This document shows, piece by piece, positions 1 through 64,000 of a stretch of 64,000 nt of DNA. Each line of letters opens with the position of its first letter. The stretch's first letter is position 1. The stretch lies in assembly GCA_934661375.1 (NCBI GenBank), contig CAKUJH010000004.1, forward strand, positions 45,968 to 109,967. Reading direction: 5' to 3'. Under the pieces are notes generated by a model that saw nothing but the letters and a program-made list of their open reading frames with translations, was not told where the DNA came from and did no database searches. Source of the stretch: an uncultured Victivallales bacterium. GTDB taxonomy: Bacteria > Verrucomicrobiota > Lentisphaeria > Victivallales > UBA1829. The position numbers and the translations under genes were made by a program.

Positions 1-414
1 CGGTTCGTGATGACCGAGGAATGCAAGGCGCATGAAAACTTCAAGATGGCGTTCCGTCATGCCAATGCCCGTGATGCCGTGGCGACTCCGCAGTTTGATT
101 CCCGTCTGCCGGTTGTGGCGGTGCGTTCTCTGCGCAACAAGGGACTGGCGGAATTCGGCAAACTCCAGCTCTCGCTGCTCAAGGAACTGGAAGCCGGAAC
201 GGTTTCCCGCCAGCACGCGCAGGAGGAAGTGGAAAAATTCTGGGTCGGCGCGCTGCGGCGTGCCGTTGTGGACGGCGATGTCGAGCACGGTTCGCTGATG
301 GCGGGTCAGTCGGTCGGACTGGTGGATAAAATCGTGCCGATCAGGGAGCTGGTGGAAGAACTGCTGACCGATGCGGAAGCGGAACTGGAACTGGTGAAAT
401 CGAAATTGTCGTGA
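1..414 (+). CDS. 3' end of a gene cut by the window edge. The C-terminus resembles nitronate monooxygenase / FabK-type flavoenzymes (tentative).
   Basis: The frame is open from base 1 to the TGA at 412-414. The block VVDGDVEHGSLMAGQSVGLVDKIVPIRELVEEL resembles the GD-x-E-x-G...AGQ..GL C-terminal block I recall from the NMO/FabK family. This is from memory only. Confidence 0.4.
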   Translation, partial: RFVMTEECKAHENFKMAFRHANARDAVATPQFDSRLPVVAVRSLRNKGLAEFGKLQLSLLKELEAGTVSRQHAQEEVEKFWVGALRRAVVDGDVEHGSLMAGQSVGLVDKIVPIRELVEELLTDAEAELELVKSKLS

Positions 415-464
415 ACAGGCGTTGAGCCTGAAACATATTTTTTTTCAGAAGGAGGAGAATAAAA

Positions 465-1328
465 ATGGATATCGGAGTCATTGTCGAATCATTCCGCGAA
501 CCTCTGTTCCAGGCGATGGAATCGGCGGCGGAAGTCGGAGCCAAAGGCGTTCAGATGTATGCCGTCTGCAAGGATCACAACCTCATCACTATGCCGGAAG
601 AGGAACGGATTCGCCTGAAAAATCACATCGAGAAACTGGGACTGAAAGTCGCGTCCATCTGCGGCGACCTCGGCGGACACGGTTTCCAGGATGCGGCGGG
701 CAATGCGGAGCGCATCCGTCTGAGCAAACAGATCATTGACCTGTGCGTGTTCTTCGGCACGAAAGTCATGACCACCCATATCGGCGTGGTTCCGACCCGC
801 GACGACTCTCCCATTTTCAAAGTGATGGCGGACGCCATGCGCGAAGTCGGTGAATATGCCGCTTCCAAAGGCTGCACGCTTGCCATTGAAACCGGACCGG
901 AACCGATCTCGCGTCTTCTGGCGGTCATCAAGGCGGCAGGCGACCGCGGTCTCGGCATCAATTTTGACCCCGCCAACCTCGCCATGGTGCTGAATGTCAA
1001 TCCCGCGCTGGAAGTTCCTGTCGCCGGCAAATACATCGTGCATACCCATGCGAAGGACGGTCTGCATCTGCGCGATTTCAACCCGTCGGACGTCTACGGT
1101 TCGCTGGACACCTTCGACCTGACCCCGCCGGAAGAGCAGAGCAAGGACAAATCGCCGGTGTTCCGCGAAGTTCCGCTGGGACAGGGACAGGTGGTCTGGG
1201 ATCAGTACCTCGCTGCGTTGCGGGCTGTCGGCTATGACGGTTTCCTGACCATTGAACGCGAAGTCGGAGAAAATCCGCGCGCGGACATTGTCATGGCGGT
1301 GGAGTTCCTCAAGAGCAAACTTGCCTGA
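465..1328 (+). CDS. Sugar phosphate isomerase/epimerase (xylose-isomerase-like TIM barrel)
   Basis: 287 aa. Strong RBS (aaggagg) upstream of the ATG. Typical family blocks: GAKGVQMY, LAIETGPEP, GINFDPANL, HAKDG, GFLTIERE. Confidence 0.8.
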   Translation: MDIGVIVESFREPLFQAMESAAEVGAKGVQMYAVCKDHNLITMPEEERIRLKNHIEKLGLKVASICGDLGGHGFQDAAGNAERIRLSKQIIDLCVFFGTKVMTTHIGVVPTRDDSPIFKVMADAMREVGEYAASKGCTLAIETGPEPISRLLAVIKAAGDRGLGINFDPANLAMVLNVNPALEVPVAGKYIVHTHAKDGLHLRDFNPSDVYGSLDTFDLTPPEEQSKDKSPVFREVPLGQGQVVWDQYLAALRAVGYDGFLTIEREVGENPRADIVMAVEFLKSKLA

Positions 1329-1344
1329 AACAGTTTCTGAAAAG

Positions 1345-1386
1345 ACGGAGCCGGTTCTTTTGCGGAACACGGCTCCGTTTTTTTTC
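1345..1386. terminator. Rho-independent, probably bidirectional, terminator between convergent genes
   Basis: Stem acggagccg (1345-1353) pairs with cggctccgt (1370-1378), followed by a run of about nine T. It sits between the stop at 1328 (+) and the stop at 1392 (-). Confidence 0.6.
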
Positions 1387-1391
1387 TGCCG

Positions 1392-1742
1392 TTACGGATG
1401 AACGAACTGTTCGCCCGGACGGACTGCCGTTCTGTCATACTTTCCGGCAGTGTCCGGAATCCGGTAAAACTCAACTTTGAACGAAACCGGACCGGTTATT
1501 CTGACATGATGATACCGTTCCGGATCAATGATGACCGGATGTCCCGGCGCGGCATCCAGGATTTCCCCGGTATCTTCCCAGACAAATTGCAGCGCTCCTT
1601 TTTCAACCACGAGACGTCCGCATTTCCCTTTGGGCGCCATGTGCTTATGCAGGATTGGCTGAAGAACCGTCTGATCGGTCATCATCGGTGTGGCGGCGGC
1701 GAAAACCGCCCCTTTCGGCAGGACAGCATTCTGGTAATTCAT
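1392..1742 (-). CDS. DUF1971 / TehB-C-terminal-like small cupin protein (YeaR-like)
   Basis: 116 aa. RBS ggggagg upstream of the ATG at 1742. The pattern KGKCGRLVVEKGALQFVWED...HHV...VSFKVEFY resembles the DUF1971 family (from memory). Confidence 0.55.
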   Translation of the reverse strand: MNYQNAVLPKGAVFAAATPMMTDQTVLQPILHKHMAPKGKCGRLVVEKGALQFVWEDTGEILDAAPGHPVIIDPERYHHVRITGPVSFKVEFYRIPDTAGKYDRTAVRPGEQFVHP

Positions 1743-1955
1743 GATATTCCTCCCCCTTTTTTGCTTTCCCCGCAGAACGGATCCATCCTCCCGATGTTTC
1801 CTGAACGCTCTGCGGCATATCCCTTCCGTAATTGAGCATGAAAAATGCGGCTTGTCAACCTGAAAAAGAGTTTTTTTCAGAAAAACAACTCTTTCATTAC
1901 TCTTTTCTTATTTAATGGAAGTTCAGAAAAAATCAGATTTTTTTTGAAAGACCCG

Positions 1956-1984
1956 TTGACAATATCGCAATCATGATATATAAT
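1956..1984 (+). promoter_or_regulatory. Sigma70-type promoter with perfect consensus hexamers, upstream of the regulator gene at 2024
   Basis: TTGACA (1956-1961), exactly 17 nt of spacer, then TATAAT (1979-1984), about 40 nt upstream of the ATG at 2024. Confidence 0.55.
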
Positions 1985-2023
1985 ATATGGAAGAAATAAT
2001 AAATAAACACTTATGGAAGTTTT

Positions 2024-3118
2024 ATGATGCAGAAAAATAAACGGACCAATCTGACGGGAAATATCCGTGAGGTTCTGGAACAGCGTATTCTCTGCGGGGA
2101 ATTGCCGCCGGGAAGTTCCATGCCTTCCAATGCCATTTTGGCGGAAGAGTTCGGCGTTTCTCTGCTGACCGCCAACCGCGCGGTGCAGCAGCTGGTGAAA
2201 GCGGGACTGGTCTACCGGCAGCAGGGACGCGGCAGTTTCGTCTGTCCGGATCTGCCGGGTAAAAAGCAATACCGGATCGGGATTGCCGACAAGATCAGTT
2301 ATCCGATCGTTCCGCTGCGGGAAGCCGCGCTGGACATCCGGCCGCGGACCAGTATGCGGTATCTGCGCGAACATGACTGTGAGGTGCGGCTGCTGGACTA
2401 TGAGGAAGTCCGGGACCGGGAAATTCTTTTCCGGGAGGCGGAAAATCTGGACGGCATCATCATGTCGAGCGGTTATCTGGATCCGGTTACTGCGGAAAAC
2501 CTGCAGCAGCTGCGGATTCCGTCTGTGGTGAATCTGCATGAATGGGTCAGCGAATGGTCTTTCAATCAGGTGATTGTGGACAATGCGCCGGGTATGCGCC
2601 AGGCGGCGGAACGGATCGTCCGGGAGGATTGCCCGGAAATCATTGTGGTGTACGAAGACCATCGGAACGGCTGTATCCGCAAGCGGATGTTCTGTGACGC
2701 CATGACGGCGGCGGGTTTTCCGGCGGAAAAGATCCGTGAAATACAAGTGGAGGAATGGGCGATTCAGAGCGGTGTTCCGAGTTTTCAGCTGGGGATGCGT
2801 CTGAGCCGTGAAATCCGCGGGAAATGGCTGTTTTCCACTTCGGACATTGTCAGTTTCGCCATGCTGGCGGCGTTCCGGGAAGCCGGGCTGACGGCAGGAA
2901 AAGATTTTCAGATGGTCAGTTATGACAATCTGGAAGGTTACGGTTATCAGCCGCTGGGTGAGCCGTTTCTGACCTCGATAGACTGTCCGAAGATACGGAT
3001 AGCGGAACGTTCTGCGGAGCTGTTGCTGGATAAGATACAGCATCCTGCGAATGAGACTGTGATTATCCGTATTCCGTCTTCGCTGGTCATCCGCAAGTCG
3101 GCATTTTCCAGAAATTGA
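2024..3118 (+). CDS. AraR-like transcriptional regulator (GntR-type wHTH fused to a LacI/PBP1-type sugar-binding domain)
   Basis: The N-terminus [60 protein letters not shown] is a GntR HTH. The remaining ~280 aa look like a periplasmic-binding-protein type 1 effector domain. Confidence 0.8.
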
Positions 3119-3227
3119 AAATATAAACAGAACAGGAGAAAGGGGAAGTATGAAATCAAAGGAGAGTCAAATCCAAAGTTTCATAATGTTATTACCAGAA
3201 AAAAAGATTGGAAAGGAGAATCATGCC

Positions 3228-3989
3228 ATGAATAACCAGAAGTCATTCCATATTTCATATTTGAAGCGTAAAGTGCTGCGGTTTACACTGATCGAACTCC
3301 TGGTCGTTATTGCGATCATTGCAATCCTGGCGGGAATGCTGCTTCCGGCGCTGAATGCCGCCAGAGAGAAAGCGCGGAGCATTTCCTGTGTTTCAAATCT
3401 GAAACAGATCGGTCTGGCATTGAGTATATATACCGGAGATTACGACGGATGGATTCTGCCGGCTCTGGGAGATGCTTCCAGCAGTCTGACATATTGGTAC
3501 AGAGTTATTGGCGAAAGCAATTCTCAATACGGTGTGAAATGGGTTAATTCCGATTCCGTCAAAGGCTCATCATTTGCGTGTCCTTCTGAACAGAAACAAT
3601 TTACCGATATTTTTGCTGATCCGTCTTATAAAAACCGGAATCATTATTCGTACAACGCATTGCTGGCGGGTTTGCCGGATTCCTATATTACAGGGGGAAA
3701 CGATTATTACGCCCCTGCACGCAGACATAAAGCCGCGTCCGTCAAAGGACCTTCCCGCGCGATGGTTTCCTGGGATCATTTCAATAAAAATCATTATACG
3801 CTTCAACTTTGGCCGGCGAATCTGCCGACCCGGCACGGCAAAGACCGGAAAGTGAATCAGGTCATGCTGGACGGCCATATCGAGACCCGGAACTATCAGC
3901 AGCTGATCAGTGTGCCGCGTGAAAGCGGCAACTGTGCACATTCCTTCCATTATGCTTTGAGTGCCGGATTTTCGGTTCCGGCTCATTGA
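3228..3989 (+). CDS. Prepilin-type N-terminal cleavage/methylation domain protein (pseudopilin-like, DUF1559/H-X9-DG type)
   Basis: [47 protein letters not shown], and C-terminal MLDGHIE. I chose the ATG at 3228 (RBS aaggag 9 nt upstream) rather than the track start at 3150. Confidence 0.85.
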
Positions 3990-4025
3990 TTCTTGAATTT
4001 TAACCTCTATATAGGAGTTTTCAAA

Positions 4026-4682
4026 ATGAAAAAATCACTTGCTGCCTTGTTGTCCAGCTGTGCGTTGACTTCCGTCTTTGCTGCGGAAATCGTCAATTAT
4101 GATTTCACTTGCCGTGAATTGAAATCATCCGGAAAGCTCGATCTGCCGTTTTATTCCGGAGATGTGAAAATCGGCGGAACGGATCAGAAACGATCACTGT
4201 ATTTCAATGGTGAAAAATCCCGTGCCAGTATTCCGGACAGCGGGAGTTTTCATTTGCTGAAAGGCGGAACCGTATTGATAAAACTCAAAGTGGAAACCAA
4301 ACCGAAATCCGAACATCACATGTTCATTCTCAAAAGTGGTGAATGGTGGCTGGCGAAAGATAAAGGCGGAAAACTGTATTTCAATTTCTGCTATGCTGAC
4401 GGAAAAGCTGGTTCCGGAGTGATGATCCCCTGCGATTTTTCCAAAACCCTGTGTATCGGCATCAGTGTGTTCCCGGACGACAAATACATCATTTGTGCCA
4501 ACGGGAAAAAACTGGCGTCCGGTATTCTGACGATTCCATCGGCTCCGCTGTACAATGGAAAAGGCATTATCCTCGGCAGCGGCTGGGGACATCTCTGGAA
4601 TTTCAAAGGCGATATCTTCAAGCTGAAACTGCTGGATGAACCGCTGTCCGAGACTCAGCTGACCGCCGCAACAGGAGAATGA
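4026..4682 (+). CDS. Secreted stand-alone LamG / concanavalin-A-like lectin-fold protein
   Basis: Signal peptide MKKSLAALLSSCALTSVFAAE. RBS aggag upstream of the ATG at 4026. It is paralogous to the N-terminal module of the next gene (shared blocks NYDF, FNG-KSRA-IP, LG-G-GH-LW-KGD, LS). Confidence 0.6.
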   Translation: MKKSLAALLSSCALTSVFAAEIVNYDFTCRELKSSGKLDLPFYSGDVKIGGTDQKRSLYFNGEKSRASIPDSGSFHLLKGGTVLIKLKVETKPKSEHHMFILKSGEWWLAKDKGGKLYFNFCYADGKAGSGVMIPCDFSKTLCIGISVFPDDKYIICANGKKLASGILTIPSAPLYNGKGIILGSGWGHLWNFKGDIFKLKLLDEPLSETQLTAATGE

Positions 4683-4683
4683 C

Positions 4684-7600
4684 ATGAAGCAGTTCATTTG
4701 TCTTGCTCTGGCTTTGTGGGGCTGTCTGGCTTTTGCCGCCAAACAGCCGGTCTATCACTATGATTTTGCCAAAGACACCGACGTGGTTCTGGAAAACGGG
4801 GCGGTGCGCGGAAAGGATTTTATCCGCTTCAACGGCAAAAACAGCCGTGCCGTCATTCCCGGCAGCGAAAAATTCAATCTGACGGAAAAAGGCATCACCT
4901 TCACCTGTGTTGTCCGTTTCGACGACCGGGAAATAATCGGTCAGGACATGATCAGCAAAGGTGAATCCCTGCTGTTTTCGCGCAATGATGCCGGTGCCAT
5001 GTTCTGCGGCTTCCAGAATCTGAAGGGACAATGGCTGCTGAACAGCAGCGGGATGAAAGTGGAACCGTGGACCTGGGTTCATTATGCCATGACGATTTCC
5101 TATTCGAACGAATCGGGACGCGGCGACCGCAATTACACGGTTTCCAGCTTCCTGAACGGCGAGAAAGTTGCGGCCCAGAAATTCAATGACGTCGACCCGG
5201 TTCAGGAACAGAATACGCCGCTGGTTCTGGGGTACGGGAAAGGTCATAAACTGTGGGCAATGAAAGGGGATATGGCGGAAGTTTCGGTTTTTGATCAGGC
5301 ATTGTCCGATGGCGAAATCGAGGATTTGGCATTGAACAATCCGCGTCTGAACCTGAAACGCAAGGATCGTCATCCCATAGCGGAACCGCTTGCCGCCGAA
5401 CTGTCTGCACTTGAAAAGAACGCTGTTTCTCCGGAAGGGAAATGGCTGCTGTCCGCTATGCGGAGAGCCGCCCGCAACGGTGCGGATCAGCAGTCTCTGC
5501 AGTCGCTGCTGCGGCAGAAAAAAGCAGTGTTTCAATTTCGTGATTCGAATGAATTGCAGAATGTCTGGAATAAAGATCAACAGGTCTGCCGGATGATGCT
5601 GACGGATGAAATGGCGGCGCTGGTGATGATTGACGGCAAAGGGACGCTGTTCCCGCTGGCTGGGCTTTATGACCGGCGCGCCGGAAAGGAAATGCTGTCG
5701 TCCTATGGATTGTACTGGGCTGTGGATTACCGTAAAGGAAAGGGGCGTTTGGAAACCGCGCTGAACTATGACGACAATGTAAGCTGGACGGCTGACTGCT
5801 CCGGGAACAGTGCGGCGGTGCATTGGAAACATCCGTTGTTCGAAGCGGAAGCCAAACTGGATTTGAGAGGAAAACGTCTGGAAACATCTCTGGACGTCCG
5901 CAGCACCTCTAAAGATCACCTGGTTTTTCAGGTCAGCTATCCCTGCGTGATTCTGGCGCTGAAAGATACTCCGCAGGATCAGTACATTCACATGACCGGT
6001 GAACTGGTCGGCAATCCGTCGGTCAATGGTTTGCGCAATACTCCGTCGTCTGGATATTACCCGAACGGCCATGTTCCGATGCAGTTCTGCGCCTATTATG
6101 ACAAAGAGAGCGGCACGTATTTTTCCTTTGAAGATCCGAAAGCAATCAACAAACGTTTTACATTCAAAGGGCAGAAACGCGGCATTGAACTGGCATGGAT
6201 GTCATGGGCCCCGTATGAAGTCGGACAGACAGGGTTGAATCGATATGAGTTCAGCGGAAAGGGTGTAATTGAAGCTTTCCGCGGGGACTGGTACGATGCG
6301 GCGCACATTTATCGGAGGTTTCTGAAAAACAAGGCGTTCTGGTGGTGTGAAATTCCGCGCAAGAACATGTCCCCCTGGTTTGCGGAAAACACCTTGTGGA
6401 TTCTAGCCAAGCTGAACTATCGCAATGCTGCAGAAGCGGAAACCCTCAAGGACCATCTGCTTTATCTGCGGAATTATTTTGAACTTCCTTTCGGTTCTCA
6501 TGTATATTTCTGGGAAGATCTTGGCATCGGGGCAAGGTTTACTCACTTCTTCCCCGCATCCTATTCCCTGCCGTTTTTTCAATTCCTGAATGAACACGGG
6601 ATTGGTGTAAAGCCTTACACGAATGTCCAGCTGTGGGCGACACTGGACGGGCCGTATGAAAAAACTGACTGGATGTATTCTTCGCATGGGAAAAAATACG
6701 CCATCAAGAATTTTAACGGCAGTTTGAATTACGAGAGATACAGGACCCTTGACGAAAAATCGACCATGCCGTGGGCTGTCATGTGTCCGGCATGTCCGGA
6801 ATGGCAGAAGAAGCAGATCGCCAATGCAGAACGTTTTGTTTCGTATGGAGCGAAGGCGATTTATTATGATGAAATGCTGGCGGCGGGACCATACTGCTGT
6901 TTCGACGAATCGCACGGACATAAGATGAACGATCCCGCTATGTGGCTTCAGGACGGTTATCTGCCGATGATGCGCTCCATCCTGAAGAAGGTTCCTTCCT
7001 ATGTCGGACATGATACCGAGGGCTTTGAAGAGCCGCTGGTCGGACTTCAGGACGGTTTTCTGTGCTGGGGTCCGCCATCGACAACACCTTTGAGCAAGAC
7101 GGTATTCGGTCCGCGCATGGAATTGATTGGACGTCTGTTCAGCTATGTCTGGCAGTTCAACGAACAGACAGAACAGCGTTTTTACAGCATTATCGGACGT
7201 CAGTTCGCCTGTGCGGAACAGCTTGGCTGGTTCGAAACCCGCGAGATTGTCGACTATCCGGAAATGCTGCTGTATACCAAACAGCTGATGCATTTGAAAA
7301 ACGGTCTGCGTAAATATTTCCGGGAAGGGGAGCTCATGCGTCCTCTGAAATGGGAAAAAGCTCCGGGCAAATATACATATCTGCATGAATCCGGGAAATA
7401 TATCACGGTGGATCGGGTGTTCTCCGGCGCATATATATGCCGCGACGGTCTGGGGATTGTGCTGCTGGTCAATCCGATGCTTCAGACAGAAAAAATCCAG
7501 CCGCTGGTGCAGTATCCGGGAAAAGTGTTCGCTCTCTGTGAAATGAATGCTGAAAAACCGCGCATTCTGCCGAATGACGGAAACTGTTCTCCGGAATTGT

Positions 7601-8151
7601 CATTCCGTCCGCTGGAAGTCAAGTTTCTTCTGACCGGCAGCGAAAATGATGAAAAATTCCAAACGGAAGCCAATCGCGTACAGCAGCTTCTGAATAAAGT
7701 AGCCCGGTTCCGGAAACCGGATCAGACAGTGGAGAATTTCGGCAAACTCGGCAGACTTCCGTCCCGTCAGGTGGCGGACGGACAGCAGATCACCGCCGGA
7801 TTTCTGCGGAATATAACCGGGGCTTTGCCTGCCAAAGACAACAGTTTCATTAGCTGGTTCCGCTGGAATTATGCCTTGCTGGATTACGGAATGCTGGATT
7901 TCGGGGAGAAATCCTATTCCCGCGTGGAAATATCCTATGGCGTCGGCGAAGGTGAAATCGGCGGGACTTTGGAATTGCGTTTCGGCGAAGCCGGTATTCC
8001 GTATGCGGTGGTTCCGTTGAAATATACAGAAGGGCAGAAAGTGACGGTAACGGTTCCGCTGCGTTTTGACGTAACCGGACGCCGCCGTGTTTCGATCCGT
8101 TTTCCGAAGGCGAAAAGCTGCACATTCCACGGCTGGCGGCTTCTGCCGTGA
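4684..8151 (+). CDS. Large secreted multidomain protein: N-terminal LamG module, a central putative glycoside-hydrolase-like region, and a C-terminal CBM-like beta-sandwich
   Basis: 1155 aa. Signal peptide MKQFICLALALWGCLAFAAKQ. It starts 1 nt after the previous stop. The enzymatic family is not identified. Confidence 0.55.
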   Translation: MKQFICLALALWGCLAFAAKQPVYHYDFAKDTDVVLENGAVRGKDFIRFNGKNSRAVIPGSEKFNLTEKGITFTCVVRFDDREIIGQDMISKGESLLFSRNDAGAMFCGFQNLKGQWLLNSSGMKVEPWTWVHYAMTISYSNESGRGDRNYTVSSFLNGEKVAAQKFNDVDPVQEQNTPLVLGYGKGHKLWAMKGDMAEVSVFDQALSDGEIEDLALNNPRLNLKRKDRHPIAEPLAAELSALEKNAVSPEGKWLLSAMRRAARNGADQQSLQSLLRQKKAVFQFRDSNELQNVWNKDQQVCRMMLTDEMAALVMIDGKGTLFPLAGLYDRRAGKEMLSSYGLYWAVDYRKGKGRLETALNYDDNVSWTADCSGNSAAVHWKHPLFEAEAKLDLRGKRLETSLDVRSTSKDHLVFQVSYPCVILALKDTPQDQYIHMTGELVGNPSVNGLRNTPSSGYYPNGHVPMQFCAYYDKESGTYFSFEDPKAINKRFTFKGQKRGIELAWMSWAPYEVGQTGLNRYEFSGKGVIEAFRGDWYDAAHIYRRFLKNKAFWWCEIPRKNMSPWFAENTLWILAKLNYRNAAEAETLKDHLLYLRNYFELPFGSHVYFWEDLGIGARFTHFFPASYSLPFFQFLNEHGIGVKPYTNVQLWATLDGPYEKTDWMYSSHGKKYAIKNFNGSLNYERYRTLDEKSTMPWAVMCPACPEWQKKQIANAERFVSYGAKAIYYDEMLAAGPYCCFDESHGHKMNDPAMWLQDGYLPMMRSILKKVPSYVGHDTEGFEEPLVGLQDGFLCWGPPSTTPLSKTVFGPRMELIGRLFSYVWQFNEQTEQRFYSIIGRQFACAEQLGWFETREIVDYPEMLLYTKQLMHLKNGLRKYFREGELMRPLKWEKAPGKYTYLHESGKYITVDRVFSGAYICRDGLGIVLLVNPMLQTEKIQPLVQYPGKVFALCEMNAEKPRILPNDGNCSPELSFRPLEVKFLLTGSENDEKFQTEANRVQQLLNKVARFRKPDQTVENFGKLGRLPSRQVADGQQITAGFLRNITGALPAKDNSFISWFRWNYALLDYGMLDFGEKSYSRVEISYGVGEGEIGGTLELRFGEAGIPYAVVPLKYTEGQKVTVTVPLRFDVTGRRRVSIRFPKAKSCTFHGWRLLP

Positions 8152-8183
8152 AACCGCCGCAGACAATCCGAAAACAAAAAAAT

Positions 8184-8215
8184 CAGGACCGCAGGAAAAA
8201 AACTTGCGGTCCTGG
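8184..8215. terminator. GC-rich hairpin terminator, copy 1 of a 32-nt sequence repeated at 17865-17896
   Basis: caggaccgcaggaaaaaaacttgcggtcctgg. On the minus strand the stem is followed by AUUUUUUUGUUUU, directly downstream of the minus-strand stop at 8314. It also lies downstream of the plus-strand stop at 8151. Confidence 0.7.
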
Positions 8216-8313
8216 CTTATATCATGGAGCAGTATAAAATTCAGTATACTGTGCTGCTTGTCCTATACTATATCAGCAACAAAAATCAATTCCGCTGAAT
8301 ATATCCCGTTTTA

Positions 8314-10203
8314 TTATTGAATGAACGGTATTTTTGCTGCTGTTCCATCGGCGTTGATCGGATTCAGCCATTGAATCGTGTCTGGACCGCAAAGTTTCAC
8401 AAAATCCGGAATATCTCCGCTTTTCAGAATGTGTGTTGCGCACAAACCCAGGGTGAACATATTGACAGCCGGCACACAGTTTGACCAGTTCAGCGTAACC
8501 GGAGCATGATCCAACACCAGCTGTTCAGCGGCTTGGTACAACGCGCAGGAAATCAGGGAGGCAACCGCAGCATCTTTATACCCGTAGAATGTGAGCGAGT
8601 TGACTTCATAGTGTGTCCGAAGCCAATTTGCCGCGGCAGTGTAATCCCGAACCCATTCGCCTAAAAGTGTCCACCCGAGCCAGAAACACGTCCGGCCTGT
8701 ATTGTGAAAATCCCACTGATTGGGGTTGCCGTATTCAGCCCCCGTTTCACCAGATGCAAACAAATCAAACAGCAGCAGCCCGTCTTCCGATTTCATCGCT
8801 TCGGAAAGGTATTGATTCTGAGCCAACTGCTGTTTTCCGTAAGGCGCCGAAAGCAGACGCCAGCGGCCGTTCGCAGAAGATCGCAAAAGGGCGGGGAGCG
8901 GGAATCCATGACTTTTCATCAAAACGTGTTTATGCCAGCCGTCTTCCTGTCCTCCGCAAGCAACTTCCGTGATGGTGACCGGAGAACAGTTCAAATTTTT
9001 TTCCAGTTCTGCGCGGCGGATATTTTCATTTTTCGACAAGACGGTCTGCTGAATTTGTTTCCCGCGGGCAGCGCAATAAGCCAAAATTCCTTTTACCTTA
9101 TCCGGACGTTTCCCTCTGGGGTAGACCATTGCTTCATCCTGAGACAGGGGCTGATAATCCTGCAGCCGGCAAGGTCCTCCGTTTCCTTCATTCTTCAGAT
9201 GCCGGCGAAAGAATCCGAGCATATGAGAGAGTGCATCCGCGCCATATAGGTGCGGCGTTGGAAAAATCCGGTATTGCAGATCATTTTCCGCATTCATCAT
9301 TCGGTAGACTGGGCGTGCCGCAATATAAGTTTTCAACATTTCTTCCGGAGTGAATGAGGAATACTGATCGTGCAGACCATTGAACATGGCATAGGCACGT
9401 GGTGCTATGGAAGCGATTAATCCTGCTTCTTCCGCAATACCTAACCCGCCGGGAATCGTTTCGCAGATACAGTTCGGTCCCATGATACAGGCTTGCCACG
9501 TGCCTGCGCTGCAAACAGATACAGCTGCTTTTATCCGATCATCAAATGCCGCCAGGTACATTGTCTGATTGCCTCCGCCGGAGCCGCCGGTAACTCCTAA
9601 CTGATCTGCTTTGACATACGGCAGAGAACAAAGCAAATCCAATGCGCGCATATTGTCTGCGATCTGGATTCCGATCAGAGTTTCTCCCAGATTGTTCAGC
9701 AAAGTTCCCAGCGGTCCGCCATGCGGTTCAAATTCTCCGTGAACCGTAGAACGTTCGCCGGAACCGAAAGCGTCCACACTCAAACAGACAAAACCATTCA
9801 ATGCCAGCAGATGCCCGCGGCTTTGGACACGTTCAGCCAAATGCCCATTCTGCCAGTGCCCATGAACGTTAAGCACTGCCGGAAACGGACCGGGTCCGTC
9901 CGGAACATATAAGCAGCCAGTAACATAACGCTGATCTGCCGCTTGAAAACAGAGTTTTTCCACCCGGTATCCATTTTTTTGAATGATTCCTGTTACTTCC
10001 AGATCCAGCGGCAACGCATGGTTGACTTCCAGGCATATGGCTTTACCGAGACGCGACAGCAATTCCCGGCGTTTTTCCTGCCATTCTGCGGGAGTCGCCG
10101 GCAGTACAGTATGCATGGCAAATTTCTGTTTGCCAATCAGTTTCATGGTCGCGGCAATCAAATCGTCCTGTGCCGAATTCCATACATTGGGCAGTGTATT
10201 CAT
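8314..10203 (-). CDS. Alpha/beta hydrolase (acetyl-xylan-esterase / dienelactone-hydrolase-like)
   Basis: VLNVHGHW, nucleophile elbow GVTGGSGGG, and LCLSVDAFGSGER-type blocks. The ATG at 10203 overlaps the upstream stop as ATGA, so I prefer it to the track start at 10251. Confidence 0.7.
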   Translation of the reverse strand: MNTLPNVWNSAQDDLIAATMKLIGKQKFAMHTVLPATPAEWQEKRRELLSRLGKAICLEVNHALPLDLEVTGIIQKNGYRVEKLCFQAADQRYVTGCLYVPDGPGPFPAVLNVHGHWQNGHLAERVQSRGHLLALNGFVCLSVDAFGSGERSTVHGEFEPHGGPLGTLLNNLGETLIGIQIADNMRALDLLCSLPYVKADQLGVTGGSGGGNQTMYLAAFDDRIKAAVSVCSAGTWQACIMGPNCICETIPGGLGIAEEAGLIASIAPRAYAMFNGLHDQYSSFTPEEMLKTYIAARPVYRMMNAENDLQYRIFPTPHLYGADALSHMLGFFRRHLKNEGNGGPCRLQDYQPLSQDEAMVYPRGKRPDKVKGILAYCAARGKQIQQTVLSKNENIRRAELEKNLNCSPVTITEVACGGQEDGWHKHVLMKSHGFPLPALLRSSANGRWRLLSAPYGKQQLAQNQYLSEAMKSEDGLLLFDLFASGETGAEYGNPNQWDFHNTGRTCFWLGWTLLGEWVRDYTAAANWLRTHYEVNSLTFYGYKDAAVASLISCALYQAAEQLVLDHAPVTLNWSNCVPAVNMFTLGLCATHILKSGDIPDFVKLCGPDTIQWLNPINADGTAAKIPFIQ

Positions 10204-11591
10204 GAGAAAACCTCCGCTTTTTCCAGTAATTCCAAAATGATTTTTCGACAATAAGCACGGGGATCATCCTGCAAGGGGATGTCTTCCATGAAGTCCCATA
10301 ATTTCCGTCGGTGCAGAAAGTCTTCGGCTTCCGGGGACAGCGATCTGAAGCGGTATTTCCTTTTCTGCAGTCCCGCACGTGCCAGGTCATACCCGATCAT
10401 CAGCAAATCAATCCGGTTTTCATGTTCAAAAGCAAAATCAATATAACGCCGGAAGAGATCGAGTGAAGGATTCAGCCAGAATTCGCGAAACAGCAGAGCC
10501 TGTTGTCTGCGGAATGGATCTGTGATATATTTTTCAATGGGAAAATCCGGGTCGCAGCAGAAAATCCCCTGTTTTTTTTGAATCAGAGTTTTTTCCAATT
10601 CGGAAGGTTCATAGAAAACAGTTTCGCCATTCAAAGCTCTTGACAGAATTTCAAACTGTTCCGCAAAACCAGAATATCCCGGTTCATAGGCTTCATAGCA
10701 GACTCCTTGTATTCCAAGCGTCCGATATATATCCAGATCTTTCAGCAGGGGCTCCGTGGTATATTGGAAAGTTCCGAGCAGGCTTTGTCCCATGACATTT
10801 TCATGAATATAGATTTTTTTCGGAAATGCGGCAGACCATTCCTTCAGACGGTTGAGATGATAAGCATTCGGGGTGTCTGCATCCGGGAGCTGGCTGGTTT
10901 CGGCATATTGAAGCAGCTCCGCATTGAACGAGTCGGCATGACTGCCGAGCGGGAAACGTCCGCAACGGTAAAAAGTATCGTACATAATGTTCGACATTGA
11001 CAGAAAAGGCGTCCGGTTTTGAGGAATATTATATCGCTTGACATAGATGTCAGTCTCGAATTTCAGTTCCGGCCGGACTTCCTTAACGGCTTGAACAAAA
11101 AGTTCCACGAACGGCTGCCATTTTTCATGGTCCGGGAGATTCCGGCATTTTTCGCATTGGCAGAACATCAAACCATCGGCAGCCCGCATATGGACATGCC
11201 GAATGGAATCCGGCAATGATTTCAGCCATTGCCGTGCGCCGTATTGAAATGCTTCCAGGGCTTCCGGTTCATATCGGCAAGGATAGGTTTCACATTCCAA
11301 CCGGGTTGTATAAGGGGAACCGTCCTTCCTTTTGGCAAACCAGTTCTGTTTCCATCCTGCATAAGATAAGAATGTGCGGGGACCGAAAGTCATGAGGATG
11401 ATTTCGATTCCTGCATTCCTGCATTCTTCCAGAATCAGTTCCCGGTAGCGTTTCCATCCGTAGTCGTAATGAACAATGAGTGTATTCATGTTCAATGTCT
11501 TCATTCTGCGGATAAAATTCCGCAGTTGTTCAGGAGTGTGCCGCAACAGACTTTCGCACGGATTGAATCCGCGGACAGCAAAAGGTTTCAT
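10200..11591 (-). CDS. Uncharacterised TIM-barrel-like protein with a CxCxxC cluster (possible GH42-like clan-A fold)
   Basis: 463 aa. Motifs TYPCRYEPEA and DGLMFCQCEKCR. VKEVRPELKFETDIY parallels LKELKPELEITCCVH in the protein at 35463-36497. ATGA overlaps at both ends. Confidence 0.45.
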   Translation of the reverse strand: MKPFAVRGFNPCESLLRHTPEQLRNFIRRMKTLNMNTLIVHYDYGWKRYRELILEECRNAGIEIILMTFGPRTFLSYAGWKQNWFAKRKDGSPYTTRLECETYPCRYEPEALEAFQYGARQWLKSLPDSIRHVHMRAADGLMFCQCEKCRNLPDHEKWQPFVELFVQAVKEVRPELKFETDIYVKRYNIPQNRTPFLSMSNIMYDTFYRCGRFPLGSHADSFNAELLQYAETSQLPDADTPNAYHLNRLKEWSAAFPKKIYIHENVMGQSLLGTFQYTTEPLLKDLDIYRTLGIQGVCYEAYEPGYSGFAEQFEILSRALNGETVFYEPSELEKTLIQKKQGIFCCDPDFPIEKYITDPFRRQQALLFREFWLNPSLDLFRRYIDFAFEHENRIDLLMIGYDLARAGLQKRKYRFRSLSPEAEDFLHRRKLWDFMEDIPLQDDPRAYCRKIILELLEKAEVFS

Positions 11592-12730
11592 GATTGCACC
11601 GTTTCTTTTATTGCATCCAGAAATCCGCTCTGATAATGTTCATCCGGAAGCAGTGCCATGCCTTCCGTCCATTCATTCCAGGCGTTGATGATGACCGCCG
11701 GTGCGTCCTTCGTCAACGCTTTTTGCAGAATGCTCTTGAATTTTTCCGGTGTATTTCCGGTGCAGATCGGACAATATCCCAGTTTTATATAATCCATCGG
11801 GAATTTGATTTTCCGGCTCCATCGCGGCGCCACATCCAGTCCCAGTGTGACACTGGGGAAATGCGGCAGTCCTCCTTCTTCAATTCGTTTCCAGCAATAT
11901 TCCTGTGAACGGGTCATGGCGGAATAATCGAATACCGGGTATTCCTGCGGTAAGGTCATGTAATTGTCCGGAGCAATAATATTGTAAGCGAACACTGCAT
12001 CGAAACCGGCTTTTTTCAACAGAGGAACCCGATCCCAGCCGCAGAAGTACGCATTGTCATTGCAGCAGCCCACGTTCATCAGCAGGAAGATTCCGGGAAA
12101 ACCGTTTCTGCGGATCTGTTCATTCATGATTTTTACAACATCCGCAGGCGGAATTTCCTTGAATAATGCGGCACTGTCAAAGAAGGAGAATACAGGTTTG
12201 CCGTTCATTTTCCAATAATTTTCGCAGTGGAAATATTTTCTGCAGCAGAAATCTGCGGCATTCCGCAAATCCGTTTCGGAGTGCCGGCAGGTCAGCCACA
12301 GTCTGCTGGATTGATTGACGTTTCCGTTCATCTGCTGATGCTGTTCGTCATCCAAAGCCGGCCAGACCCCCCAGCTGTGATTTGCCCACATCAAAGCAAA
12401 TTTCAGCCTGTTCCGGTTCGGCGCATGGAGAAATGCTTCGTCCAGCGGTTTTTCGAGGAACTGCTCACCATCATACCAATACCAGTCGAACAGAAATCCA
12501 GAGATCCCGTGATCCGCGGCAAGATCAATCTGGCGTTTCATCATTTCTGAATCGGATTCGTCAAAATATCCCCACAGCGGTTTTTTCGGCTGTACGTGCC
12601 CTTCGAACAGCGGTTTTGCGGATTTTACCAGTTCCCACTCACTGAATCCTTTGCCATACCATTTTTCGTAATGGCGATCCGGATGCCAGCTTGGGAAATA
12701 GACCGCAAAAATATCTTTATCTGTTTTCAT
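11588..12730 (-). CDS. GH99-like / WbsX-family protein
   Basis: The N-terminus FAVYFPSWHPDRHYEKWYGKGFSEWELV...LWGYFDESD...DHGISGFLFDWYWY matches my recollection of the WbsX (glycoside hydrolase 99-like) family. Confidence 0.65.
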   Translation of the reverse strand: MKTDKDIFAVYFPSWHPDRHYEKWYGKGFSEWELVKSAKPLFEGHVQPKKPLWGYFDESDSEMMKRQIDLAADHGISGFLFDWYWYDGEQFLEKPLDEAFLHAPNRNRLKFALMWANHSWGVWPALDDEQHQQMNGNVNQSSRLWLTCRHSETDLRNAADFCCRKYFHCENYWKMNGKPVFSFFDSAALFKEIPPADVVKIMNEQIRRNGFPGIFLLMNVGCCNDNAYFCGWDRVPLLKKAGFDAVFAYNIIAPDNYMTLPQEYPVFDYSAMTRSQEYCWKRIEEGGLPHFPSVTLGLDVAPRWSRKIKFPMDYIKLGYCPICTGNTPEKFKSILQKALTKDAPAVIINAWNEWTEGMALLPDEHYQSGFLDAIKETVQS

Positions 12731-14481
12731 GATGCTTTGCCGGTGGAAATATCTGCTCTGATTGCTGTTGTGTCTGATTCATCCGCTTTTTCAAGACGGA
12801 GAAAATCAATGATGAAAAATTCACCTTTCATCATGTTTTTCTTACCGTCTTTGCCGAAGGCTCCCTGATTTTTAATCCGGACTCCGCAAAGATAAAACTT
12901 TATGTCGATTCTGCGTTTTCCTGTTTGCTGCCCCAGTATTTTGCGCAGATCAAATGCGCAGTAGCGGAATTGGGAATCCAGATAATCTTCCATTAATTCA
13001 TATTGTTTTCCGGTGGACTGATCAATGATTTTAACGGCAATGTGTCCGCCGGGTATTCCGGTATCGCGGAGGTTCCAGGTCAGAACCGGATACTGCTCCA
13101 GATCAATATCCACATCTGCAATTCTGATATGCGGATAAGTCGGTCTGTCAGTTCTGGACAATATGATCGCGCTTTCTCCGGCGTCACCCAGCGCCAGATA
13201 CTCTGCGCAGGGAATCTTCTGGCCATCAAGATTATCGCTCAAAAGCCAGGGGTTGCTTTTCATGGTAATGCTGCGGTATGCTCCAGGTACGATTTGCTGC
13301 AGATGCTTTTTCTGTCCTTTTTCCTGCGATACCGCAGGCTGCGCCGGAGATGCAATTTTACCGGCTTTTTCCAATGCCGTTTTCAATGCCAGACTGGTTG
13401 CTTCCGGCGAGAGCTGCTGTTCATTTATGTGGATGATATTTTTTTCAACCTGCGAGATCGCTTCTTTCAAACCAGCCGGAAGTTCCTTCAGAAATTCTCC
13501 GACATTCCCTGATATATTCAGCAGAATCATACCGGGATGAGCTTGATTGAAATAATTTTTCACATTAATCTGCTGCGACAGCATCAGCGGAGGGATTCCC
13601 ATGATTTGAGAGTCGCGAATGGTGATGCTGTTAGGGAATTCTTCACAATATACTGCGGTTTTCCGTACGGTGTTCCCCTGTGCAAACAGTGAACAGTCTT
13701 CCAGCAATATATGCTTTCCCCAGCCGTTGGCGAAATATTTTGCTTTATTGACTACCGGAGTGAAACCGCCTCCTTCTCCGCCGAAACGGAAATTCCGGCA
13801 AGTGAGGTTATGTCCGTAATTGTCAATCCACCGCAAATCACTGTTCACAACCAGCGGAACTCCGACGATATTGTTGCAGACAAGATAGTTGTGATTCTCA
13901 ATGACCGGCAGGTTTTTTGGGTTTTCCATTGCTGTCTGAATCCAGGAATCACTGAAATGGCAGTGATCGCTCACTGTTATCAATGCCTGACGGCAAAAAT
14001 CGAAAACACATTTTTCTACAATGCATAACGTGGATGCGGTTCCTTTCAAAAAACGGATTGCAGCACCGTTTGACTTGATGAACCGGCAATTGGAAATTAT
14101 GATCTGCCCCCGGTCAACATTTCGGTTTCCCAGCGCAAGCTGATCGCGTCCGCCTTTCAGGACAATTCCTGTAATATGAATACGCCAGGTGCTGTTGGAA
14201 TAAAAAACATCTTTCTCCGGATTTTCCATGATAAAACAGGGATATCCTTCGCCTATGATTTCCGGAACCCCGGAAATGTTGACGGTATCCGTCAGCCGGT
14301 AACTGCGTCCTCCGGAAATGCGGAGTGCTTTCTGTTTTCTGGCTGCTGTTTTCATCGCGGTCTGAATATATGCCGTATGATCTGCGGCATTCGGGTCTTT
14401 GATGAAATCATTCAAATGGAGTGTGTCATTGCCGAACAATGTCCCTGCCGCACAAAGTAAGATTACTGCGATCCGTTTCAT
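12727..14481 (-). CDS. Secreted right-handed beta-helix protein (pectate-lyase-superfamily fold) with a ~200 aa C-terminal extension
   Basis: Signal peptide MKRIAVILLCAAGTLFG. Repeats of the type IIISNCRF. Shares the block RWIDNYGHNLTCRNFRFGGEGGG with the upstream paralog. Confidence 0.6.
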   Translation of the reverse strand: MKRIAVILLCAAGTLFGNDTLHLNDFIKDPNAADHTAYIQTAMKTAARKQKALRISGGRSYRLTDTVNISGVPEIIGEGYPCFIMENPEKDVFYSNSTWRIHITGIVLKGGRDQLALGNRNVDRGQIIISNCRFIKSNGAAIRFLKGTASTLCIVEKCVFDFCRQALITVSDHCHFSDSWIQTAMENPKNLPVIENHNYLVCNNIVGVPLVVNSDLRWIDNYGHNLTCRNFRFGGEGGGFTPVVNKAKYFANGWGKHILLEDCSLFAQGNTVRKTAVYCEEFPNSITIRDSQIMGIPPLMLSQQINVKNYFNQAHPGMILLNISGNVGEFLKELPAGLKEAISQVEKNIIHINEQQLSPEATSLALKTALEKAGKIASPAQPAVSQEKGQKKHLQQIVPGAYRSITMKSNPWLLSDNLDGQKIPCAEYLALGDAGESAIILSRTDRPTYPHIRIADVDIDLEQYPVLTWNLRDTGIPGGHIAVKIIDQSTGKQYELMEDYLDSQFRYCAFDLRKILGQQTGKRRIDIKFYLCGVRIKNQGAFGKDGKKNMMKGEFFIIDFLRLEKADESDTTAIRADISTGKAS

Positions 14482-15620
14482 TATTTCCCCGTCTTTCCGG
14501 TAGATTCAGCCTTGGCAGGTTTTCCTTTTGTTTCGGAAAATTTGATATCGCCTCCATATACAGCGTTTTTCAGAATTCCGGGCAGTACGCTTTGCATAGT
14601 CGCATCCGTATCGTTGACGCGGAATAGAATCAGCCGTTTGATTCTTGCCGGATTCTTTTCCAGATATTCCAGATTGGCACTTGGTTCAACCAGAAACATT
14701 CTGGTATCAATAAGACCGGTGCAGGAGTCGATGGTAACATTGTTCGGGATTTCAAAGAAGCGGATGACTTGTGTTCCTGCACAGTAAATCCAGCAATCCG
14801 TGAGCAGTATGGAGCTGGGAACCACCGGATATTTCCATCGGAAAGCCCGGTAGTTGTAAATGATGGGAAGTCCGCCGCCTTCACCGCCGAAACGGGTGTC
14901 GCGGCAGGTCAGTTTCAGTCCGTAATTGTCAATCCAACGCTGTTTGGTCTGCGCGCGGGGCGTTTTGACCAGAGGGACTCCCAGAACATGGTCAATAGTC
15001 AGACAGCCGTAATTCACAATCGCAGCCTGGTCGAACATTTTCGGACTGGTGGTTATCCAGCTGTTGGACAGCCGTACCCAGTCGCCAGTGCTTTGCAGCA
15101 CCTGCCGGTTGGAATAAAATGAACATGCATCTATCAGCACATGCGCGGAAACCATTTCTCTGCCGAATTTGATGGCAAATTCTCCTGCTTTCTGGAATTT
15201 GCAATTGGAGATGATGATATTGGTTCGGTCTGTATTGTTGTTGCTCAGCTGCAGCTGATTTTTGCCGCCATGGAATGACAGTCCTTCAATTTTCAGTTTC
15301 CAGGCGGAATTGAAAATGAAAATATCTTTGTTTTCATCTTTCATGATAATTTCCGGATATCCGTCTCCACGGATTTCCCCATTGGCAAGAGCGGACAGAT
15401 CGATCGTGTCCGTCAGATAATACGAGCCAGCCGGCAAGTGCAGATATCTGAGTCTTTTGCGCTGAATTTCCTGAACCGCCTGCCGGAACGCTTCAGTATC
15501 ATCGCCGGGTTTTCCATATTTCTGAATATATTCACGCATATTCAATTCCGTTTGAGGTGCTGCCAGTAATTGCAGTCCGCAGCACAGAATGAACATCAGG
15601 AGACACATTGCTTTTTTCAT
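14481..15620 (-). CDS. Secreted right-handed beta-helix protein, tandem paralog of 12727-14481
   Basis: I chose the ATG at 15620 (MKKAMCLLMFILCCGLQLLAAPQ signal peptide, gagg RBS). Shared blocks: IIISNCKF and RWIDNYGLKLTCRDTRFGGEGGG. Its stop overlaps the next start as TAATG. Confidence 0.6.
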   Translation of the reverse strand: MKKAMCLLMFILCCGLQLLAAPQTELNMREYIQKYGKPGDDTEAFRQAVQEIQRKRLRYLHLPAGSYYLTDTIDLSALANGEIRGDGYPEIIMKDENKDIFIFNSAWKLKIEGLSFHGGKNQLQLSNNNTDRTNIIISNCKFQKAGEFAIKFGREMVSAHVLIDACSFYSNRQVLQSTGDWVRLSNSWITTSPKMFDQAAIVNYGCLTIDHVLGVPLVKTPRAQTKQRWIDNYGLKLTCRDTRFGGEGGGLPIIYNYRAFRWKYPVVPSSILLTDCWIYCAGTQVIRFFEIPNNVTIDSCTGLIDTRMFLVEPSANLEYLEKNPARIKRLILFRVNDTDATMQSVLPGILKNAVYGGDIKFSETKGKPAKAESTGKTGK

Positions 15621-15654
15621 AAAATAAACCTCGTTTTTTTGATGGTTGCAGTTT

Positions 15655-16437
15655 TCAGTAACAGTAAGTTGCATTCCATTCGGAAGCGCAGAATGGTTCA
15701 TTCCGGTAGCCCGTTGACCCTACGGTTTTCCAAAAATTCACATCCCCGACATGACCGTCCACAAACTGTACCATGGTTTTAGCAATACCATGATAAGTTC
15801 CCGGCGCCCACATCCGGTAAAATCCTTCATATGACAGTACCGGGTAATTGCCCGGAGTGCTGATGGTGTACCCTCCCTTTGAATAATTCTGATATTCTCC
15901 GCAATAAATGAGTTTTCCCGGCGATTTGAGCCGTTCCACTTTTGCTCCGTAATGTCTTTTCCCGGAACTGTTTTGCCCCCATCCGAGGTTGTACAGCATA
16001 CGGGTGATCCCGTAACTGCCGTTTGACCAATAGAGGGGCTGCGATGACAGATGCGGAGCCAGCTCCAGATGATTCGGGCACCGGAATGTTTTCATTCCTT
16101 TTGTATAAGAAATCGTATCATTATGAATATCTTTAGCCATGTACACGGCTAAAAGCGCATTCCAGCAATACTGCTGCAGAAAAGTGCTTTGCGCAAACGG
16201 CGTGACCATTCCGTTGTAATCTGCGGAATAGAGGTTCATGGAAATTCCGATCTGTTTCAGATTGTTCCGGCACGCTGTCATTTTTGCCATTTGCCGGGCC
16301 TTGTTCAGAGCCGGCAGGAGCATTCCAGCCAGAATGGCAATGATCGCTATAATAATCAGCAGCTCAATTAATGTAAAATGGTTTGACCGGTGCTTTTCAT
16401 TGGACCCCACTGGTGTTGAACATTCTCTTCGCCTCAT
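15655..16437 (-). CDS. Prepilin-type N-terminal cleavage/methylation domain protein (pseudopilin-like)
   Basis: [44 protein letters not shown], and C-terminal [11 protein letters not shown] at 16437 with RBS aaggag. The track start at 16518 lies inside the predicted promoter. Confidence 0.85.
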
Positions 16438-16489
16438 TTCTTTCTCCTTGTTGTTTATTGCTGGAAATAAACTTTCTGAAAACTTCTTT

Positions 16490-16518
16490 ATTATAGCATA
16501 CATTCTGACAATCTGCAA
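16490..16518 (-). promoter_or_regulatory. Candidate sigma70 promoter with an extended -10, for the pseudopilin-led operon
   Basis: Minus strand: TTGCAG (16518-16513), 17 nt of spacer ending in TGC, then TATAAT (16495-16490), about 50 nt upstream of the ATG at 16437. Confidence 0.45.
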
Positions 16519-16946
16519 TGGTAAAAATAGAGTATTGCTGGTAAAAAAGTTGCATTGCAGTCACAGGTATTCGTGAAAGCACGTTGGCTGTAAAAAATAC
16601 GGATTTATCTGGTATTGCTGTTGTTTGCACGATCAATATTCCGGTTAGAACGTTTTTCCTGATAACGTAAACAGGGAATAGATAGAACAGAAGATGCCGT
16701 TTTATGACTTCCTGCTCGCTTGATGCGGGCAGCAGTTTTCAGAGTTACTGATTCTCTTGGATATGGTATAGTCGTATAGATTGCGATTCTGTCGATAATC
16801 TGAAACAAAGCAGGAGAAAATTTCCTCAATTCCTGCCGTTCGGAGAGGTTTCGGAGAATAATGTTGGTGAACGAAGTTGAAATATAGCAGAAAGCATGAT
16901 ATGATATAAAGAAAATTATCTGGCAGCAGATTTGTGGAGAACCAGT

Positions 16947-17759
16947 ATGGCGTCAAAATATTTTTATGTGAACCGGTACATCGGAAGCAATGGCACCGCT
17001 TTGAGGATCAACGCACCGATTCATGTCCGCACCTGCGGTCATTATATTGTTGATAAAACTTTCCGGGACAATTATCTGAAGAAAGATTTCCTGGAATTGT
17101 TCTGGTGCGTACGCGGAAGCGCCCGCATCGGATTCCAGGGACGCGTATTTCTGATGCAGCCCCGGAATGTCTTTTTTTATCTTCCCGGCGATTTTCATGA
17201 CATCACGGCACATTCCGCCCCGCTGGAGTACTACTGGATGACGCTTGACGGAAACAATCTGGACAATCTGATCGAACATTTCAAGCTGGAGCAGAAAATC
17301 ATACAGGCAGACATCTGTCCTATCAATCTGTTCCGTCAGCTGGCTCAACACATGGAAGAGCATACAATCCGCGGTGAATATCTGGCAGGGGCAGCGGCAT
17401 ATCATATCCTGTCTATGGCTATGGCCGGACAAATCAGCGAACAACCGTTATTTGAACTCTTCCGTGAATTGATTCAGCGCGGATACAACAATCCGGAACT
17501 GACCATAGAACAGATTGCGCAGCAGCTCAGTGTTCATCGCACGACTTTGACCCGCTGCCTGAAAACAGTTACCGGAATGACTCCCGGACAGTATCTGCTG
17601 GCATTCCGAATGCAGGAAGCCCTTTCCCTGATCAAAAACACGACTCTTCAGTTCAAGAAAATTGCGGATGAAGTCGGTTTGCCGGATCAGAATTATTTTG
17701 CCAAAGTAGTTCGCAAACAGTTTGGCATGAGTCCCTCCGAACTGAGGAAAAACTCCTGA
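16947..17759 (+). CDS. AraC-family transcriptional regulator (cupin sensor domain plus HTH)
   Basis: C-terminal HTH blocks IEQIAQQLSVHRTTLTRCLK and YLLAFRMQEALSLIKNT...IADEVGLPDQNYFAKVVRKQFGMSPSELR. ATG at 16947 with ggag 6 nt upstream; the track start at 16932 is a TTG. Confidence 0.8.
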   Translation: MASKYFYVNRYIGSNGTALRINAPIHVRTCGHYIVDKTFRDNYLKKDFLELFWCVRGSARIGFQGRVFLMQPRNVFFYLPGDFHDITAHSAPLEYYWMTLDGNNLDNLIEHFKLEQKIIQADICPINLFRQLAQHMEEHTIRGEYLAGAAAYHILSMAMAGQISEQPLFELFRELIQRGYNNPELTIEQIAQQLSVHRTTLTRCLKTVTGMTPGQYLLAFRMQEALSLIKNTTLQFKKIADEVGLPDQNYFAKVVRKQFGMSPSELRKNS

Positions 17760-17864
17760 CTCATGAAGTGAAGAAAATTCAGACTTTCCTTCATCCAGTG
17801 TGAAAAACGCTTTTGAGCCGGAATTCTGCTGAAAAAATGCCGCAGTACAGACATAACCAAAAAC

Positions 17865-17896
17865 CAGGACCGCAGGAAAAAAACTTGCGGTCCTGG
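17865..17896. terminator. GC-rich hairpin terminator, copy 2 of the 32-nt repeat at 8184-8215
   Basis: Identical sequence caggaccgcaggaaaaaaacttgcggtcctgg. On the minus strand it is followed by GUUUUUGGUU, downstream of the stop at 17915. It also lies downstream of the plus-strand stop at 17759. Confidence 0.7.
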
Positions 17897-17914
17897 TTTC
17901 CGATCTGCACGGAA

Positions 17915-19090
17915 TCAGAATGAACGGGAAAAATCGCCGGAGTCTCCGGCAGAAACCGTCTTTTTCTGATACCGGCTGGATGCAGCCAGTTTTTCCAGAC
18001 TTCCGGCGTATGCTTCCGCATCCAGCGGAAGTTCCACGGTGCAGTCATGCAATCCGGAATAGAGCATGGCATTGCCGAGTTCAAGACCTTTGATTCCTTC
18101 TTCCAGCGGAGAAATCAGCGGTGTGCCGTGGCGGATGGCATCCGCAACATTGGCGAGAATGTTGCCGTGCTGATTGAAATCCGGACCGAGCGGCGGCAAG
18201 TCGATATTGCAAATCCAGTGCGGTGCTTTGGCAAAACTGAGTTTGCTGGTTCTGCAGAAAACCGACGTTTCAACTTCATTGCGGAGAAATTCCAGTTTGC
18301 CGCTTTCGTAGACCAGACGTCCGCGTTCCGCCATGATTTCCAGCCGGTTTGTTCCGGGCATTTCCCCCGTGGATGCAATGAAATTGCCGGTTTTTCCGTC
18401 GGCGTATTCCAGATAGGCATTGACTTCATCTTCAACTTCAATATCATGATATTTACCCAGTTTGACGGATGCACGGATCCGTGCCGGCATACCGAAGAAC
18501 CATTGCATCAGATCCAGCTGATGCGGACACTGGTTCAGCAGGACGCCGCCGCCTTCGCCGCGCCAGCTTGCGCGCCAGTCGCCGGAATCATAATAATGCT
18601 GTGTGCGGAACCAGTCGGTGATCGTCCAGTTGATCCGCAGAATATGTCCCAGTTCCCCGTTGTCGATCAGCTGTTTTATTTTGATATGGGCAGGCAGAGT
18701 GCGCTGATTCAGCATCAGGGCCTTGACCCTGTCCGGGTAACGGGCGGCTTCGGCAAGCAGCGCCAGTCCGGCGGCTTTGTGAACCGCCAGCGGTTTTTCC
18801 ACGATGACATGTCTGCCCGCCCGCAGGGCGCGAACCGCACATTCCGGATGCGAATAATGCGGAACCGCGACAATCACGCATTCGACCGCTTCATCTTTCA
18901 GGAATTCATCCAGTTCCGGATAGCAGCGGATGGCTGGACGCAGTTCTTCGGGGATGCGCTTGAAGGCTTCCGGATTGATGTCACATGCCGCCACCGCCCG
19001 CGCATTGGACAGACGGCTCAAAAACCTGATGTGCGCGGAACCCATATTGCCGACTCCGACAATTCCGAATCTGACTTTTTCCGATGACAT
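17915..19090 (-). CDS. Gfo/Idh/MocA-family NAD(P)-dependent oxidoreductase
   Basis: VRFGIVGVGNMGSAHIRFL Rossmann motif. I chose the ATG at 19090 (aggag 8 nt upstream). The track's 50-aa N-terminal extension is basic low-complexity sequence. Confidence 0.85.
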   Translation of the reverse strand: MSSEKVRFGIVGVGNMGSAHIRFLSRLSNARAVAACDINPEAFKRIPEELRPAIRCYPELDEFLKDEAVECVIVAVPHYSHPECAVRALRAGRHVIVEKPLAVHKAAGLALLAEAARYPDRVKALMLNQRTLPAHIKIKQLIDNGELGHILRINWTITDWFRTQHYYDSGDWRASWRGEGGGVLLNQCPHQLDLMQWFFGMPARIRASVKLGKYHDIEVEDEVNAYLEYADGKTGNFIASTGEMPGTNRLEIMAERGRLVYESGKLEFLRNEVETSVFCRTSKLSFAKAPHWICNIDLPPLGPDFNQHGNILANVADAIRHGTPLISPLEEGIKGLELGNAMLYSGLHDCTVELPLDAEAYAGSLEKLAASSRYQKKTVSAGDSGDFSRSF

Positions 19091-19133
19091 TTGCATGACT
19101 CCTGTTTCTGTTGATGTGTCAGAAGAATATCTT

Positions 19134-20798
19134 TCAAAAGAATGTATTGTTTTCCCGTATGACCGCTTTGCAGTGCCTGAAAACCGCCCAGGGCGAATCC
19201 TTTTCCGCGAACGAATACGTTGTTTCTGTCGGCGGATCAAACGGATAGGTGCGGTCCTCTTCGAAGGAATTGTTCCGCAGAACAGCCCGGCTGACGGACA
19301 GCATCAGTATCTGCGGACGTCTGGCGGAGCGGAAACGGTTGTTCATCAGCCGGATCTCTCCATGATAGAAGAAACCTTCTTCCAGTTTTTCCAGTTCCGG
19401 GAAAACTGCGACCTGCTCTCTGGTGGAACTGTATTTCCGGTAACAGCAGTTGTCGAAGAAATTGTTTTCCAGAACCATTTCCCCGACAGGTCCGGCTTCA
19501 TACCAGAATCCGGTGTCTCCCGCGACAAAGACCGCAGCTCCAGACGTATGGAATGTACAGCCGGAAATGACAGCTTTCTTCACGCCGGAAACCAGTGCGC
19601 CTCTGCCGCACAGCGGACGGAAAGTACAGCGGCGGATCAGCAGTTCCGCGGAGGCACTTTCCAGAACCCGCGCACAGTCCCCCGGTTTCCATTCCGGAGG
19701 CAGCTCCTCTTCCGGAACCACCAGCGTGATGCTTTTGTTCAGCAGACGCGCTTCCTTGAGTTTTATTCGGGCATAAGGTTTCCCCGTATCATTCTTGACC
19801 AGTTCCAGCGTATCGCCGGGAAACGCCCCCGGCAGTCCCTGCTGCTGGAAGTGGCCGCTGTCCAGATAATAGAACCTGCCGCCCGGAATGCGCATTTTCA
19901 GCGGACGGTATATCCCGTGAGCATTGAATGAATCATCCAGAGTTCCGGTCAGAATGCAGTCTTCCAGCGAAAGTTTTCCGCGGCATTCCGAAAAATGAAC
20001 GGCGTCATCGGAGACGGATGCCCGACGTCCGCGCGGAATGACTCTGACATTTTTCAGCGAGACATTCCGGCAGAGCTGTGCCAGCACTCCCATTCCGGCT
20101 GCATGATGAATGGTAATATCCTCCAGCTGAACATCCTGGCAGCGGTCGAAGACCAATCCCGGACAGAGCCGCGCTTCATGCCGGATTACCAGAGCGTCGG
20201 ACAGAATTCGGTCCGACAGATCCGGTATTCCGATCAGACCGTCCCGTTCCAGCAGTCCGCGGTTCGGAATTTGAACACCCCGGTCATTCCAGACCAGTTC
20301 CTGTTTTTCCGGGTCGAAAGAGCTGATGACGAGCTGACCGGAAAGATTGTCGCAGAAATCTTCGGAAAAATGCAGCCTGCCGTTTTCGAAACGGTGTTTT
20401 CCGCCGATTTTCAGCCAGCAGAGCTTTCCGTCACGGCGGACGACGTCGGCGTCGGACACAAAGGAATCTTCAAAATCAACGGTGATCCCCCGGATGGAAA
20501 GGCGGGTGCAGTTTTCCGCCGCCAGCGGGGAAATCCGCCCGTGAAAACAGAATTCCGTCCGCTCGCCGGAGATCCGGAAATCTTTCCGGTCCCGCAGATC
20601 CAGGGCGATGGTTTTGATTCCTTCGTCATTATTGGAGAACCAGCAGTAACGCCGACTGCAGTTTTCCGGAAAGAATTCATATCGTCCGGGCTGGAAACAG
20701 ATTTCAGAGTCTCCGGTTTTTTCAGCCTGCGCCAGAGCCTGCTGCCACAGGACTGCGGCATTGTGTCCGGGAACTGGCGGCGGAACTTTGATGCTCAT
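19134..20798 (-). CDS. Right-handed beta-helix glycosidase-like protein (possibly GH110-like)
   Basis: The ATG at 20798 overlaps the upstream stop as ATGA. The N-terminal pattern ICFQPGRYEFFPEN...CWFSNND...IALDL...FRISGE.TEFCFHGRISPL...ITVDFE resembles GH110-type alpha-galactosidases as I recall them. No signal peptide is evident. Confidence 0.55.
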   Translation of the reverse strand: MSIKVPPPVPGHNAAVLWQQALAQAEKTGDSEICFQPGRYEFFPENCSRRYCWFSNNDEGIKTIALDLRDRKDFRISGERTEFCFHGRISPLAAENCTRLSIRGITVDFEDSFVSDADVVRRDGKLCWLKIGGKHRFENGRLHFSEDFCDNLSGQLVISSFDPEKQELVWNDRGVQIPNRGLLERDGLIGIPDLSDRILSDALVIRHEARLCPGLVFDRCQDVQLEDITIHHAAGMGVLAQLCRNVSLKNVRVIPRGRRASVSDDAVHFSECRGKLSLEDCILTGTLDDSFNAHGIYRPLKMRIPGGRFYYLDSGHFQQQGLPGAFPGDTLELVKNDTGKPYARIKLKEARLLNKSITLVVPEEELPPEWKPGDCARVLESASAELLIRRCTFRPLCGRGALVSGVKKAVISGCTFHTSGAAVFVAGDTGFWYEAGPVGEMVLENNFFDNCCYRKYSSTREQVAVFPELEKLEEGFFYHGEIRLMNNRFRSARRPQILMLSVSRAVLRNNSFEEDRTYPFDPPTETTYSFAEKDSPWAVFRHCKAVIRENNTFF

Positions 20799-23632
20799 TT
20801 GCGTTTTTCCCCTTCCTGTCCGGATAACTGCAGTACTGCACATTCCTTATGTTTCAGGAAACAGCTGAAAGTGCCGTCCTGATTCTGCGTGATCTTCTGT
20901 CCGGTCAGAGCCGTAGCGGAGACGCCGGGAGGAAGCTGGATAGAGCGTGTGCCGCTGCCGGCGGCTGCTCCGATGACCAGCAGGTTTGCGCCGGCAATGC
21001 AGAGATCATTGGTTGCGAGGAAAGGTTTTATGCCGGCTTCGGACGCAACGTTGCGGAGCAGTTCCGGAGTCAGCATATTGGGTTGTCCCAGAATTAATTC
21101 CGTGAATCCATTATGGCGGAGAACTGCTGCCGCACATTTGCCGCTGCCGGAATAGAAGGCGAGTTTTTTCCCGCCGTCCCCCAGAATTTCCCAGGAAGCG
21201 GCATACGGCGGCAGCGAGAACAGGGGACCGACGCCATTCAGCAGCGGATCCGTGTTTTCAGCCGCGGCGATGGCGGGAATCCGGTCCGCCGTTTTGCGGA
21301 AACGGACATCTCCGATTTGCAGGGCTGATTCCGGAGCGGAGAGAAAACCGGGGATGCCTGCCCAGACGATGATTCTGCCGTTTTTCCCGAATTTGTCCCG
21401 GATTTCCGTAATGCGCTGCCGGGAAAAAGTTTCTCCGCCCAGGATCAGCAGGATTTTCGGCGGCTGGAACTCCGGGTGCGAAAGATCCTGCGGCAGATAA
21501 AGGTCGAAGCGGATGCCGCTGCGCCAGAGCGACTGTACCGGATTGTAGCGGAAATTCCGGGTCCAGTCGAAATACGGAGATATTTTATTGGTGAAGAAAC
21601 AATGGGCGCGGTCATCGGCAATGCAGGCAATACGGTCCGCGGAAAGCGGTCTGCCGTGGGCGGCGTCCGCAATCCGGACAGCATCCGCCCATGCCGACAC
21701 TGCTTTGGGGGAATCGTACCAGCCGGATGCCAGCAGATAGGTATGGAAGCTGCCGCCCCACGCCATGGCATATCCGGTGTAGAGCCGGATGAAATTCCGG
21801 AAAGTTTCATGATTGTGAACCGCCTGCCAGTTGGCGGCTTTGACTCCCGGATAAACCAGCGGAGGCAATTCCGGATTCCGGATATCCATTTCGGCAATTG
21901 CCAGTTTCCGGTTCAGCACCATGGAGCCGTTGTAGGATTGCAGCCCCAGCGGCATGTCGCAGTCGTCCCGGTTGCGGTGATACGTCGGCAGCCAGATCAT
22001 GAAATCCGTTACTTTGTCACGCAGCATCTGTTCCTGATATTCCGTCAGGTCAACCAGATGTGTTCCGTAAATCAGGGAATTTGCCACATCATACCCTCCG
22101 ACCAGCAGACGTCCGCCGGAACCTTGCTTGATGCCCTGCCGCATTGCCGTTTTATATTGATACAGTTCGTCCGCAACAAACAGCTTGTAATCGCTTTCGC
22201 GTGTGGCGTGTCCGGCGTTTGCCAGAAAAAGACGGTCCGGCGACAACTCATCCATGGTTGGAATCCGGACCGAATCAAAACGGATGTCTTTGGTCTGCCA
22301 AACCCTGTTCAGTTCTTTTTCCGAACCGTATTTTTTGCGCAGATAATCCTGAAACATCCGGGTTGCCAGCGGAGTCCGTTCCGGGGTGCGCGGCGCGCGG
22401 TATTGTCCGTCGCAGCCGCCGACTACATAGGCTCCGATGACCGCTTTGGCGGCGTCTGTTTTTTCAAAGCGGCGGAAGATTTCTTCCAGCACAGCGGAAA
22501 TATCCGCGCGGAATTTTCTGGAATGATGCGAAGGGTAGGCGCTCTTGCCGCGTTCTTCCGGAATGTTTCCGGAAAATTTGCCCCGCAGTTTATAGCCTTC
22601 CAGAACAGCAAACTCTCCGGCTTCGTTTTTCATCAGTTCCGCCGGGTTTTCCTTCTGCCATTTCAAGTTTGGAGAAACCGAGACACTGAGGATGATTAAG
22701 GCATCCGGAGCTTCCCGCAGCACGGAATAGACCGCCTGTTCCATTACCTGAATGTCAAATGTGCCGTCATCCCGCCACACTTGCGCATGTTTGCTTCGCG
22801 AGGCGGCTCTTCCGATCAGGACGGGAACAGTGAATACGCGGTATCCCGCTTTGCGGAAGGATGAATCGCGGTCGACTGAACCTAATCCCGTGTTGTTGTG
22901 CAGAATTGCCGGCACAATCCGCTGTCCGTCAACATACAGTTCAATGCGGTCGCCTTCTTTTTTCAGTTCCGGTCTGGCTGCGGTACGTGCTTTCAGCAGT
23001 TTTCCAATCATGTCATTGGAACAGCCTGGCGAAGGATGCTGCATCGGAGCCGGCTGCGGCGGTGTCTTTTCCCAGGGACGCGCCGATTCATCTGCGGTGC
23101 TGTATTCCACGGACTGCAATTCCAGGCTTTGCGCATTGCCGCGGAAAGAAATGAAAAATTCTACGGATACACTGTTCTGCGGCACTTTCCAGAAACTGAA
23201 ATAGTCCAGCTTTTCCTGTAAGGCGATAGGAGTATTGAATTCCCAGAGTTCCATCGGACGGTAGCCGCGGATATTGGAATGATCCAGCGGATACTGCGCG
23301 ACAGTTCTGCCCGACGCATCGGCAAACCGGAGATAGAAAACTCCTGCCGAACCGGTCCGGTGAGACAGTTTTTTCCATTGAACCCGCGCACGCAGCAGAG
23401 AGCCGGGCGTTACGGGTTCGCGCGGAATGAAACGCAGAACTCCATCCTTCCGCGGATTGCCGTTCCACTGAATCCGGATACCTGCTTCCCCTGTGCGGCA
23501 GACAATGTCCGGAGAGGATGTTTTCCAGTTTTCTGTACGGAATAGTTCCCGCTGTTCAATCGCGGCAGCGTCGATTTTCAACTGTGTCGCGAGCAGTCCG
23601 GCGAACAGAAGCAGAGATAAAAATTTATGCAT
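20795..23632 (-). CDS. Large secreted protein: an N-terminal beta-sandwich module plus a GH42-like/clan-A-like putative glycoside hydrolase region
   Basis: 945 aa. Signal peptide MHKFLSLLLFAGLLATQLKIDAAA. Its architecture parallels the 965-aa protein at 31584-34481. The family is not resolved. Confidence 0.5.
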   Translation of the reverse strand: MHKFLSLLLFAGLLATQLKIDAAAIEQRELFRTENWKTSSPDIVCRTGEAGIRIQWNGNPRKDGVLRFIPREPVTPGSLLRARVQWKKLSHRTGSAGVFYLRFADASGRTVAQYPLDHSNIRGYRPMELWEFNTPIALQEKLDYFSFWKVPQNSVSVEFFISFRGNAQSLELQSVEYSTADESARPWEKTPPQPAPMQHPSPGCSNDMIGKLLKARTAARPELKKEGDRIELYVDGQRIVPAILHNNTGLGSVDRDSSFRKAGYRVFTVPVLIGRAASRSKHAQVWRDDGTFDIQVMEQAVYSVLREAPDALIILSVSVSPNLKWQKENPAELMKNEAGEFAVLEGYKLRGKFSGNIPEERGKSAYPSHHSRKFRADISAVLEEIFRRFEKTDAAKAVIGAYVVGGCDGQYRAPRTPERTPLATRMFQDYLRKKYGSEKELNRVWQTKDIRFDSVRIPTMDELSPDRLFLANAGHATRESDYKLFVADELYQYKTAMRQGIKQGSGGRLLVGGYDVANSLIYGTHLVDLTEYQEQMLRDKVTDFMIWLPTYHRNRDDCDMPLGLQSYNGSMVLNRKLAIAEMDIRNPELPPLVYPGVKAANWQAVHNHETFRNFIRLYTGYAMAWGGSFHTYLLASGWYDSPKAVSAWADAVRIADAAHGRPLSADRIACIADDRAHCFFTNKISPYFDWTRNFRYNPVQSLWRSGIRFDLYLPQDLSHPEFQPPKILLILGGETFSRQRITEIRDKFGKNGRIIVWAGIPGFLSAPESALQIGDVRFRKTADRIPAIAAAENTDPLLNGVGPLFSLPPYAASWEILGDGGKKLAFYSGSGKCAAAVLRHNGFTELILGQPNMLTPELLRNVASEAGIKPFLATNDLCIAGANLLVIGAAAGSGTRSIQLPPGVSATALTGQKITQNQDGTFSCFLKHKECAVLQLSGQEGEKRK

Positions 23633-23645
23633 GAGAAAACCTCTT

Positions 23646-24422
23646 TTATTGTAACAGCGTGTAGTCTGGATCTTTTGTGGGAATCAGAACCCGTTTCATG
23701 ATCTCCCACGAGGAGGCGATCCGCGATATATTGGCGGAAGAAATCGAAACGACATGACCGTCCACGCAGATCACATTGCCGCGTCCTGTCACTGTCCGCT
23801 GTCCGCCGTTCACATCGTAAAAAGCCTTATAATTTCCTCCATGACGCGGAGCCAGAGTCTTCTGACTCATTATGGCGACGCCGCGCCAGGTTTTCGTGGA
23901 AGCATTTTCCATCCGGTTGTCTCCGGCAAGAATTTTCCCGCTTGGAGCTTTCACCTGCGGCAGTGCGTATGCGGCAAGTTCACTATTGTAACCGTAGGTG
24001 ATGAAATTGAATCTGCTTCGATCCGCCTGATCCGGTCTGCCCGGTTTGTCCACGCAGGTATCCCCGCTTCCTAAAATGGAACGTGTATGCGTACAGTCTG
24101 TGATGCCGCAGAAATAAATTTTGGGCGAATGAACATATTTCAGATCATACAGCAGCGCACTCCATGGGTAGGTGCTGGTATATTGCGACGGCACCATTCT
24201 TTCCCGGTTGTCATCAATATAGGAAAGAATGGATAAGCCCAGCTGCCGGATGTTGGATTTGCATCCTGCATCTTTGGCAGATTCTTTTGCCCGGTTCAGT
24301 GCGGGCAGCAGCATTGACGCCAGAATGGCAATGATAGCAATCACTACAAGGAGTTCTATCAGTGTGAACGGTAACGGTTTACGCTTCAAATATGAAATGG
24401 ATGAGAACATTTTTGAGGGCAT
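23646..24422 (-). CDS. Prepilin-type N-terminal cleavage/methylation domain protein (pseudopilin-like)
   Basis: [44 protein letters not shown], and C-terminal CVDGHVVS. I chose the ATG at 24422 (ggaagga RBS) over the track start at 24566. Confidence 0.85.
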
Positions 24423-24577
24423 AACTACATTTCCTTCCGCAATTTTGAAGTTGAATTGTTTTCTGCTGAATTCAGGAATCCGGCAGGAGCCGCTCCCGGT
24501 TTTGCGGCAGAGATCTTTTGAGAACCGGTTCATTTTCTGGCTGCACCTCGCTTTCTTTTTCGTCACAGTTTTGTTTT

Positions 24578-24874
24578 TTATTGATATTCGCTGCCGTGTC
24601 TGCCTTCTTCCGGTTCAAGGCGGCTCCATTCGATGCTGAACCGGTAGGCGCGGTGTCCGAGTTCCTTCAGCAGCCGCAGATCTTCATCAAACAGATTCCA
24701 GCTGTTGCAAGCCATTCCGGACGGTTCCCGGAATCCGGGAATGGTTCCTTCCTGTTCCATATGCCACCACTGGCTGTGGGTGTTGTTTCCTTCGATCTGG
24801 TACCCTGCACTGCCGCTGCCCCAGAGAAAGTTTTCCGGGAAAGTGAACGGGGGGATTTTATGAAGATTCAGCAT
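24578..24874 (-). pseudogene. N-terminal ~98-aa remnant of a GH1 beta-glucosidase
   Basis: FPENFLWGSGSAGYQIEGN...[37 protein letters not shown] is the canonical first ~95 residues of GH1 enzymes, which are ~450 aa. The frame then stops, and no GH1-like sequence follows in any frame. Confidence 0.75.
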
Positions 24875-24893
24875 AGAAGATTCTCCATTCTGG

Positions 24894-25949
24894 TTATTGT
24901 TTTTCCGGCATATTCAGCACCGGCGGCAGAAATACCGGTGTTGTTCCGTCTGTTTTTTCTCCCCGGATGGAATGGATCAGATACCGCACTGCGGTTTCTC
25001 CCAGTTCGGGAAGCGGCCATTGCAGACAAGGCAGTTCGGGGTACGCCGGGGCATCTTCCAGCGACGCCGGGAAAATACCGTCCTCAACTCCCCCCCATTC
25101 CAGCTCATATTGCCATAATCCGGCAAGCCGAGCGGAGTAACAGACAACTGCAGCGGGGTGCGCTCCGGCTTTTTTCCAGCGTCTCAGAAAAGCGGCAGCT
25201 TCACGCCGCAGCTTTGGGATATTGTCGGAAACAATGGTCTCCGGACGGTCTTCCGGCAGAATTTCCGCCGCTGCGCGGTACAGTGTTTCCTGGCGTTCCT
25301 GATAGCCCCGGTGTTCCAGCGAAATTGTACTGAACACCAGATGCCGGATTCCATATTCTTTTTTCATTCGGGAAAGCAGCATCCGGCATCCTGCGGCATA
25401 ATCCAGCCCGACATACGGAAACGGCGGAATGCTGGTCATCAGACGCAGTATTCCCTGACACGGGATGTTGTTTTCACGGAAAGTCGGGTACAGATTCCGC
25501 AGATAATGACAGCCGTAAAAAAGTATGCCGTCAAAATACGGATACCCCATTTTGTCCTTCAGACTGGCAATCATTTCCTGTTCATTGCTTTTCTGTGGCA
25601 GGATGCGGATGTCATAGCCGGCTTCAGCTGCTGCGGACACCACACCGGACAGTACGCGCGAAAATGCGTTGTCTCCCTGGAAATCATAGTACTGATTGGA
25701 GGGGAACAGCAGATCGTCCAGAATGAGATTGATGGTTTCGCTTTTTCCGCTTCGAATCCGGCGGGCGTGATAATTTCCCTGGAAACCGAGTTCCTGCGCA
25801 ATTCGGCGGATCTTCTGTGCTTTTTCTGCGGAAACCTGTCCGGCATCCTTGCCGCGCATCACCAGCGAAACCGCCTGGGAGGAAACCCCCGCGGATTGGG
25901 CTATTTCGCGAAGTGTCGCTGATTTTGAATTGTGAAGAATCTCTTTCAT
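24894..25949 (-). CDS. LacI-family transcriptional regulator
   Basis: HTH ATLREIAQSAGVSSQAVSLVMRGK...KIRRIAQELGFQGNYHARRIRSGKS, followed by a PBP1 domain. Confidence 0.85.
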   Translation of the reverse strand: MKEILHNSKSATLREIAQSAGVSSQAVSLVMRGKDAGQVSAEKAQKIRRIAQELGFQGNYHARRIRSGKSETINLILDDLLFPSNQYYDFQGDNAFSRVLSGVVSAAAEAGYDIRILPQKSNEQEMIASLKDKMGYPYFDGILFYGCHYLRNLYPTFRENNIPCQGILRLMTSIPPFPYVGLDYAAGCRMLLSRMKKEYGIRHLVFSTISLEHRGYQERQETLYRAAAEILPEDRPETIVSDNIPKLRREAAAFLRRWKKAGAHPAAVVCYSARLAGLWQYELEWGGVEDGIFPASLEDAPAYPELPCLQWPLPELGETAVRYLIHSIRGEKTDGTTPVFLPPVLNMPEKQ

Positions 25950-26045
25950 CAGTCTTTATGACCTTTATCGTTAAAGGTTTTCTGGGCTAACTATACAACA
26001 GCTTTCAGGTTTGTCAAGCGGTATTGTGAAAAAAAATTAAATTTT

Positions 26046-26351
26046 GACAATGACAGTCGCGTCCTCTCTGACAGCACTGCCAAAAGTCTGCAGCTGGTAA
26101 AAACAACAGCTGAAGTTCTGCTGATAGATGAGGTTTTTGTAGCCGGAGATGATGAGTTTCAAAAAAAGGCTGGCTTGCTTATTACCGAAAAGATCCAGTC
26201 GGGGATTACTGTTGTGATGGTTACGCATGATATGGGGGTGGTCAATCATCTCTGTACCAGGGTGATACAGATAGAACATGGTATTTCTCTTCCGGAATTG
26301 TCAGTGCAGAAAACAATTGAAAGATATTTACAGCAACACCGCATGTCATAA
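26046..26351 (+). pseudogene. C-terminal remnant of an ABC-transporter ATPase (Wzt/TagH-like polysaccharide exporter type). The 5' boundary is uncertain.
   Basis: By-eye translation gives ...AEVLLIDEVFVAGDDEFQKKAGLLITEKIQSGITVVMVTHDMGVVNHLCTRVIQIEHG...MS*, i.e. a Walker B and an H-loop. There is no Walker A, Q-loop or LSGGQ signature, and no start codon. Only ~100 nt separate it from the LacI gene start. Confidence 0.6.
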
Positions 26352-26422
26352 TCTGACTGGATTTTCCCGATGGAATGCACTTGGGTTGTACGCGGGACGT
26401 TTGCTCCGGCTGTCCGGTAAAA

Positions 26423-27289
26423 TTATGATTGTTTCTTTTCCGGCACAGAAAGCGTTGCTCCGGCACTGGCGACGACAATACAGAAAACTGCCAGCCATTG
26501 CAGTCCGGAAAGAATTTCTCCCAGAAAAATCAATCCGGAAAGTGCCGCGAATGCCGGCTGCAGACTTTGCAGTACACTGAAGGTTTTTGCCGGCAATTTG
26601 CGCATGGCGATCAGATCCAGAGAAAAGGGAAGGATGCTGGAAAACATGGCAACGCCGAATCCCAGCAGAAGCATTTTCCAATTCAGCAGAAGCAGGTCGC
26701 CGCTGAATATGCCGAACGGCAGAATCAGCAATGCCGCTACACACATGCCGCAGGAAACCGCATCGGAATTCCGGATTTTCCCGGTAATCCAGCTTGCAGA
26801 CAGAATGTAGCCAGCCCATAAAAGCCCCGCAACCGCCACAAACAGAATTCCAATCCAGTCCGATGTGCCGCTCTGCCACGGAACAATCAGCAGAACTCCC
26901 GCCGCCGCAAGGACAACCCAGATGAAATCAACGAGTCTCCGGGATGCCGCCAATGCCAGCCCCAGCGGTCCGATGAATTCAATGGTAACTCCAATGCCCA
27001 GCGGAATCCGCTGTATGCCGTAATAGAAAGTCAATCCCATTCCGCCCACGGAAATACCGTAGAACAGGATGCAGAGCCATTCTTTTCTGCCGAAGCTGAA
27101 GATGCGCGGCCGGTTGAAAAGTGCCAGGATCAGACCGGCAAGTCCGATACGGAGCGTGATCGCGCCCGCCGGTCCGATCAATGGAAACAGGTATTTGGCG
27201 ACAGAGGCTCCGCCCTGAATGCTGAACATGGAGGCGAGAATGGCGGCAACCGCCCATTTTTTGTTGAATGTCATAGCTGATCCTGTCAT
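26423..27289 (-). CDS. EamA/DMT-family transporter (RhtA-like threonine/homoserine exporter type)
   Basis: 288 aa, about 10 hydrophobic helices. The block ASVAKYLFPLIGPAGAITLRIGLAGLIL resembles RhtA. The ATG overlaps the upstream stop as ATGA. Confidence 0.75.
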   Translation of the reverse strand: MTGSAMTFNKKWAVAAILASMFSIQGGASVAKYLFPLIGPAGAITLRIGLAGLILALFNRPRIFSFGRKEWLCILFYGISVGGMGLTFYYGIQRIPLGIGVTIEFIGPLGLALAASRRLVDFIWVVLAAAGVLLIVPWQSGTSDWIGILFVAVAGLLWAGYILSASWITGKIRNSDAVSCGMCVAALLILPFGIFSGDLLLLNWKMLLLGFGVAMFSSILPFSLDLIAMRKLPAKTFSVLQSLQPAFAALSGLIFLGEILSGLQWLAVFCIVVASAGATLSVPEKKQS

Positions 27290-28452
27290 TCAAGGAATGC
27301 CGTGAACCGGCAGATCCGGTCCATCGCCTGCTGCAGCAGCGGTACATCCATGGTGAAGGCGATCCGGATGAAATTCCGGTAGGCATTGCCGCCGTATGCC
27401 GAAGCATGAACCGTTGCAACATGTTCCTTTTCCAGCAGAGAGAACACAAATTCCCGGTCGGAAAGCCCCGTTGCCGAAATGTCGACCAGCGCGTAAAATG
27501 TTGCCGGAATCGGACAGCACCGCAGATGCGGATTCCGGTTGAGTCCGGCATACAGGGCGTTGCGCCGTTTTTCAAATTCCTCCAGAATCGTCCGGGAACC
27601 GGACTGTTCACCGGTCAAAGCGGCAATGGCAGCATATTGTGCCGGAAGCGGTGCGCAGGCAACAACGTTTTCCTGCATTTTGGTCATAGCCGCGACAAAG
27701 CCAGCCGGAGCAATTGCCCAGCCGATACGCCAGCCGGTCATGGCGAACCGTTTGGACAGCCCGTTCACCACGATGGTGCGTTCCGACATTCCCGGCAGAT
27801 CCGCAATACTTGAACTTTTTTTCCCGTCATAGACCAGAGAATCGTAGATTTCATCGGAAAGAATATAGAAGCCGTGTTTTTCCGCCAATTCGGCAATTCT
27901 GACCAGCGTTTCCTTCGGAATCACAGCACCGCTGGGGTTGTTCGGCGAATTCAGAACCACCAGCCGCGTTTTCGGAGTAATCAGCCGGGCAAGATCATCC
28001 GCCTGCACTTCAAAATTGTCGTCCGGACGCGTGTAAAGAAAGACGGGTTTGGCTCCGAGCGAGCGGACCACCTGGGAATAATTGATCCAGTACGGACAAT
28101 GAATAATAACTTCATCGCCGGGTTCCAGCAGGGTGTACAGCGCAAGGAACGCCGCTTCCATTGCGCCCACCGTGCAGATGATTTCCTGTTCCGGGTCAAG
28201 ATTTCTGCCGTGCGATTTCAGGTAATCCGCGGCAATGGCGCACCGCAGATCAATCAGCCCGGCATTGGCGGAATAGCGGGTCTTTCCCGCCATGATTGCC
28301 CGGCAGGCGGCTTCCCGCACCGCCAGCGGAGGCGGCAGATCGGGATCCCCCAGAGTCAGGTCAATCACATCGGATAAACGCGAAGCCCGGTCGAAGATTT
28401 CGCGCGGCGGAGAGGGTTCAACACAGCGGACCCGTTCAGCGATTTCAATCAT
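27286..28452 (-). CDS. Class I/II pyridoxal-phosphate aminotransferase (AspC-like)
   Basis: LNSPNNPSG and the PLP-lysine block NGLSKRFAMTGWRIGW. Confidence 0.85.
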   Translation of the reverse strand: MIEIAERVRCVEPSPPREIFDRASRLSDVIDLTLGDPDLPPPLAVREAACRAIMAGKTRYSANAGLIDLRCAIAADYLKSHGRNLDPEQEIICTVGAMEAAFLALYTLLEPGDEVIIHCPYWINYSQVVRSLGAKPVFLYTRPDDNFEVQADDLARLITPKTRLVVLNSPNNPSGAVIPKETLVRIAELAEKHGFYILSDEIYDSLVYDGKKSSSIADLPGMSERTIVVNGLSKRFAMTGWRIGWAIAPAGFVAAMTKMQENVVACAPLPAQYAAIAALTGEQSGSRTILEEFEKRRNALYAGLNRNPHLRCCPIPATFYALVDISATGLSDREFVFSLLEKEHVATVHASAYGGNAYRNFIRIAFTMDVPLLQQAMDRICRFTAFLE

Positions 28453-29824
28453 TTTTCATATATTCCTTTTTTATTTTGTTCTCCACAACCGGAGCCTGAT
28501 AATCTTTGTCTCCCCCCAGTTTCTTCCAGCGGAAATAGATATACTGCATGGCGGCAGCGCAGAGAATCGTGAAAATCAAATCCCAGATGAAGATATACTG
28601 ATAACCGAAGCGGTCAATGAACAATCCGCCGGCGGCATTGGCGGCGATCAGCATCAGCGCTTTCACCATGGCGTTGGCACTGGAAAACTGTCCGAACTGG
28701 GCTTTCGGAAAAAGCCGGATTGCCAGCGGAAGTCCGGAACAGTTCTGCAGTACGTAAACCGTGGTGAGCAGACCGGTGGTGACGGCAAATGTCAGATAAT
28801 CGCGGCAGAAGAAAAATGCCAGCAGATTGACCACAATCACCAGGTATGCCCCCGCCAGATAAACCCGCAGCGGATGAAAACGGTCAATCAGAAAACCGAC
28901 CGGAATTGCCAGGGATATTATGATGATGCTGCCGATTGCCATCAGCTGCCCGTACTGTCCGGTGGACAGCTGAAGCGTTTCCGTCGCGTAGAGAATATTG
29001 AACAGACTGCGGCAGACTGTGCTGGCGTAATTCAAACCCAGTCCGATGAACAGAATCATCCAGTACGGCATGGAGAAACATTCTCGGCTGTATTCCTTGA
29101 TGTTCTGCCAGATGCCTTTATGCTGTTTTTTCGGAATGTCGTCGTATTTGCCTTCTTTGACATGGAAACACATACCGCCGAATCCGAACAGATAAATCAA
29201 TGCCACGATTACGCAGACCAGCGACATGTGGGTTTTGACATGGGGCAGAACCACCAGATTGAGCGTCAGTCCGGCACAGCTGCTGGCTATCCGGAAAAAT
29301 CCGTTGAAACGCCCGATCCATTCTTTCGGAACAACGTCCGAAAAAAGATAGTAGTACACGCATCCGGCGAACAGGTCGAAGAAACAGAATCCGATGACGA
29401 ATACACACAGCAGCGCCACTACTACGGTTTCGACATTGGCACTGCCGCCGGCGGTGAATTCCGTCAGCCAGCGTCCGATCCGGTCGCTGAATCCCATCAG
29501 AATCAGAAACAGTGAAACAAACGGGACTCCGCAGAGCAGATACGGAATCCGGCGTCCCCACCGGGATCGCGTCCGGTCGCTTGCGGTTGAAATCACCGGA
29601 TTGACAATGAAATTCAGCAATGCGGGGATTGTGCCGCACAGCAGACCGATCGTGAAATTGCTGGCGTTGTGGGCTCGCAGAATCAGCGGCATGATGATGG
29701 GACGAAGATTTTCCAGCAGGACCAGACAGAAATCACCCCAGAGCAGCCAGCAGAAAAGAAGTGCCAGACTGCTGCGGGTGTAGGTCAGTGTCCCGCAGCG
29801 GAAAACGGCTGCCGGTTCACTCAT
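28445..29824 (-). CDS. MFS-type transporter (glycoside/cation symporter-like)
   Basis: 459 aa, about 12 predicted hydrophobic segments. The loop motif SDRTRSRWGRRIPY is typical of the GPH/MFS D-R-x-G-R-R loop. 8-nt overlaps with both neighbours. Confidence 0.7.
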   Translation of the reverse strand: MSEPAAVFRCGTLTYTRSSLALLFCWLLWGDFCLVLLENLRPIIMPLILRAHNASNFTIGLLCGTIPALLNFIVNPVISTASDRTRSRWGRRIPYLLCGVPFVSLFLILMGFSDRIGRWLTEFTAGGSANVETVVVALLCVFVIGFCFFDLFAGCVYYYLFSDVVPKEWIGRFNGFFRIASSCAGLTLNLVVLPHVKTHMSLVCVIVALIYLFGFGGMCFHVKEGKYDDIPKKQHKGIWQNIKEYSRECFSMPYWMILFIGLGLNYASTVCRSLFNILYATETLQLSTGQYGQLMAIGSIIIISLAIPVGFLIDRFHPLRVYLAGAYLVIVVNLLAFFFCRDYLTFAVTTGLLTTVYVLQNCSGLPLAIRLFPKAQFGQFSSANAMVKALMLIAANAAGGLFIDRFGYQYIFIWDLIFTILCAAAMQYIYFRWKKLGGDKDYQAPVVENKIKKEYMKND

Positions 29825-30926
29825 GTTTCAGCTCCACGGTACAATCTTCATAGATGGACTGGTACGCCGCGTTCATGACCCGGACCGCTTCATAGCTTTC
29901 CCGCAGTCCGGTTTCCGCCCGTTCCCGGCGGCCTTCAATGGCGGCGACAAACGAACCGATCAGGCAGTCTTCCGGATTGCCGGGAACGCTGGGCACATGC
30001 TCGACCAGCAGCCGGTTCGGACTGGGCATCCGGTCTCCGAGAACATAGCAGTGCCGGTCAAAGAAATCGGCGGCAATGTAGCCTTTCGTGCCGGTGATCT
30101 TGAGATTGCATTCCAGGGATTTCGGCCAGTAGAGACGGCGTACATCACAGCGTTCTTCCATGTGCGAGTAGCTCGGATTGATGAAATAAGGAATTCCGTT
30201 GTCCAGAGTTCCCGTAATCGCGGCATGATCCTCCACTTCCAGATGCAGCCGCTGATTCCGGGCGGACATCGCTTTGACCGTGCGGAACTCCCGTCCGGTC
30301 AGCCAGCGCACCACGTCATAGGGATGCGGGTGATCCGTGATCGCACCGCCGCGGAAAATATTGGAACCTTTGTGAATCGGAATGCGTTTGCCGTAGGAGA
30401 GCAGGGGATCTCCCCAGTTCGGATAGTAATTGCAGGGACTCTGGGAAATGTTGGTCAGGAAAATGGAGGTGATCTCGCCGATCCGTCCCGATTCCAGAAT
30501 CTGTTTGGCATAAACGAACTGCGGATTGAAGTGCAGTTCCAGTTCGGCGGCAATGACCCGGTCGTAATGTTTTTCGATTTCCAGCATCTGGCGGCATTCG
30601 TCTTCATTCATGGAAATCACTTTCATCATATAAATATGAAGATGACGGCGCACCGCTTCCTGGAACATTTCAAAGTGTTCGATATTGTCGCTGCCGATCA
30701 GCACGATTTCCGCATCGGGATTTTCATCGAACATCTGGATGTAATCGGAGTAGAAATGAACCCGCGGGTTGTCGCCGATCCGTTCCCGCGCCGTCTGCAT
30801 TCTTTTCGGGTCGAATTCCGACACTCCGACAATTTCCAGCGCGGAAATATCGCGTCCCGCACCGGTGATGTAAAGCGAAATATGCGGATTGGCAGTTCCG
30901 GCAATCAAAGTTTTGTAGCGTTTCAT
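29817..30926 (-). CDS. Gfo/Idh/MocA-like oxidoreductase with a degenerate dinucleotide-binding motif
   Basis: I chose the ATG at 30926, which overlaps the upstream stop as ATGA (ggagg ~10 nt upstream). The overall layout is family-like, but the N-terminus reads YKTLIAGTANPHISLYI instead of GxGxxG. Confidence 0.6.
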   Translation of the reverse strand: MKRYKTLIAGTANPHISLYITGAGRDISALEIVGVSEFDPKRMQTARERIGDNPRVHFYSDYIQMFDENPDAEIVLIGSDNIEHFEMFQEAVRRHLHIYMMKVISMNEDECRQMLEIEKHYDRVIAAELELHFNPQFVYAKQILESGRIGEITSIFLTNISQSPCNYYPNWGDPLLSYGKRIPIHKGSNIFRGGAITDHPHPYDVVRWLTGREFRTVKAMSARNQRLHLEVEDHAAITGTLDNGIPYFINPSYSHMEERCDVRRLYWPKSLECNLKITGTKGYIAADFFDRHCYVLGDRMPSPNRLLVEHVPSVPGNPEDCLIGSFVAAIEGRRERAETGLRESYEAVRVMNAAYQSIYEDCTVELKHE

Positions 30927-31573
30927 CTGTTCCATGCCTCCAAAATCATCTGATGAAGAATATTGCAATTGAGTTTTCCTTTCGGCAGTTCTCCTTTTTC
31001 CATGACCAGACGAAAATGCATTTTCATCCATTCGTATGGTCCGGAAGCCATGCCGGATGTGCCGTTTTCCGTTACCAGCATTTCCATTTTTTCCGCATCG
31101 GCGCAGAGAATCCCTTCTTCATTGATGAAACCGATCAGCGGCTGGTTGGTAACACACCCGGTCTGGAAATATCCTTTGATGAAAGCAATGTCCGGCATCG
31201 TGTCCGGCAGACATTCATTCAGTTCTATTTCCGCGACAATGTCATCCGGAAAACGGATCAGGGAGAACAGAGAGTTTTTGTCCGCGTTCCGGTTGATGAA
31301 GATTTCCTCCGGAAGTGTTCCGGTGATGGACGCCGCCGCATCGACCATAGGCAGGAAGCGTTCGCACAGAAATTCTTCTTCGGACGCCGCCGCATTTTTC
31401 GCCGGACGCGATGACGTCATCCGGAATGAACTCAGAAAGCCGGAACGTTCATTTTTGACGGCATTGCGGAGTTTTACCGCGATGGGAAACTGGCGCCAGT
31501 AAAGCGCAGTGTAAAAGTTTTCATCCGTACGGGACAGAGCCTCCCGGACACTCAGAACAGGAATTGCATTCAT
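30923..31573 (-). CDS. Hypothetical protein (216 aa), translationally coupled to the Gfo-like gene
   Basis: The ORF runs from the ATG at 31573 and has coding-like composition. No family is recognised. It sits inside a tightly packed operon. Confidence 0.4.
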   Translation of the reverse strand: MNAIPVLSVREALSRTDENFYTALYWRQFPIAVKLRNAVKNERSGFLSSFRMTSSRPAKNAAASEEEFLCERFLPMVDAAASITGTLPEEIFINRNADKNSLFSLIRFPDDIVAEIELNECLPDTMPDIAFIKGYFQTGCVTNQPLIGFINEEGILCADAEKMEMLVTENGTSGMASGPYEWMKMHFRLVMEKGELPKGKLNCNILHQMILEAWNR

Positions 31574-31583
31574 AGAAATCCTT

Positions 31584-34481
31584 TCATTTTTCGATGCGGA
31601 AAAGCATCGTATCTCCAGTTTTCATGTTTCGTTCAATGCGGCGGACATTCTGCAGAGTTTTTCCACTGAGAAGATCCGTCAGATTCATCGTGCGGGGCAG
31701 TTCAAGGCAATGCTCTCCGTCGGAAGCGGCATGAAGCATGATGAAACCTTCATTGGCTCCGACGATGTCGCCGGTGCGGTTGTAAATATGCACTCCCGCC
31801 TGTTCCGCAGCCCCCCGCAGAAGTCCGGCAGTGGGACGCGTGAGACTGTAAATGCTTCTGCCGCCCCAGGGGGCTTCCGCACTTACAACGGCGGGATTTC
31901 CCTGAAACTCCGCGATGGTCTTGAAACCGTTTCCGACCGGCTTGAATCCGGGGTCAAACGCATAGTATTCCGGATCCTGACGCAGATAACGGGCAAGCGG
32001 ATCGTCCGGAGCGGTGATTTTCAGACGGGAACGCGGGACTTTCCGCACTGTTTCCAGTTTGATTCCCGTCAGCAGCTGACTGATTCCCGTGCTGACTCCG
32101 CCGTAAGTGATGAAGCCGGGCGCGTAAAACCACAATGCCGCCGCTTTATTTTTCGCCAGAATGGAATGGATTTTTTTCACCTGTTCCCGTTCATTGCCGC
32201 CCAGATACCAGAGATTCGGGAAAACATAGAGTTTGTACTCCGGAATTTTTCCTTCCAGAAAATCACTGTACAGATACGTATCGAACGGAACACCCGCCCG
32301 CCAGCATTCGGAAACCGCGTTCCGGACATAATCCCGGTGCTGTTTGACTGAATCATTGACGAACATCATGCTGACTTCATCCATGATCAGAGCCACTTCG
32401 GCAGTCGAACGCCGGGGCTGATTCCGCTGTTCCTTTTCAATCCGGGCAAGCTCGGCAATCTGCCGCATCAGTTCTTCGTTGTGGAAGGTGCGGACGCCTT
32501 CCAGCAGCAGCCACTGAATGGACGTGCCGCGGGTCAGGGCATTCGCAAGAGTGCGCGTGTTGACTTGCAGGGTTTCTTCCAGTGTCGGCGTGCGGTAAAC
32601 CGTATCGAAAGAAGTGAAACAGGTCCGCATATCCGCTTCATCGAAATAGAGTTTGCCATGAAGCGTGAGCGATGCCGTGTAGTCGTTGAGATAATCGCCT
32701 TCCTGTCCGGCGCGCCGTCGGTCATACGCCATGCAGCCCATCATGAAATCGACGTTCGGATCACGCAGGACACGTCCCAGGGAGTGGAATCCCTGGTTTT
32801 CCAGATCCGGATGCCAGAGCGTGTAGCCGAAAAACACTCCGACCGGTTTTTTCACGGACATTGCCTCTTTGGCGCCGCGGGCAAACATGCCGATGCAGTC
32901 TGCAACGGTATCGCTGGCGAACATCCGGTAGTCGATGACCCGTCTGGCTTTGGGATAGTAGCGGAAAAATCCGTATTCCGAGCGGCGGCGTTCTTCCGGC
33001 GGCGGAACTGCGGCTGTCTGAAGCGTTATTTCCGTATTGCCGTAGGCACGCTGAAGCGCGGCGTCGCTCTTGTAGCGTTTGCCCAGCCATTGACGGAACG
33101 CCGCCTGATTGCATTCCGAATAATCCACATACCCGTTGTGGCTGCCCCACCAGTACCATTCGCTGGCACGTCCGCCGGCAATCAGATACCCCGCAACTCT
33201 GCCAGCCCAGGGGCCGCTCTCCACATGCCGGATGAATGTCTGCATTGCCTTCATGGCATCCTTCCGCCAGGACGGACTGTTGAACGAAGGCTGAAAGCGG
33301 TCTGTCTTTCCTTCCGGGGTGCAGCCGGCTTCCTTTTTATGCTGCGCGCACCACCAGCGCGGCATGTCGATTTTGAGACGGATCAGCAGAAAATTTTCCG
33401 GACTGGCTTTCACCGCCGCTTCCAGCTGCTGATCCACAATCGTCCAGTCGTATAGGTCCGGACCTGTGTACCAGTCGCGGATTCCATTTTTCCAGATGGT
33501 GAGATTCTGGACACAGACTCCGGTCAGCCGGATTCCCGCCGCCGCAAAATCCCGTTCCGAAGCCCTGGCATCGGAATCTTTGTCTTTTGCGGAGACACAT
33601 GACATCATGCCGGGCAGAATCTGTCCGTTGCGGCTGAACGCCGGTGCGCCGTTGTGCATGACCACTTTCACTGGAAGATTTTTTACGGATTGCACCGGCG
33701 GAAGATTTTTTTCATATTTCTGTGTCAGCTGCAGTTTGGTTTCAAATCCGGGCGTCTGCGGAGCAAGGGTTTCTTTCCAGCGGTCGGGAACCTGAATGGT
33801 GCCGGATGGATAGTACTTCCGTTCCGCTTCGAAGTGTGCGGAGACTTCTTCCTGGGAAAGAGTGCGGTTGTAGAAAGAAATCCTGCCGATCCATCCGTCG
33901 AAGAATGCGATGGTGCCGCCACCGCCGCCTTCTCCTGCGCCGATCCGGACAGACGCATCGGTCCAGGGAATAAATTTCCCGCGGGCGATGCTCCGGGCAG
34001 CCGGTTTGCCGTTGATATAAGTCCGGAATTCGCCGTTTTCAAAGGTGCCGGCAATATGATTCCATTGTTCCGGAGTAACTTTCGCGCAGTCCTTGAGCGG
34101 AATCAGTTTGGTTCCGTATTTTCCCGTGCGCAGTTTATCTGAATAGCGCAGCACGCCTTCCCAGAAACGGGAAAACGGATTGATGAAGGAAAACAGCGGG
34201 ACATTTTCAAACAGCTGAAGACTGATTTCCGCCGCATCGCGGGAACGGTCGCCCTTGAATACAATGGTGTGATAGCCTTTGGCTCTTGGACCCGGCACAA
34301 TCCAGGCTTCCATGGAAAAATTCTTTTCATTGAAATTTTCCGGTTTCAGCTGCATTTCCAGTTTCTGTTCCGGGATGTTCCCCATCAGAACCGGTTTGCC
34401 GTGTTCCCCGAAGGATGCTGTCGGCGCCTGTGCCAGCAACATTGCGGGAAGGCAGAAAAGCAAGAAGGTATGGAGTTTCAT
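31584..34481 (-). CDS. Large secreted protein: an N-terminal LamG module plus a GH42-like/clan-A-like putative glycoside hydrolase region
   Basis: 965 aa. Signal peptide MKLHTFLLFCLPAMLLAQA. LamG blocks FSMEAWIVPG...IVFKG...FFDGWIGRISFYNRTLSQEEV. Confidence 0.55.
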   Translation of the reverse strand: MKLHTFLLFCLPAMLLAQAPTASFGEHGKPVLMGNIPEQKLEMQLKPENFNEKNFSMEAWIVPGPRAKGYHTIVFKGDRSRDAAEISLQLFENVPLFSFINPFSRFWEGVLRYSDKLRTGKYGTKLIPLKDCAKVTPEQWNHIAGTFENGEFRTYINGKPAARSIARGKFIPWTDASVRIGAGEGGGGGTIAFFDGWIGRISFYNRTLSQEEVSAHFEAERKYYPSGTIQVPDRWKETLAPQTPGFETKLQLTQKYEKNLPPVQSVKNLPVKVVMHNGAPAFSRNGQILPGMMSCVSAKDKDSDARASERDFAAAGIRLTGVCVQNLTIWKNGIRDWYTGPDLYDWTIVDQQLEAAVKASPENFLLIRLKIDMPRWWCAQHKKEAGCTPEGKTDRFQPSFNSPSWRKDAMKAMQTFIRHVESGPWAGRVAGYLIAGGRASEWYWWGSHNGYVDYSECNQAAFRQWLGKRYKSDAALQRAYGNTEITLQTAAVPPPEERRRSEYGFFRYYPKARRVIDYRMFASDTVADCIGMFARGAKEAMSVKKPVGVFFGYTLWHPDLENQGFHSLGRVLRDPNVDFMMGCMAYDRRRAGQEGDYLNDYTASLTLHGKLYFDEADMRTCFTSFDTVYRTPTLEETLQVNTRTLANALTRGTSIQWLLLEGVRTFHNEELMRQIAELARIEKEQRNQPRRSTAEVALIMDEVSMMFVNDSVKQHRDYVRNAVSECWRAGVPFDTYLYSDFLEGKIPEYKLYVFPNLWYLGGNEREQVKKIHSILAKNKAAALWFYAPGFITYGGVSTGISQLLTGIKLETVRKVPRSRLKITAPDDPLARYLRQDPEYYAFDPGFKPVGNGFKTIAEFQGNPAVVSAEAPWGGRSIYSLTRPTAGLLRGAAEQAGVHIYNRTGDIVGANEGFIMLHAASDGEHCLELPRTMNLTDLLSGKTLQNVRRIERNMKTGDTMLFRIEK

Positions 34482-34494
34482 TGTTTTTTCTCCG

Positions 34495-35334
34495 TTATCT
34501 TAAGAAAAGACCATATTTATACCAGTCTGTGCTGGCGATCCGGCTGCTGATGCTTGCCTGACTGGCTTGCGTATTATTGCGCGGAAAACCGGAATTTTCC
34601 AGCAGAGTGCGGTCTGCCGAAACGGCATGTCCGTCCACGAATGTGGTGTTGCAGCGGTTGACCTTGTGGGCATCCCAGAAACTGCGTTTGTTCTGCAGAT
34701 CCACCCTGGAATATCCGTAAGGTTTGTCAAAATTGCGGATGTCGGCGAAAACCACTTTGGAGGACGGCTGCGGAATGCGTTTGAACAGGACAAATCCAAA
34801 AGCTGATGTGGATTTATACCCGGATACATAGGGATGAACACCGTCCCGGTCATAATAGAGCGTTTTGTTTACCACGCCCCAGCCGTTGTTGAAACCATAA
34901 CCGAACACCGTAAACCGGTAACGCATTTCTGTTTTCTCCTTTCCGGTCTCGATTTTTCTGCTGGAAAAATCATTCTTCGGGCAGCTGTACGCTTTGTATG
35001 CGCTTTCCGGTTTCGGAACCAGTCCGGCTTCGATCAGCCGGTTGCCCCATTCCGGAAGGGTTGACCAATGCGTTTTGTTGTAGGCGGATATCTGCTGATC
35101 ATAGGCGTCCAGATACGCATACAATGTCAGAAACAGTGATTTCTGATTATTGATGCAGGAAATCATTGTCGCCCGGTTCCTTGCCGAATTCAGCGCAGGC
35201 AGGAGCATACCCGCCAGAATCGCAATGATCGCAATCACAACAAGGAGTTCTATCAGTGTGAACCGCAACAAGTTACGTTTCAAATGCGGAATGCGAGATG
35301 TGAAATGGTTGGCAATGACTGTTGTTTTTTTCAT
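34495..35334 (-). CDS. Prepilin-type N-terminal cleavage/methylation domain protein (pseudopilin-like)
   Basis: [43 protein letters not shown], and C-terminal [11 protein letters not shown] at 35334 with RBS aaggag. Confidence 0.85.
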
Positions 35335-35462
35335 GGCAGGGTTCTCCTTTCTGATCTTTTTTCGCAACTTTGATTTTCCTCTGTTTTCATATTCTGCCCA
35401 TTCTCCGGTTTTAATGTTTCATGTCCGCAATCTCCTGTCTTTTTAATTTCATATCTCATATT

Positions 35463-36497
35463 TCATTTTTTATTCAGCACCCGGTTGTAGTTTTCACCGA
35501 TCCGGTCCCACAGTTTGAGCGGATCCGGCGCAGCGCAGGTCGTGCCGTACCCGCCCCGGAATGTCCATGCCGCCAGACGGTCCACACCGAGATCGCGGTA
35601 CAGGTCAACAACTTCATCAATCTGGTCAAAATTGACGGGCTGACGGAAATATCCCTGAATCCAGCGTTCGCAAGGTTTGTGGTACTTGCGGGCGATGGCG
35701 ACGGTCCGGCGGGTGATTTCCTCGAAGAATTCCCGCGGCAGCTGCCAGTTGATGATCGTGGTGGAAAACACATCAAACCACGGACATTTTGCAACCATGT
35801 CCCAGTCGTCGTATCCGCGGTTTTCGGTCTGGTAATAGTTACCCAAAGTCGCATGAACACAGCAGGTGATTTCCAGTTCCGGTTTGAGTTCCTTGAGCTG
35901 ACGCGAGGTGTCCGCCAGAATGAACAGAGCTTCTCTCCGCCGGAATTTTTTGACGTCTTCATTCATGATGCGCGGCATTTCATAATGATAGTGCATACGG
36001 AATTTTTCCATGCAGACCGGACACCGGCAAGTCCAGTCATCCCCGGCATTTCCCTGCGGGGAAGCATAGGCGCGCGGCAGTGCATAGTGGGGTTCATCCC
36101 AGAAAAAGCCGTCGGCGTTCGTTTCCGCCGCGAGAGTCAGACAGAAATTCTGGAAATATTCAATGAATGCGGGGGTGTTGAAACAGGCGTTCGGCATCCG
36201 TTCGCCGGTTAACGCGGAAACCTGCCGGTTTTCGATATTGTCCTGAAGAAATTTGCTGACCTGTTCTCCGCCGAAATACTTGCCGATTCCCCAGGGATCT
36301 ATCAAAGCCCGGAGTCCGGTTTCGTGCGCTTTGTCCACGATGAGCGGCAGAGTCGGACGCCAGAAATCGAAGTCGAATTCCGTTACAGCAAGAATGACCG
36401 TTGTGCAGCCGTGCTGTTTCATTTCCGCGAAATCCCGTGCCGCCTGCTCGACACTGCCGAGTCCGTAATAACTGATTGCTGTCTGTGTGATTGCCAT
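35463..36497 (-). CDS. Compact GH42-like (clan GH-A) TIM-barrel protein with a Cys cluster
   Basis: 344 aa. NACFNTPAF, FFWDEPHY and WTCRCPVCMEKFRMHY parallel the CPNSP..., W..NE.. and CxCxxC...F..W zinc-site and acid/base region of GH42 beta-galactosidases as I recall them. Confidence 0.5.
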   Translation of the reverse strand: MAITQTAISYYGLGSVEQAARDFAEMKQHGCTTVILAVTEFDFDFWRPTLPLIVDKAHETGLRALIDPWGIGKYFGGEQVSKFLQDNIENRQVSALTGERMPNACFNTPAFIEYFQNFCLTLAAETNADGFFWDEPHYALPRAYASPQGNAGDDWTCRCPVCMEKFRMHYHYEMPRIMNEDVKKFRRREALFILADTSRQLKELKPELEITCCVHATLGNYYQTENRGYDDWDMVAKCPWFDVFSTTIINWQLPREFFEEITRRTVAIARKYHKPCERWIQGYFRQPVNFDQIDEVVDLYRDLGVDRLAAWTFRGGYGTTCAAPDPLKLWDRIGENYNRVLNKK

Positions 36498-36520
36498 TGC
36501 ATCCTCCTGTGGTGGTTATG

Positions 36521-37567
36521 TTATACTGTCCATGAGCTTTCCCGCCGGATCAGAACCGGCTCAAACAGCCGGGGTACTTTTTCCCGTTCCGTATCGTCTT
36601 CCGCAAGCAGCAGCTGCAGCGCGCTGAAGGCGATCTGCTGCACCGGATAGCGGAGAGTGGTCAGTGAAGGGAACACTTCCCGTGCAATCGGCAGATCATC
36701 CACTCCGACAACGGCAATGTCTTCCGGCACCCGGAGTCCGCAGATATGGGCAGCGCGCATGATCCGCAAGGCAATCAGATCATGATAACAGAATATCCCG
36801 ATGCGTTTTTTGCCCCGGCAGCGGTTCTTCAGGAAGCTGCACAGCTGTTCCATATTGCTTTCTGTCCGGCAGAATATCCGGTTGACGGTGTCAAAATCAA
36901 TTCCGTTTTCGCGCAGTCCCTGAAGATAGCCTTCAAAACGGGCGTCTTTGCTTCCGAATTCCGGTCCGGCATACAGATAACTTGCGCATTTCGAATCCGC
37001 CAGATGACGGGCTGCCAGGAATCCGCAGGACAGGTCATTGACGCCGCAGACGTCGGCATTCACGCCGGAAACTTCATGTCCGATCAGTACAAACGGCAGA
37101 TTCAGCGCATTCAGAGCGGTCCGTGAACCGCTGCCGGCGGGACAGATGATGAATGCTTCCACGCCGCATTTCTTCAGCAGTTCAATATTCTTTTTTTCTT
37201 TGGTCAGATTGAAATCACTGCCTGCCGCGATGATGTCGGCATTGCAGCGGCGTCCCGCCGTTTCCAGCGCATTGAGCAGACGGCTGGTGAACGGGTTGTC
37301 CATGTTGTTGACCATGACGCCGATCCGGCGTCCGCGGTCTTTTTTTCCGGTCCGGATGCCTCTGCCGATGACCAGGTTGCGCCCGGACCGGGAGAGCAGA
37401 GAATCTTTCTTGAGCAGGTCAACGATTCTCTGCGCGGTTTGAAGTGAAACGTTGAAATTGTCGCAGATATCCCGTATCGTCATGAACGGCTCCCCCACGC
37501 CGCCATGTTCACCGCGCTGCAATTCCTTTGCCAGCAGTTTTGAGATTTCCGCAACTTTTGATTTCAT
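36521..37567 (-). CDS. AraR-like regulator (wHTH fused to a LacI/PBP1-type sugar-binding domain)
   Basis: N-terminal FMTIRDICDNFNVSLQTAQRIVDLLKKDSLLSRSGRNLVIG. The C-terminal PBP1-like domain ends in a TTLRYP...-type block. Confidence 0.75.
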   Translation of the reverse strand: MKSKVAEISKLLAKELQRGEHGGVGEPFMTIRDICDNFNVSLQTAQRIVDLLKKDSLLSRSGRNLVIGRGIRTGKKDRGRRIGVMVNNMDNPFTSRLLNALETAGRRCNADIIAAGSDFNLTKEKKNIELLKKCGVEAFIICPAGSGSRTALNALNLPFVLIGHEVSGVNADVCGVNDLSCGFLAARHLADSKCASYLYAGPEFGSKDARFEGYLQGLRENGIDFDTVNRIFCRTESNMEQLCSFLKNRCRGKKRIGIFCYHDLIALRIMRAAHICGLRVPEDIAVVGVDDLPIAREVFPSLTTLRYPVQQIAFSALQLLLAEDDTEREKVPRLFEPVLIRRESSWTV

Positions 37568-37679
37568 GTTTTTCCTTCCCGCCGGGCATATTTCCCCTGC
37601 ATAACTCTATTATATAGCAGGTAGAACAATTCCGCAACGGGAAGTAGAACAATAAAATCGGAATTTTTTTTCTGAAACC

Positions 37680-39218
37680 TCAATTTTTCCGGTCAAACAG
37701 CAGCCATGACTGCTTGGGACGGCGGTATTCATCCAGCAATCCCTTGTTGTTGAATCCGCGCGGACGCATGACCTTGCCGGTTGTTCCGGTATAGGTGTTG
37801 GCATTGCAGAACAGCCACAGGATGACTCCGGACCACGCCGGATTCTTCTCTATGGAATCCATGACCGTATGAATATATTCGGTCTGATATTCCTCCGACC
37901 ACGGCGCGCCGCTGTGATCTCCGCAGATTGCCGCCGCTCCGATTTCGCTGATGATCCGGGGTTTGCCTGGAAATTTTTCCGCCAGAGAATCCAGAAATGC
38001 CGGAATTTCGGCAATTTTTTCTTCTCCGTACCAGGCAGGATAAACGTTCAACGCAATTATGTCCGTCAAATCCAGACAGCGGTCGGTATGGGGACGGTTC
38101 GAAGCAAAAGTTGCCGGCCGCGACGGGTCAATTTCATGACAGATGTTCATCAGCCGCCGGACCGCTTCGACTCCCGGTTCCGTATTGCTGGCGCATTCAT
38201 TCAGAAAACCGTGAATCAGCAGCGAAGGATGATTGATGGAAGTACGGATGGTCAGTTCCAGCTGTTCTGCCAGTGTATCCATGAATCTGCTGTCGGACAG
38301 ATCCTGAACGGGATTGCCCCAGGACAACGGTTCCTCCCAGACCAGGATGCCGAGCCGGTCGCACATTCGGAAGAAAAATTCCCGCTGCGGATAATGTGAA
38401 CCCCGGACAAAATTGAATCCGGCGCGTTTGATCTGGAGCAGATCCGACGCAATCAGGGACTCCGGGGTGGCGGGTCCGAATTCCGGATGACTTTCATGCC
38501 GGTTGACGCCGCGCAGCTGAAGTTTTTTTCCGTTCAATTTCAGATGATCGCCATGCCAGTCTATGGTCCGGATACCGAATTCTGTTTCTTTTCCGTTGAC
38601 GGTCAGTTTATGCAGGAACGGCGTTTCCGGACTCCATAACCGGAAATCCGGTACACGCAAACGGATTTTTGGTGCGGTTTTCATTTGAATTTCCGGCTGT
38701 TCATCGAAACGGATCGTCAGAACCGGGGCATCTGTTTCGACCCGGATTTCCACTTCGCCGGTTTCATGATTCAGCGGAATGACGGCAAGATACCGGATTT
38801 CTACCGGTTCAACCGGTTCAAGCGTAACGTGGTCATAGATTCCCCCGAAGCCGTAAAAATCATAATATTCACGGAACAGCGGATGTCCTTCCAGCAGGTT
38901 GTCCGTGCGGATGACCAGTTCATGTTCGCCGGCGGAAGCGGAAAATTCGGCGGTCAGCGGCGACCATGCCAATGCGCTTTCCGCGATCAGGTCCCCATCC
39001 CAGAAAACCGCCGCCCGGAGTCCGAAGGAACCGATCCGCAGACGCTGTCTGCCCTGCTGCACTTTCACTTTGCGGCGGTAATATGCGAAGCCGCGCTGAT
39101 TGAAACGCAATCCCATGGCATCGAAACAGCCGGGCACGCTTGCGACCGAAGAATATTCCGGCGTTTCTTCCAGGTTTTGGCAATAGGCAAAATCCCAGAT
39201 CCCATCCAGATTCAGCAT
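37680..39218 (-). CDS. Glycoside hydrolase family 2 (beta-glucuronidase/beta-galactosidase-like)
   Basis: I chose the ATG at 39218 (aggagg 6 nt upstream): MLNLDGIWDFAY... GH2 blocks GVNRHESHPEFG, NFVRGSHYPQ, LVWEE and SEIG. The track's 87-aa N-terminal extension is AT-rich non-coding-like sequence. Confidence 0.8.
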   Translation of the reverse strand: MLNLDGIWDFAYCQNLEETPEYSSVASVPGCFDAMGLRFNQRGFAYYRRKVKVQQGRQRLRIGSFGLRAAVFWDGDLIAESALAWSPLTAEFSASAGEHELVIRTDNLLEGHPLFREYYDFYGFGGIYDHVTLEPVEPVEIRYLAVIPLNHETGEVEIRVETDAPVLTIRFDEQPEIQMKTAPKIRLRVPDFRLWSPETPFLHKLTVNGKETEFGIRTIDWHGDHLKLNGKKLQLRGVNRHESHPEFGPATPESLIASDLLQIKRAGFNFVRGSHYPQREFFFRMCDRLGILVWEEPLSWGNPVQDLSDSRFMDTLAEQLELTIRTSINHPSLLIHGFLNECASNTEPGVEAVRRLMNICHEIDPSRPATFASNRPHTDRCLDLTDIIALNVYPAWYGEEKIAEIPAFLDSLAEKFPGKPRIISEIGAAAICGDHSGAPWSEEYQTEYIHTVMDSIEKNPAWSGVILWLFCNANTYTGTTGKVMRPRGFNNKGLLDEYRRPKQSWLLFDRKN

Positions 39219-39453
39219 GATGCACCTCCTGTATGACCAGTCATTTTGCGGGTGTTTTTTACGGAACAGCCAAAAAAGCAGCATGAAACTGTCTGGACTG
39301 TTCCCCGGTTGATTCTGGAGACTGTTTTCTTCATAATATTCCTTCCTGTAATGGATTATTGATTTGCTCTTTTTATAAATTAGGCTATATTTCATGGAAT
39401 TCAATCTGACAGAATGGTAAAATTGAAGCATGGAAAAGGAAAAAGGTAACAGA

Positions 39454-40245
39454 ATGGAAAATTTACGGGATTTCGTCATGGCAACCGGCTGGCGGGAAAC
39501 GGGATTCTATGTGCGCGGCACCGGACATTTCATCATTTCCGAACGCGAACCGGATAAGTATGCGGATTTCGGAGAAATATTCTGGTGCATTGCCGGATGC
39601 GGAAAATTCAGAGCCGCCAGCGGAATCCGGTATGATCTGCTGCCCGGCAATGTCTGGTATTATCCGCCCCGGTCGCAGCATGTGATTGACCCGCAGCCCG
39701 CGGGATTCAATTACCGGTGGCTTTCCATTGACGGATCCGATGCCGGAATGTTGTTCAAGGCGATGAAAATCCGTCCGGGCATCAATCCGGCGGGGGCTTG
39801 TCCCGAACAGCTTTTCGCCAATATTGAACTGGAACTGCAGAATACCACGTCCCATTCCCAGATGCGCGCTCTGACTTCCGCATTCGAAATCCTGACCATG
39901 ATCACTGCTCCGCAAACGGAAAAACGGCCGATGCTGGAAAAAATCCGGACCCTGATTCATAAAAATTATGCCATGCCGGATCTGAATGTTGCCCGGATCG
40001 CCGATCTTTTCCATATTCACCGGGTAACTTTATCCCGGACTTTCAAACAGGCATACGGCATATCGCCCGGCGATTATCTGAATTCCATACGGCTGCAGGC
40101 TGGAATCCGTCTGCTGAAAGAATCCTGCATGTCCATCAAGGATATTGCCGCCGCCTGCGGTTATTCTTCCGGCAGTTACTTCGGAAAAGTATTGATGTTC
40201 CGGACCGGGTACACTCCGAAACATTTCCGGAAAATGATGAAGTGA
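39454..40245 (+). CDS. AraC-family transcriptional regulator, divergent from the GH2 gene
   Basis: HTH blocks VARIADLFHIHRVTLSRTFK and YLNSIRLQAGIRLLKES..IKDIAAACGYSSGSYFGKVL. The start is either 39454 (aagg-type RBS) or 39430. Confidence 0.75.
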   Translation: MENLRDFVMATGWRETGFYVRGTGHFIISEREPDKYADFGEIFWCIAGCGKFRAASGIRYDLLPGNVWYYPPRSQHVIDPQPAGFNYRWLSIDGSDAGMLFKAMKIRPGINPAGACPEQLFANIELELQNTTSHSQMRALTSAFEILTMITAPQTEKRPMLEKIRTLIHKNYAMPDLNVARIADLFHIHRVTLSRTFKQAYGISPGDYLNSIRLQAGIRLLKESCMSIKDIAAACGYSSGSYFGKVLMFRTGYTPKHFRKMMK

Positions 40246-40320
40246 GTATTCGGAGGAAATAAAAAAATTCCCCGGCTGCACTGTCATAGACGGAACCGCC
40301 GGAGAATTGAAAGGGAAAGA

Positions 40321-43300
40321 TTATCTGCCGCTTTTGAGCTGTTCCTGGATTCTGGAAAATTCAGGAGTGCTGTTTCTGCGCGGCCATTCCTTCGCAGACG
40401 GCAGTATTTTGTTGAAGCGCAAACCGATACAGTAAACGCTCTCCTGTCCGGAAGAATCCCGCAGGTACAGCGGCACATAAAGCAGTTTTGCCGCAGAATC
40501 ATAAACTGCGCCCGGCGTCAGCCAGAGCCGGATCGCCGCCCAGTCATGTTCCACGGAAACCGTCAGTTCCGGAGTTCCTTTGACGGAATAATTCATGAAG
40601 GAGAAGGCAATGCGTCTTACGGCGGCATCGCCGTCCAGCAGGAAACGTTCCTTGCCGGCTCCTTCCGTCCGGGTGTTCACGGGAGCCGCGCCTTCCGCCG
40701 CGACGGTCAGATAACGGTATCTGAGCCATGCCGGAGTTTTTCCCGGCGCGATGGCGGCACACATCCGTTTCTGAATATCCGCGGGGAGTACAACGATGCT
40801 CCAGCGCAAGGGTTTCAGGGTATTGGTCAAGGCGTCGGCAATGGTTCCGGCGCGTTCACACCAGACCCGATCCGCCGCAGTGAAACGGGGATCCGGAGGA
40901 AGCTGATGAATGCGCTGTCCGGCGTTTTTGGCGGAGGCGGGTTCCGTTTTCTGCGGCGGCAGAAATTCCAGGAACCGTTTCAGATCGCCGGCTGACAATG
41001 CTGTCCCGGAAGCGTCTGCGCAAAGCGGAAAACGCTGAATCATGCCGATGCAGTCGGCATATTGTTTTGCCCGCGCCGTGACGGCATTCTGACGGAGCAG
41101 CGCGCAGGCGTCCTCGACATAATGAGTCCACCAGCCGATGTTGCCGGCTTCATTTTTCCCTTGCACGATGGAATAATTCAGCGCGAATTGTTCTTCCGGC
41201 AGAACGGAAATGACGTTCCAGGCTTCAAGCGGATTTTTGGGAAGCGCATTCCAGTTGGCAACTACCCGGAGACAGGTTTCCGTGTAATGCGGAGTCAGGA
41301 CCGCCATGACACCGGCAAATTCGCCGATGGTCTGGTCGCGGAGTTTCCGGTTGGCGGGAGAAAGCAGTTCCGCCGGAATTTCCGCAAGATGCCGCCGCAG
41401 GGTTTCATAAACCGTACCGAGAATGGCGTTGGTGCGGTACGCTTTGAGCGTGGCATTTCTGTCCTGGAAATCCTGATAGCTGGCGGGATGGAAGCCCAGC
41501 GTATCCGGATAATTCCGCCAGTAGGCAATATATTCCGTAAGATAGGAATCGAAGGCATTGCGGATATCCTTGATTCGTGTCGGAACCTGAATGGTTCCGG
41601 TGTTTCCTTTGGGCGAAGCTGCGGTTTTCGCCAGCAGAGCCGCGGCGTTCTGCATCAGCGGCAAAGCGGCTTCGGGGTCGAAATCCTGACGGTATTCCAG
41701 TTTTCCGACAGACTGTCCTGCCAGTTCCGGCGGAATCCGGAAAACATTTTCCTGCTGTCTGGTGCCGGCGATCCGGTTGCGCAGGGTTTCTCCGGAGGCG
41801 GGCAGACGTCCAGCCTCTTCATTCAGCAGTTTCCAGCGGGAATACTGCATGGCGGCATTCATGGCACTGCGTTCCGAAACAATCAGGGAGTCGTCTTTGC
41901 CCAGGGCGTCTCCGCAGATTGCCGCAAACCAGTCAAAGGCGGACTGCTGTTCTTTCAGCTTCTGCTCATTGGCTTCCCAGTTCTGCTGAAAACCGTTTTT
42001 GCCGGATTTTTCCTGATGCAGCGGCGCGGCAGCCAGTTCGCGCAGACGGATGGACAACTGAGCCAGAGTCATCGGACCGATGGAATCGGCAGCGGTTTTT
42101 TTGATGCCGACCGGACGCATACAAAGCTGATAGAACTGCGGCATCCGTTCTTTCTGAACTGCGGTGTCTGCGTTAATGGCATTCAGCACCGTTTTGCGCC
42201 AGAGTTCGATTTTTTCCTGCTGCATGGAGGTGTTTCCCCGTGCCGGATTCCGGGCGGATGCGGCTGCGGACAGCGCTTTGTAATCCTGTTCGAGCAGATC
42301 GCGGAACGAGGCGACCGCCTGGTTCAGGATCGTGATTCCGTGATCCTTGTAATCCAAAATTCCGGATTTGACCGCAGAACTGTTCTGGCCATTCATCGGG
42401 AAAAGCTGTTTGCCGGTCCGGATGAATTCCTCGGTCAGCGCGCTTCGCTGTTTCAGGTTTGCCTGAAGCTGTTCCGGTGCGATATTGGCAGGCGAGACGA
42501 TCTGCTGGCGGAGCTGTTTGTCCAATTCCGAAAAACGAAGGACATTCTGCAGATGTTCGCGCAGCTGTCCGTATTTGCTTTCCGGATAAATGTTCAGATT
42601 CTGCCATGCCTGCATCAGACGTTCTGCGCCGTAGCGGCAGGAACGGCTGAAATCCTTGGAAAACAGGAAGATGTTGTCCGTCATGGAGCTGGTCGTGCGG
42701 TCTTCCGCGTAAGAGGCAAAGTACGCCAGCGAGGCTTCGCTGATGTCCGGGTCCAGATAACGCATGAAATCCGCAATGCTTCTGTTGTCCCGGTCTTTGC
42801 GGTCGTGCGAGAAGAGATACCAGGGTTTCTTTTTCAGGGTTCTGCTCCGGATGAATTCCCGGATGACCGCGCCTTCCGCGGCGGAAACCGTTTTGTCTGC
42901 CGGGGTTTTCAGCAGTTCCTGTTCGGCGATTTGAATCATGGGTTCCATCAGCATGTTGGAAAGGATTCCGTTGTGGATGATTTCCCGTTCGGCGTACCCC
43001 ATATCGGTGAATGAGCCGAAAAGCAGGAATGAGGAAAGCCGGAAGGCGAACGGCGGTTTGACCGGAGTGGTCAGCATATCGTATTCCGATGCAAACAGGT
43101 TCATCCGGAGGATTGAGCTTTCCCCGGAAAGCGGCAGGGTCGCCGTCAGTTCCCAGGAATTTTCACCGTCGGGTACGATCAGCGGCGACTTTTTCAGTGT
43201 GCCGTCGCGGAGTTTTTCGGCAATGAACTTGTAATATCCGGTCTGCGTTTTCAGGTTGCGGCTGATCTGCGGACTGACATATAAGCCGCTGAGCAGGAAG

Positions 43301-44643
43301 GTCAGCCCCATGCCGAGCAGAATCAGACTGACCAGATAGTACGGAATATTGCGGCGGAAGCGTTCCGCGGCGGTGAATTCCGCCAGGTCTCGCCGGCAGA
43401 AGATGAAATTATGCAGCAGACTGCGGATGAACGCGCCCTGCCGTTCCGGACGCGGCTGTTTGATGACCGGCGCATCGTCCACGTTTTTTCCGAGGGCGGA
43501 GGCATATTCGGCATCCAGACAGACCCCGGCGTCTTCCGCGGAGGTGAAGAACACGCCGGACAGGATTGCTTTTTCCGAAGCATGGAGGTTTTCTGTGCCG
43601 AACAGACTTTTGAGATAAAGGGACAGCACCGGTTTCAGGGAATTGAAACTTTCCGGGAAGGTGAAAATATCCCCCGCGGCTGCACCGCGTTCCGCGCCGG
43701 ATGCATCATGCACCTGACGCGACAGCATACCGGAAAGCCGTCCTTCGCAAAGACGGTTTATGACTTTTTCCCAGAAGCTGTCAAAATCCGCGGCGGAAAA
43801 CGTTCCGGCATGTTCGCAGTTCCAGCCGAACACATCATTCCGGAAAGCATCTTTGGCATTGTCGAAATATTCACGGAATCCGACCAGCATGTCGCATTTG
43901 GTCACGACCACCCAGCAGGGCAGGAGCATCCCGACGGAACGGATCAGCCGGTTCAGTTCCGAGGCGATCAGCAGAGCTTTTTTCCGGACCTGCGATTCTT
44001 CATCCGCCAGCAGGGCGTCTGCGGGAATCGTCAGAATGATTCCGTCCAGCGGATGTTTCGCATGTTTTTTCCGGATCAGCTTGACAATCTTTGCCCATTC
44101 TGCGCCGGAGCCGTTCATCCATCTGTCGAAGAAAACCCGTCCGGCGACATCCAGCACCACCGCCTGCGGTGTTGTCCAGAAACGGAGAGGTACCGATTCC
44201 CCTTCCTGCTGATTTTTGTCTTCTTCAACGGAGACGCGGGTATCCATCTGACATTTCCGCAGCAGGGAGGATTTGCCGCAGGATGGTTCGCCGAGCAGCA
44301 TAAACCAGGGCAGGTCATAAGGCTTCCGTTCCAGTTCGGACAGCATTTTCATGCCGCGCCGGAAAAGACCGGGGATCATTGCCGTCCGGACCGTTACCGT
44401 CTCGCGGACAGAGTCTGCACTGTCTCCGCCGCGGGCGAGGCGGTTCAGATTTTTCCATGCCATGAGATCGTCTTTGAGTTTGGCGGTTTCCTTGTTCTTT
44501 GCATGATTTGCGCGGAATTTCCGGTACAGCGGAAGGCACACTCCGAAGACCAGAAGCAGCAGAATGACAAATCCTGCAAGAAGGAGCAGCCAATGCTCTC
44601 CGCACCAGTTGATGAATGTATTGCCGGTTGCTGTCTGATTCAT
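40321..44643 (-). CDS. tssM: T6SS membrane-complex protein TssM (IcmF)
   Basis: 1440 aa. An N-terminal hydrophobic segment, Walker A LLGEPSCGKSSLL, a second TM segment (NIPYYLVSLILLGMGLTFLLSGLYV), and a long periplasmic region. It is the last gene of the T6SS operon. The ATG overlaps the tssL stop as ATGA. Confidence 0.85.
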   Translation of the reverse strand: MNQTATGNTFINWCGEHWLLLLAGFVILLLLVFGVCLPLYRKFRANHAKNKETAKLKDDLMAWKNLNRLARGGDSADSVRETVTVRTAMIPGLFRRGMKMLSELERKPYDLPWFMLLGEPSCGKSSLLRKCQMDTRVSVEEDKNQQEGESVPLRFWTTPQAVVLDVAGRVFFDRWMNGSGAEWAKIVKLIRKKHAKHPLDGIILTIPADALLADEESQVRKKALLIASELNRLIRSVGMLLPCWVVVTKCDMLVGFREYFDNAKDAFRNDVFGWNCEHAGTFSAADFDSFWEKVINRLCEGRLSGMLSRQVHDASGAERGAAAGDIFTFPESFNSLKPVLSLYLKSLFGTENLHASEKAILSGVFFTSAEDAGVCLDAEYASALGKNVDDAPVIKQPRPERQGAFIRSLLHNFIFCRRDLAEFTAAERFRRNIPYYLVSLILLGMGLTFLLSGLYVSPQISRNLKTQTGYYKFIAEKLRDGTLKKSPLIVPDGENSWELTATLPLSGESSILRMNLFASEYDMLTTPVKPPFAFRLSSFLLFGSFTDMGYAEREIIHNGILSNMLMEPMIQIAEQELLKTPADKTVSAAEGAVIREFIRSRTLKKKPWYLFSHDRKDRDNRSIADFMRYLDPDISEASLAYFASYAEDRTTSSMTDNIFLFSKDFSRSCRYGAERLMQAWQNLNIYPESKYGQLREHLQNVLRFSELDKQLRQQIVSPANIAPEQLQANLKQRSALTEEFIRTGKQLFPMNGQNSSAVKSGILDYKDHGITILNQAVASFRDLLEQDYKALSAAASARNPARGNTSMQQEKIELWRKTVLNAINADTAVQKERMPQFYQLCMRPVGIKKTAADSIGPMTLAQLSIRLRELAAAPLHQEKSGKNGFQQNWEANEQKLKEQQSAFDWFAAICGDALGKDDSLIVSERSAMNAAMQYSRWKLLNEEAGRLPASGETLRNRIAGTRQQENVFRIPPELAGQSVGKLEYRQDFDPEAALPLMQNAAALLAKTAASPKGNTGTIQVPTRIKDIRNAFDSYLTEYIAYWRNYPDTLGFHPASYQDFQDRNATLKAYRTNAILGTVYETLRRHLAEIPAELLSPANRKLRDQTIGEFAGVMAVLTPHYTETCLRVVANWNALPKNPLEAWNVISVLPEEQFALNYSIVQGKNEAGNIGWWTHYVEDACALLRQNAVTARAKQYADCIGMIQRFPLCADASGTALSAGDLKRFLEFLPPQKTEPASAKNAGQRIHQLPPDPRFTAADRVWCERAGTIADALTNTLKPLRWSIVVLPADIQKRMCAAIAPGKTPAWLRYRYLTVAAEGAAPVNTRTEGAGKERFLLDGDAAVRRIAFSFMNYSVKGTPELTVSVEHDWAAIRLWLTPGAVYDSAAKLLYVPLYLRDSSGQESVYCIGLRFNKILPSAKEWPRRNSTPEFSRIQEQLKSGR

Positions 44644-45377
44644 TTTCTTTCTCCTGCGGCGGACTGGTCAAGGCTGTCCGCTGTTTTTTCCGAATCCGTG
44701 GAAATGGATGTTGCATAGACTGCGCTGTTCAATGTGCTGCGGTATTCCAGCGTTGCTTTCCGCAGAGCCGCATAATTGTAGATCAGACAGCCCAGCGCGA
44801 ATACGAAGCAGCAAAGAAGAATCCAGAGCGCGGCGCCTGCGGAATGTTTCCGGGGACGTCCGGGTTTCGTGTTTTCTGCCGGATACGGAGTAACCGGCTC
44901 CGAAACCGGGTTGAAATTATGGGCGAACCGCGCGGCGCAGAGCCGCATCCGGTGTTCGATGTATCCGGGATCGCCGCGGTGAACACCGTCGAATCCCAGT
45001 CCCATCATGAAGAAAAATTCTTCCAGACGGTTGTCCGATTCCGGGTCGTCGATGGTCTCCGCCAGCAGTTCAAAGAATTTTTCGTCGCCGGAAAGTTCCT
45101 TGTATCTGCGGGCGAGCAGCGGCCATTCTGCGGAAAACGGCAGATTGCCTTCCTTCACCATATAGTCAATGAAGAAAAGCAGCGGTTTCTCGATCCGGGC
45201 ATATTCCCGCGCCAGAATGTCATCGGCGGCGAGGGTCAGACGGATGGCATCGAACCGGAGTTCCAGTTCATGCTGGAACGATTCCATGGACGGTGCCGCA
45301 CCTGCGGCTGCCCGCCGGCGTGTTTCGCATACAAGCAGAAGAACCGGACGGCATAATTTTTCAAGTCGGCTGCCCAT
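44640..45377 (-). CDS. tssL: T6SS membrane-complex protein TssL (DotU family), with no peptidoglycan-binding extension
   Basis: I chose the ATG at 45377 (aaggagg RBS). DotU-like blocks PLLFFIDYMV, EWPLLARRY, FFELL and FFFMMGLGFDG, plus a C-terminal TM segment ALWILLCCFVFALGCLIY. Confidence 0.8.
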   Translation of the reverse strand: MGSRLEKLCRPVLLLVCETRRRAAAGAAPSMESFQHELELRFDAIRLTLAADDILAREYARIEKPLLFFIDYMVKEGNLPFSAEWPLLARRYKELSGDEKFFELLAETIDDPESDNRLEEFFFMMGLGFDGVHRGDPGYIEHRMRLCAARFAHNFNPVSEPVTPYPAENTKPGRPRKHSAGAALWILLCCFVFALGCLIYNYAALRKATLEYRSTLNSAVYATSISTDSEKTADSLDQSAAGERK

Positions 45378-46734
45378 TTGCGCCTCCTTTGGTGTTGATG
45401 GTGATGTAAAGCGAGGCTTCCAGCTGCGGGAACGATTCGGCGGCATAGTCGATGGCTGCGGCGTTTTCCGCAATAATGTCGTTCCAGATCCGGGCGGATT
45501 CATGCCGTTTCAGCAGAAACCACAGTGTATTCGGCAGGGACGGCAGACAGCGCGGCGGATAATGCAGTTCCTGGAGTCTGACGCCGCGGACCCGTCCGGC
45601 GAGAGCGGAGGGATTCACCAGCTTGAATTCATCGCCCAGTTCCAGTGCATTCACAATTTTTCGGGAGTCGGCGGAACAGCTGACCGCCAGATAATATTCG
45701 CCGGCGGAGGCAAGGCGTTCCGCATCCAGCCGGGCAACCGGAACTCCGTCCTTGTCAGCAAAGTCGATTTTGACAAAGCCCAGTCCGCCGCCGGCAAGAA
45801 TCAGGGCGCGGATTCCGTGGAACAATGCCTGAAAAGCCGGCGCGGCGTCCGGATGCCGGTACGACGGAACCGGTTCGAAAATCCGTTCCGGGTGCAGGGC
45901 GCAGAGCTCGCCGAACAGTACGGACAGTTCCCGGTACAATCCAAACGGATCTGTGGAGCAGGGTTCCAGTGCCGCCTCAAACCGAGCCAGCGCCATGTTG
46001 ACACAACGGAGCTGAAGCATATTGTAGAGATTGGTTCCGGACAGGGTTTCGGGCGAACAGCCGGATTCGGACAGATCGCTGACCAGACGGTCGCGCCGCT
46101 GCCGGAGTTCCCAGACCAGATCCGTCAGCTGCGCATACAGCGGACAGTCCGGGGTAAGACGCAGGAACGGCGGCAGATAGTCCGGGTCGGCAGCCAGTGC
46201 TGTTCCGGATGCTCCCTGTGCCACTCGAACCAGCCGCAGAACCGGCAGCAGTACCATGTCTTTGGCATCTCCCGCCACCAGCCGCACGTTGGGGACGCGG
46301 CGGACCAGTGAAATCTCATTTTCGCCGGAATTTTCATCCCGTACGAGTTTTTCCCGAACCAGAAATGCCCGTTTGTCGTTTTCCGATTCACCGAGGTTCC
46401 CTTCGTGTTCGGAATAACGCGGAATGGCAAGGTGAATCAGAATTCCGCCTTCACCGATTTCCTGTTTTGACACATCCAGTGGCTGGAGCACCGAATTGCC
46501 CGGCATACTGACGCAGGTCCCGTCCGGCATGACGGCGGAAAGCCGCAGAAACTGAATTCTGCCGCCCCGGAGCGCATCGGTGTTCAGTTCGTAATCCAGC
46601 AGTCCGTACGGGAAAGCATGGAAAATTTCGCGGTCCTTGTGGAGCGCATCCGCTCCGTATTTCTGAAGCTGCTGAAAATGGTGCGGCTGAATAAACAGAC
46701 CGTCCGACCAGAATATTTGTTCATCAAATCTCAT
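45361..46734 (-). CDS. tssK: T6SS baseplate protein TssK
   Basis: The N-terminus IFWSDGLFIQPHHFQQLQKY is the canonical TssK signature. 457 aa. Confidence 0.9.
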   Translation of the reverse strand: MRFDEQIFWSDGLFIQPHHFQQLQKYGADALHKDREIFHAFPYGLLDYELNTDALRGGRIQFLRLSAVMPDGTCVSMPGNSVLQPLDVSKQEIGEGGILIHLAIPRYSEHEGNLGESENDKRAFLVREKLVRDENSGENEISLVRRVPNVRLVAGDAKDMVLLPVLRLVRVAQGASGTALAADPDYLPPFLRLTPDCPLYAQLTDLVWELRQRRDRLVSDLSESGCSPETLSGTNLYNMLQLRCVNMALARFEAALEPCSTDPFGLYRELSVLFGELCALHPERIFEPVPSYRHPDAAPAFQALFHGIRALILAGGGLGFVKIDFADKDGVPVARLDAERLASAGEYYLAVSCSADSRKIVNALELGDEFKLVNPSALAGRVRGVRLQELHYPPRCLPSLPNTLWFLLKRHESARIWNDIIAENAAAIDYAAESFPQLEASLYITINTKGGANGQPT

Positions 46735-46751
46735 GGTAATTCCTTTTTCGG

Positions 46752-47225
46752 TTATTTTTCACTCCGGATCAGCCCGGACGGCGTTATGCGGAAATGCAGG
46801 GTTTTCCTGAATAAAAATGATTTATCGTATTTCACGGAAATTCTGCGTCCGTCTGCTTTCAGATCGCCCCGGATCGGCAGGTTGACATACAGAATCAGTT
46901 CATCCGGGGATTTTTCCGCCCAGCGGTCCCAGCAGTCCGCACTGCCGGAAAGGGTCCGGGTGCGGAGCGTGTATTGGGAAAACGTCAGCGTCTCCGGACG
47001 AAGAGATGTCCGCATCGGACTGTCCGGCTCGAAGTAGAAATCCACATCCGCATTGCCGGCGCGTCTGGCTTCATCGCCGCCGGTCGCCGCTATATCCACT
47101 TCCAGCGACGGGCATATTCCGAAATGTTTTTCCACTTCCGGCGCGACCGTGACTTCCACATTGGGGGAAAGACAGCCGCAAAGCAGCAGCGCCAGCACTC
47201 CCGGTACCAGTATTTTTATTTTCAT
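46752..47225 (-). CDS. tssJ: T6SS outer-membrane lipoprotein TssJ (assigned by position and lipobox)
   Basis: 157 aa. MKIKILVPGVLALLLCGCLS lipobox. ggagg RBS. It lies immediately upstream of tssK-tssL-tssM. Confidence 0.6.
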   Translation of the reverse strand: MKIKILVPGVLALLLCGCLSPNVEVTVAPEVEKHFGICPSLEVDIAATGGDEARRAGNADVDFYFEPDSPMRTSLRPETLTFSQYTLRTRTLSGSADCWDRWAEKSPDELILYVNLPIRGDLKADGRRISVKYDKSFLFRKTLHFRITPSGLIRSEK

Positions 47226-47243
47226 GACAACCTCCGTTCCGTA

Positions 47244-48485
47244 TTATTTCCAGCGTTTGTATTCTGTTTTCGGTATGTTCTGCGATGAATCCGGATTGGA
47301 TTTTCCGGTTATCGCTTCATGCGGCGCATTCAGTTCCGTCAGCGCATCCGGCCAGAGATTTCTGGCGAGAACCACTTCCATCCCCAGTGAAAAATAAATC
47401 TCATATCGTTCCGGAGCTTTCCGGGTGCCGCCCGGCGCCATTGCCATCATCAGCAGTGCGCTGTTGAGTCCGGTTCCGGGGAGTTCCGGCGGTGTCGGAA
47501 TAATGATTTTTCCTTCCGGCGCCATGTCTCCGAAACTCCAGAACGCCGTATAGGCAAGCATTCCTTCCGGTGTTCCGGGCGCCTGATTTCCGCATTCCAG
47601 AGCCAGACGCGAATTCACCTCGTCCGGAGCGGCAACCCAGCGGTACACCGCCTGAACTGCCGCTTCGGAACGTTTTTTCCGGTCCGTCATCATTTGCAGG
47701 GATACTTCCGGAGTCGCCGGATATTTCTGCGGCAGAGCCGCTTTGACCTGGGCGGCGACCGCCTGCCGCTGTGTTTCGATTGCTTCGCGCAGACGCAGAA
47801 ACGCTTCCATTTCCGGCGTATCCGTGCGGTTGATCCGGTAGGTCAGCGGCGAAGTTTCCGCCGTTTGTTTCGCTGTCTGGAACCGGGCTTCCGCGGTTGT
47901 TCCGAACCTCTGCCGGGTCAATTGACGCAATGCCTCCCGTTTCTGCTGATAAAAATCCCGGACCGGAGCGGGTATCAGACCGGTCAGCGCGCTGGTTTTT
48001 TCTTTCATTTTTGCGGAAGCCGCCGCAATTCCGGACGGGTCTTCGGGCGGCAGAGCCGGGAAGGACGCCAGTTCTTTGAGGTCAAAGTCCGGCATCTTCG
48101 CCATATTGTCAATATCGGTCGGATTCCCTTCCAGCGCGGGCAGGGTGACTCCGGTTTTTTTCAGCTGCTGACGCAATTCCGCTGCGTGCGGATTTTCCGG
48201 CGGCTGCTCTGCGTTTTGAAGTTCTTCCAGAAGAGAGAGCAGACAGATATAACCCCACCACACTGCGGCGCGGCGGTGCAGCATACGCGCGATGAATTCG
48301 CAGCCGTCCCGGAACAACCCTTTCTGCCGGAAGGCTTCCAGCAGTTCCATGGATTCCGGGTGTGCTTCGAACAGCGGTTTCAGATCCGGACGTATTCTGT
48401 AATTTTCGCGTTCGGCGACAGGACGCCACAGCGTATCACGCAAAAGCACGGAGTGCCGGTTCATCCATTCCAGTTTGTCTGCCAT
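47244..48485 (-). CDS. T6SS-embedded protein of unknown function (Y, 413 aa)
   Basis: ATG at 48485 with a gggagg RBS. No signal peptide or clear TM segment. Tryptophan-rich patches (RAAVWWGYICLL, YTAFWSFGD) and a central Q/A/R/T-rich helical-looking region. I recognise no family. Confidence 0.7.
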   Translation of the reverse strand: MADKLEWMNRHSVLLRDTLWRPVAERENYRIRPDLKPLFEAHPESMELLEAFRQKGLFRDGCEFIARMLHRRAAVWWGYICLLSLLEELQNAEQPPENPHAAELRQQLKKTGVTLPALEGNPTDIDNMAKMPDFDLKELASFPALPPEDPSGIAAASAKMKEKTSALTGLIPAPVRDFYQQKREALRQLTRQRFGTTAEARFQTAKQTAETSPLTYRINRTDTPEMEAFLRLREAIETQRQAVAAQVKAALPQKYPATPEVSLQMMTDRKKRSEAAVQAVYRWVAAPDEVNSRLALECGNQAPGTPEGMLAYTAFWSFGDMAPEGKIIIPTPPELPGTGLNSALLMMAMAPGGTRKAPERYEIYFSLGMEVVLARNLWPDALTELNAPHEAITGKSNPDSSQNIPKTEYKRWK

Positions 48486-48500
48486 AATACCTGCCTCCCT

Positions 48501-49037
48501 TTACACCTGCGTTTTCAGCGCATTGATTTTGGTTTGCAGTGTTGCCACTTGGGTGGACATGGCGGTTGCCGCTGTTTCCAGGGCATTGGCATGGTCGGTA
48601 ACCGCAGTTACATCCGTGGTAAGTGACTGAATATCAGTCCGTATTGCGGCGAATTTGGAGTCCAGAGCCGCGGCGGCTCTGGTGGCGGAAACACTGACGG
48701 AACTTTCCAGTCCGGTCAGACTCAGCCAGAACCCGGTGAAAGTGATGGAGGCAAGCGTAAAGCTGGCGCCGAATGCTTTCACGTCAATTCCGACACCTAC
48801 GGCTGTGGCGGACCCGCCGGTCGCGGAGGCATCGGCAATTTTTGCTCCGGCTCCGCCGAACGATACTTCCGCTGTCCATTTCGATTTGCCGGAATCATCC
48901 GCTTCCGTGCTGTTTTTATCCATTTCGACATTTCCATCGGAAGGACTGCCTTTCCCGGAAGCTCCGGACTGCAGAAAATTTACGCATCCGGAAAACGGAC
49001 TGCTCAGACTGTCCAGAATATTTTCATTTGCACTCAT
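48501..49037 (-). CDS. T6SS-embedded small protein of unknown function (X, 178 aa)
   Basis: ATG at 49037. Its RBS TAAGGAGG incorporates the vgrG TAA stop. It has a G/S/A/D-rich N-terminal half, a hydrophobic segment FGASFTLASITFTGFWLSLTGL, and a ~60-aa T/A-rich coiled-coil-like C-terminus (AAIRTDIQSLTTDVTAVTDHANALETAATAMSTQVATLQTKINALKTQV). Confidence 0.7.
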   Translation of the reverse strand: MSANENILDSLSSPFSGCVNFLQSGASGKGSPSDGNVEMDKNSTEADDSGKSKWTAEVSFGGAGAKIADASATGGSATAVGVGIDVKAFGASFTLASITFTGFWLSLTGLESSVSVSATRAAAALDSKFAAIRTDIQSLTTDVTAVTDHANALETAATAMSTQVATLQTKINALKTQV

Positions 49038-49047
49038 CAGAACCTCC

Positions 49048-51894
49048 TTATTTGCTGCCCGCGCCGTCGGCGTAATCGGAAATGGTTTTGTTGGACAGGT
49101 CATTCACGAACTTGACATTCAGATCCAGCTGATGACCGCGGACAGTGATGCTGGAAGACAGTTCGGAGGCAATGCTTCCGTTGACGGTTTCCACCGCCTG
49201 CCGCTGCACATCCAGCTGTTCCGCAAAAGCCTGAGCGCGGATCAGCTCCCGTTCGGTAACGGCAACCGAAGGAGAACCGCCGGGAATTTCCCGGAACATT
49301 TCCGCAGACGCTGCTGTGCTTCGGACCGTATAGGATGACATGTTGCCCAGTTCCCCCGCAGTCCGTGCCAGTGCGGAATACGTACCGCGGAAATTGGCAG
49401 CCGGCGGCAGCGATGTCTTGGTGTCGCACATGACGCTGCTGTCCAGATCCACTCCGCGGTCTGCAATGGAACGCGGCTTTCCGTCCGGTGTCTTGCCGCT
49501 TTTCCAGGCGTCCAGAGTACGGGTGATTTCGTTCAGCCCGGAGGTTTCATCCAGATGGGAAAACGCATCGGTCATCTTGTCGCGCGGCACGGTTGCCACA
49601 TCCACGACTGCGCCGGCTCCCATGAGAACCCCGTTGGCAACCTGGATGGATGCGCCGAGCGCATCGGTCAGCAGGGCGGAGAACAGACTGTTGAACCGGA
49701 GGTTTGCGCCCGATACGGAAACTCCGTCCGTCGCATTGATGCAGACCGTTGAATCGTAATTGGTTACGGTGTCCAGCACTTTCAGCGACCGGAGCATGAT
49801 ACCGTTCTGGTTTACTGTAACGGACGACGCCCCCGAAACCGACCGGACCACGCCTTCGCTTTGCAGATTCACCATGCGGCTGCCGTTGATATTGACCGCC
49901 GCCGCGGAAATGTTGAGCGTACCGTCCGTTTTGATGTCGATGCCCTGCTTCGAATACTGGAGAATCGACCCTTGCGTGAACAGTCGCAGCACATTGCCGG
50001 TACAGAACGGATTGCGGTCCAGTTCGAAAACACTCACGGCTTCTTTTGCCAGCGCGGTCAGAGCCAGCGCGGAATCATTGCCCGGCGACAGAAAATAATT
50101 TTTCCGTACCGTCAGCAGACGCGGTTTCCAGTTCAGCTCGACATCCGCGCGTTTCTCCTGACTGTTTTCATCAAATGCCAGCTGCATGAGAAACGCATAG
50201 GCGGTTCCGTCCACGATTTTCTGTTCCATGGCTTCGGAAGCCTGTTCATAACGGGAAAAACCGATTTCGTCATATTGACCGGACAGATCCTTTTCTTTTC
50301 CCGGAGCGGAATACCGCAGAGCGGAAGCATTGCGTGCGTGAGTATCTGTCCCGTCGGTGAATTCGCTGAAAGCTCCCGTTTTATCCGGGGAATATCCCAG
50401 CAGCACAACTTTGTCCGGTTCTTCCAGAAGCAGCACCCGTTCGCCGACGCGCGGGAACCGGTACAGTCCGGAACGTTTTCCGCCGAGCGGCATATTCATT
50501 TCCACATCAATGCAGGGATTTTCGGAATCGGCATTTTCGTTGCGGACCAGAAAACGCCAGGGCGTATCCGGCATGGAGCGCGGCGACTGCACCAGCGTGT
50601 TGCGGGTTTGCGGGTCATCCGTCTTTCCGTTGATGTCGCAGACAATTGCCTCCCGGATGACCGGGGCTTCGCTTCGCTGCATTTCCGGTTCTTTCGCGCA
50701 GAAACGCCTGTCCTGCGCGTCTTCCGCATAATCCATGCAGTGAAAGGACAGTTCAAAAACTCCGGCATCCGTGGAATCATCCAGCGTAACGGACAGTTCC
50801 GAATGGAGAATTTTCACTGTTACCGGCGGATCGTCCGGCTGCGCCCGGTAGAAACTGCGGATTTTCAGGATTTCGCCCGGTACCGGCAGCAGCAGAGAAG
50901 TGGTCCCGTGCCAGTCATCCTGTTCCAGACGGAACGCCCTGCCTTGCGCTTCTGCCGCGCAGTCTGCACTGGCGGATACGGTGTCATCGTCAATGTCATT
51001 TCCATGATCTGCCGGAGTTCTGTCAGAAAGATAAACGCTGCTGCCGTCTCCGTTTTCTGCATGAATGGTCCGGGATTCCAGCGGGTGCAGGAAATTTCCT
51101 TTGACGGCATCTGTTCCGATTCCGACGGACGCGCTGAACTGTTTTATGGGAAACGCCGTATCTGCGGAAATCATACTGAAATCGAACACTCCGTTTTCCG
51201 CTTGTGCCGCCAGCTGGTTCTGCTGATCCGCCGGATAACCGGTGAATTCAAAGGCACAGGTTCCGGGATATGCGTTGCCGTCGGAAAGATAAAGCATTTC
51301 CTGTCCGGCTGTTTCGTGGCGGAAGAAAAAAGAAATACCGTATCGCGCCATAATCCGGCGGACGAAATCGAAATCGGTTTCATCGCGCTGGAAGAAGCGG
51401 AGTCCACCGGAATATTTTTCCGCGGTTATGTATTTTGAATCGATCACTGCGGAAATGCCGTGCCGACGGAATACCGACTGAACGGTTTTCAGCGGCGTTG
51501 TGTCTGGATAATCCAGGGTCCGGCGGACGTATTTCAGCGCGGCGGCTTCCGGTTCAAGAGTCAGATGCAGCAGCACTCCTTTGGTGAAGCGTTTGCCGAA
51601 CTGTTTCAGCCAGCCGGGATGCAGGGATGCGGCTCCGGTTACGGAATAACGGGTTACAACGCCGTGCAGCGGACGCCGGATAATTCCGCCGTTGTAAAAC
51701 TGTTCAATGGTCAGCGTAACGCGTTTCCGCAGAAGATCGTTCTTCAGCGATGAAAGGGTCAGGCTGGATTCCGGAATGACCAGGTCGGCGTCCGCACGGT
51801 ACAGTTCGGAAATCCCTTCCCGGAGGGTAAGCCCCCAGACCTGGCTGTCTGCCAGTCCGCCGTCCTGAAACTGAATGTTGATCTGCGATTTCAT
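49048..51894 (-). CDS. vgrG: T6SS spike protein VgrG (TssI) with an extended C-terminus
   Basis: 948 aa. A gp27-like N-terminal region, a gp5 OB-fold block MPLGGKRSGLYRFPRVGERVLLLEEPDKVVLLG, a short beta-helix-like segment (~residues 640-735), and a ~200-aa tail with no recognisable domain. Confidence 0.85.
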   Translation of the reverse strand: MKSQINIQFQDGGLADSQVWGLTLREGISELYRADADLVIPESSLTLSSLKNDLLRKRVTLTIEQFYNGGIIRRPLHGVVTRYSVTGAASLHPGWLKQFGKRFTKGVLLHLTLEPEAAALKYVRRTLDYPDTTPLKTVQSVFRRHGISAVIDSKYITAEKYSGGLRFFQRDETDFDFVRRIMARYGISFFFRHETAGQEMLYLSDGNAYPGTCAFEFTGYPADQQNQLAAQAENGVFDFSMISADTAFPIKQFSASVGIGTDAVKGNFLHPLESRTIHAENGDGSSVYLSDRTPADHGNDIDDDTVSASADCAAEAQGRAFRLEQDDWHGTTSLLLPVPGEILKIRSFYRAQPDDPPVTVKILHSELSVTLDDSTDAGVFELSFHCMDYAEDAQDRRFCAKEPEMQRSEAPVIREAIVCDINGKTDDPQTRNTLVQSPRSMPDTPWRFLVRNENADSENPCIDVEMNMPLGGKRSGLYRFPRVGERVLLLEEPDKVVLLGYSPDKTGAFSEFTDGTDTHARNASALRYSAPGKEKDLSGQYDEIGFSRYEQASEAMEQKIVDGTAYAFLMQLAFDENSQEKRADVELNWKPRLLTVRKNYFLSPGNDSALALTALAKEAVSVFELDRNPFCTGNVLRLFTQGSILQYSKQGIDIKTDGTLNISAAAVNINGSRMVNLQSEGVVRSVSGASSVTVNQNGIMLRSLKVLDTVTNYDSTVCINATDGVSVSGANLRFNSLFSALLTDALGASIQVANGVLMGAGAVVDVATVPRDKMTDAFSHLDETSGLNEITRTLDAWKSGKTPDGKPRSIADRGVDLDSSVMCDTKTSLPPAANFRGTYSALARTAGELGNMSSYTVRSTAASAEMFREIPGGSPSVAVTERELIRAQAFAEQLDVQRQAVETVNGSIASELSSSITVRGHQLDLNVKFVNDLSNKTISDYADGAGSK

Positions 51895-51903
51895 GATGCT
51901 GCC

Positions 51904-52194
51904 TCAAACCAGAAAATTGATTCCGACGGTGATTGCTTCCGCTGTCGCAACGGGAACTCCGGTTACCGGGTTGACTCCGGCAACCATCGAAGTCAGCGAG
52001 GCGACGGGGCGTCCTCCGACCAGATAGGTCGGATGCATGGATACGGTGATTGCGCCGGTGCAGACCGCCCCCGTTACCGTGTCTCCCATGCAGGCGACAG
52101 GCAATCCGTTGACCAGAAAACAGGGGAATCCCGGACCGGTGATCAGGTCGCCGGTCGCGGAAACGCCGGCAATTGTCGAGACGGGGAACGGCAT
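51904..52194 (-). CDS. PAAR-domain spike-tip protein (minimal, 96 aa)
   Basis: I chose the ATG at 52194 (aggagg RBS, 1 nt after the clpV stop). PAAR-like blocks GDLITGPG, NGLPVACMGD, TG.VCTG and GGRPVA. Confidence 0.8.
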   Translation of the reverse strand: MPFPVSTIAGVSATGDLITGPGFPCFLVNGLPVACMGDTVTGAVCTGAITVSMHPTYLVGGRPVASLTSMVAGVNPVTGVPVATAEAITVGINFLV

Positions 52195-52195
52195 G

Positions 52196-54841
52196 TCAGA
52201 CCTCCTTCCGCAGTTTGAACCGGTAGATGAAACGGCCGTTTTCGGCATCGAGTCCCGCATGGGAGAACGATTTCCCTTCCATGACGGTTTCCAGAAATTT
52301 CATGCTGAGTTCCGGCAGCAGATCGTTGTTGATGATCGCGTCGATCATGCGTGCGCCCGACGCAATGTTATCGCACCGGCTGATGATTTCATCCCGGACG
52401 GCATCCGTGTACGCCAGTTCTGCATGATAGTTTTCTTTCACCCGGCGCACGACTTTGTTGAGTTTCAGGTCAATGATCCGGTTCAGCGCCGCTTTGCCCA
52501 GCGGATAGTACGGCACAATGGAAAGACGTCCGAGCAGTGCCGCCGGAAAATGTTTCAGCATGGCGGGACGGACTGCGTTTTCCAGAATCTTGACGTCCGG
52601 CAGATGCTCTTCATCGCCGCAAAGACGCATGATTTCCTCGTCGCCAACATTGGTGGTCAGGAGTATGACCGTGTTCCGGAAGTTGATGAGGCGTCCTTCG
52701 CCGTCCTCCATCTGACCTTTGTCGAAGACCTGGAAAAAGATTTCATGGACATCCGGATGCGCCTTTTCGATTTCGTCGAGCAGGACGACGCTGTACGGTT
52801 TGCGGCGGACCGCTTCGGTCAGCACACCGCCTTCACCGTATCCGACGTACCCCGGAGGTGCGCCTTTGAGCGTGGAAACCGTGTGGGCTTCCTGAAATTC
52901 ACTCATGTTGATGGTGATCAGACTCTGTTCGCTGCCGTAAAGCTGGTCGGCAAGTGTGAGCGCCGTTTCCGTTTTGCCTACGCCGCTCGGTCCCGCCAGC
53001 ATGATGACCGCAATCGGACGGTTGGGATCCGCCAGAGACGCCCGTGCCGTCTGAATCCGGCGTGCAATCAGTTCCAGTCCGTGTTTCTGCCCGATGACCC
53101 GTCTGTTCATTTCATCGGCAAGTTTCAGAATGGACTGGATTTCGTTTTTGACCATGCGGCCCAGCGGGATTCCGGTCCATTCGGAGATAATGGTGCAGAC
53201 TGCCTGTTCATCCACCTGCGGGAAAATCATGGGCGTTTCGCCTTGCAGATCACGCAGTTTTTTCTCAACGGCGCGGAGCTTATCCAGAGTTTTGCTGTCC
53301 TGTCCGTTTTCCCGGAGCTGATCCCGGAGCCGGGTGTATTCCCGCACCAGCTTCTTCTCTTTTTCCGTCCGTGCGGCAAGTTCGTCGCGGTGTTTTTTTT
53401 CGGCGTCAAGTCCGGCTTTCAGTTTTTCCAGGGCTTCCGTGTGATCCTGTCCGGACGCCTGTTCACGGGTCAGAATATCCGTTTCCAGTTCCAGAGCCGC
53501 AATTTTCCGGCGGGAATATTCCAGACTGGCGGGTTCGGCGTTCTGGCTCATGGCGACTCTGGCACATGCGGTATCCAGAATGCTGACCGCTTTATCCGGC
53601 AGCTGACGGGCGGGAATATAGCGGCGGGACAGTTTGACTGCCGCTTTCAGCGCTTCATCCAGCACCAGCACTCCGTGATGTTTTTCCAATGCCCCGACCA
53701 TTCCGCGCATCATCTGAATGGCCTTGCCGTCATCCGGTTCATCCACTAAAATGTTCTGGAAACGGCGGGTCAGTGCCGGGTCTTTTTCGAAATACTTGAC
53801 ATATTCCTGCCAGGTGGTTGCCGCAATGCAGCGCAGTTCGCCGCGGGCAAGGGCGGGTTTGAGCAGATTGGCGGCGTCGTTCTGTCCGGCGGCTCCTCCA
53901 GCCCCGATCAGAGTGTGCGCTTCGTCAATGAACAGAATGATCGGCACATCGGAATTCTGTACTTCCTCAATGACGCTTTTCAGACGGTTTTCAAATTCCC
54001 CTTTCATGCTGGCTCCCGCCTGAAGCAGTCCGATGTCCAGCGAACGCAGCACTGTTCCTTTCAGACAGTCCGGCACATCCCCGGACGCCAGCCGCTGGGC
54101 AAAGCCTTCAACGACAGCGGTTTTTCCTACGCCGGCTTCTCCGGTGAGAATCGGGTTGTTCTGCCGTCGCCGCATCAGAATGTCGATGATTTTACGGATC
54201 TCCGAATCTCGTCCCACGATCGGGTCGCATTTGCCGTTCCGGGCTTTTTCCGTCATGTCGACCGTATAGAGCCGCAGGGCTTCCCCTTTGCCCATCGCGG
54301 GCGCACTCAACATGGCTCCCGCCTGACCCGTTGCCGCGGATTCCCCGGAGTAAACCACGGAAGTTTCCGTTGAATTCTGTACAATTTTCCGGAAATTTTC
54401 CTGCAGCAGATCCGCATTGATTTTGGCAAATTCCATGCTGATGTCCAGCAGAGTACGCGAAAGTTCCGGTGTCTGACGGATCGCCAGCAGCAGGTGTCCG
54501 GTGCGGATCGCCGTTTCGCTGAAAACCAGCGACGCCAGCATCCAGGCTTCTTTCACCGCGATTTCGATCTGATTGGAAAAATCGGATATGCTTCCGGCTC
54601 CGCGCGGCAGACGGTCCATCGCCGCGGTCAGGTCTTTGGCAAGTTTCGCCGTGTCCAGCTGAAATTCCCGCACGGCACAGCTCCAGTCCGTGTTGTCGGT
54701 CAGCAGTATCTGGTTCACCCAATGCACCAGTTCCACATAGGGATTGCCGCGCGTTTTGCACAGAATGGTCGCGCTTTCTATGGTTTTATATGCGGTCTGG
54801 TCCAGTTTTCCGAAAAGCTGAATGCGTTTCAATTTACTCAT
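52196..54841 (-). CDS. clpV: T6SS AAA+ disassembly ATPase ClpV (TssH)
   Basis: Two AAA modules ([13 protein letters not shown] and [11 protein letters not shown]). The ClpV-type N-domain starts [25 protein letters not shown] prefer the ATG at 54841 to the track start at 54871. Confidence 0.9.
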
Positions 54842-54843
54842 AG

Positions 54844-55932
54844 TCAACCTGCTTTCTGTCCTGCCGGACAATGAAATTTATCGTCGGCTGTTTTCTGTTT
54901 CTGTTCATGTTTTCCGGCAAAAAGACCGGATGCCTCTATGCGGACTTCGGTTGTCCGTCCCGGCAGCCGTCCCAGCCAGAAACTGCGGCCCAGGGCGATT
55001 GTCCCGTCCAGTTTCGGTTCCGGAACCGTTTCTGTCCGTATCCTGTAAATGACATCGAACCGGTTGGTCTTGTTCATGTATGCGGCAGTCAGCGAACAGA
55101 AATGATCGAACGCCGGTGTGCCGGGAGCCATCCGGCAATACTGCCGGAATGACAGCGGTCCGAGATGTATGTTGATTTTTTTGGTCGTGCTGACATAACG
55201 CGTTCCCGCCTGCGTGTTTACGCCCAGCAGTCCGTTTTCCTTTTTTCCCAGCTGCCAATGACACTGCGGCGGGATGGGATAAGTGCCGAATACCCGGTCT
55301 TCCACTTCAAGCGGCAGCTGAAAGCAGTGCTGCAGACTGGCGGTGAATCCCGCACGGCTGCGGCAGAAGGAGGAGAAAAACGGAGCTGTCGTGATTCGGG
55401 TGTAGGACGCGCCCGCCCAGGACGGATTTTCAATGCAGGATGGATATCCCGCAAGTCCGCGCATGATCGAGGCAAAATTATCGTCCCCCGGACGGTCAAA
55501 CCAGACTGCGGCTTCTTTTTCCGCCCATGCCCGGTAGAACAGCGTGATGAAGCGGTGGTTGAAAATATCCAGAAAACGCTGCCATGCCAGATCGTAATAA
55601 TTATGGGAACGCTGGAAAATGTACGAGGTGAAATCCAGCGGCATCGGACCGTTCACTCCGCAGAAGCCCATGAAATACACCATCAGGAGTGCCGCCGCAT
55701 TATGGCTGCCTTCATGAATTTCCGCAATCGCGTTTTCCGGAAAATGCAGATACGGCTTCTGCGCAAAACGCAGGATTTCCTCTTCGGCTTTCTGCGCATG
55801 ACCCAGTCTCTGACGGCTGTTTTTCAGCTGTTCAAACCGCCGGACAATCTCCAAGAAATCAGGTTCCGTTTTTCCGCAGGTCAGCTGCTGGGACACCTGT
55901 TTCACAAATTTTTTGATGTTCACATCGTCCAT
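54844..55932 (-). CDS. tssG: T6SS baseplate protein TssG
   Basis: 362 aa. Family-like N-terminal blocks (FLEIVRRFEQL, EEILRFAQKPYLHFPENAI). Assigned also by its position between tssF and clpV. 13-nt overlap with tssF. Confidence 0.8.
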   Translation of the reverse strand: MDDVNIKKFVKQVSQQLTCGKTEPDFLEIVRRFEQLKNSRQRLGHAQKAEEEILRFAQKPYLHFPENAIAEIHEGSHNAAALLMVYFMGFCGVNGPMPLDFTSYIFQRSHNYYDLAWQRFLDIFNHRFITLFYRAWAEKEAAVWFDRPGDDNFASIMRGLAGYPSCIENPSWAGASYTRITTAPFFSSFCRSRAGFTASLQHCFQLPLEVEDRVFGTYPIPPQCHWQLGKKENGLLGVNTQAGTRYVSTTKKINIHLGPLSFRQYCRMAPGTPAFDHFCSLTAAYMNKTNRFDVIYRIRTETVPEPKLDGTIALGRSFWLGRLPGRTTEVRIEASGLFAGKHEQKQKTADDKFHCPAGQKAG

Positions 55933-57710
55933 TCAGTGATTCTCCCCTGCTGTTTGGTGAACAGTTCCAGACGCACCGGCGTATTCAGCGGAGCGTAACT
56001 TTCCAGCAGTTTACGCAGAACGCAGGCAAAGATGTAAAAACCGGTTCCGACACAGCAGGTCTCATCCAGAGTCAGCCGGAGTTTCCAGCCGTTTTCAAAA
56101 AAGATGCAGCCTTTCCGGATGAAGCGGAACACTTCCGGCGCACTTTGCAGTTCCGTGATGCCGTCCAGCAGTTTTTCCGTTTCCTCGGTGTTTCGGGGCG
56201 AATAATTCCGGATCAGTTCCTTCAGAATTTTCAGCGGCATGATGTCTGACTGCCACAGCATGGTGGAGAAATGAAGGGTCAGACAGCCGGTCTTTTCCCA
56301 GGCTTCCCTGCTGCCGTCGGCGATCAGCGGCGGTGCCGGATTCCCCGGCGGAACCGCGAATCTGGCTTTCCGGACCGTTTTCGGCAGAACCGCAGTCAGA
56401 ACGGCGTCCCCGCGCAGCAGAAGCGGCAGATCCCGGTTGGAGCAGAGCAGATCCGCCTGAAACTGCATCGGCTGATTCTGGTACTGACGGATCATTTCGC
56501 CTGAAAATGAAAGAAAAACTTCGCTTCCGTGATAGGAACTGCGGCTGTGCCGGTTGTCGCCGAGCAGCCGTTCCCGACGGTGTGCCGCAAAATATTCCCG
56601 GTCGGAACAGTCCGTGAAATCTTCGCAGTTTTCGTACAGATTGCGGACATTCTGAACATTGCGGTTGTTCGCGTCAAACAATTCAACCCGGTTCACCTGC
56701 ATGATTTCGTAATCCAGCGGTGCGGTCCGGTCCGGAACCACCTGAAACTCATGACGGAGTGAAAAAGAGGTTCGTTCCGAGCGTTTGGCAAACAGATTGA
56801 CTGCCGGGACGCAGTTCAGCCGGAAAGTATCATTTTTCAGCAGATGCACCAGTTCCGTATTCCTGCGTCTGAATGTGAATACCAGTTGCAGTTTGCCGTT
56901 TTCCGCCCGCTGCAGCAGTCTGGAAAAATTTTTCAGCAGCACGAATTTCTGTCCGGCGGGGAACGCCATGAAGCGGTAAAGCTGTTCCACTCCTTCCAAT
57001 TGACTGTGCTGTTTCTGCGGGGAAAGAGTCGTGTCATCCAGATCCGGAATGCCAAAAGAGACATCGGCGCATTTCTGCCAGGAAGCTCCTTGCCGGACAT
57101 GGCATCCGGTCAGGTCAATCTGCAGAAGACGCTGAATTTCAGATGCTTCGGCGTCGTTCACATTCAGATGAAGAAGAAGCCCGTCCGGCGTGTCCGGAGA
57201 AATATTCTGCGGATGAACGTCAAATTCCAGGTAAAGACCGGATTCCCCGGTCAGACCATAGGACCCCAGTTCCAGTGTAAGATATTTCGCGGAACCAAGG
57301 GTAATATTGAAGAGCGGCACATCCCACAGCGTGGAAAATGTGCATGGCGTCTGAATGCCCGGTATGTTCGCCTGAAACAGCGATCCGGCGGGCAGCAGAC
57401 AGCCCTGTCCAAAGTCCGGTTCCTGCAATTCCAGTACGCAATGTGAGGGCAGGGGGGCAAGAAGACGGGGCGCAGCCGAAGCCAGCACGGATTCCAGCAG
57501 ACGCGGATTGCCGTCGTCAAATTTCTTCTCCACCCGTGCCGCCAGAAAAGCGGCTCCTTCCAGCAGACGCTCGACATAAGGATCAGGGCATTCGTTCGCG
57601 GAAAGTTCAAGACGCGAGGCAATCTTCGGAAAGTCCTGCGCAAATTCGCTGCCCAGTTCCCGCAGATGTTCCAGATTCGTCTGGTAATACTCTAAAAACG
57701 TCTTCTTCAT
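55920..57710 (-). CDS. tssF: T6SS baseplate protein TssF
   Basis: MKKTFLEYYQTNLEHLRELGSEFAQDFPKIASRL is the canonical TssF N-terminus. I chose the ATG at 57710; the track start at 57728 is a TTG. Confidence 0.9.
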   Translation of the reverse strand: MKKTFLEYYQTNLEHLRELGSEFAQDFPKIASRLELSANECPDPYVERLLEGAAFLAARVEKKFDDGNPRLLESVLASAAPRLLAPLPSHCVLELQEPDFGQGCLLPAGSLFQANIPGIQTPCTFSTLWDVPLFNITLGSAKYLTLELGSYGLTGESGLYLEFDVHPQNISPDTPDGLLLHLNVNDAEASEIQRLLQIDLTGCHVRQGASWQKCADVSFGIPDLDDTTLSPQKQHSQLEGVEQLYRFMAFPAGQKFVLLKNFSRLLQRAENGKLQLVFTFRRRNTELVHLLKNDTFRLNCVPAVNLFAKRSERTSFSLRHEFQVVPDRTAPLDYEIMQVNRVELFDANNRNVQNVRNLYENCEDFTDCSDREYFAAHRRERLLGDNRHSRSSYHGSEVFLSFSGEMIRQYQNQPMQFQADLLCSNRDLPLLLRGDAVLTAVLPKTVRKARFAVPPGNPAPPLIADGSREAWEKTGCLTLHFSTMLWQSDIMPLKILKELIRNYSPRNTEETEKLLDGITELQSAPEVFRFIRKGCIFFENGWKLRLTLDETCCVGTGFYIFACVLRKLLESYAPLNTPVRLELFTKQQGRITEWTM

Positions 57711-57729
57711 CTTATGAACTTGCCTCAAT

Positions 57730-58230
57730 TCATTTCGGTTCGATCGTTGCGCTGCCGGTTTCCAGATTCAGACGGCTGATGAACAGAAATTCTTCCTGCA
57801 GAGGTGTAACGCGGAGTTTGCCGGAAATCTGCAATGCGACTTCCTGCGCAGAACTCTGCTGCTCCGCAAACGAAACGTCCAGTGAATCCGGCTGAATGCG
57901 CGGTTCGAAACAGCGGATCTGAAACAGAATATCTGTCCGGATCCGTTCCAGTGCCGTTTCGTCGTGCGAAAATCCGCAGAAATCCGCCAGACCGAAAGCC
58001 AGCACAGAACTTGCCGCATCGGGATACGGCTGCATTTCCTGTTCCGGCAGGTGCGATCTGGAATTCAGAATCATTTCCAGATTCCGCAGCACATCCTGTT
58101 TCAGCTGTTCCAGAGACAGCACCTGCGGCAGCTTTTCCTTTTTCAGCTGCGGTTCGCTGTCGGTCAGCCGGCTCAGCAGACACGGCGGAAAACGATCCGC
58201 GGACCGCATGGTTGATTTTGCTGAACTCAT
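57730..58230 (-). CDS. tssE: T6SS baseplate protein TssE (gp25-like)
   Basis: 166 aa. The blocks LLSRLTD...LKQDVLRNLEMILNSRS are typical of the GPW/gp25 family. An alternative start lies at 58209. Confidence 0.8.
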   Translation of the reverse strand: MSSAKSTMRSADRFPPCLLSRLTDSEPQLKKEKLPQVLSLEQLKQDVLRNLEMILNSRSHLPEQEMQPYPDAASSVLAFGLADFCGFSHDETALERIRTDILFQIRCFEPRIQPDSLDVSFAEQQSSAQEVALQISGKLRVTPLQEEFLFISRLNLETGSATIEPK

Positions 58231-58245
58231 CTTCTGCTATGGTTC

Positions 58246-58290
58246 AAAACCGGAATCCGCCGTCATGCAGACAGGCGAACCCCGGTTTTT
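58246..58290 (-). terminator. Compound stem-loop just downstream of hcp (possible intra-operon attenuator or RNA-stabilising element)
   Basis: Minus strand: AAAACCGG-ggtt-CGCCtGTC-tgcat-GACGGCG-gatt-CCGGTTTT. It lies between the hcp stop (58306) and the tssE start (58230). Confidence 0.4.
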
Positions 58291-58305
58291 CTGTTGTTTC
58301 CGGAA

Positions 58306-58806
58306 TCAGGAATTGGTAACCTGGTCAAAGCTGGCTTCGACCGCACCATCCAGAGTGTTGTCCGGTTTGACCGGCGTAACTTTCCAGGTGATCTTCTTGG
58401 CGAAGAGTTCCACGTCTTCCACAGCCTGCTGCGCGGCGGAACTGCCGTTGCTGTCCAGCACATCCACCGTATGGACATGCGCTTTGGCAATCTTCACGTT
58501 TTCCAGTTTGACTTCGTACACGACAACCTGTTTTCCGCTGATGGCGCGGCAGGACTGGAATTCCACTTTCGGAATGTCCTTGCCGTTCATGCAGAACTGC
58601 TGGAGTTTCGGAGTTGCCTTGTCGCAGAGATGAGTGAACGCAAACGCTTCAAATTTGCCGCGTCCGCTCACATCCGTTCCGCGTCCCAGATCGACTGACT
58701 GGACGGCACCGTGTGCAAAGCTCTGCACTTCAATCCATTTGGAATGTTTCTTGTCGAGAGATTCACCATCGATTCCGTCAATTTTCAGGAAGAAATCACT
58801 TGCCAT
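58306..58806 (-). CDS. hcp: T6SS inner tube protein Hcp (TssD)
   Basis: MASDFFLKIDGIDGESLDKKHSKWIEVQSF is the canonical Hcp1-family N-terminus. gaggtg RBS. Confidence 0.9.
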   Translation of the reverse strand: MASDFFLKIDGIDGESLDKKHSKWIEVQSFAHGAVQSVDLGRGTDVSGRGKFEAFAFTHLCDKATPKLQQFCMNGKDIPKVEFQSCRAISGKQVVVYEVKLENVKIAKAHVHTVDVLDSNGSSAAQQAVEDVELFAKKITWKVTPVKPDNTLDGAVEASFDQVTNS

Positions 58807-58840
58807 TTTTCACCTCGTGCTTTATATTTTTTATTTCAGG

Positions 58841-58866
58841 CGGCTTCCCCGTCCCCGGGAAAGCCG
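58841..58866 (-). promoter_or_regulatory. 11-bp GC-rich stem-loop in the tssC-hcp intercistronic region
   Basis: Arms 58841-51 and 58856-66 pair, with a 4-nt loop. One position is a G-U wobble in the minus-strand RNA but a C-A mismatch on the plus strand, which favours function in the T6SS transcript. No U-tract follows it on the minus strand. Confidence 0.45.
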
Positions 58867-58882
58867 TTTGCCTCATTCCGGG

Positions 58883-60382
58883 TTATTTCGCACCGCTCGG
58901 AACTTTGGTGGTCAGACGCAGCGACGTGGTCAGACCTTCGAGCTGGTAATGGGGACGCAGGTAGAACCGGGCATTGTAATAGCCGGGCTGTCCTTCCACT
59001 GCTTCCACTTCGACTTTCGCTTCCGCCAGCGGATATTTCGCCTTGACTTCTTCCGAAGCGTTGGGGTCGCTGGTAACATAATTGGCGATCCAGTCGTTCA
59101 GCCACTGCTGCATGTCGGCGCATTCCTTGAACGAACCGATTTTGTCGCGGACAATGCACTTCAGATAATGGGCGAAGCGGCAGGTTGCGAAAATGTAGGG
59201 CAGACGCGCCGAAAGGCTGGCGTTTGCGGTCGCATCCGGGTTGTCGTATTCCTGCGGCTTGTTGACCGTCTGCCCGCCGAGGAACACCGCGTAATCCGTG
59301 TTCTTCCAATAGCAGAGCGGCAGGAAACCGTTCTTGGAGAGTTCGGCTTCGCGGCGGTCCGTGATGGCGATTTCCGTCGGGCATTTCATGGCGACGCCGC
59401 CGTCATCGGTCGGGAAGGTGTGGGTCGGCAGGTTTTCAACTGCACCGCCGGATTCCACACCCCGGATTCTGGCGCACCAGCCGTATTCCGTGAAGGAACG
59501 GTCGATGTTTGCACCCATGGCATATGCGGCATTCATCCAGTTGTATTTGCCGTTGACACCGGCTCCGGTTTCCTCTTCGAAATTGAATTCCTCCACCGGG
59601 TTGGTGGTCGGACCGTAGGGCATCCGGCTCAGGACGCGCGGCAGAGTCAGCGCAACATAACGGCTGTCGTCTGATTCACGGAAACTGCGCCATGCCGCAT
59701 ATTCCGGCGTACTGAAAATCTTGGACAGATCACGCGGATTTGCCAGTTCCAGCCACGAATCCAGATTCATGATGGAAGGAGCAGCTGCGGAAATGAACGG
59801 CGCATGGGCTGCGGCGGCAATCTGGGCGATTCCGCGGAGCATTTCAATGTCCGGCGCAGTCTGGTCAAAATAATAATCGCCGATCAGACAGCCGAACGGT
59901 TCGCCGCCGGCAGTGCCGTATTCCGCTTCGTAGATTTTCTTGAACAGCGGACTCTGATCCCATGCCGTCCCTTTGTATTTTTTCAGGGTTTTGACAATAT
60001 CCTTTTTGGAGATGTTCATGACGCGGATTTTCATGGATTCGCTGGTCTGGGTGTTGTTGACCAGATACGCGAGTCCGCGCCATGCGCTTTCCAGCTGCTG
60101 GAATTCTTCGTTGTGGATAATCAGATTCACCTGTGCGGAAATCTTCTTATCCAGTTCCGCGACAATTCCTTCGATGGTCTTGACGGAATCGCCGGAAACC
60201 AGGCTGGCATTTTCCAGAGCCTGACCGACCAGGGTTTTGACTGCACTCTGAACCGCAGTATTGGCTTCTTCCGATTTCGGTTTGAATTCCTGGCTCAGCA
60301 GTTTTTCGAAATCGGACATTTCAACGGTCGCTGCGTTCAGGACCTCATTCTGTTTCAATGTTTCGGGCATGTTTTTCCTCAT
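58883..60382 (-). CDS. tssC: T6SS contractile sheath large subunit TssC
   Basis: 499 aa with typical VipB/TssC blocks (FEKLLSQEFKPKSEEA, NPRDLSKIF, ALTLPR.L.R.PYG, LRPHYQLEGL). The ATG overlaps the tssB stop as ATGA. Confidence 0.9.
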   Translation of the reverse strand: MRKNMPETLKQNEVLNAATVEMSDFEKLLSQEFKPKSEEANTAVQSAVKTLVGQALENASLVSGDSVKTIEGIVAELDKKISAQVNLIIHNEEFQQLESAWRGLAYLVNNTQTSESMKIRVMNISKKDIVKTLKKYKGTAWDQSPLFKKIYEAEYGTAGGEPFGCLIGDYYFDQTAPDIEMLRGIAQIAAAAHAPFISAAAPSIMNLDSWLELANPRDLSKIFSTPEYAAWRSFRESDDSRYVALTLPRVLSRMPYGPTTNPVEEFNFEEETGAGVNGKYNWMNAAYAMGANIDRSFTEYGWCARIRGVESGGAVENLPTHTFPTDDGGVAMKCPTEIAITDRREAELSKNGFLPLCYWKNTDYAVFLGGQTVNKPQEYDNPDATANASLSARLPYIFATCRFAHYLKCIVRDKIGSFKECADMQQWLNDWIANYVTSDPNASEEVKAKYPLAEAKVEVEAVEGQPGYYNARFYLRPHYQLEGLTTSLRLTTKVPSGAK

Positions 60383-60909
60383 TTCTCTTCCGCTTTGCCG
60401 GCTTCTTCTTTTTCTTTCGCCTTCTGGGAGAGGGCTTTCATGAGCGCGGGGTCTTCCAGAATCTTGTTGATCAGTTCCTCGGCTCCGGATTTGCCGTCCA
60501 TGTACGAAAGAAGGTTGGCAAGCTGTTTCCGGGCTTCCAGCAGCTGTTTGATTCCGTCAACTTTGGAAGCGACTGCCGCCGGCGAAAAATCCTCCATGCT
60601 TTCGAAGGTCATATCCACCGGCAGTTCGCCTTCGCCGCTCATGGCGTTGGGAACCCGGAAAGCGACACGCGGCTTCATGCTTTTGAGCCGTTCATCGAAA
60701 TTGTCGCAGTCAATATCCAGAAAATTCCGGTCTTCCACTTTCGGAAGCGGTTCCGCCGGTTTGCCGGAAAGATCCGCCATGACACCTGTCACAAAAGGAA
60801 GGTTGACTTTCTTTTCCGCTCCGTAAAGCTCAACGTCATATTCAACCTGCACGCGCGGCGCGCGGTTTTTGCCGATGAACTTCTGTCCACTGTTTGAAGA
60901 TTTTGCCAT
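60379..60909 (-). CDS. tssB: T6SS contractile sheath small subunit TssB
   Basis: RAPRVQVEYDVELYGAEKKVNLPFVTGVMADLSG is the canonical VipA/TssB N-terminus. aaggag RBS. Confidence 0.9.
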   Translation of the reverse strand: MAKSSNSGQKFIGKNRAPRVQVEYDVELYGAEKKVNLPFVTGVMADLSGKPAEPLPKVEDRNFLDIDCDNFDERLKSMKPRVAFRVPNAMSGEGELPVDMTFESMEDFSPAAVASKVDGIKQLLEARKQLANLLSYMDGKSGAEELINKILEDPALMKALSQKAKEKEEAGKAEEK

Positions 60910-60938
60910 ATTTCAGCTCCTTTTGGTTGTTTTATTTT

Positions 60939-62018
60939 TCAGGCTTCGTCATTCTGTTCATTCCGGATTCCGAAAATCTCCCGGCCTTTTTCCTGGGCGC
61001 CGGATTCAATTTCCCCCAGCAGATCCAGAAAATTCATATCTGCCATCCGCATCGCCCGGCGTACCAGAAACGGTACGGGACTGGTCGGTTCCGCCTGCTG
61101 GAAATATTCCGCCGCTTTCTGAAGCAGCAGCAGTGCCTCCGCTCGGCTGGATGGTGCAAACTGGGATATATTCACCGCGGCTGACGGCATGGCGGTCTGC
61201 GGACGTGCCGCGGAAGTTTCCGCGGTTCCGGTTTCCGTATCAGCTGCTTCCTGCGGCGCGGCATTTTCAGTCAGACAGCAGGAACTGTAAAAATTCCGGA
61301 GTATTTTCAAATCCGCAAACAGCGCGGCAAAATTCAGCGAGCCTTCTCCGGCATGACTGTCCACCGCCTGAACAATATCCTGCAGTGCGGCATACACCGC
61401 GTCCGCCTGTTCTTTCCGGCTCTGCATCTGTTCACTGGAAACGGCACGCATTTCCGCATGGAACAGCGCGGCGTCGATTTTTCTGCCGTCGACGGCATCC
61501 AGATCACCGGTTACAACCATCAGGTCGCGCAGTGTGTACCGGTTGCTGTCCGTCAGACGCTGGGAACGGAAATGGTTGATGAACATAATCGGATCATTGA
61601 ATGTTCCCGGCGGCGGAGAGAGAATCGACAGAATGTTCAGACGTTCCGTCGGGTCGTTGTCGTCATCCGGGTCGAGCTGCGGATAGAATTCATCCCACAG
61701 ATCCCGCACGAGATACCGCATCAGTTCCAGCCCATCATGGAAACCCTGCAGACCGCGCAATGCGAAACCGGCGAGGGAAAGGTACACCGCGACCCGCAGA
61801 TCACGGGTATTTTTCCAGAGTTCGAGACAGTTTGCCTGAAGTTTTTTCCAGTCCGGATCACGACCTTCAATAATGGAATCGCCCATCTGACTGGGCTGCA
61901 CACCAGTTGCCAGGTTTTCCAGTTCCATGAACAACGGAGAATATTCCTCATTGGTGCCGCATCCGGAATTCGAATCTGACGAAACCGGCAAGCACATTTT
62001 TCTGATGTCAAATTCCAT
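60939..62018 (-). CDS. tssA: T6SS protein TssA (ImpA N-terminal domain family)
   Basis: I chose the ATG at 62018; the track start at 62075 is a TTG. The ImpA_N-like block reads DPDWKKLQANCLELWKNTRDLRVAVYLSLAGFALRGLQGFHDGLELMRYLVRDLWDEFYPQLD. The C-terminal block is SPVPFLVRRAMRMADMNFLDLLGEI. Confidence 0.8.
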   Translation of the reverse strand: MEFDIRKMCLPVSSDSNSGCGTNEEYSPLFMELENLATGVQPSQMGDSIIEGRDPDWKKLQANCLELWKNTRDLRVAVYLSLAGFALRGLQGFHDGLELMRYLVRDLWDEFYPQLDPDDDNDPTERLNILSILSPPPGTFNDPIMFINHFRSQRLTDSNRYTLRDLMVVTGDLDAVDGRKIDAALFHAEMRAVSSEQMQSRKEQADAVYAALQDIVQAVDSHAGEGSLNFAALFADLKILRNFYSSCCLTENAAPQEAADTETGTAETSAARPQTAMPSAAVNISQFAPSSRAEALLLLQKAAEYFQQAEPTSPVPFLVRRAMRMADMNFLDLLGEIESGAQEKGREIFGIRNEQNDEA

Positions 62019-62232
62019 TTCTGTTCCCCACGTCCTGTTTTTCAGCCGGAAAACCGCCAGATTGCGGTATTCCAATCATACCATAACCTGTTTTATATAT
62101 TTTTCAATTCAGTTTTTTACTTTTTTTTCGTTTTTTTTGCAGGAATATCGGGGTACGGAATTTGCCTTGTTCCGCGCATTTACTTTGAAAAACGATCATC
62201 ATAAAAAATAAGCATCTCGTGCAATAAGCGAC

Positions 62233-62260
62233 TTGATTTTTCTTTTTGATGTGATATATT
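62233..62260 (+). promoter_or_regulatory. Candidate sigma70 promoter for the HlyD/ABC operon
   Basis: TTGATT (62233-38), 16 nt of spacer, then TATATT (62255-60), within the AT-rich divergent intergenic region. Weak evidence. Confidence 0.3.
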
Positions 62261-62322
62261 TTAATTTTTGAAAAAAATACCGGAATCACAATTGCAATTC
62301 AATAAAAGAGGGGTGCAGATCA

Positions 62323-63390
62323 ATGAAGAAAAAACTGCCGCTGCTGATTGCAGCAGTCATTATCCTGGGTGCGGGATATTTTATTTACCGGAATTACCGC
62401 GAATCCGAACTGAAAAATCTTGCCGGATTCGTTTCCGGCAACGGGCGTCTGGAAGCAACGGAAGTGAGTATTTCCACAAAACTTGCCGGACGCATCGACG
62501 ATATTCTGGTGGATGAAGGGGATTTTGTCAAACGGGGGCAGCATCTGGCAAAAATGCAGACCAATGTGCTGGAAGCTCAGCTGGCTCAGGCGAAAGCTAA
62601 ACACAGTCAGGCTGTTACGGAAGAATCCAGCGCCCGTGCCATGATTGACGTTCGCCGCAGCGAAGTCGAAGCAGCCAAAGCGGCGGTCCTTCAGAAGGAA
62701 AGCGCTCTGGACGGCGCCCGCAAGCGTTTTGAACGTTCCAAAGAGCTGATCAAAAGCAATGCCACGTCCAAACAGCAGTACGATGATGATGAAACAGCGT
62801 ATCTTTCTGCCAAAGCGGAAGTTACCTCTGCTCGAGCCAGTGTGCGCCAGGCGGAAGCCGCTGTAACGGCGGCACAGGCGGAAGCGGAAGGCGCGAAGGC
62901 GTCCATTCAGGCGGCACAGGCGGATATCGCGCGGATTGAAGCGGATATTGACGACAGTCTGCTGCTGGCTCCGCGTGAAGGCCGCATTCAGTACCGGATT
63001 GCTCAGCCCGGTGAAGTGCTGTCGGCTGGCGGACGGGTGTTGAATCTGGTGGATCTTTCGGATGTCTACATGACCTTTTTCCTGCCGGAAAAAATAGCGG
63101 GAAAAGTCCGGATCGGTTCGGAAGTCCGGCTGATTATGGATGCCGTCCCGAATATCCCGATTCCCGCCACGGTTTCCTATGTGGCGAGTGTGGCGCAGTT
63201 TACACCGAAAACGGTGGAAACCAGCAGCGAACGGGAAAAACTCATGTTCCGGGTCAAAGCCCGCATTGCTCCTGAACTGCTGAAAAAATATATGACACTG
63301 GTCAAAACCGGTATCCCCGGCGTGGCTTGGGTGAAACTTGATCCGGAGGCAAAATGGCCGTCCTTCCTGCAAAACACGAAAATGCCGTGA
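62323..63390 (+). CDS. HlyD-family membrane-fusion (periplasmic adaptor) protein, YbhG-like
   Basis: An N-terminal TM anchor ([16 protein letters not shown]), a lipoyl-like block ([29 protein letters not shown]), a long coiled coil, and the C-terminal block [18 protein letters not shown]. Confidence 0.85.
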
Positions 63391-64000
63391 ATACAGCCGA
63401 ACCGGTCGTCCGTATTTCGGACGTCTCGCTGCATTACGGCAAGACGCTTGCCTTGAATCATATCACGGTGGATGTGCAGGCGCGTCAGCTGGTCGGTCTG
63501 ATCGGACCGGACGGCGTGGGTAAATCCAGTCTGCTCTCGCTGATTACCGGCGCTCATGCCATGCAGACGGGCGAAGTGTGGGTGCTGGGCGGCAGTATGC
63601 GGGACAAAACACACCGCAATGAGGTTTGCCCGCGCATTGCCTACATGCCGCAGGGGCTGGGCAAGAATCTGTATTTCACGCTGACTGTGGAGGAGAATCT
63701 TCAGTTTTTTGCGCGTCTGTTCGGACATGATGCGGCTGAACGCCGCCGCCGGATCGACCGTCTTACCAAAAGTACGGGTCTGTATCCTTTCCTGAATCGT
63801 CCGGCGGGCAAACTTTCCGGCGGTATGAAACAGAAACTGGGACTTTGTTGTGCGTTGATTCATGACCCCGATCTGCTGGTTCTGGATGAACCGACTACGG
63901 GGGTGGACCCGCTGGCACGGCGTCAATTCTGGGACCTGATTGCGTCGGTTCGTGCCGAGCAGCCGAACATGGCGGTCATGGTCGCCACTGCATATATGGA
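63354..64000 (+). CDS. ABC-transporter ATP-binding protein (YbhF-like), 5' part, running off the window
   Basis: Not in the ORF track because it has no stop. ATG at 63354 with ggagg 5 nt upstream, overlapping the HlyD gene end. Walker [15 protein letters not shown], signature LSGGMKQKL, Walker B LLVLDEPT. Confidence 0.85.

What the first reader, a model, noticed from the sequence alone, without database searches (positions are those of the whole stretch)
2024..37567. Four glycan-type operons are each headed by a pseudopilin-like gene and each has its own regulator
The four prepilin-type genes start at 3228 (+), 16437 (-), 24422 (-) and 35334 (-). Each is the first structural gene of an operon. 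Its next downstream genes encode signal-peptide proteins with LamG, beta-helix or GH-like domains. Each unit also has a dedicated regulator next to it: AraR-like at 2024, AraC at 16947, LacI at 25949, AraR-like at 37567. No type II secretion or type IV pilus assembly genes (ATPase, platform, secretin) lie in the window. The repeated architecture suggests these expanded PVC pseudopilin-like proteins are substrate-specific partners of secreted glycan-active proteins, by analogy to the SusC/D logic of Bacteroidota PULs. As far as I know their function is uncharacterised.
Basis: partly seen in the sequence, partly recalled or inferred. Interest (0 to 1): 0.65.

Follow-up and report, generated by a model that had tools for sequence, protein, structure and literature searches.

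The report
Pilin-like genes heading sugar-enzyme operons
In this gut Lentisphaeria bacterium about 95 sugar-regulated operons, four of them in this window, each begin with a pilin-like protein of an uncharacterised family followed by large exported sugar-cleaving-type proteins, which gives a testable clue to what that family does.

Summary
Four prepilin-like genes start at 3228(+), 16437(-), 24422(-) and 35334(-). Each sits behind a sugar-type regulator and directly in front of one or two signal-peptide proteins (LamG, beta-helix, GH42-like). No pilus or secretion assembly gene lies in the window.

The pattern is genome-wide. About 95 such genes occur in 3.26 Mb. 72% are followed within two genes by a large exported protein, against 7% for other genes. 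51% have a LacI/GntR-PBP or AraC regulator within two genes upstream, against 10%.

The assembly machinery is encoded elsewhere: a gspD-K operon, PilB/PilC/PilT, PilD and 10 secretin-domain genes. SusD and TonB-dependent receptors are absent.

Comparison with relatives shows that the pilin head domain and the downstream enzyme genes are inherited and exchanged as one unit. The crossover lies at the conserved helix-coding segment.

The most likely role is an operon-specific subunit of a shared type-4 filament that couples the exported enzymes, or their glycan, to a secretin. This is inferred, not shown. The held literature gives no function for the family (DUF1559). I rate it a new variant of a known kind.

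The parts
1956..1984 (+). Sigma-70-like promoter (TTGACA-17-TATAAT, 12/12) in front of the unit 1 regulator
2024..3118 (+). Unit 1 regulator: GntR HTH plus LacI-type sugar-binding domain (AraR-like layout)
   Evidence: Pfam GntR 5.8e-15, Peripla_BP_3 1.5e-12
3228..3989 (+). PP1, pilin-like DUF1559-type protein (253 aa). Leader [18 protein letters not shown], then FTLIELL.
   Evidence: AF2 pLDDT 84, pTM 0.80.
4026..4682 (+). Unit 1 small exported LamG-like protein (signal peptide MKKSLAALLSSCALTSVFA)
   Evidence: weak Laminin_G_3, E = 0.008; N-terminus
4684..8151 (+). Unit 1 exported 1155-aa protein, LamG_3 plus DUF6259
   Evidence: Pfam 1.4e-12 and 5.8e-40; signal peptide
8183..8215 (.). 33-nt GC-rich hairpin, a two-way terminator between convergent units 1 and 2. 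It is copy 1 of a repeat found only twice in the genome.
8314..10251 (-). Unit 2 last gene, esterase-like (AXE1 / alpha-beta hydrolase)
10200..11591 (-). Unit 2 gene, 463 aa, no family match
11588..12730 (-). Unit 2 gene, WbsX-family (PF14307) protein
   Evidence: 6.3e-57
12727..14481 (-). Unit 2 exported 584-aa protein, a paralogue of the gene upstream of it (beta-helix-like)
14481..15620 (-). Unit 2 exported beta-helix-like protein (start at the internal MKKAMCLL)
   Evidence: Beta_helix 1.2e-3; signal peptide
15655..16437 (-). PP2, pilin-like protein (260 aa); residue -1 is His
16947..17759 (+). AraC-family regulator, divergent from PP2
   Evidence: HTH_AraC 4.3e-21, AraC_binding 1.3e-9
17864..17896 (.). 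Second copy of the 33-nt hairpin, at the end of unit 3. With the first copy it brackets unit 2 plus AraC (low G+C).
17915..19240 (-). Unit 3 GFO/IDH/MocA oxidoreductase
19134..20843 (-). Unit 3 protein with a GLAA-B beta-barrel and a beta-helix
20795..23632 (-). Unit 3 exported 945-aa GH42-like protein, in the same paralogue family as the unit 4 enzyme
   Evidence: Glyco_hydro_42 6e-6; family f8; signal peptide
23646..24422 (-). PP3, pilin-like protein (258 aa). Leader [18 protein letters not shown].
24578..24874 (-). 98-aa N-terminal remnant of a GH1 gene. The gene is intact (442 aa) in a 97%-identical relative.
24894..25949 (-). LacI-family regulator of unit 3, with an 11/12 promoter match at 26017-25990
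26423..31573 (-). Distal genes of unit 4: a 216-aa unknown, a GFO/IDH/MocA oxidoreductase, an MFS sugar transporter, an aminotransferase and an EamA transporter
31584..34481 (-). Unit 4 exported 965-aa enzyme: N-terminal LamG domain plus a complete GH42-type three-domain fold
   Evidence: Pfam; AF2 pLDDT 88, pTM 0.88; Foldseek 3tts E = 3e-29, TM 0.73; invariant E421 and near-invariant E615
34495..35334 (-). PP4, pilin-like protein (279 aa)
   Evidence: The orthologue in L013 is 40% identical.
35463..36497 (-). 344-aa cytoplasmic protein between the regulator and PP4. It matches no family and keeps its position in L013.
36521..37567 (-). Unit 4 regulator: Peripla_BP_3 plus a weak winged HTH (AraR-like)

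Best explanation
The four units are ordinary members of a genome-wide set of about 95 sugar-regulated operons in a gut Lentisphaeria (Victivallales-type) genome.

Each operon encodes, just before its exported proteins, a pilin-like protein built as follows:
- a positively charged leader;
- an invariant F1/E5/P22 type-4-pilin helix;
- a Cys-bridged, very variable head of about 180 residues that ends in a conserved RH...N...DGH loop.

I propose three steps:
1. The local repressor or activator switches the operon on when its sugar is present.
2. The pilin-like protein is inserted in the inner membrane through its hydrophobic helix. It is processed by the single PilD-type peptidase and taken up by a shared type-4-filament machine encoded elsewhere (the gspD-K operon, PilB/PilC/PilT and several secretins).
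3. Its operon-specific head couples the co-translated Sec-exported LamG/GH proteins to that filament. The proteins are then pushed through a secretin and/or held at the cell surface, much as minor pilins present the large non-pilin protein PilY1 or as the lectin pilin PilC sits on the Streptococcus sanguinis pilus.

Shown: the gene architecture, its statistics, the machinery elsewhere in the genome, the pilin-type helix, the GH42 fold of one partner, and co-inheritance of head and enzymes.

Inferred: cleavage, filament incorporation, and any contact with enzyme or glycan.
For: Genome-wide association, pilin-like genes against all other genes:
- Same-strand downstream gene: 88/93 against 70% (P = 8e-9).
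- Gap below 50 nt: 85% against 48%.
- Downstream gene has a signal peptide: 78% against 20% (P = 6e-32).
- Large exported protein within two genes: 72% against 7% (P = 2e-50).
- Sugar regulator within two genes upstream: 51% against 10% (P = 3e-22).
- 77 of the 157 large exported proteins lie within three genes of a pilin-like gene.

- 19 of 27 LamG_3 hits lie within 5 kb downstream on the same strand, against 7% expected.

Pilin character:
- F, E5 and P22 are invariant in 119 homologues.
- The profile matches the alpha-1 helix of solved T4 pilins and GspG.
- The AF2 model has a 50-residue helix plus a compact head.

Machinery present elsewhere in the genome.

Head and enzymes are inherited as one block:
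- Against L001, the head, LamG and LamG/DUF6259 genes are 94-96.5% identical at nucleotide level. The helix-coding segment is 76%, the regulator 69%, and the leader unrelated.
- Against L008 the reverse holds. The regulator, leader and helix segment are 94-97% identical, but the head is unrelated.
- The orthologous unit 4 in L013 keeps the order at 40% (pilin) and 50% (enzyme) identity.

Other support:
- A 29% homologue of the enzyme is preceded, with a 4-nt overlap, by a true T2SSG-domain pseudopilin.
- Independent gene calls on other contigs repeat the layout.
- T2SS genes are induced by laminarin in cultured Lentisphaerae (PMC11361711 supplement).
- A pilin with a ConA-like lectin module, and PilY1 presented by minor pilins, are published precedents (PMC9934059).
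Against: - Gly at -1, the classical requirement of prepilin peptidases, is missing in 93 of 95 copies and in 114 of 119 homologues. Cleavage is therefore unproven.
- Pilin heads do not clearly co-diversify with the partner enzyme family.
- About a quarter of the copies lack a large exported neighbour. Some head operons of cytoplasmic catabolic enzymes and transporters.
- One 35% homologue of the unit 4 enzyme has no pilin-like gene next to it.
- The head has no structural relative in the PDB, so nothing suggests a binding site.
- Linkage of head and enzymes could arise simply because the conserved helix-coding DNA is the only available crossover site.
Confidence: 0.45

Rival explanations
1. 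Glycan capture and uptake. The variable heads are lectins. Mounted on a retractile type-4 filament, they bind the operon's polysaccharide and pull it through a secretin into the periplasm, as competence pili do with DNA. This would replace the missing SusC/D-type import route. The exported enzymes would then work in the periplasm or at the surface.
For: - The genome has no SusD and no TonB-dependent receptor but has 10 secretin-domain genes.
- It has a PilT-family retraction ATPase fragment (296 bits) and two PilB-type ATPases.
- Pilin-like genes also head operons without exported enzymes but with transporters and catabolic enzymes.
- Heads are highly variable and only weakly tied to the enzyme fold.
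- The same lack of TonB receptors was noted for Kiritimatiella (PMC5148204).
Against: - No lectin-like fold or known carbohydrate-binding motif was found in the head.
- The strongest statistical link is to exported LamG-bearing proteins, which are themselves the likelier glycan binders.
- Polysaccharide uptake by pili has, to my knowledge, not been shown in any organism.
Confidence: 0.25
2. Uncleaved, membrane-anchored periplasmic proteins with no filament. The N-terminal helix is only a signal anchor. The head would act in the periplasm as a binding protein, a chaperone for the newly exported enzyme, or a sensor feeding the transporter or regulator.
For: - Gly at -1 is absent in nearly all copies.
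- The family's Pfam identifier is SBP_bac_10, and NCBI names a relative 'PulG-like putative transporter'.
- The genes sit next to regulators and transporters.
Against: - The canonical gspG-K pseudopilins and other pilins of the same genome also lack Gly at -1, so the peptidase has probably changed its specificity.
- F1, E5 and P22 are invariant. These positions matter for processing and filament packing, not for a simple anchor.
- A true T2SSG pseudopilin occupies the same position before a homologous enzyme.
Confidence: 0.15
3. The association is mainly genomic bookkeeping. The conserved 5' part of the gene (leader, helix-coding DNA, palindrome, and inverted repeats at some loci) would be a portable expression, recombination or phase-variation adaptor that lets enzyme cassettes be swapped or switched. 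The protein would have a generic envelope role unrelated to the particular enzymes.
For: - Crossovers fall at the helix-coding segment in two comparisons.
- 23 copies share a DNA-conserved leader.
- 16 of 95 copies have a 7-8 bp palindrome across the -1/+1 junction, against 0.15% at control offsets.
- Inverted-repeat pairs bracket the start codon at 6 loci elsewhere in the genome.
- Unit 2 lies in a low-G+C segment flanked by a duplicated hairpin.
Against: - The head domains are under purifying selection: 10 non-synonymous against 18 synonymous codon changes, similar to the enzymes.
- Heads are conserved with their enzymes at 40-50% identity.
- A mere adaptor would not need a 180-residue folded, Cys-bridged head with conserved motifs.
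Confidence: 0.1

Closest known systems
DUF1559 / SBP_bac_10 (PF07596), with N_methyl and the 'H-X9-DG' C-terminal motif: the expanded prepilin-like family of Planctomycetota, Verrucomicrobiota and Lentisphaerota
   Same: - The N-terminal [17 protein letters not shown]...LLPAL helix, a size of 230-300 aa, and massive paralogy.
- The C-terminal His...Asp-Gly-His loop.
- Pfam hits for PP1 and PP2, and for most homologues.
   Different: - Only the first 30-70 profile positions of PF07596 match; PP3 and PP4 do not hit it.
- The spacing is H-X10/11-DG rather than X9.
- Gly at -1 is lost.
- The held literature gives no function and no link to enzyme operons.
Type II secretion major pseudopilin GspG/PulG (TIGR01710, PF08334)
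   Same: - The first 55 residues align, including Glu5 and Pro22.
- The genome has a complete gspD-K operon that could assemble such subunits.
- A true T2SSG protein precedes a homologue of the unit 4 enzyme in another organism.
   Different: - Scores are far below the family cut-off (27-34 against 88.85 bits).
- The globular part is about twice as large and unrelated in sequence and fold search.
- The genes are scattered one per catabolic operon, not placed in the secretion operon.
Minor pilins presenting a large non-pilin protein (PilY1), and the Streptococcus sanguinis modular pilin PilC with a ConA-like lectin module (PMC9934059)
   Same: - A pilin-type protein is genetically and functionally joined to a ConA/LamG-superfamily glycan-binding module or to a large Sec-exported protein that rides the filament.
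   Different: - Here the LamG domain sits on separate, signal-peptide proteins that are mostly enzymes.
- There are about 95 alternative pairs under separate sugar regulators.
- Nothing is known about localisation.
Bacteroidota polysaccharide utilisation loci (SusC/SusD pairs)
   Same: - A hallmark envelope gene is repeated once per substrate-specific, locally regulated glycan operon.
   Different: - There is no homology.
- SusD and TonB-dependent receptors are absent from the genome.
- The hallmark here is a pilin-like inner-membrane or filament protein, not an outer-membrane transporter pair.

Membership tests
Type IV pilin-like proteins (class III signal peptide; PF07963 / TIGR02532) | Short, positively charged leader followed by about 20 hydrophobic residues | tested here: met
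   Leaders of 18-22 aa ending in KRK/R-rich stretches, followed by [21 protein letters not shown]. N_methyl hits at 16.6-21.6 bits against a 21.2-bit cut-off.
Type IV pilin-like proteins (class III signal peptide; PF07963 / TIGR02532) | Gly at position -1 of the cleavage site | tested here: not met
   The -1 residues in the window are R, H, P and R. Gly occurs in 2 of 95 copies in the genome and in 5 of 119 homologues. The genome's gspG-K genes also lack it.
Type IV pilin-like proteins (class III signal peptide; PF07963 / TIGR02532) | Phe/Met at +1, Glu at +5, and a long N-terminal alpha-1 helix | tested here: met
   F19, E23 and P40 are invariant in alignment A1. The AF2 helix spans residues 21-71. 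The profile matches alpha-1 of PilA, geopilin and GspG.
Type IV pilin-like proteins (class III signal peptide; PF07963 / TIGR02532) | A prepilin peptidase and assembly machinery are present in the genome | tested here: met
   Peptidase_A24 at C18:67362-68231. GspE, PilB and a PilT fragment. Ten secretin hits.
Type IV pilin-like proteins (class III signal peptide; PF07963 / TIGR02532) | Actual cleavage, N-methylation and polymerisation | not testable with these tools
   This needs protein chemistry or microscopy.
DUF1559 / H-X9-DG family (PF07596, TIGR04294) | Match to the family profile over its length | tested here: inconclusive
   PP1 scores 37 bits and PP2 26 bits against a 23.3-bit cut-off, covering only profile positions 2-32 and 2-71 of 268. 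PP3 and PP4 give no hit. TIGR04294 was not reported at E <= 0.01. Most homologues carry precomputed PF07596.
DUF1559 / H-X9-DG family (PF07596, TIGR04294) | C-terminal His-X9-Asp-Gly motif | tested here: inconclusive
   A His...DGH loop is present in all four, but with 10, 11 or more residues between His and Asp. H203, N210 and D215 are near-invariant.
T2SS major pseudopilin GspG (TIGR01710 / PF08334) | GspG globular domain, with a score over the family cut-off | tested here: not met
   Scores of 26.7-33.5 bits against 88.85 bits, over the N-terminal 55 residues only. No PF08334 hit. No fold match.
Bacteroidota SusC/SusD PUL | Adjacent SusC-type TonB-dependent transporter and SusD-like lipoprotein | tested here: not met
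   No hits for PF07980 or PF00593 in the whole genome, although the controls ring in Bacteroides.
GH42-type glycoside hydrolase (partner enzyme of unit 4) | TIM-barrel catalytic domain plus the two following domains, with two conserved catalytic Glu | tested here: met
   Foldseek gives 3tts at E = 3e-29 and TM 0.73, with many GH42 entries. The model has pLDDT 88. E421 is invariant and E615 at least 90% conserved. Activity was not tested.

The most novel reading that the evidence does not exclude
Gut Lentisphaeria may run a pilin-based counterpart of the polysaccharide utilisation locus. On this reading, about a hundred interchangeable, substrate-induced pilin heads plug into a few shared type-4-filament/secretin machines. 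They use a class III signal that has given up the universal Gly at -1, which implies a prepilin peptidase with a new specificity. They provide the only route for moving glycan enzymes, or the glycans themselves, across an outer membrane that has no TonB-dependent transporters. The conserved helix-coding DNA would double as the crossover site at which head-plus-enzyme cassettes are exchanged between loci, strains and distant species. At some loci it would also carry the site of an invertible on/off switch.
Probability: 0.3. Interest if true: 0.85.

Novelty: new variant of a known kind. Interest (0 to 1): 0.62.

Why it matters
DUF1559-type pilin-like proteins form one of the largest protein families without a function in Planctomycetota, Verrucomicrobiota and Lentisphaerota. 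The search here hit its ceiling of 8000 scored relatives, and only four papers in the held library mention the family.

A rule of one pilin-like gene per sugar-regulated operon, placed immediately before the exported enzymes, turns 'unknown' into concrete experiments on any cultured Victivallales strain.

It also bears on how glycan specialists that lack TonB-dependent transporters handle polymers at the outer membrane. It points to a lineage in which the textbook Gly-Phe prepilin cleavage site no longer applies.

For annotation, the pilin-like gene could serve as a marker for finding glycan operons and many unclassified secreted enzyme families in these genomes.

Tried and rejected
2. Foldseek of the PP1 model against the PDB gave nothing significant (best E = 0.77, only the helix of a pilin). 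The PDB sequence profile matched only the alpha-1 helix.
3. I tested whether pilin heads co-diversify with partner enzyme families. Mean similarity was not different (235 of 2000 permutations reached it). The nearest-neighbour signal was modest, 14 of 71 against 6 expected (P = 0.002). This does not support strict protein-protein cognate pairing by fold.
4. I searched for inverted repeats (switches) in front of the four window genes. There was no convincing pair. Six loci elsewhere in the genome have them.
5. PDB sequence searches of four partner proteins gave nothing, or only a marginal GH42 hit. I therefore modelled one partner instead.
6. I considered a read-through fusion of PP1 with the downstream LamG protein as a stand-in for a complex prediction. 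I did not run it. The tool returns no inter-domain error map, and the hydrophobic linker would invite artefacts.
7. I did not run counts of the family across many relatives with the genome search, because the per-match output would have been unmanageably long. I sampled eight external contigs instead.
8. Literature searches for DUF1559, H-X9-DG and pseudopilin plus PVC taxa found no functional study.

Full report
**Where the window lies.** The window is C4:45968-109967 of a 3.26-Mb, 63-contig, 96.5%-complete genome. The closest named relatives of its genes are Lentisphaeria or Victivallales metagenome-assembled genomes. Earlier notes of this scan call it a gut-type Victivallaceae.

**Checking the observation.** The four prepilin-type genes are real.
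- Their starts at 3228(+), 16437(-), 24422(-) and 35334(-) are ATG codons behind AAGGAG-type ribosome-binding sites.
- All four encode FTLIELL(V/I)(V/I)IAIIAILA(G/S)MLLPALN 18-22 residues into the protein.
- Pfam gives N_methyl for all four. It gives DUF1559/SBP_bac_10 for two of them, covering only the first part of that profile.
- NCBIfam gives only sub-threshold N-terminal matches to GspG, ComGC, PilA and similar families.
- The regulators are as stated: GntR HTH plus sugar-binding domain at 2024, AraC at 16947 (divergent), LacI at 25949, and a Peripla_BP_3 regulator at 37567.
- Near-perfect sigma-70-type promoters lie before the unit 1 and unit 3 regulators. In units 1, 3 and 4 the regulator is therefore probably the first gene of the same transcript.
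- Each pilin-like gene is followed after 3-36 nt by one or two proteins with clear Sec signal peptides. After these come cytoplasmic enzymes and, in unit 4, transporters.
- No ATPase, secretin or peptidase hit lies in the window.
- Two minor corrections apply. A 344-aa cytoplasmic gene separates the regulator from PP4. A 98-aa GH1 remnant precedes PP3.

**Is it more than chance?** I laid the genome in the Python box and called genes with a simple hexamer model. The calls are crude, with some wrong strands, which I note as a limitation. I then tabulated the neighbourhoods of all 95 expanded pilin-like genes. Compared with the other roughly 2280 genes:
- A same-strand gene lies downstream in 95% against 70%.
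- The gap is under 50 nt in 85% against 48%.
- That gene has a signal peptide in 78% against 20%.
- It is at least 600 aa in 59% against 11%.
- A large exported protein lies within two genes in 72% against 7% (P = 2e-50).
- A member of the two big regulator families (LacI/GntR-PBP with 59 members, AraC with 52) lies within two genes upstream in 51% against 10% (P = 3e-22).
- Half of all large exported proteins of the genome (77 of 157) lie within three genes downstream of a pilin-like gene.

Independently of my gene calls, 19 of the 27 Laminin_G_3 matches in the genome lie within 5 kb downstream on the same strand, where 7% is expected.

**The partner proteins.** The commonest partner families match LamG plus GH123_N, GH123, CBM9-like, or nothing in Pfam. 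Four window partners have no sequence relatives in the PDB. I modelled the unit 4 enzyme (pLDDT 88, pTM 0.88). It superposes on complete GH42 beta-galactosidases (E = 3e-29, TM 0.73). The model also has an N-terminal LamG domain, and two conserved Glu residues were seen in the alignment. 'Glycan-active' is thus solid for units 3 and 4 (same family) and plausible for the others.

**The pilin-like proteins themselves.**
- In 119 homologues the residues F1, L3, I4, E5, P22, two Cys, a CPS motif and an RH...N...DGH loop are invariant or nearly so. The rest of the head is very variable.
- AF2 gives a 50-residue N-terminal helix and a confident compact head (pLDDT 84).
- The head has no match in the PDB. 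Only the helix matches solved pilins and GspG.
- Gly at -1 is absent in 93 of 95 copies (R 33, N 16, Q 8 and others) and in 114 of 119 homologues.
- The genome's own canonical gspG-K genes and other pilins also lack Gly at -1. A groundwater Lentisphaerae homologue keeps RRRG|F.
- Either the single PilD homologue has an altered specificity in this lineage, or none of these proteins is cleaved.

**Machinery and transport context.** Elsewhere the genome carries:
- a complete gspD-E-F-G-H-I-J-K operon (C51);
- two PilB-type ATPases with a PilC-like gene (C3);
- a PilT-family fragment at a contig end;
- a Tad-type ATPase;
- ten secretin-domain reading frames.

The genome has no SusD and no TonB-dependent receptor.

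**Evidence from relatives.** Independent gene calls on external contigs repeat the layout:
- regulator, pilin-like gene, GH42-like protein of 1171 aa (L009);
- regulator, two pilin-like genes, LamG protein of 983 aa (L010);
- pilin-like gene, then DUF4838 (L011);
- pilin-like gene, then PL8 lyase (L012);
- pilin-like gene, then GH123_N (L006).

The layout is not universal. In Oligosphaera the sampled copy stands alone. In a groundwater genome it sits between an oxidoreductase and LacI. One copy in L006 heads a cytoplasmic catabolic and transporter operon.

The orthologue of unit 4 in L013 keeps the whole gene order at 50% (enzyme) and 40% (pilin) identity. A 35% homologue lacks a pilin-like neighbour. 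A 29% homologue is preceded, with a 4-nt overlap, by a genuine T2SSG-domain pseudopilin (87 bits). That case ties this enzyme family to pseudopilins of a second kind.

**Cassette exchange.** This was the most informative new result.
- Against L001, whose genome is otherwise only 65-70% identical, the PP1 head, the LamG gene and the 1155-aa gene are 94-96.5% identical. The first 35 codons after the Phe are 76% identical, the leader is unrelated, and the regulator is 69% identical. Homology ends a few codons before the stop of the third gene.
- Against L008, a close strain, the reverse is seen. LacI, the start of GH1, the leader and the helix-coding segment are 94-97% identical. Homology stops about 24 codons after the Phe, and the head is different. 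The window has also lost 1.1 kb of GH1.
- So the unit that moves is head plus enzymes, and the crossover lies in the conserved helix-coding DNA.
- The head is under purifying selection, like the enzymes.
- This fits a functional unit of head and enzymes. It could also reflect where homology for recombination happens to exist.

**Mechanism.** I favour an operon-specific subunit of a shared type-4 filament that couples the co-expressed exported proteins to passage through, or display at, a secretin. The published precedents are minor pilins presenting PilY1 and the lectin pilin PilC. Laminin induction is not the relevant case; rather, T2SS genes are induced by laminarin in cultured Lentisphaerae. 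The main rival is glycan capture or uptake by a retractile filament. The absence of TonB-dependent transporters and the presence of PilT and many secretins make it attractive. An uncleaved periplasmic anchor protein, and a mainly genomic 'adaptor' role, are less likely for the reasons given under the rivals. None of these is demonstrated.

**Comparison and novelty.** The proteins belong loosely to the DUF1559/H-X9-DG group and share the pilin helix. They fail the Gly -1 criterion and the GspG domain test. The loci are not SusC/D PULs. In the held literature the family appears in four papers, without a function. Several earlier AI notes of this scan describe the same regulator, pilin, enzyme layout in other Lentisphaeria genomes. 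I treated these as leads and re-tested the claim here.

I rate the finding a new variant of a known kind: a type-4-pilin-like family used as the hallmark of glycan operons. Interest is moderately high. The pattern is strong and makes an old unknown testable, but the function remains inferred and the window is a typical instance, not an exceptional one.

Noticed in passing
whole genome; window 3279-3284, 16375-16380, 24366-24371, 35260-35265: The classical Gly at -1 of the prepilin cleavage site is missing from almost every pilin-like gene of this genome (2 of 95 have it). It is also missing from the canonical gspG-K cluster on C51 and from 114 of 119 homologues. A groundwater Lentisphaerae homologue keeps RRRG|F. 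This suggests a lineage-wide change in prepilin peptidase specificity, or no cleavage at all.
   Followed up: partly
window 3282-8141 against L001 8001-12861; window 24295-26058 against L008: Head-plus-enzyme cassettes are exchanged between strains and distant species, with the crossover in the conserved helix-coding segment. Against L001 the head and enzymes are 94-96.5% identical while the regulator is 69%. Against L008 the regulator, leader and helix segment are 94-97% identical while the head is unrelated.
   Followed up: yes
window 24578-24874 (-): A 98-aa N-terminal remnant of a GH1 beta-glucosidase lies between LacI and PP3. The close relative L008 has the intact 442-aa gene at the same place, so about 1.1 kb was deleted here.
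   Followed up: yes
window 3240-3290, 24360-24410, 35255-35310, and 20 other loci in the genome: 23 pilin-like genes share a leader conserved at the DNA level (...TCCATTTCATATTTGAAGCGTAAACCGTTGCGGTTTAC...; peptide [13 protein letters not shown]). It includes a palindrome GTAAACCG-N3-CGGTTTAC across the -1/+1 junction. 16 of 95 genes have at least 7 of 8 pairs, against 0.15% at control offsets, and variants covary (GTAAATCG...CGATTTAC). The three window copies are degenerate (4-6 of 8 pairs). Its function is unknown; it could be a protein-binding site, an RNA hairpin or a recombination site.
   Followed up: partly
genome C5:39804, C37:17896, C6:104897, C12:47086, C15:29513, C38:5318 (outside the window): Inverted-repeat pairs bracket the ribosome-binding site and start codon of six pilin-like genes. 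Two pairs have dif-like arms about 88 nt apart. Four pairs use the leader-coding TATTTCATATTTCATATTTGA and an inverted copy about 160 nt upstream. This agrees with earlier notes on invertible switches. None was found at the four window genes.
   Followed up: partly
window 8183-8215 and 17864-17896: An identical 33-nt hairpin (CCAGGACCGCAGGAAAAAAACTTGCGGTCCTGG), with about 40 nt of weaker similarity beside it, occurs only twice in the genome. The two copies are in direct orientation and bracket unit 2 plus its AraC regulator (9.65 kb, G+C 0.45-0.47 against 0.50-0.57 around it). The segment looks like an inserted block.
   Followed up: partly
L015 4534-7997: In an unidentified organism a 156-aa protein with a genuine T2SSG domain, but a degenerate N-terminus (MTPGELLLAF...), overlaps by 4 nt the start of a 998-aa homologue of the unit 3 and unit 4 GH42-like enzymes.
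   Followed up: partly
whole genome: There is no SusD and no TonB-dependent receptor beta-barrel, but there are ten secretin-domain reading frames and seven T2SSE-family ATPase matches, in a genome devoted to glycan degradation.
   Followed up: partly
L001 5125 (-): A decayed spare copy of the FTLIELL-coding motif lies 220 nt upstream of a working pilin-like gene.
   Followed up: no
window 40321-62075: According to another first-stage note, the rest of the window holds a compact type VI secretion operon. I did not examine it.
   Followed up: no

What the first reader, a model, noticed from the sequence alone, without database searches (positions are those of the whole stretch)
40321..62075. 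A complete, compact single-operon T6SS sits in a PVC-like genome with no recognisable effector/immunity or regulatory genes
All 13 core components (tssA-M, including hcp, vgrG and clpV) plus PAAR are present in one co-directional, overlap-rich block of about 21.7 kb. The presence of TssJ, TssL and TssM makes it T6SS-i-like. Several things are absent from the cluster. There are no Fha/PpkA/PppA or TagF-type post-translational regulators and no enhancer-binding protein. There is no peptidoglycan-anchoring domain on TssL and no TagL. There is no recognisable toxin/immunity pair and no DUF4123, DUF1795 or DUF2169 adaptor. To my knowledge T6SS biology has been worked out almost entirely in Proteobacteria and Bacteroidota. 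A minimal system in a glycan-degrading PVC bacterium, embedded among CAZyme-like operons with no mobile-element flanks, is a good candidate for new cargo and new regulation.
Basis: partly seen in the sequence, partly recalled or inferred. Interest (0 to 1): 0.75.

Follow-up and report, generated by a model that had tools for sequence, protein, structure and literature searches.

The report
Complete T6SS operon in gut Lentisphaeria
This is an intact, single-operon type VI secretion system (a contractile protein-injection machine) in an uncultured gut Lentisphaeria bacterium; it belongs to an unstudied, divergent branch shared by gut anaerobes of several phyla, and its cargo is still unknown.

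Summary
Window 40321-62018 (minus strand) carries 16 co-directional genes, with gaps of -17 to +96 nt: tssA-B-C-hcp-E-F-G-clpV-PAAR-vgrG-X-Y-tssJ-K-L-M. Twelve core genes and PAAR match curated models. The 13th, TssJ, is invisible to sequence profiles. It was confirmed by structure: AF2 pLDDT 93, and all ten top PDB fold matches are TssJ lipoproteins.

The host is an uncultured Lentisphaeria (PVC). The flanks are glycan-utilisation genes, and no mobile-element genes were found in the parts of the window examined. The cluster holds no Fha, PpkA, PppA, TagF, enhancer-binding protein, peptidoglycan anchor, known adaptor or toxin domain.

The system is not PVC-specific and not truly minimal. It belongs to a lineage also found in gut Alphaproteobacteria, Treponema, Sutterella, Mucispirillum and Succinivibrionaceae, and in environmental Opitutaceae and Phycisphaerae. 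Its features:
- The sheath is closest to P. aeruginosa H1 (TssC 69% identical).
- TssM is 1,440 aa, and its ~980-aa periplasmic part matches no canonical TssM.
- VgrG is highly divergent.
- Y, a long DUF6931 protein, is a conserved accessory; a small fibre-like protein usually sits in X's slot.

It is not a recent proteobacterial import: the nearest TssK outside the species is 46% identical. I found no publication on this branch. Moderately interesting; no effector was identified.

The parts
62019..62322 (-). AT-rich intergenic region upstream of tssA, shared with the divergent HlyD/ABC-transporter operon. Contains a sigma-70-like site (TTGAAA-16-TATGGT, 62107-62080). Probable operon promoter.
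   Evidence: Sequence read; consensus scan. No sigma-54 -24/-12 motif lies in this region (17 matches in the window against ~37 expected by chance). The promoter is inferred, not shown.
60939..62018 (-). tssA (359 aa)
   Evidence: ImpA_N 91.5 bits. TIGR03363 201.6 bits, above the 160.85 cut-off. The start at ATG 62018 comes and from public gene calls of 359 aa.
60379..60909 (-). tssB, small sheath subunit (176 aa)
   Evidence: T6SS_VipA 193 bits. 69-80% identical to lineage relatives.
58883..60370 (-). tssC, large sheath subunit (495 aa)
   Evidence: VipB 446.6 bits and VipB_2 159.5 bits. 68.9% identical over 456 aa to PDB 5n8n_B, the P. aeruginosa H1 sheath. 78-88% identical to relatives of the main gut clade in other phyla; 57-63% in Ruminobacter/Succinimonas.
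58306..58806 (-). hcp (tssD), tube protein (166 aa)
   Evidence: T6SS_HCP 113.7 bits. PDB Hcp matches include PA0085.
57730..58209 (-). tssE, gp25-like baseplate subunit (159 aa)
   Evidence: GPW_gp25 56.2 bits. Public gene call of 159 aa.
55920..57710 (-). tssF (596 aa)
   Evidence: T6SS_TssF 404 bits, full length.
54844..55932 (-). tssG (362 aa)
   Evidence: T6SS_TssG 233 bits.
52196..54841 (-). clpV (tssH), sheath-recycling AAA+ ATPase (881 aa)
   Evidence: TIGR03345 VI_ClpV1 1230.9 bits, above the 884.95 cut-off. The ClpB model scores below its own cut-off.
51904..52194 (-). PAAR spike tip (96 aa), with no C-terminal extension
   Evidence: PAAR_motif 33.2 bits, cut-off 27. 46-62% identical across the lineage.
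49048..51894 (-). vgrG (tssI), 948 aa. Residues 1-404 are the gp27-like hub. Residues ~413-780 are a divergent gp5-like OB/beta-helix half. Residues ~780-948 are a lineage-specific tail of unknown function.
   Evidence: Phage_GPD 77.7 bits at residues 25-240. Residues 413-780 align with the separate second ORF of split-VgrG loci. Sub-threshold, collinear Phage_base_V and DUF2345 hits. The last 170 aa have no hit. The tail aligns only with Lentisphaeria locus L010.
48501..49037 (-). X, a 178-aa Gly/Ala/Thr-rich protein with a C-terminal coiled coil. Occupies the slot that in most relatives holds a conserved ~130-aa small protein.
   Evidence: No curated family; only weak coiled-coil hits. Weak match to an HMM of the conserved slot family (E 2.7e-4 in a 16-sequence search, high compositional bias). 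Architecture by eye resembles the 1-3 small ORFs after vgrG in the nearest relatives, but BLASTP found no significant match.
47244..48485 (-). Y, a 413-aa all-helical DUF6931 protein with a ~170-aa helical insertion. Conserved lineage accessory gene directly upstream of tssJ.
   Evidence: PF22011 87.2 bits, cut-off 27. Near-full-length homologs at 32-53% identity, named in Treponema, Spirochaetaceae and Deferribacterales, and weaker matches (26-38%) in Alphaproteobacteria, Sutterella, Mucispirillum and Succinivibrionaceae loci. AF2 pLDDT 81.8. No PDB fold match, best E = 2. Short DUF6931 genes sit between vgrG and PAAR in a Vibrio plasmid T6SS.
46752..47225 (-). tssJ, outer-membrane lipoprotein (157 aa), recognisable only by fold
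   Evidence: Signal plus lipobox MKIKILVPGVLALLLCGC. No Pfam, NCBIfam or PDB sequence hit, even with a family profile. hhalign against verified TssJ gives probability 54% over 27 columns. AF2 pLDDT 93.3, pTM 0.86. The Foldseek top 10 are all TssJ (3zhn, 4y7o, 4a1r, 3rx9, 6ixh), probability 1.00, TM up to 0.76.
45361..46734 (-). tssK (457 aa)
   Evidence: T6SS_VasE 204 bits. TIGR03353 228.5 bits, cut-off 100. PDB TssK 5m30 at E 2.4e-25.
44640..45377 (-). tssL (245 aa): DotU domain plus one C-terminal membrane segment, no peptidoglycan-binding domain
   Evidence: DotU 70.9 bits and no other domain. Public gene calls of 245 or 215 aa. One hydrophobic segment at ~177-206.
40321..44643 (-). tssM (1,440 aa): canonical cytoplasmic NTPase domain with a Walker A motif, membrane segments at ~13-44 and 432-458, then a ~980-aa periplasmic region with no detectable similarity to canonical TssM
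   Evidence: IcmF-related_N 143 bits. TIGR03348 matches only residues 26-452 (197 bits, below the 388 cut-off). No PDB sequence hit. The control canonical TssM hits all four domain families; lineage members hit only the N-terminal one. hhalign of lineage against canonical aligns only the first ~480 columns (E 6e-50); the rest reaches probability <=0.8%. All 405 plasmid TssMs match only within the N-terminal third; listed hits span residues 71-437.

Best explanation
The block is one operon encoding a functional contractile type VI secretion system of the T6SS-i class in an uncultured gut Lentisphaeria bacterium.

Mechanism, which follows from established T6SS knowledge rather than from tests here:
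- TssJ (outer-membrane lipoprotein), TssL and TssM form the trans-envelope complex.
- The TssE-F-G-K baseplate docks onto it, carrying the VgrG trimer capped by PAAR.
- TssA primes polymerisation of the Hcp tube inside the TssB/TssC sheath.
- Sheath contraction expels Hcp, VgrG and PAAR with any attached cargo into a neighbouring cell.
- ClpV disassembles the contracted sheath.

What is specific here, shown by tool results:
- The machine belongs to a divergent lineage spread across several phyla of mostly host-associated anaerobes.
- Its sheath and ClpV are highly conserved and closest to the P. aeruginosa H1 (i3) type.
- TssJ, the periplasmic part of TssM, and VgrG have diverged beyond sequence recognition.
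- Two lineage features sit between vgrG and tssJ: the conserved long DUF6931 protein (Y) and a slot for a small fibre-like protein (X here).

Inferred:
- With no Fha/PpkA/PppA/TagF pathway and no EBP or sigma-54 signal, firing is probably controlled mainly at transcription, from the AT-rich tssA upstream region.
- Y and X are more likely spike-associated assembly or loading factors than a toxin/immunity pair.
- The real effectors are either the ~170-aa VgrG tail or genes outside this window.
For: - Core gene assignments.
- TssJ by fold.
- Operon compactness and ribosome-binding sites.
- No convincing internal minus-strand terminator.
- Intact and under purifying selection: in six other contigs of the species all compared genes have identical length, and synonymous codon differences outnumber non-synonymous ones about 3:1. 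The locus sits at the same chromosomal site in every contig shown that carries the same flanking gene.
- Lineage and synteny.
- Sheath affinity to H1.
- Not a recent import.
- Y conserved across phyla, next to tssJ or in the vgrG-PAAR region.
- The conserved small protein family in the X slot.
- A related Mucispirillum T6SS is reported among the most-expressed genes in gnotobiotic mice (PMC5285517). Whether that strain's system is this lineage was not tested.
Against: - No secretion, expression or killing data exist for this organism or for any verified member of the lineage.
- The TssM periplasmic region could not be linked to canonical TssM by any sequence method.
- No effector was found, so the system's target (bacteria, protists or host) is unknown.
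- The promoter is only a consensus match.
- X is only weakly tied to the conserved slot family.
Confidence: 0.85

Rival explanations
1. The cluster is a recently acquired proteobacterial T6SS island, for example from gut Succinivibrionaceae or Alphaproteobacteria, and so says little about PVC biology.
For: TssC, TssB and ClpV are 65-83% identical to those of Succinivibrio, Treponema and Alphaproteobacteria MAGs. The lineage is clearly spread across phyla, so horizontal transfer happened at some point. Cluster GC (0.53-0.57) is slightly above the window mean.
Against: Outside the slow-evolving sheath and ClpV, the nearest non-conspecific relatives are only 25-46% identical (TssK 46%, TssM at most 41%, Y at most 38% in reference genomes). 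In both the TssK and TssC trees the window groups with other Lentisphaeria/Victivallaceae, and environmental PVC members are basal. No tRNA was found, and no integrase or transposase domain among the flanking ORFs scanned. The locus is at the same site in every public contig shown for the species. GC is within the range of the flanks.
Confidence: 0.05
2. X and Y are the system's effector/immunity pair, or effector plus chaperone, so the 'missing' cargo is inside the cluster.
For: They lie immediately downstream of vgrG, the classic cargo position. A preprint annotates a DUF6931 gene downstream of vgrG in Pseudovibrio as 'DUF6931/SsdA-like immunity'. The X slot varies in sequence and copy number between close relatives, 1 to 3 small ORFs, as cargo slots do.
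Against: Y is conserved at near-full length across at least three phyla, in fixed synteny with tssJ-K-L-M in many loci. It has no signal peptide or membrane segment and no known fold. Polymorphic immunity genes do not behave this way. Most loci carry a well-conserved ~130-aa protein in the X slot. No toxin domain is detectable in X, in its relatives or in Y. Coiled-coil and collagen-like trimer motifs point to a structural fibre.
Confidence: 0.15
3. The cluster is an evolutionary relic that no longer assembles. Its unrecognisable TssM periplasmic domain and missing regulators would reflect decay.
For: TssM, VgrG and TssL score below NCBIfam equivalog cut-offs. No effector or regulator was found.
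Against: All 16 ORFs are intact and tightly packed, most with GGAGG-like ribosome-binding sites. ORF lengths are identical across strains, and synonymous changes outnumber non-synonymous about 3:1. The same divergent TssM and TssJ are conserved in about 50 of the fetched loci from several phyla. The TssJ fold is predicted with very high confidence.
Confidence: 0.04

Closest known systems
Pseudomonas aeruginosa H1-T6SS (T6SS-i3)
   Same: Closest solved sheath: TssC is 68.9% identical to 5n8n_B, and the two are sister clades in the TssC NJ tree. The best structural match of TssJ is P. aeruginosa TssJ1, 3zhn. From my own knowledge of the H1 locus, not tested here, it has the same sub-orders tssA-B-C-hcp-(tagJ)-E-F-G-clpV-vgrG and tssJ-K-L-M.
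   Different: The window has no Fha, PpkA, PppA, TagF, TagQRST or TagJ. Everything is one co-directional operon rather than two divergent ones. TssM is 1,440 aa with a periplasmic region unrelated in sequence. VgrG matches P. aeruginosa VgrG1 only over ~70 residues. TssJ is 15% identical. There are extra X and Y genes.
Enteroaggregative E. coli Sci-1 T6SS (structural reference for the TssJLM complex and baseplate)
   Same: TssK matches 5m30/6giy at E 2.4e-25. The TssJ model superposes on SciN/TssJ from 3rx9, 4y7o and 6ixh with TM up to 0.76.
   Different: phmmer against PDB sequences gave no TssM hit at all; the PDB holds membrane-complex entries such as 6ixh. TssJ is 10-11% identical.
Unstudied T6SS clusters of gut Succinivibrionaceae, termite-gut Treponema (including T. 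primitia ZAS-10), Sutterella, Mucispirillum, gut Alphaproteobacteria, Victivallaceae, Opitutaceae and Phycisphaerae
   Same: True relatives. They share the divergent TssJ family, a TssM with the same non-canonical periplasmic region (~1,420-1,590 aa in the gut clade), usually Y/DUF6931 and a small protein after vgrG, and the same J-K-L-M order.
   Different: Gene content around the spike varies. VgrG is fused or split. hcp, vgrG and PAAR lie outside the operon in Succinivibrio. Some Treponema loci have a partner-switching regulator set beside Y. TssM is shorter (~1,160-1,230 aa) in environmental PVC members. None has been studied experimentally as far as the searchable literature shows.
Bacteroidales T6SS-iii (the characterised gut T6SS)
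   Same: Same habitat and probably the same ecological role, contact-dependent antagonism in the gut.
   Different: From my own knowledge, T6SS-iii lacks TssJ, TssL and TssM and uses TssN-R instead. The window has TssJ, TssL and TssM and a ClpV of the T6SS-i type.
Short DUF6931 genes in canonical T6SS loci (Vibrio crassostreae plasmid p2; Pseudovibrio T6SS-1)
   Same: Y contains the same Pfam domain. The short genes also lie in the spike gene region, between vgrG and PAAR.
   Different: Those proteins are ~195 aa. Y is 413 aa with a ~170-aa helical insertion, and it sits upstream of tssJ. The function of either form is unknown.

Membership tests
T6SS-i (canonical 13-component type VI secretion system) | Contractile sheath TssB/TssC | tested here: met
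   T6SS_VipA 193 bits; VipB 446.6 bits plus VipB_2 159.5 bits. 756 bits to the solved sheath 5n8n.
T6SS-i (canonical 13-component type VI secretion system) | Hcp tube, VgrG spike and PAAR tip | tested here: met
   Hcp 113.7 bits. VgrG: Phage_GPD 77.7 bits, above the Pfam cut-off but below the NCBIfam VgrG cut-offs. PAAR 33.2 bits, cut-off 27.
T6SS-i (canonical 13-component type VI secretion system) | Baseplate TssE, TssF, TssG, TssK, and TssA | tested here: met
   All above curated cut-offs.
T6SS-i (canonical 13-component type VI secretion system) | ClpV (TssH) ATPase | tested here: met
   TIGR03345 1230.9 bits, cut-off 884.95.
T6SS-i (canonical 13-component type VI secretion system) | TssL with a DotU domain | tested here: met
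   Pfam DotU 70.9 bits, cut-off 27. Below the TIGR03349 cut-off.
T6SS-i (canonical 13-component type VI secretion system) | TssM: cytoplasmic IcmF-related N-terminal NTPase domain | tested here: met
   PF14331 143 bits. hhalign against canonical TssM: probability 100%, E 6e-50 over ~480 columns.
T6SS-i (canonical 13-component type VI secretion system) | TssM: periplasmic IcmF-related, IcmF_helical and IcmF_C domains (TssJ-binding part) | tested here: inconclusive
   Not detectable by Pfam, NCBIfam, PDB phmmer, tblastn or hhalign, while a control canonical TssM hits all three. TssJ shows that sequence-invisible homology occurs in this system.
T6SS-i (canonical 13-component type VI secretion system) | TssJ outer-membrane lipoprotein (transthyretin-like fold) | tested here: met
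   Sequence models fail. The lipobox is present, and the AF2 model (pLDDT 93.3) has solved TssJ structures as its ten best PDB hits, probability 1.00.
T6SS-i3 / H1-type | Sheath groups with i3 reference systems | tested here: met
   5n8n is the best PDB hit by a wide margin (756 against 522 and 392 bits). It is the sister clade in the NJ tree. This is an NJ tree with few references and no support values.
T6SS-i3 / H1-type | Threonine-phosphorylation control genes (Fha, PpkA, PppA, TagF; TagQRST) | tested here: not met
   All 16 genes are accounted for and none carries FHA, kinase, PP2C or TagF domains. Canonical loci fetched do carry an FHA gene upstream of tssJ.
T6SS-iii (Bacteroidota type) | TssN-R in place of TssJ, TssL and TssM | tested here: not met
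   TssJ, TssL and TssM are present. There is no room for further genes.
Extracellular contractile injection systems / T6SS-iv | No membrane complex and no ClpV; tail-fibre and tape-measure genes | tested here: not met
   TssJ, TssL, TssM, TssA and ClpV are all present.
DUF6931 (PF22011) | Match above the Pfam gathering score | tested here: met
   Y scores 87.2 bits, cut-off 27, in two stretches separated by an insertion. All 120 listed homologs carry PF22011.
T6SS effector/immunity pair | Recognisable toxin domain, a cognate small immunity gene, and polymorphism between strains or species | tested here: not met
   No toxin or immunity family in X, Y, PAAR or the VgrG tail. Y is conserved across phyla. 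The X slot is variable, so cargo in that slot cannot be excluded.

The most novel reading that the evidence does not exclude
The window represents an undescribed T6SS-i sub-lineage that spread among host-associated anaerobes of at least five phyla. It kept an H1-like sheath and ClpV but rebuilt its envelope-spanning and spike parts. The rebuilt parts are a ~980-aa TssM periplasmic region with no sequence relative among canonical TssMs, a TssJ recognisable only by fold, a VgrG that can be split into two genes, and two dedicated accessory proteins: a long DUF6931 with no known fold, and a trimer-motif small protein. These would take the place of the Fha/TagF-type assembly control. On this reading, Y and X are new structural or loading components of the spike or membrane complex, adapted to non-proteobacterial envelopes.
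Probability: 0.4. Interest if true: 0.65.

Novelty: new member of a known kind. Interest (0 to 1): 0.45.

Why it matters
The T6SSs studied in the gut are those of Bacteroidales and a few Proteobacteria. This operon is a clean, compact example of a different and widely distributed branch. One Succinivibrio sheath variant alone is indexed in 706 blocks of the assembly collection.

If the branch is active, several abundant but poorly studied gut and rumen groups (Lentisphaeria, Succinivibrionaceae, Treponema, Sutterella, Mucispirillum) carry a contact-dependent weapon with unknown cargo.

The branch also gives natural variants of TssM, TssJ and VgrG for asking which parts of the membrane complex and spike are really indispensable. 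It points to DUF6931 as a T6SS-associated family that deserves a function. The practical limit is that the host is uncultured.

Tried and rejected
- Word-indexed homolog search for TssJ found only its own 90% cluster. It was replaced by the exhaustive HMMER search.
- A profile of positional TssJ homologs against PDB sequences and Pfam gave nothing.
- hhalign against verified TssJ was marginal: probability 54% over 27 columns.
It was redone with search-derived sequences.
- Fold search of Y against the PDB found no relative, best E = 2.
- A sigma-54 promoter search found nothing above chance.
- tblastn of TssM (window and Mucispirillum versions) and of Y against 72,556 plasmids, to test a link to the Campylobacter/Helicobacter-type T6SS suggested by Loy et al.. 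All TssM hits stop at the N-terminal third and Y has one weak Vibrio hit. The Campylobacter link remains untested.
- Eight literature searches found no description of a Lentisphaeria T6SS or of this lineage. Two of them (69, 92) were too loosely phrased to be informative. Boyer et al. 2009 does not mention these phyla in its main text.
- I considered that the 948-aa VgrG is an 'evolved' VgrG with an effector domain. I rejected this for residues 413-780, which are conserved in the lineage and show collinear sub-threshold OB and DUF2345 hits. It stays open for the last 170 aa.
- I considered the AraC gene at 39430-40245 as the T6SS regulator. I rejected it as unlikely. It is divergent from, and probably paired with, the GH2 gene, and convergent with tssM.
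- The long plus-strand ORFs inside the cluster were dismissed as antisense artefacts. Only three such ORFs, in the flanks, were scanned, and they had no family hits.

Full report
**1. What is in the sequence**

The minus strand of window 40321-62018 carries 16 tightly packed, co-directional genes.

Pfam and NCBIfam identify twelve core genes plus PAAR:
- TssA, TssB, TssC, Hcp, TssE, TssF, TssG and ClpV.
- PAAR and VgrG.
- TssK, TssL and TssM.

TssA, ClpV and TssK exceed NCBIfam equivalog cut-offs. VgrG, TssL and TssM pass Pfam cut-offs but fall below the NCBIfam ones.

Three genes had no T6SS assignment from these models:
- X, 178 aa.
- Y, 413 aa, which hits DUF6931 (PF22011) at 87 bits.
- A 157-aa lipoprotein upstream of tssK.

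Public gene calls on contigs of the same species, and inspection of the sequence, shorten several over-extended ORFs: TssA to 359 aa starting at 62018, TssC to 495 aa, TssE to 159 aa, TssF to 596 aa, ClpV to 881 aa, TssL to 245 aa. With these starts, intergenic distances run from -17 to +96 nt, and most genes have a GGAGG-like ribosome-binding site.

The only sizeable non-coding stretch is the ~300-bp AT-rich region upstream of tssA. It contains a sigma-70-like site and no sigma-54 motif. No convincing minus-strand terminator lies inside the block.

**2. The thirteenth core gene**

The lipoprotein has a lipobox (MKIKILVPGVLALLLCGC) but no hit to the TssJ family or to PDB sequences. This held even with a 34-member profile of positional homologs. 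hhalign against Pfam-verified TssJ proteins from canonical loci was marginal: probability 54% over 27 columns.

An exhaustive HMMER search found 119 clusters of relatives. With 60 of them as an alignment, AlphaFold2 gave a model with pLDDT 93.3 and pTM 0.86.

Its ten best PDB matches are all TssJ lipoproteins: P. aeruginosa TssJ1 (3zhn), Serratia Lip (4a1r), and EAEC SciN/TssJ (3rx9, 4y7o, 6ixh). Probability is 1.00, TM reaches 0.76, and sequence identity is 10-15%. Transthyretins and pilins follow far behind. So the claim of 13 core genes plus PAAR is correct, although no sequence-based annotation would show it.

**3. Host and context**

Members of the same 90% protein clusters are deposited as Lentisphaeria MAG proteins. 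A DUF1559 protein, N-methyl prepilin-like proteins, GH2 and GH42-like enzymes and LacI/GntR/AraC regulators fill the rest of the window.

There are no tRNA genes and no Rfam hits. None of the flanking ORFs scanned carries an integrase or transposase domain.

Every public contig shown that carries an identical copy of a flanking gene has the T6SS at the same site. The two flanks are the AraC/GH2 pair and the HlyD/ABC-transporter operon.

Across six such contigs, the tssM-tssJ genes compared keep identical lengths, and synonymous codon differences outnumber non-synonymous ones about 3:1. This argues for a functional, selected locus.

**4. Relatives**

TssC homologs at 84-88% identity come from other MAGs, where named Lentisphaeria. 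At 80-83% they come from Succinivibrio, Succinatimonas, Treponema and Alphaproteobacteria MAGs.

A scan of GTDB species representatives with a three-phylum TssK alignment returned 80 loci. A tblastn table and ORF extraction define a lineage with two shared marks: the same divergent TssJ family directly upstream of tssK, and a long TssM (~1,420-1,590 aa against ~1,190 aa in the canonical proteobacterial loci).

The lineage includes:
- Lentisphaeria and Victivallaceae.
- Gut, rumen and horse Alphaproteobacteria.
- Many termite-gut Treponema and Spirochaetaceae, including the isolate T. primitia ZAS-10.
- Sutterella, Mucispirillum and Deferribacterales.
- Succinivibrio, Succinatimonas, Succinimonas and Ruminobacter.
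- More distantly, Phycisphaerae, Opitutaceae, Chthoniobacteraceae and Hydrogenedentota.

Identity of the window's proteins to reference-genome relatives outside the species:

| Protein | % identity |
|---|---|
| TssB | 69-80 |
| TssC | 79-83 (57-63 in Ruminobacter/Succinimonas) |
| ClpV | 61-76 |
| Hcp | 57-69 |
| PAAR | 46-62 |
| TssA | 41-58 |
| TssE/F/G | 30-45 |
| TssK | 32-46 |
| TssL | 27-46 |
| TssM | 25-41 |
| Y | 26-38 |
| TssJ | 25-38 |
| VgrG | 22-30 (isolated short segments higher) |

In NJ trees the window groups with the other Lentisphaeria/Victivallaceae sequences (TssK; TssC). Environmental PVC members are basal in the TssK tree. It also shows that the system is not a PVC speciality.

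**5. Subtype**

The closest solved sheath is P. aeruginosa H1 (5n8n). It scores 756 bits, against 522 and 392 for the next two, and is 68.9% identical over 456 residues. In the TssC tree the gut lineage is sister to H1 plus a Desulfospira system that has a canonical TssM.

So the sheath is i3-affiliated. The hallmark i3 control genes are absent, however. Canonical loci from the same scan do carry an FHA gene (FHA plus T6SS_FHA_C) just upstream of a Pfam-recognisable tssJ.

**6. TssM**

Only residues ~26-452 match TssM models. This part includes a Walker A motif, GEPSCGKS, visible in the alignment. Hydropathy shows membrane segments at ~13-44 and 432-458, which leaves ~980 residues outside the cytoplasm.

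A control canonical TssM (Roseibium, L067) hits IcmF-related_N, IcmF-related, IcmF_helical and IcmF_C. The window's TssM and those of Sutterella, Mucispirillum, Phycisphaerales and Opitutaceae hit only the first.

Profile-profile comparison of 28 lineage TssMs with 16 canonical ones aligns only the first ~480 columns (E 6e-50). Everything after that reaches a probability of at most 0.8%. The ~1,160-1,230-aa environmental-PVC TssMs align with the lineage along their full length (E 1e-88).

There was no PDB sequence hit. None of the 405 plasmid TssMs matches beyond the N-terminal third.

Given what happened with TssJ, I read this as extreme divergence plus ~300 aa of insertion in the gut clade, not as proven non-homology. 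I could not test the fold.

**7. VgrG, X and Y**

VgrG:
- Residues 1-404 equal the ~400-aa hub gene of loci where VgrG is split.
- Residues 413-780 align with the separate second ORF of those loci. They give collinear sub-threshold hits to the OB (Phage_base_V) and DUF2345 models.
- Only the last ~170 aa are specific. They align only with another Lentisphaeria locus and have no family hit.

Y:
- It has near-full-length homologs (32-53% identity, all DUF6931) across several phyla.
- It usually sits directly upstream of tssJ.
- Its model is all-helical (pLDDT 81.8) and has no PDB relative.
- Short DUF6931 genes lie between vgrG and PAAR in a Vibrio crassostreae plasmid T6SS. According to a preprint that labels the gene 'SsdA-like immunity' without a test, the same holds in Pseudovibrio.

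X:
- In most lineage loci the gene before Y is a well-conserved ~130-aa protein with an N-terminal hydrophobic helix and a conserved C-terminus.
- X matches that family only weakly (E 2.7e-4, compositionally biased).
- The nearest relatives have three small ORFs in this slot. Those of L098 are paralogous to one another. They have Gly-rich or collagen-like middles, repeated TG-x-S-x-S-x-TG motifs and coiled-coil ends, as X has.
- These trimer-type motifs, right after a trimeric spike gene, suggest a spike-associated fibre or loading factor. That is inference.

**8. Mechanism and rivals**

The best-supported reading is a functional T6SS-i that works like the canonical machine. It lacks post-translational checkpoint genes and is probably controlled at transcription. 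Its cargo is unidentified: either the VgrG tail, the X-slot protein, or genes beyond the window.

Rivals:
- Recent proteobacterial import: contradicted by the identities and the trees.
- X/Y as an effector/immunity pair: possible for X, unlikely for Y.
- Decayed relic: contradicted by intactness and selection.

**9. Novelty**

Annotation pipelines already label these genes as T6SS in MAGs, and T6SS-i is a well-known kind. I found no paper on a Lentisphaeria T6SS or on this lineage in the searchable library.

The nearest published item is the Mucispirillum schaedleri genome paper. It reports a T6SS, calls it Helicobacter/Campylobacter-like, and finds it expressed in gnotobiotic mice. I could not test whether that system is the same lineage.

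I therefore file the finding as a new member of a known kind. A substantial chance remains that the lineage merits recognition as a distinct variant.

Noticed in passing
window 2024-8151 (+), 20795-25949 (-), 31584-37567 (-): Three similarly built glycan-utilisation modules. Each has a LacI/GntR-type regulator, an N-methyl/DUF1559 prepilin-like protein, and a ~950-1,150-aa protein with Laminin_G_3 and/or GH42-like (or DUF6259) domains.
   Followed up: partly
window ~10000-18000: A low-GC stretch (0.45-0.47, against 0.50-0.57 elsewhere). It holds a WbsX-type glycosyltransferase (11588-12730, -) and three large ORFs without any Pfam family (10200-11591, 12727-14481, 14481-15701). Possibly an acquired surface-polysaccharide locus.
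   Followed up: no
protein P0353: A 1,784-aa protein with 13 tandem matches to the core of the TssJ-like domain. The fold of this divergent TssJ family is therefore also used as a repeat module in a giant protein.
   Followed up: no
L006 10001-15076 (Treponema MAG): The DUF6931 gene is followed by an acetyltransferase and a partner-switching set: a dCache/HAMP/SpoIIE phosphatase, a STAS protein and an HATPase_c_2 kinase. This is a candidate T6SS regulator module in Treponema that the window lacks.
   Followed up: no
L006, L008, L012, L018, L030, L051 (Treponema and Alphaproteobacteria loci): VgrG is split into a ~400-aa gp27-like hub gene and a separate second gene (424-597 aa where identified). 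The second gene corresponds to residues ~413-780 of the window's fused VgrG.
   Followed up: partly
L098 4072-5748; L099 2958-5079 and 6317-6598, 13854-16320: The nearest relatives of Y have three small ORFs after vgrG. In L098 they are paralogous and carry collagen-like GXY repeats. In L099 PAAR lies after Y, and a 1,697-aa Calx-beta/PPC protein follows tssM.
   Followed up: partly
L003/L004 (Succinivibrio metagenome contigs): The Succinivibrio version of the operon lies directly after thrS-infC-rpmI-rplT and lacks hcp, vgrG, PAAR and Y in the operon. One contig has an integrase, AlpA and DUF5906 element upstream of thrS; another has an AbiEii/DUF6088 pair there.
   Followed up: no
window 41062-43014 (+), 49861-51438 (+), 52037-53749 (+): Long antisense ORFs (525-650 aa) run opposite tssM, vgrG and clpV. 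They lie opposite well-supported genes and were not scanned; I treat them as compositional artefacts.
   Followed up: partly
window 39430-40245 (+) and 37680-39218 (-): An AraC-family regulator is divergent from a GH2 gene (512 aa in most public calls, 571 aa in one) and convergent with the end of tssM, 75 nt away. It is probably the GH2 regulator rather than a T6SS one.
   Followed up: partly

Follow-up and report, generated by a model that had tools for sequence, protein, structure and literature searches.

The T6SS Operon and Gene Y

The window (the whole stretch of 64,000 nucleotides that was analysed) carries a complete T6SS operon on its minus strand, with the genes in the order tssA, tssB, tssC, hcp, tssE, tssF, tssG, clpV, PAAR, vgrG, X, Y, a gene for a 157-aa lipoprotein, tssK, tssL, and tssM. 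Gene Y (47244–48485, minus strand) opens with an ATG and encodes a 413-aa protein, a cytoplasmic, all-helical, long-form member of the DUF6931 family. As had been proposed in a preliminary description of this DNA, it stands between X and a tssJ-like gene inside the structural operon and has its own ribosome-binding site, a GGGAGG (48494–48499, minus strand) that can be read in the sequence 8 nt before the ATG and straight after the stop codon of X (48501–48503). The start codon is correct, since the same MADKLxW opening is found in homologs. At the other end, 18 nt separate the stop codon of Y from the ATG of the next gene (47225), which has a GGAGG of its own. Neither a signal peptide nor a transmembrane (TM) helix was found in Y by sequence inspection and Kyte-Doolittle analysis, again in agreement with the preliminary description; the highest 19-residue mean is 1.01, against 2.04 in the neighbouring 157-aa lipoprotein.

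Three genes of the spike lie upstream of Y. The PAAR spike-tip gene (52194–51904 in the direction of transcription, minus strand) has a Pfam PAAR_motif match, and its product is probably 96 aa long, the start being a Met inside the 118-aa ORF; 96-aa homologs line up with this ORF from residue 23 onwards. The vgrG gene has two halves. Its N-terminal half (50665–51894, minus strand) encodes a gp27-like hub, with a Pfam Phage_GPD match at residues 25–240 (E = 1.2e-21), and its C-terminal half (49048–50664, minus strand; residues about 411–948) encodes a gp5-like needle and an extension. In other lineages, this C-terminal half is a separate, tandemly repeated gene; the 'VgrGC' proteins of locus L005 align to residues 412–771 of the VgrG in the window. 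OB-fold and DUF2345 matches are weak in the homologs of the C-terminal half, and a search for toxin domains in the C-terminal extensions of nine long VgrGs and of the VgrG in the window found only Phage_GPD and weak DUF2345 matches. Two ORFs of about 950 aa elsewhere in the window (20795–23632 and 31584–34481) were considered as extra VgrGs and rejected, being glycoside-hydrolase-like.

Gene X (48501–49037, minus strand) encodes a small A/S/T/G-rich protein with a moderately hydrophobic stretch and a heptad-like C-terminal region. It probably has 178 rather than 200 residues, with its start at the ATG at 49037, because this ATG comes right after the vgrG stop codon and an AGGAGG, and a near-identical database protein starts there. 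A homolog search with X returned nothing beyond one near-identical (98%) fragment.

The gene that follows Y (46752–47225, minus strand) occupies the position of tssJ. Its 157-aa product has a signal peptide with the lipobox MKIKILVPGVLALLLCGC and is 29–34% identical to the protein encoded before tssK in related clusters. This indirect evidence suggests that it is TssJ-like; neither Pfam nor NCBIfam gave a match for it. An NCBIfam scan of Y, X, the 157-aa lipoprotein, and the ORF upstream of tssA found nothing above the cutoff. No effector-immunity pair was recognised in the T6SS cluster of the window, and the scanned genes of the T6SS operon contained neither a kinase nor a phosphatase.

Y Is a Split DUF6931 Protein

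A Pfam scan places Y in the uncharacterised family DUF6931 (PF22011) at 87.2 bits (cutoff 27, E = 1.5e-24). No other Pfam family matches Y at E ≤ 0.01, including DUF4123, DUF1795, DUF2169, FHA, TagF, and ImpE/TagJ, and the scan found no toxin, MIX, Rhs, or PAAR domain. The earlier impression that Y fits no T6SS accessory family thus holds for TagF, TagJ, Fha, and the DUF4123, DUF1795, and DUF2169 adaptors, but not overall, given the 87-bit match to DUF6931. This is a family of unknown function, and a profile match to a characterised T6SS accessory or effector family was looked for and is absent.

The DUF6931 domain (145 residues) is split in Y between residues 49–94 and 265–371. Because profile positions 2–47 and 38–144 match separate pieces of the protein, with about 170 aa unmatched between them, Y is classed on its sequence as an insertion-bearing variant, lacking the contiguous domain of about 145 residues that is seen in the profile and in the short forms of the family. 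The N-terminal part (residues 1–48; 48342–48485, minus strand) is conserved among long forms in a region-wise comparison, and its alignment with the short-form N-terminus begins near residue 15 (hhalign, long 15–88 on short 6–75). The first DUF6931 piece (residues 49–94; 48204–48341, minus strand) matches profile positions 2–47, carries the motif HRRAAVWWGY, and was found by a fragment Pfam scan at E = 1.9e-8; H70, W76, W77, Y79, and E88 are invariant here among 64 long-form homologs. The helical insertion (residues 95–264; 47694–48203, minus strand) is the most variable region, with a length of 132–177 aa among homologs and no Pfam match when scanned as a fragment. It is missing from the short forms, which have three residues in its place (hhalign). 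The second DUF6931 piece (residues 265–371; 47373–47693, minus strand) matches profile positions 38–144 (Pfam E = 1.8e-17) and contains the motifs WVAAPDE, AFWSFG, and PTPP; W283, P287, W316, G319, P323, P332, R360, and Y364 are invariant in the same 64 homologs. The last helices and a low-confidence tail with a semi-conserved YKRWK follow (residues 372–413 and the stop codon; 47244–47372, minus strand).

All the family motifs, H..R.AVWW, WV..PDE, AFWS.G, a PPP stretch, and RY...F..G, are present in Y and are invariant or nearly so in the 64 long forms. W76, W77, and W316 are invariant, and the two Trp patches are the best-conserved parts of the family. The Trp-rich patches that had been noticed at both ends of Y are therefore real and correspond to family motifs; they do not mark two end domains, but the halves of one split domain. 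The invariant polar and aromatic residues of the family include H11, H70, E88, R360, H389, and several Trp. Since these are more numerous than is usual in a simple chaperone, Y might have an enzymatic or ligand-binding site.

Predicted Structure

The AlphaFold model of the long form has a pLDDT of 84.6 and a pTM of 0.70, and that of a short form has a pLDDT of 96. Within the insertion of Y, where conservation is lower, helices are predicted at pLDDT 63–88, as had been suspected of the linker between the Trp patches. The tail (residues 400–413) falls below pLDDT 50, and the homolog consensus ends in YKRWKP. Foldseek was run with both models. Neither has a match with E < 0.1 among PDB structures (long form, best E = 1.5; short form, best E = 1.1 with TM < 0.31), and the long model has none with E < 0.1 among the viral structures of BFVD. 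Searches of PDB sequences with Y alone, with a long-form profile, and with a short-form profile gave nothing meaningful, and a PHROGs scan assigned Y to no phage family.

Distribution of Long and Short Forms

There are 149 homologs of Y, ranging from 99% down to 32% identity, with E-values down to 1e-272. Among the matches listed, 120 of 120 homologs carry PF22011. The long form is spread over at least five phyla, its hosts being gut PVC bacteria, Alphaproteobacteria, Treponema, Succinivibrionaceae, and Mucispirillum, all gut-associated. Short forms (about 187–195 aa) are common in Vibrionaceae, Photobacterium, Shewanella, Moellerella, and others, and many of these Vibrionaceae are free-living. 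In total, 950 clusters at 50% identity match at E ≤ 1e-3. The suggestion that Y is a lineage-specific factor is not borne out by this spread.

A comparison by hhalign shows that the long forms are homologs of the short ones (probability 99.1%, E = 1.5e-18). In an alignment of 35 short-form sequences, W66, W91, F124, W125, S126, and G128 are invariant, and H56, W65, V92, E97, A122, and Y169 nearly so. The short forms share with Y the homologous core and its motifs (H..R.AVWW, WV..PDE, AFWS.G, and the PPP stretch), an all-helical, cytoplasmic character, and a place adjoining vgrG or PAAR. They differ in that Y has the helical insertion of about 170 aa and a tail of about 40 aa, and in that Y follows an extra small protein (X or its counterpart, S130), whereas the short forms lie directly between vgrG and PAAR. 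Some short forms are mislabelled 'Twin-arginine translocation pathway signal'.

A kinship of the Y-bearing T6SS with the Campylobacter/Helicobacter type has been suggested (PMC5285517). When plasmids were searched by tblastn with the Y of the window and that of Mucispirillum, the only matches were short forms from Vibrio plasmids. Neither query matched a Campylobacter T6SS plasmid, and this search could not extend the suggested kinship to Y.

Genomic Context and Conservation

Other T6SS genes accompany 85 of the 86 relatives that were located in genomes. The link of Y to T6SS is thereby confirmed, and the converse, that its homologs are mostly found outside T6SS loci, is not the case. At genome loci that were collected with Y as the seed, VgrG is encoded within 3 kb upstream in 56 of 58 relatives, and a hydrophobic protein of about 130 aa, termed S130, directly upstream in 53 of 58. 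Downstream of Y (n = 72), TssJ is found in 32 cases, another needle gene in 16, and other genes in 24. Since VgrG almost always precedes Y while TssJ follows it in fewer than half of the loci, Y belongs with the upstream spike genes and less with tssJ. Metagenome loci seeded with TssK point the same way: Y is present in all six loci of the same subtype that contain VgrG, and the four gene orders among these six loci indicate that Y tracks the spike genes and not tssJ.

X is the positional counterpart of S130 in the window. Homology between the two is marginal: X matches the S130 profile weakly (E = 0.008 among about 2,700 ORFs), and it shares 28% identity across 123 aa with its positional equivalent in the related cluster L083. 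Several X-position proteins in related loci have collagen-like G-X-Y repeats and heptad-like C-termini, which is suggestive of trimers. With a hydrophobicity threshold of 1.6, TM-like segments are found in 47 of 69 VgrG C-terminal regions, in 54 of 69 S130 proteins, and in none of 69 Y proteins. In the window, both X (1.34) and the VgrG C-terminus (1.51) are under this threshold.

The unit consisting of the needle half of VgrG, the small protein, and Y is often tandemly repeated. Between the repeated units of a genome, the Y copies are 61–83% identical, the small proteins 52–100%, and the C-terminal parts of the needle 17–56%; Y is, as judged from these comparisons, the least variable member of the cassette. 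In the Victivallis locus L009, three X-like variants lie between repeated copies of the vgrG 3' end and of the Y 5' end, and only a single Y is full-length. Across phyla, the median identity to the window is 34% for Y, 36% for TssG, 32% for TssJ, 28% for TssM, and 24–26% for the VgrG halves, which places the sequence conservation of Y at the level of core T6SS parts.

Short forms between vgrG and PAAR are found in Vibrio crassostreae, V. cholerae, Moellerella, and locus L166, and they follow plain VgrGs of about 660 aa without a toxin domain. Three relatives of the short-form type are FHA-DUF6931 fusions with the FHA domain at the N-terminus. In both loci examined, the fusion takes the usual place of DUF6931 directly before PAAR: L166 is a full T6SS cluster with the fusion after vgrG, and in L167, the DUF6931 gene is followed directly by PAAR, the contig ending before any vgrG. 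The position of these fusions suggests that DUF6931 acts in the cytoplasm and is tied to the control of T6SS assembly. In loci of the Vibrio type, vgrG is immediately preceded by a small Pkinase gene, and partner-switching genes (SpoIIE, STAS) adjoin the spike module in L001 and L082. The related cluster L083 has a deaminase-toxin gene.

The Role of Y

We give an even chance to Y being a non-secreted factor for the assembly or loading of the T6SS spike, acting in the producing cell. Several observations favour this: the linkage to VgrG and PAAR, the TssK-seeded loci, the positions of the short forms, the core-level conservation, the low variability of Y within the cassette, the arrangement in L009, the hydrophobic nature of the putative clients, the FHA fusions, and the cytoplasmic character of Y. 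We infer from them that Y binds physically, which partners it chooses, and that it is not secreted. The conserved helical core, comprising both halves of the split domain and the Trp motifs, would recognise a common element on the tip side of the spike, namely the gp5-like half of VgrG and/or PAAR. The insertion of about 170 aa, specific to long forms, would handle the parts found only in this subtype, which are the C-terminal extension of VgrG and the small protein, hydrophobic or fibrous, that is X in the window and S130 in other lineages. Y might maintain these in a soluble, properly assembled state up to the point at which the spike joins the baseplate, and would not be exported with the spike, in the manner of the Eag, Tap/Tec, and DUF2169 chaperone-adaptors, to which it is unrelated. 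Of the roles listed in the preliminary description, an assembly factor or chaperone, possibly a partner of X, is thus favoured, and an immunity protein or an effector disfavoured.

Some observations weaken this proposal. The argument that Y shields TM segments has less force at the locus in the window, since X and the VgrG C-terminus are under the hydrophobicity threshold, and X is only marginally related to S130. Were one helper to serve all needles, it would be hard to see why every duplicated cassette retains a Y. The cluster also shows no recognisable effector-immunity pair, and the payload could therefore be the VgrG C-terminal domain, X, or Y itself.

If Y is a payload, it could be a secreted cargo effector that travels on the spike by means of an adaptor, either X or the VgrG extension, and it might target host cells, which would explain the missing immunity gene. 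Y is encoded right after vgrG, like many cargo effectors; nothing else in the cluster was recognised as an effector candidate; its invariant residues (His, Glu, Arg, and Trp) might make an active site; its fold has no solved relative; and the long-form hosts are all gut-associated. We nevertheless regard an effector as unlikely. Core-level conservation and the presence of Y in every VgrG-containing TssK-seeded cluster of the subtype are atypical for effectors, the FHA fusions indicate a role in the cytoplasm of the producer, and Y has no toxin, MIX, Rhs, or PAAR domain. The short form, moreover, has only about 190 aa and lies between vgrG and PAAR without an immunity gene in many free-living Vibrionaceae. 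It is very improbable that Y is instead an immunity protein against X or against a toxin domain at the VgrG C-terminus. Its place downstream of a possible evolved VgrG, its duplication along with variable needle cassettes, and the deaminase-toxin gene in L083 would fit such a role, and a Pseudovibrio DUF6931 protein is labelled 'SsdA-like immunity' in a preprint (bioRxiv 10.64898/2026.06.19.733351). Against it, Y is the most constant part of a cassette whose needle C-terminus varies most, a single full-length Y accompanies three X variants in L009, the short forms follow VgrGs without a toxin domain, and no toxin domain is recognisable in nine long VgrGs. Relatives with FHA fusions also argue against immunity, as does the lack of a TM helix in Y although the putative toxins look membrane-active. 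Neither model matches a solved fold, and an SsdA-immunity-like identity is unsupported by the Foldseek search of the PDB, a method that is weak on all-helical folds, in a library that may lack the SsdA-SsdAI entry.

The FHA fusions can also be read as signs of a scaffold or checkpoint, in which Y would link the finished VgrG-PAAR spike to the baseplate, the membrane complex, or a phosphorylation signal, and so time the building of the machine. The shared gene position of the fusions in the two loci examined, the Pkinase gene before vgrG in Vibrio-type loci, SpoIIE and STAS beside the spike module, and conservation like that of a core part are all consistent with this, and the disordered tail of Y with its YKRWK end resembles a docking peptide. 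On the other hand, Y itself has no FHA domain, the scanned operon genes include no kinase or phosphatase, and a general scaffold would need no duplication with every needle cassette. We regard this explanation as rather unlikely.

Extending the assembly or loading role from Y to the whole family is a tentative step. DUF6931 may be an unrecognised, widespread class of spike assembly factor acting on the VgrG-PAAR tip, wired through FHA to phosphothreonine signalling in some lineages, with the long form serving an exchangeable-needle system in gut anaerobes. Such a system would have a single gp27-like hub gene and, after it, arrays of alternative gp5-like needle genes, every one of these accompanied by a small membrane-active protein and a DUF6931 helper that belong to it.

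Comparison with Known Systems

T6SS spikes need dedicated helpers for payload loading, and few helper families are known (DUF4123, DUF1795, and DUF2169). Clients of the T6SS chaperone-adaptors often have hydrophobic segments. Like DUF4123 (Tap-1/Tec), DUF1795 (EagR/EagT6), and DUF2169 adaptors, Y is a small to medium cytoplasmic protein encoded beside vgrG or PAAR, belongs to a conserved family that accompanies variable payloads, and is duplicated with spike modules. It differs from them in having no sequence relationship to them, in its all-alpha structure without a PDB match, and in that its client binding is putative.

The T6SS regulator Fha/TagH binds phosphothreonine through its FHA domain. 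Three DUF6931 proteins resemble this regulator in their N-terminal FHA domain, with a spike context in the two loci examined, which implies a cytoplasmic, assembly-related role; Y differs in lacking the domain. In Fha/TagH itself, DUF6931 is not known to be what normally makes up the C-terminal region. Phage tail-fibre chaperones (Tfa, T4 gp38 type) offer an analogy only, in that the gene for a trimeric or fibrous protein is followed by that for its helper; Y, unlike these, has neither a PHROG nor a viral fold match.

DUF6931 is already catalogued but unstudied, and has no solved structural relative. The literature searched contained no functional study of DUF6931/PF22011, or of the T6SS of its hosts with this protein, and the family is mentioned there by a single preprint, in passing. 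That a conserved all-helical protein accompanies VgrG and PAAR from Vibrio to gut spirochaetes, sometimes fused to FHA, provides a testable hypothesis. The split VgrGs and tandem needle cassettes at long-form loci, if functional, would give gut bacteria a route to vary the spike, and the cassette arrays could help to find still-unknown effectors of gut T6SSs, including that of Mucispirillum schaedleri.

Gene Y in the T6SS operon

The open reading frame of Y (47244-48485, minus strand) is real; it starts with ATG and encodes 413 aa. As the preliminary description had stated, it has its own ribosome-binding site (GGGAGG, 8 nt 5' of the ATG and immediately past the stop codon of X, the small gene just upstream) and is devoid of a hydrophobic segment, the maximum 19-residue Kyte-Doolittle mean being 1.01. 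The Y stop codon is followed after 18 nt by the ATG of the next gene.

By Pfam assignment, the minus-strand genes around Y constitute a complete T6SS. They comprise tssA (60939-62075), tssB, tssC, hcp, tssE, tssF, tssG, clpV, a PAAR ORF of 118 aa (51904-52260), vgrG (49048-51894), and tssK, tssL and tssM (40321-44643). Between vgrG and tssK, on the same strand, lie X, Y and a 157-aa protein with a lipobox in the TssJ position (46752-47225). This last protein has no Pfam or NCBIfam match, and shares 29-34% identity with the proteins at the same place in related clusters; TssJ is thus a reasonable but indirect label. Its counterparts likewise have a lipobox and no match in Pfam or NCBIfam, which points to a divergent TssJ in this T6SS subtype.

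Several other reading frames deserve mention. Translation of the PAAR gene probably begins within the ORF, at Met 23 (coordinate 52194), which makes the protein 96 aa long like its homologs; the 118-aa version would run into the end of clpV. Directly upstream of tssA is a 350-aa ORF (62320-63372, minus strand) with no Pfam or NCBIfam match. Since the conserved frame is that of Y, a 310-aa TTG ORF antisense to it (47694-48626, plus strand) is in all likelihood a shadow ORF. The remainder of the window contains no other T6SS genes. Positions 1-39500 are devoted to glycan utilisation, with GH2, GH42-like, Laminin_G_3, esterase and glycan-degrading enzymes, MFS sugar transporters, GFO/IDH/MocA oxidoreductases and a LacI regulator; a further protein carries a prepilin-type methylation motif at its N-terminus (N_methyl).

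A split DUF6931 domain

The preliminary description had recognised no known T6SS accessory family in Y. No NCBIfam or PHROGs model matches Y, and sequence-profile searches of the PDB found nothing, but in Pfam Y matches DUF6931 with 87 bits against a cutoff of 27. The domain is split, with Y 49-94 corresponding to profile positions 2-47 and Y 265-371 to 38-144, and the 170 residues in between have no Pfam match. Profile-profile comparison of such long forms with the short forms of ~190 aa (probability 99.1%, E=1.5e-18) confirms the split, since residues 15-88 and 271-377 of the long form correspond to residues 6-75 and 79-185 of the short form; at the insertion site the short forms carry 3 residues. 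The two Trp patches noted from the sequence are present, and turn out to be the DUF6931 signature motifs H..R.AVWW and AFWS.G.

Across 64 aligned long forms, conservation is high in the cores, while the tail and the insertion, which measures 132-177 aa, vary. The AlphaFold model of Y is all-helical (pLDDT 84.6, pTM 0.70), with cores above pLDDT 90 and insertion helices at 63-88; that of a Vibrio cholerae short form is very confident (pLDDT 96.3, pTM 0.92). Structure searches against the PDB gave no match for either model (best E=1.5 for the long and 1.1 for the short), and neither did a search of the long model against a viral library.

An exhaustive HMM search returned 950 clusters (50% identity) at E <= 1e-3. 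Among the best 150 of these, the top scorers are mostly full-length long forms, and the lower ranks are mainly short forms (~185-250 aa) or fragments. In NCBI or UniRef, many short forms (e.g., the database proteins P0129, P0132 and P0136) go under the name 'Twin-arginine translocation pathway signal'; this looks like a mis-annotation, because the proteins are cytoplasmic-looking, helical and found in T6SS loci.

Distribution and gene context

The closest relatives of Y are found in Kiritimatiellia (51% identity), a Verrucomicrobia MAG (47%) and Victivallis (46%). On the strength of these relatives, the window probably derives from a PVC-group bacterium living in the gut. In the Y-seeded set of 74 genome loci and several metagenome contigs, the hosts of long forms are gut Alphaproteobacteria, termite-gut Treponema and Spirochaetaceae, Succinivibrio, Succinatimonas, Mucispirillum and PVC bacteria. 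One full T6SS cluster including Y (L023, CAVCSV010000011.1) is filed under the Gram-positive Limosilactobacillus gorillae; this contig is almost certainly mis-binned.

The co-occurrence of Y with T6SS, proposed as a check in the preliminary description, is borne out, as 85 of 86 Y genes share a contig with other T6SS genes. Among the 58 Y genes with enough upstream sequence, a vgrG gene lies within 3 kb upstream in 56, and S130, a hydrophobic protein of ~130 aa, is encoded directly upstream in 53. The downstream gene (n=72) is TssJ-like in 32 cases, another needle gene (see below) in 16 and something else in 24. In the reverse test, with loci seeded by TssK, Y was present in all six same-subtype loci with VgrG, in the orders VgrG-S130-Y-TssJ, TssM-VgrG-S130-Y, PAAR-Y-VgrG and Y-TssJ...TssM-VgrG-S130-PAAR; no Y lay within 10 kb in a T6SS subtype from soil and sediment that is more distantly related. 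On V. crassostreae plasmid p2 and in V. cholerae and Moellerella, the short form is encoded between vgrG and PAAR.

Variable neighbours and putative spike cassettes

X was called as a 200-aa ORF (48501-49103, minus strand) that shares 56 nt with the end of vgrG. Its start is probably the ATG at 49037, giving 178 aa, since this ATG lies just past the vgrG TAA, is accompanied by AGGAGG, and is the Met at which a 98%-identical database protein begins. A homolog search for X yielded nothing beyond this near-identical copy, and it matches the S130 profile only marginally. X resembles the small proteins that PVC relatives encode in its place (e.g., 28% identity over 123 aa in L083), several of which have collagen-like G-X-Y repeats, suggesting that they may form trimers. 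The L083 cluster has two modules of VgrG, small protein and DUF6931; its clpV and hcp flank a gene (L083:4581-5969) for a protein of 462 aa that carries deaminase domains of the polymorphic-toxin type (MafB19-deam and Bd3614-deam).

S130 shows a hydrophobic helix at its N-terminus, a central part rich in A, S, T, E and G and, at its end, the conserved sequence GASDIETKALKMT. Segments resembling TM helices were seen in 54 of 69 S130 proteins, in 47 of 69 VgrG C-terminal regions, and in none of 69 Y proteins. No known toxin domains were found in the VgrG extensions.

In a Victivallis locus (L009:3369-6603), the unit of vgrG 3' end, X-like gene and Y 5' end occurs three times, with direct repeats of 300 nt and 74-123 nt and two ORFs in which a 5' piece of Y is joined to a 3' piece of vgrG. 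The three X-like copies are identical over their first 50 residues and then diverge, and full-length Y is reached only from the last unit. In this array X is the variable piece, set between constant flanks formed by the ends of vgrG and Y.

Many relatives encode VgrG in two parts, a gp27-like gene of ~410 aa and a gp5-like ('needle') gene of 420-930 aa, which aligns to the window VgrG from residue 412 on. The needle gene, S130 and Y form a tandem unit, present in at least six copies in an Alphaproteobacteria MAG (L005) and in 2-4 copies in others (loci with split VgrG or tandem units: L005, L013, L015, L019, L027, L038, L044, L055, L070, L073 and L083). Within genomes, the repeats share 17-56% identity in the needle C-terminal part, the most divergent piece, 34-67% in the needle N-terminal 330 aa, 52-100% in S130 and 61-83% in Y. 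Such arrays resemble a collection of interchangeable spike cassettes. Across phyla, the median identity to the window is 34% for Y, 36% for TssG, 32% for TssJ, 28% for TssM and 24-26% for the VgrG halves; Y is therefore conserved on par with TssG, TssJ and TssM, and above either VgrG half.

Possible role of Y

The likeliest reading, to which we give about even odds, is that Y is a T6SS spike-associated helper of an as yet uncharacterised family: a dedicated, non-secreted protein that acts like the known T6SS chaperone-adaptors but is unrelated to them. This is suggested by the strict linkage to VgrG and PAAR, the conservation resembling that of core parts, the fact that Y varies least among the members of duplicated cassettes, the presence of one Y for several X variants, its cytoplasmic character, the adjacent hydrophobic clients, and fusions to FHA domains. 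The conserved core would bind a part common to all systems, the VgrG tip or PAAR, while the insertion might serve subtype-specific parts, namely X/S130 and the VgrG extension.

In the pathway that activates T6SS, FHA is the domain that reads phosphothreonine. Three short-form relatives carry it at the N-terminus, among them proteins of 320-355 aa in L166:10001-11068 and L167:246-1208. The former is encoded between a 694-aa VgrG and PAAR in a T6SS cluster; the latter is directly followed by PAAR on a short contig without vgrG. These fusions place DUF6931 in the cytoplasm of the producer, close to assembly control. The same link, together with the docking-like tail of Y, would fit an assembly scaffold or checkpoint, which we consider unlikely. 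Slightly less likely still is a secreted effector, a reading consistent with the invariant polar residues of the family and with the T6SS cluster of the window having no other recognised payload.

No functional study of DUF6931, a family catalogued in Pfam, was found in the literature searched. Its sole mention there, in passing in one preprint, labels it 'SsdA-like immunity' (bioRxiv 10.64898/2026.06.19.733351). An immunity role for Y is improbable in our estimation, as it is at odds with the conservation pattern, the Victivallis array, the plain VgrGs in short-form loci and the lack of a structural match. The same literature does not seem to describe the split-domain long form, its fixed pairing with a small hydrophobic protein, or the needle-cassette arrays.

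In the V. cholerae and Moellerella clusters with short-form DUF6931, a small (~200-aa) protein-kinase-domain gene lies between tssM and vgrG, just ahead of the latter (L084:5351-5947 and L085:3449-4057). Partner-switching genes for a SpoIIE phosphatase and a STAS protein adjoin the spike module in a Treponema (L001:12185-15076) and a PVC bacterium (L082:1-2492), with an additional HATPase_c_2 kinase in the former.
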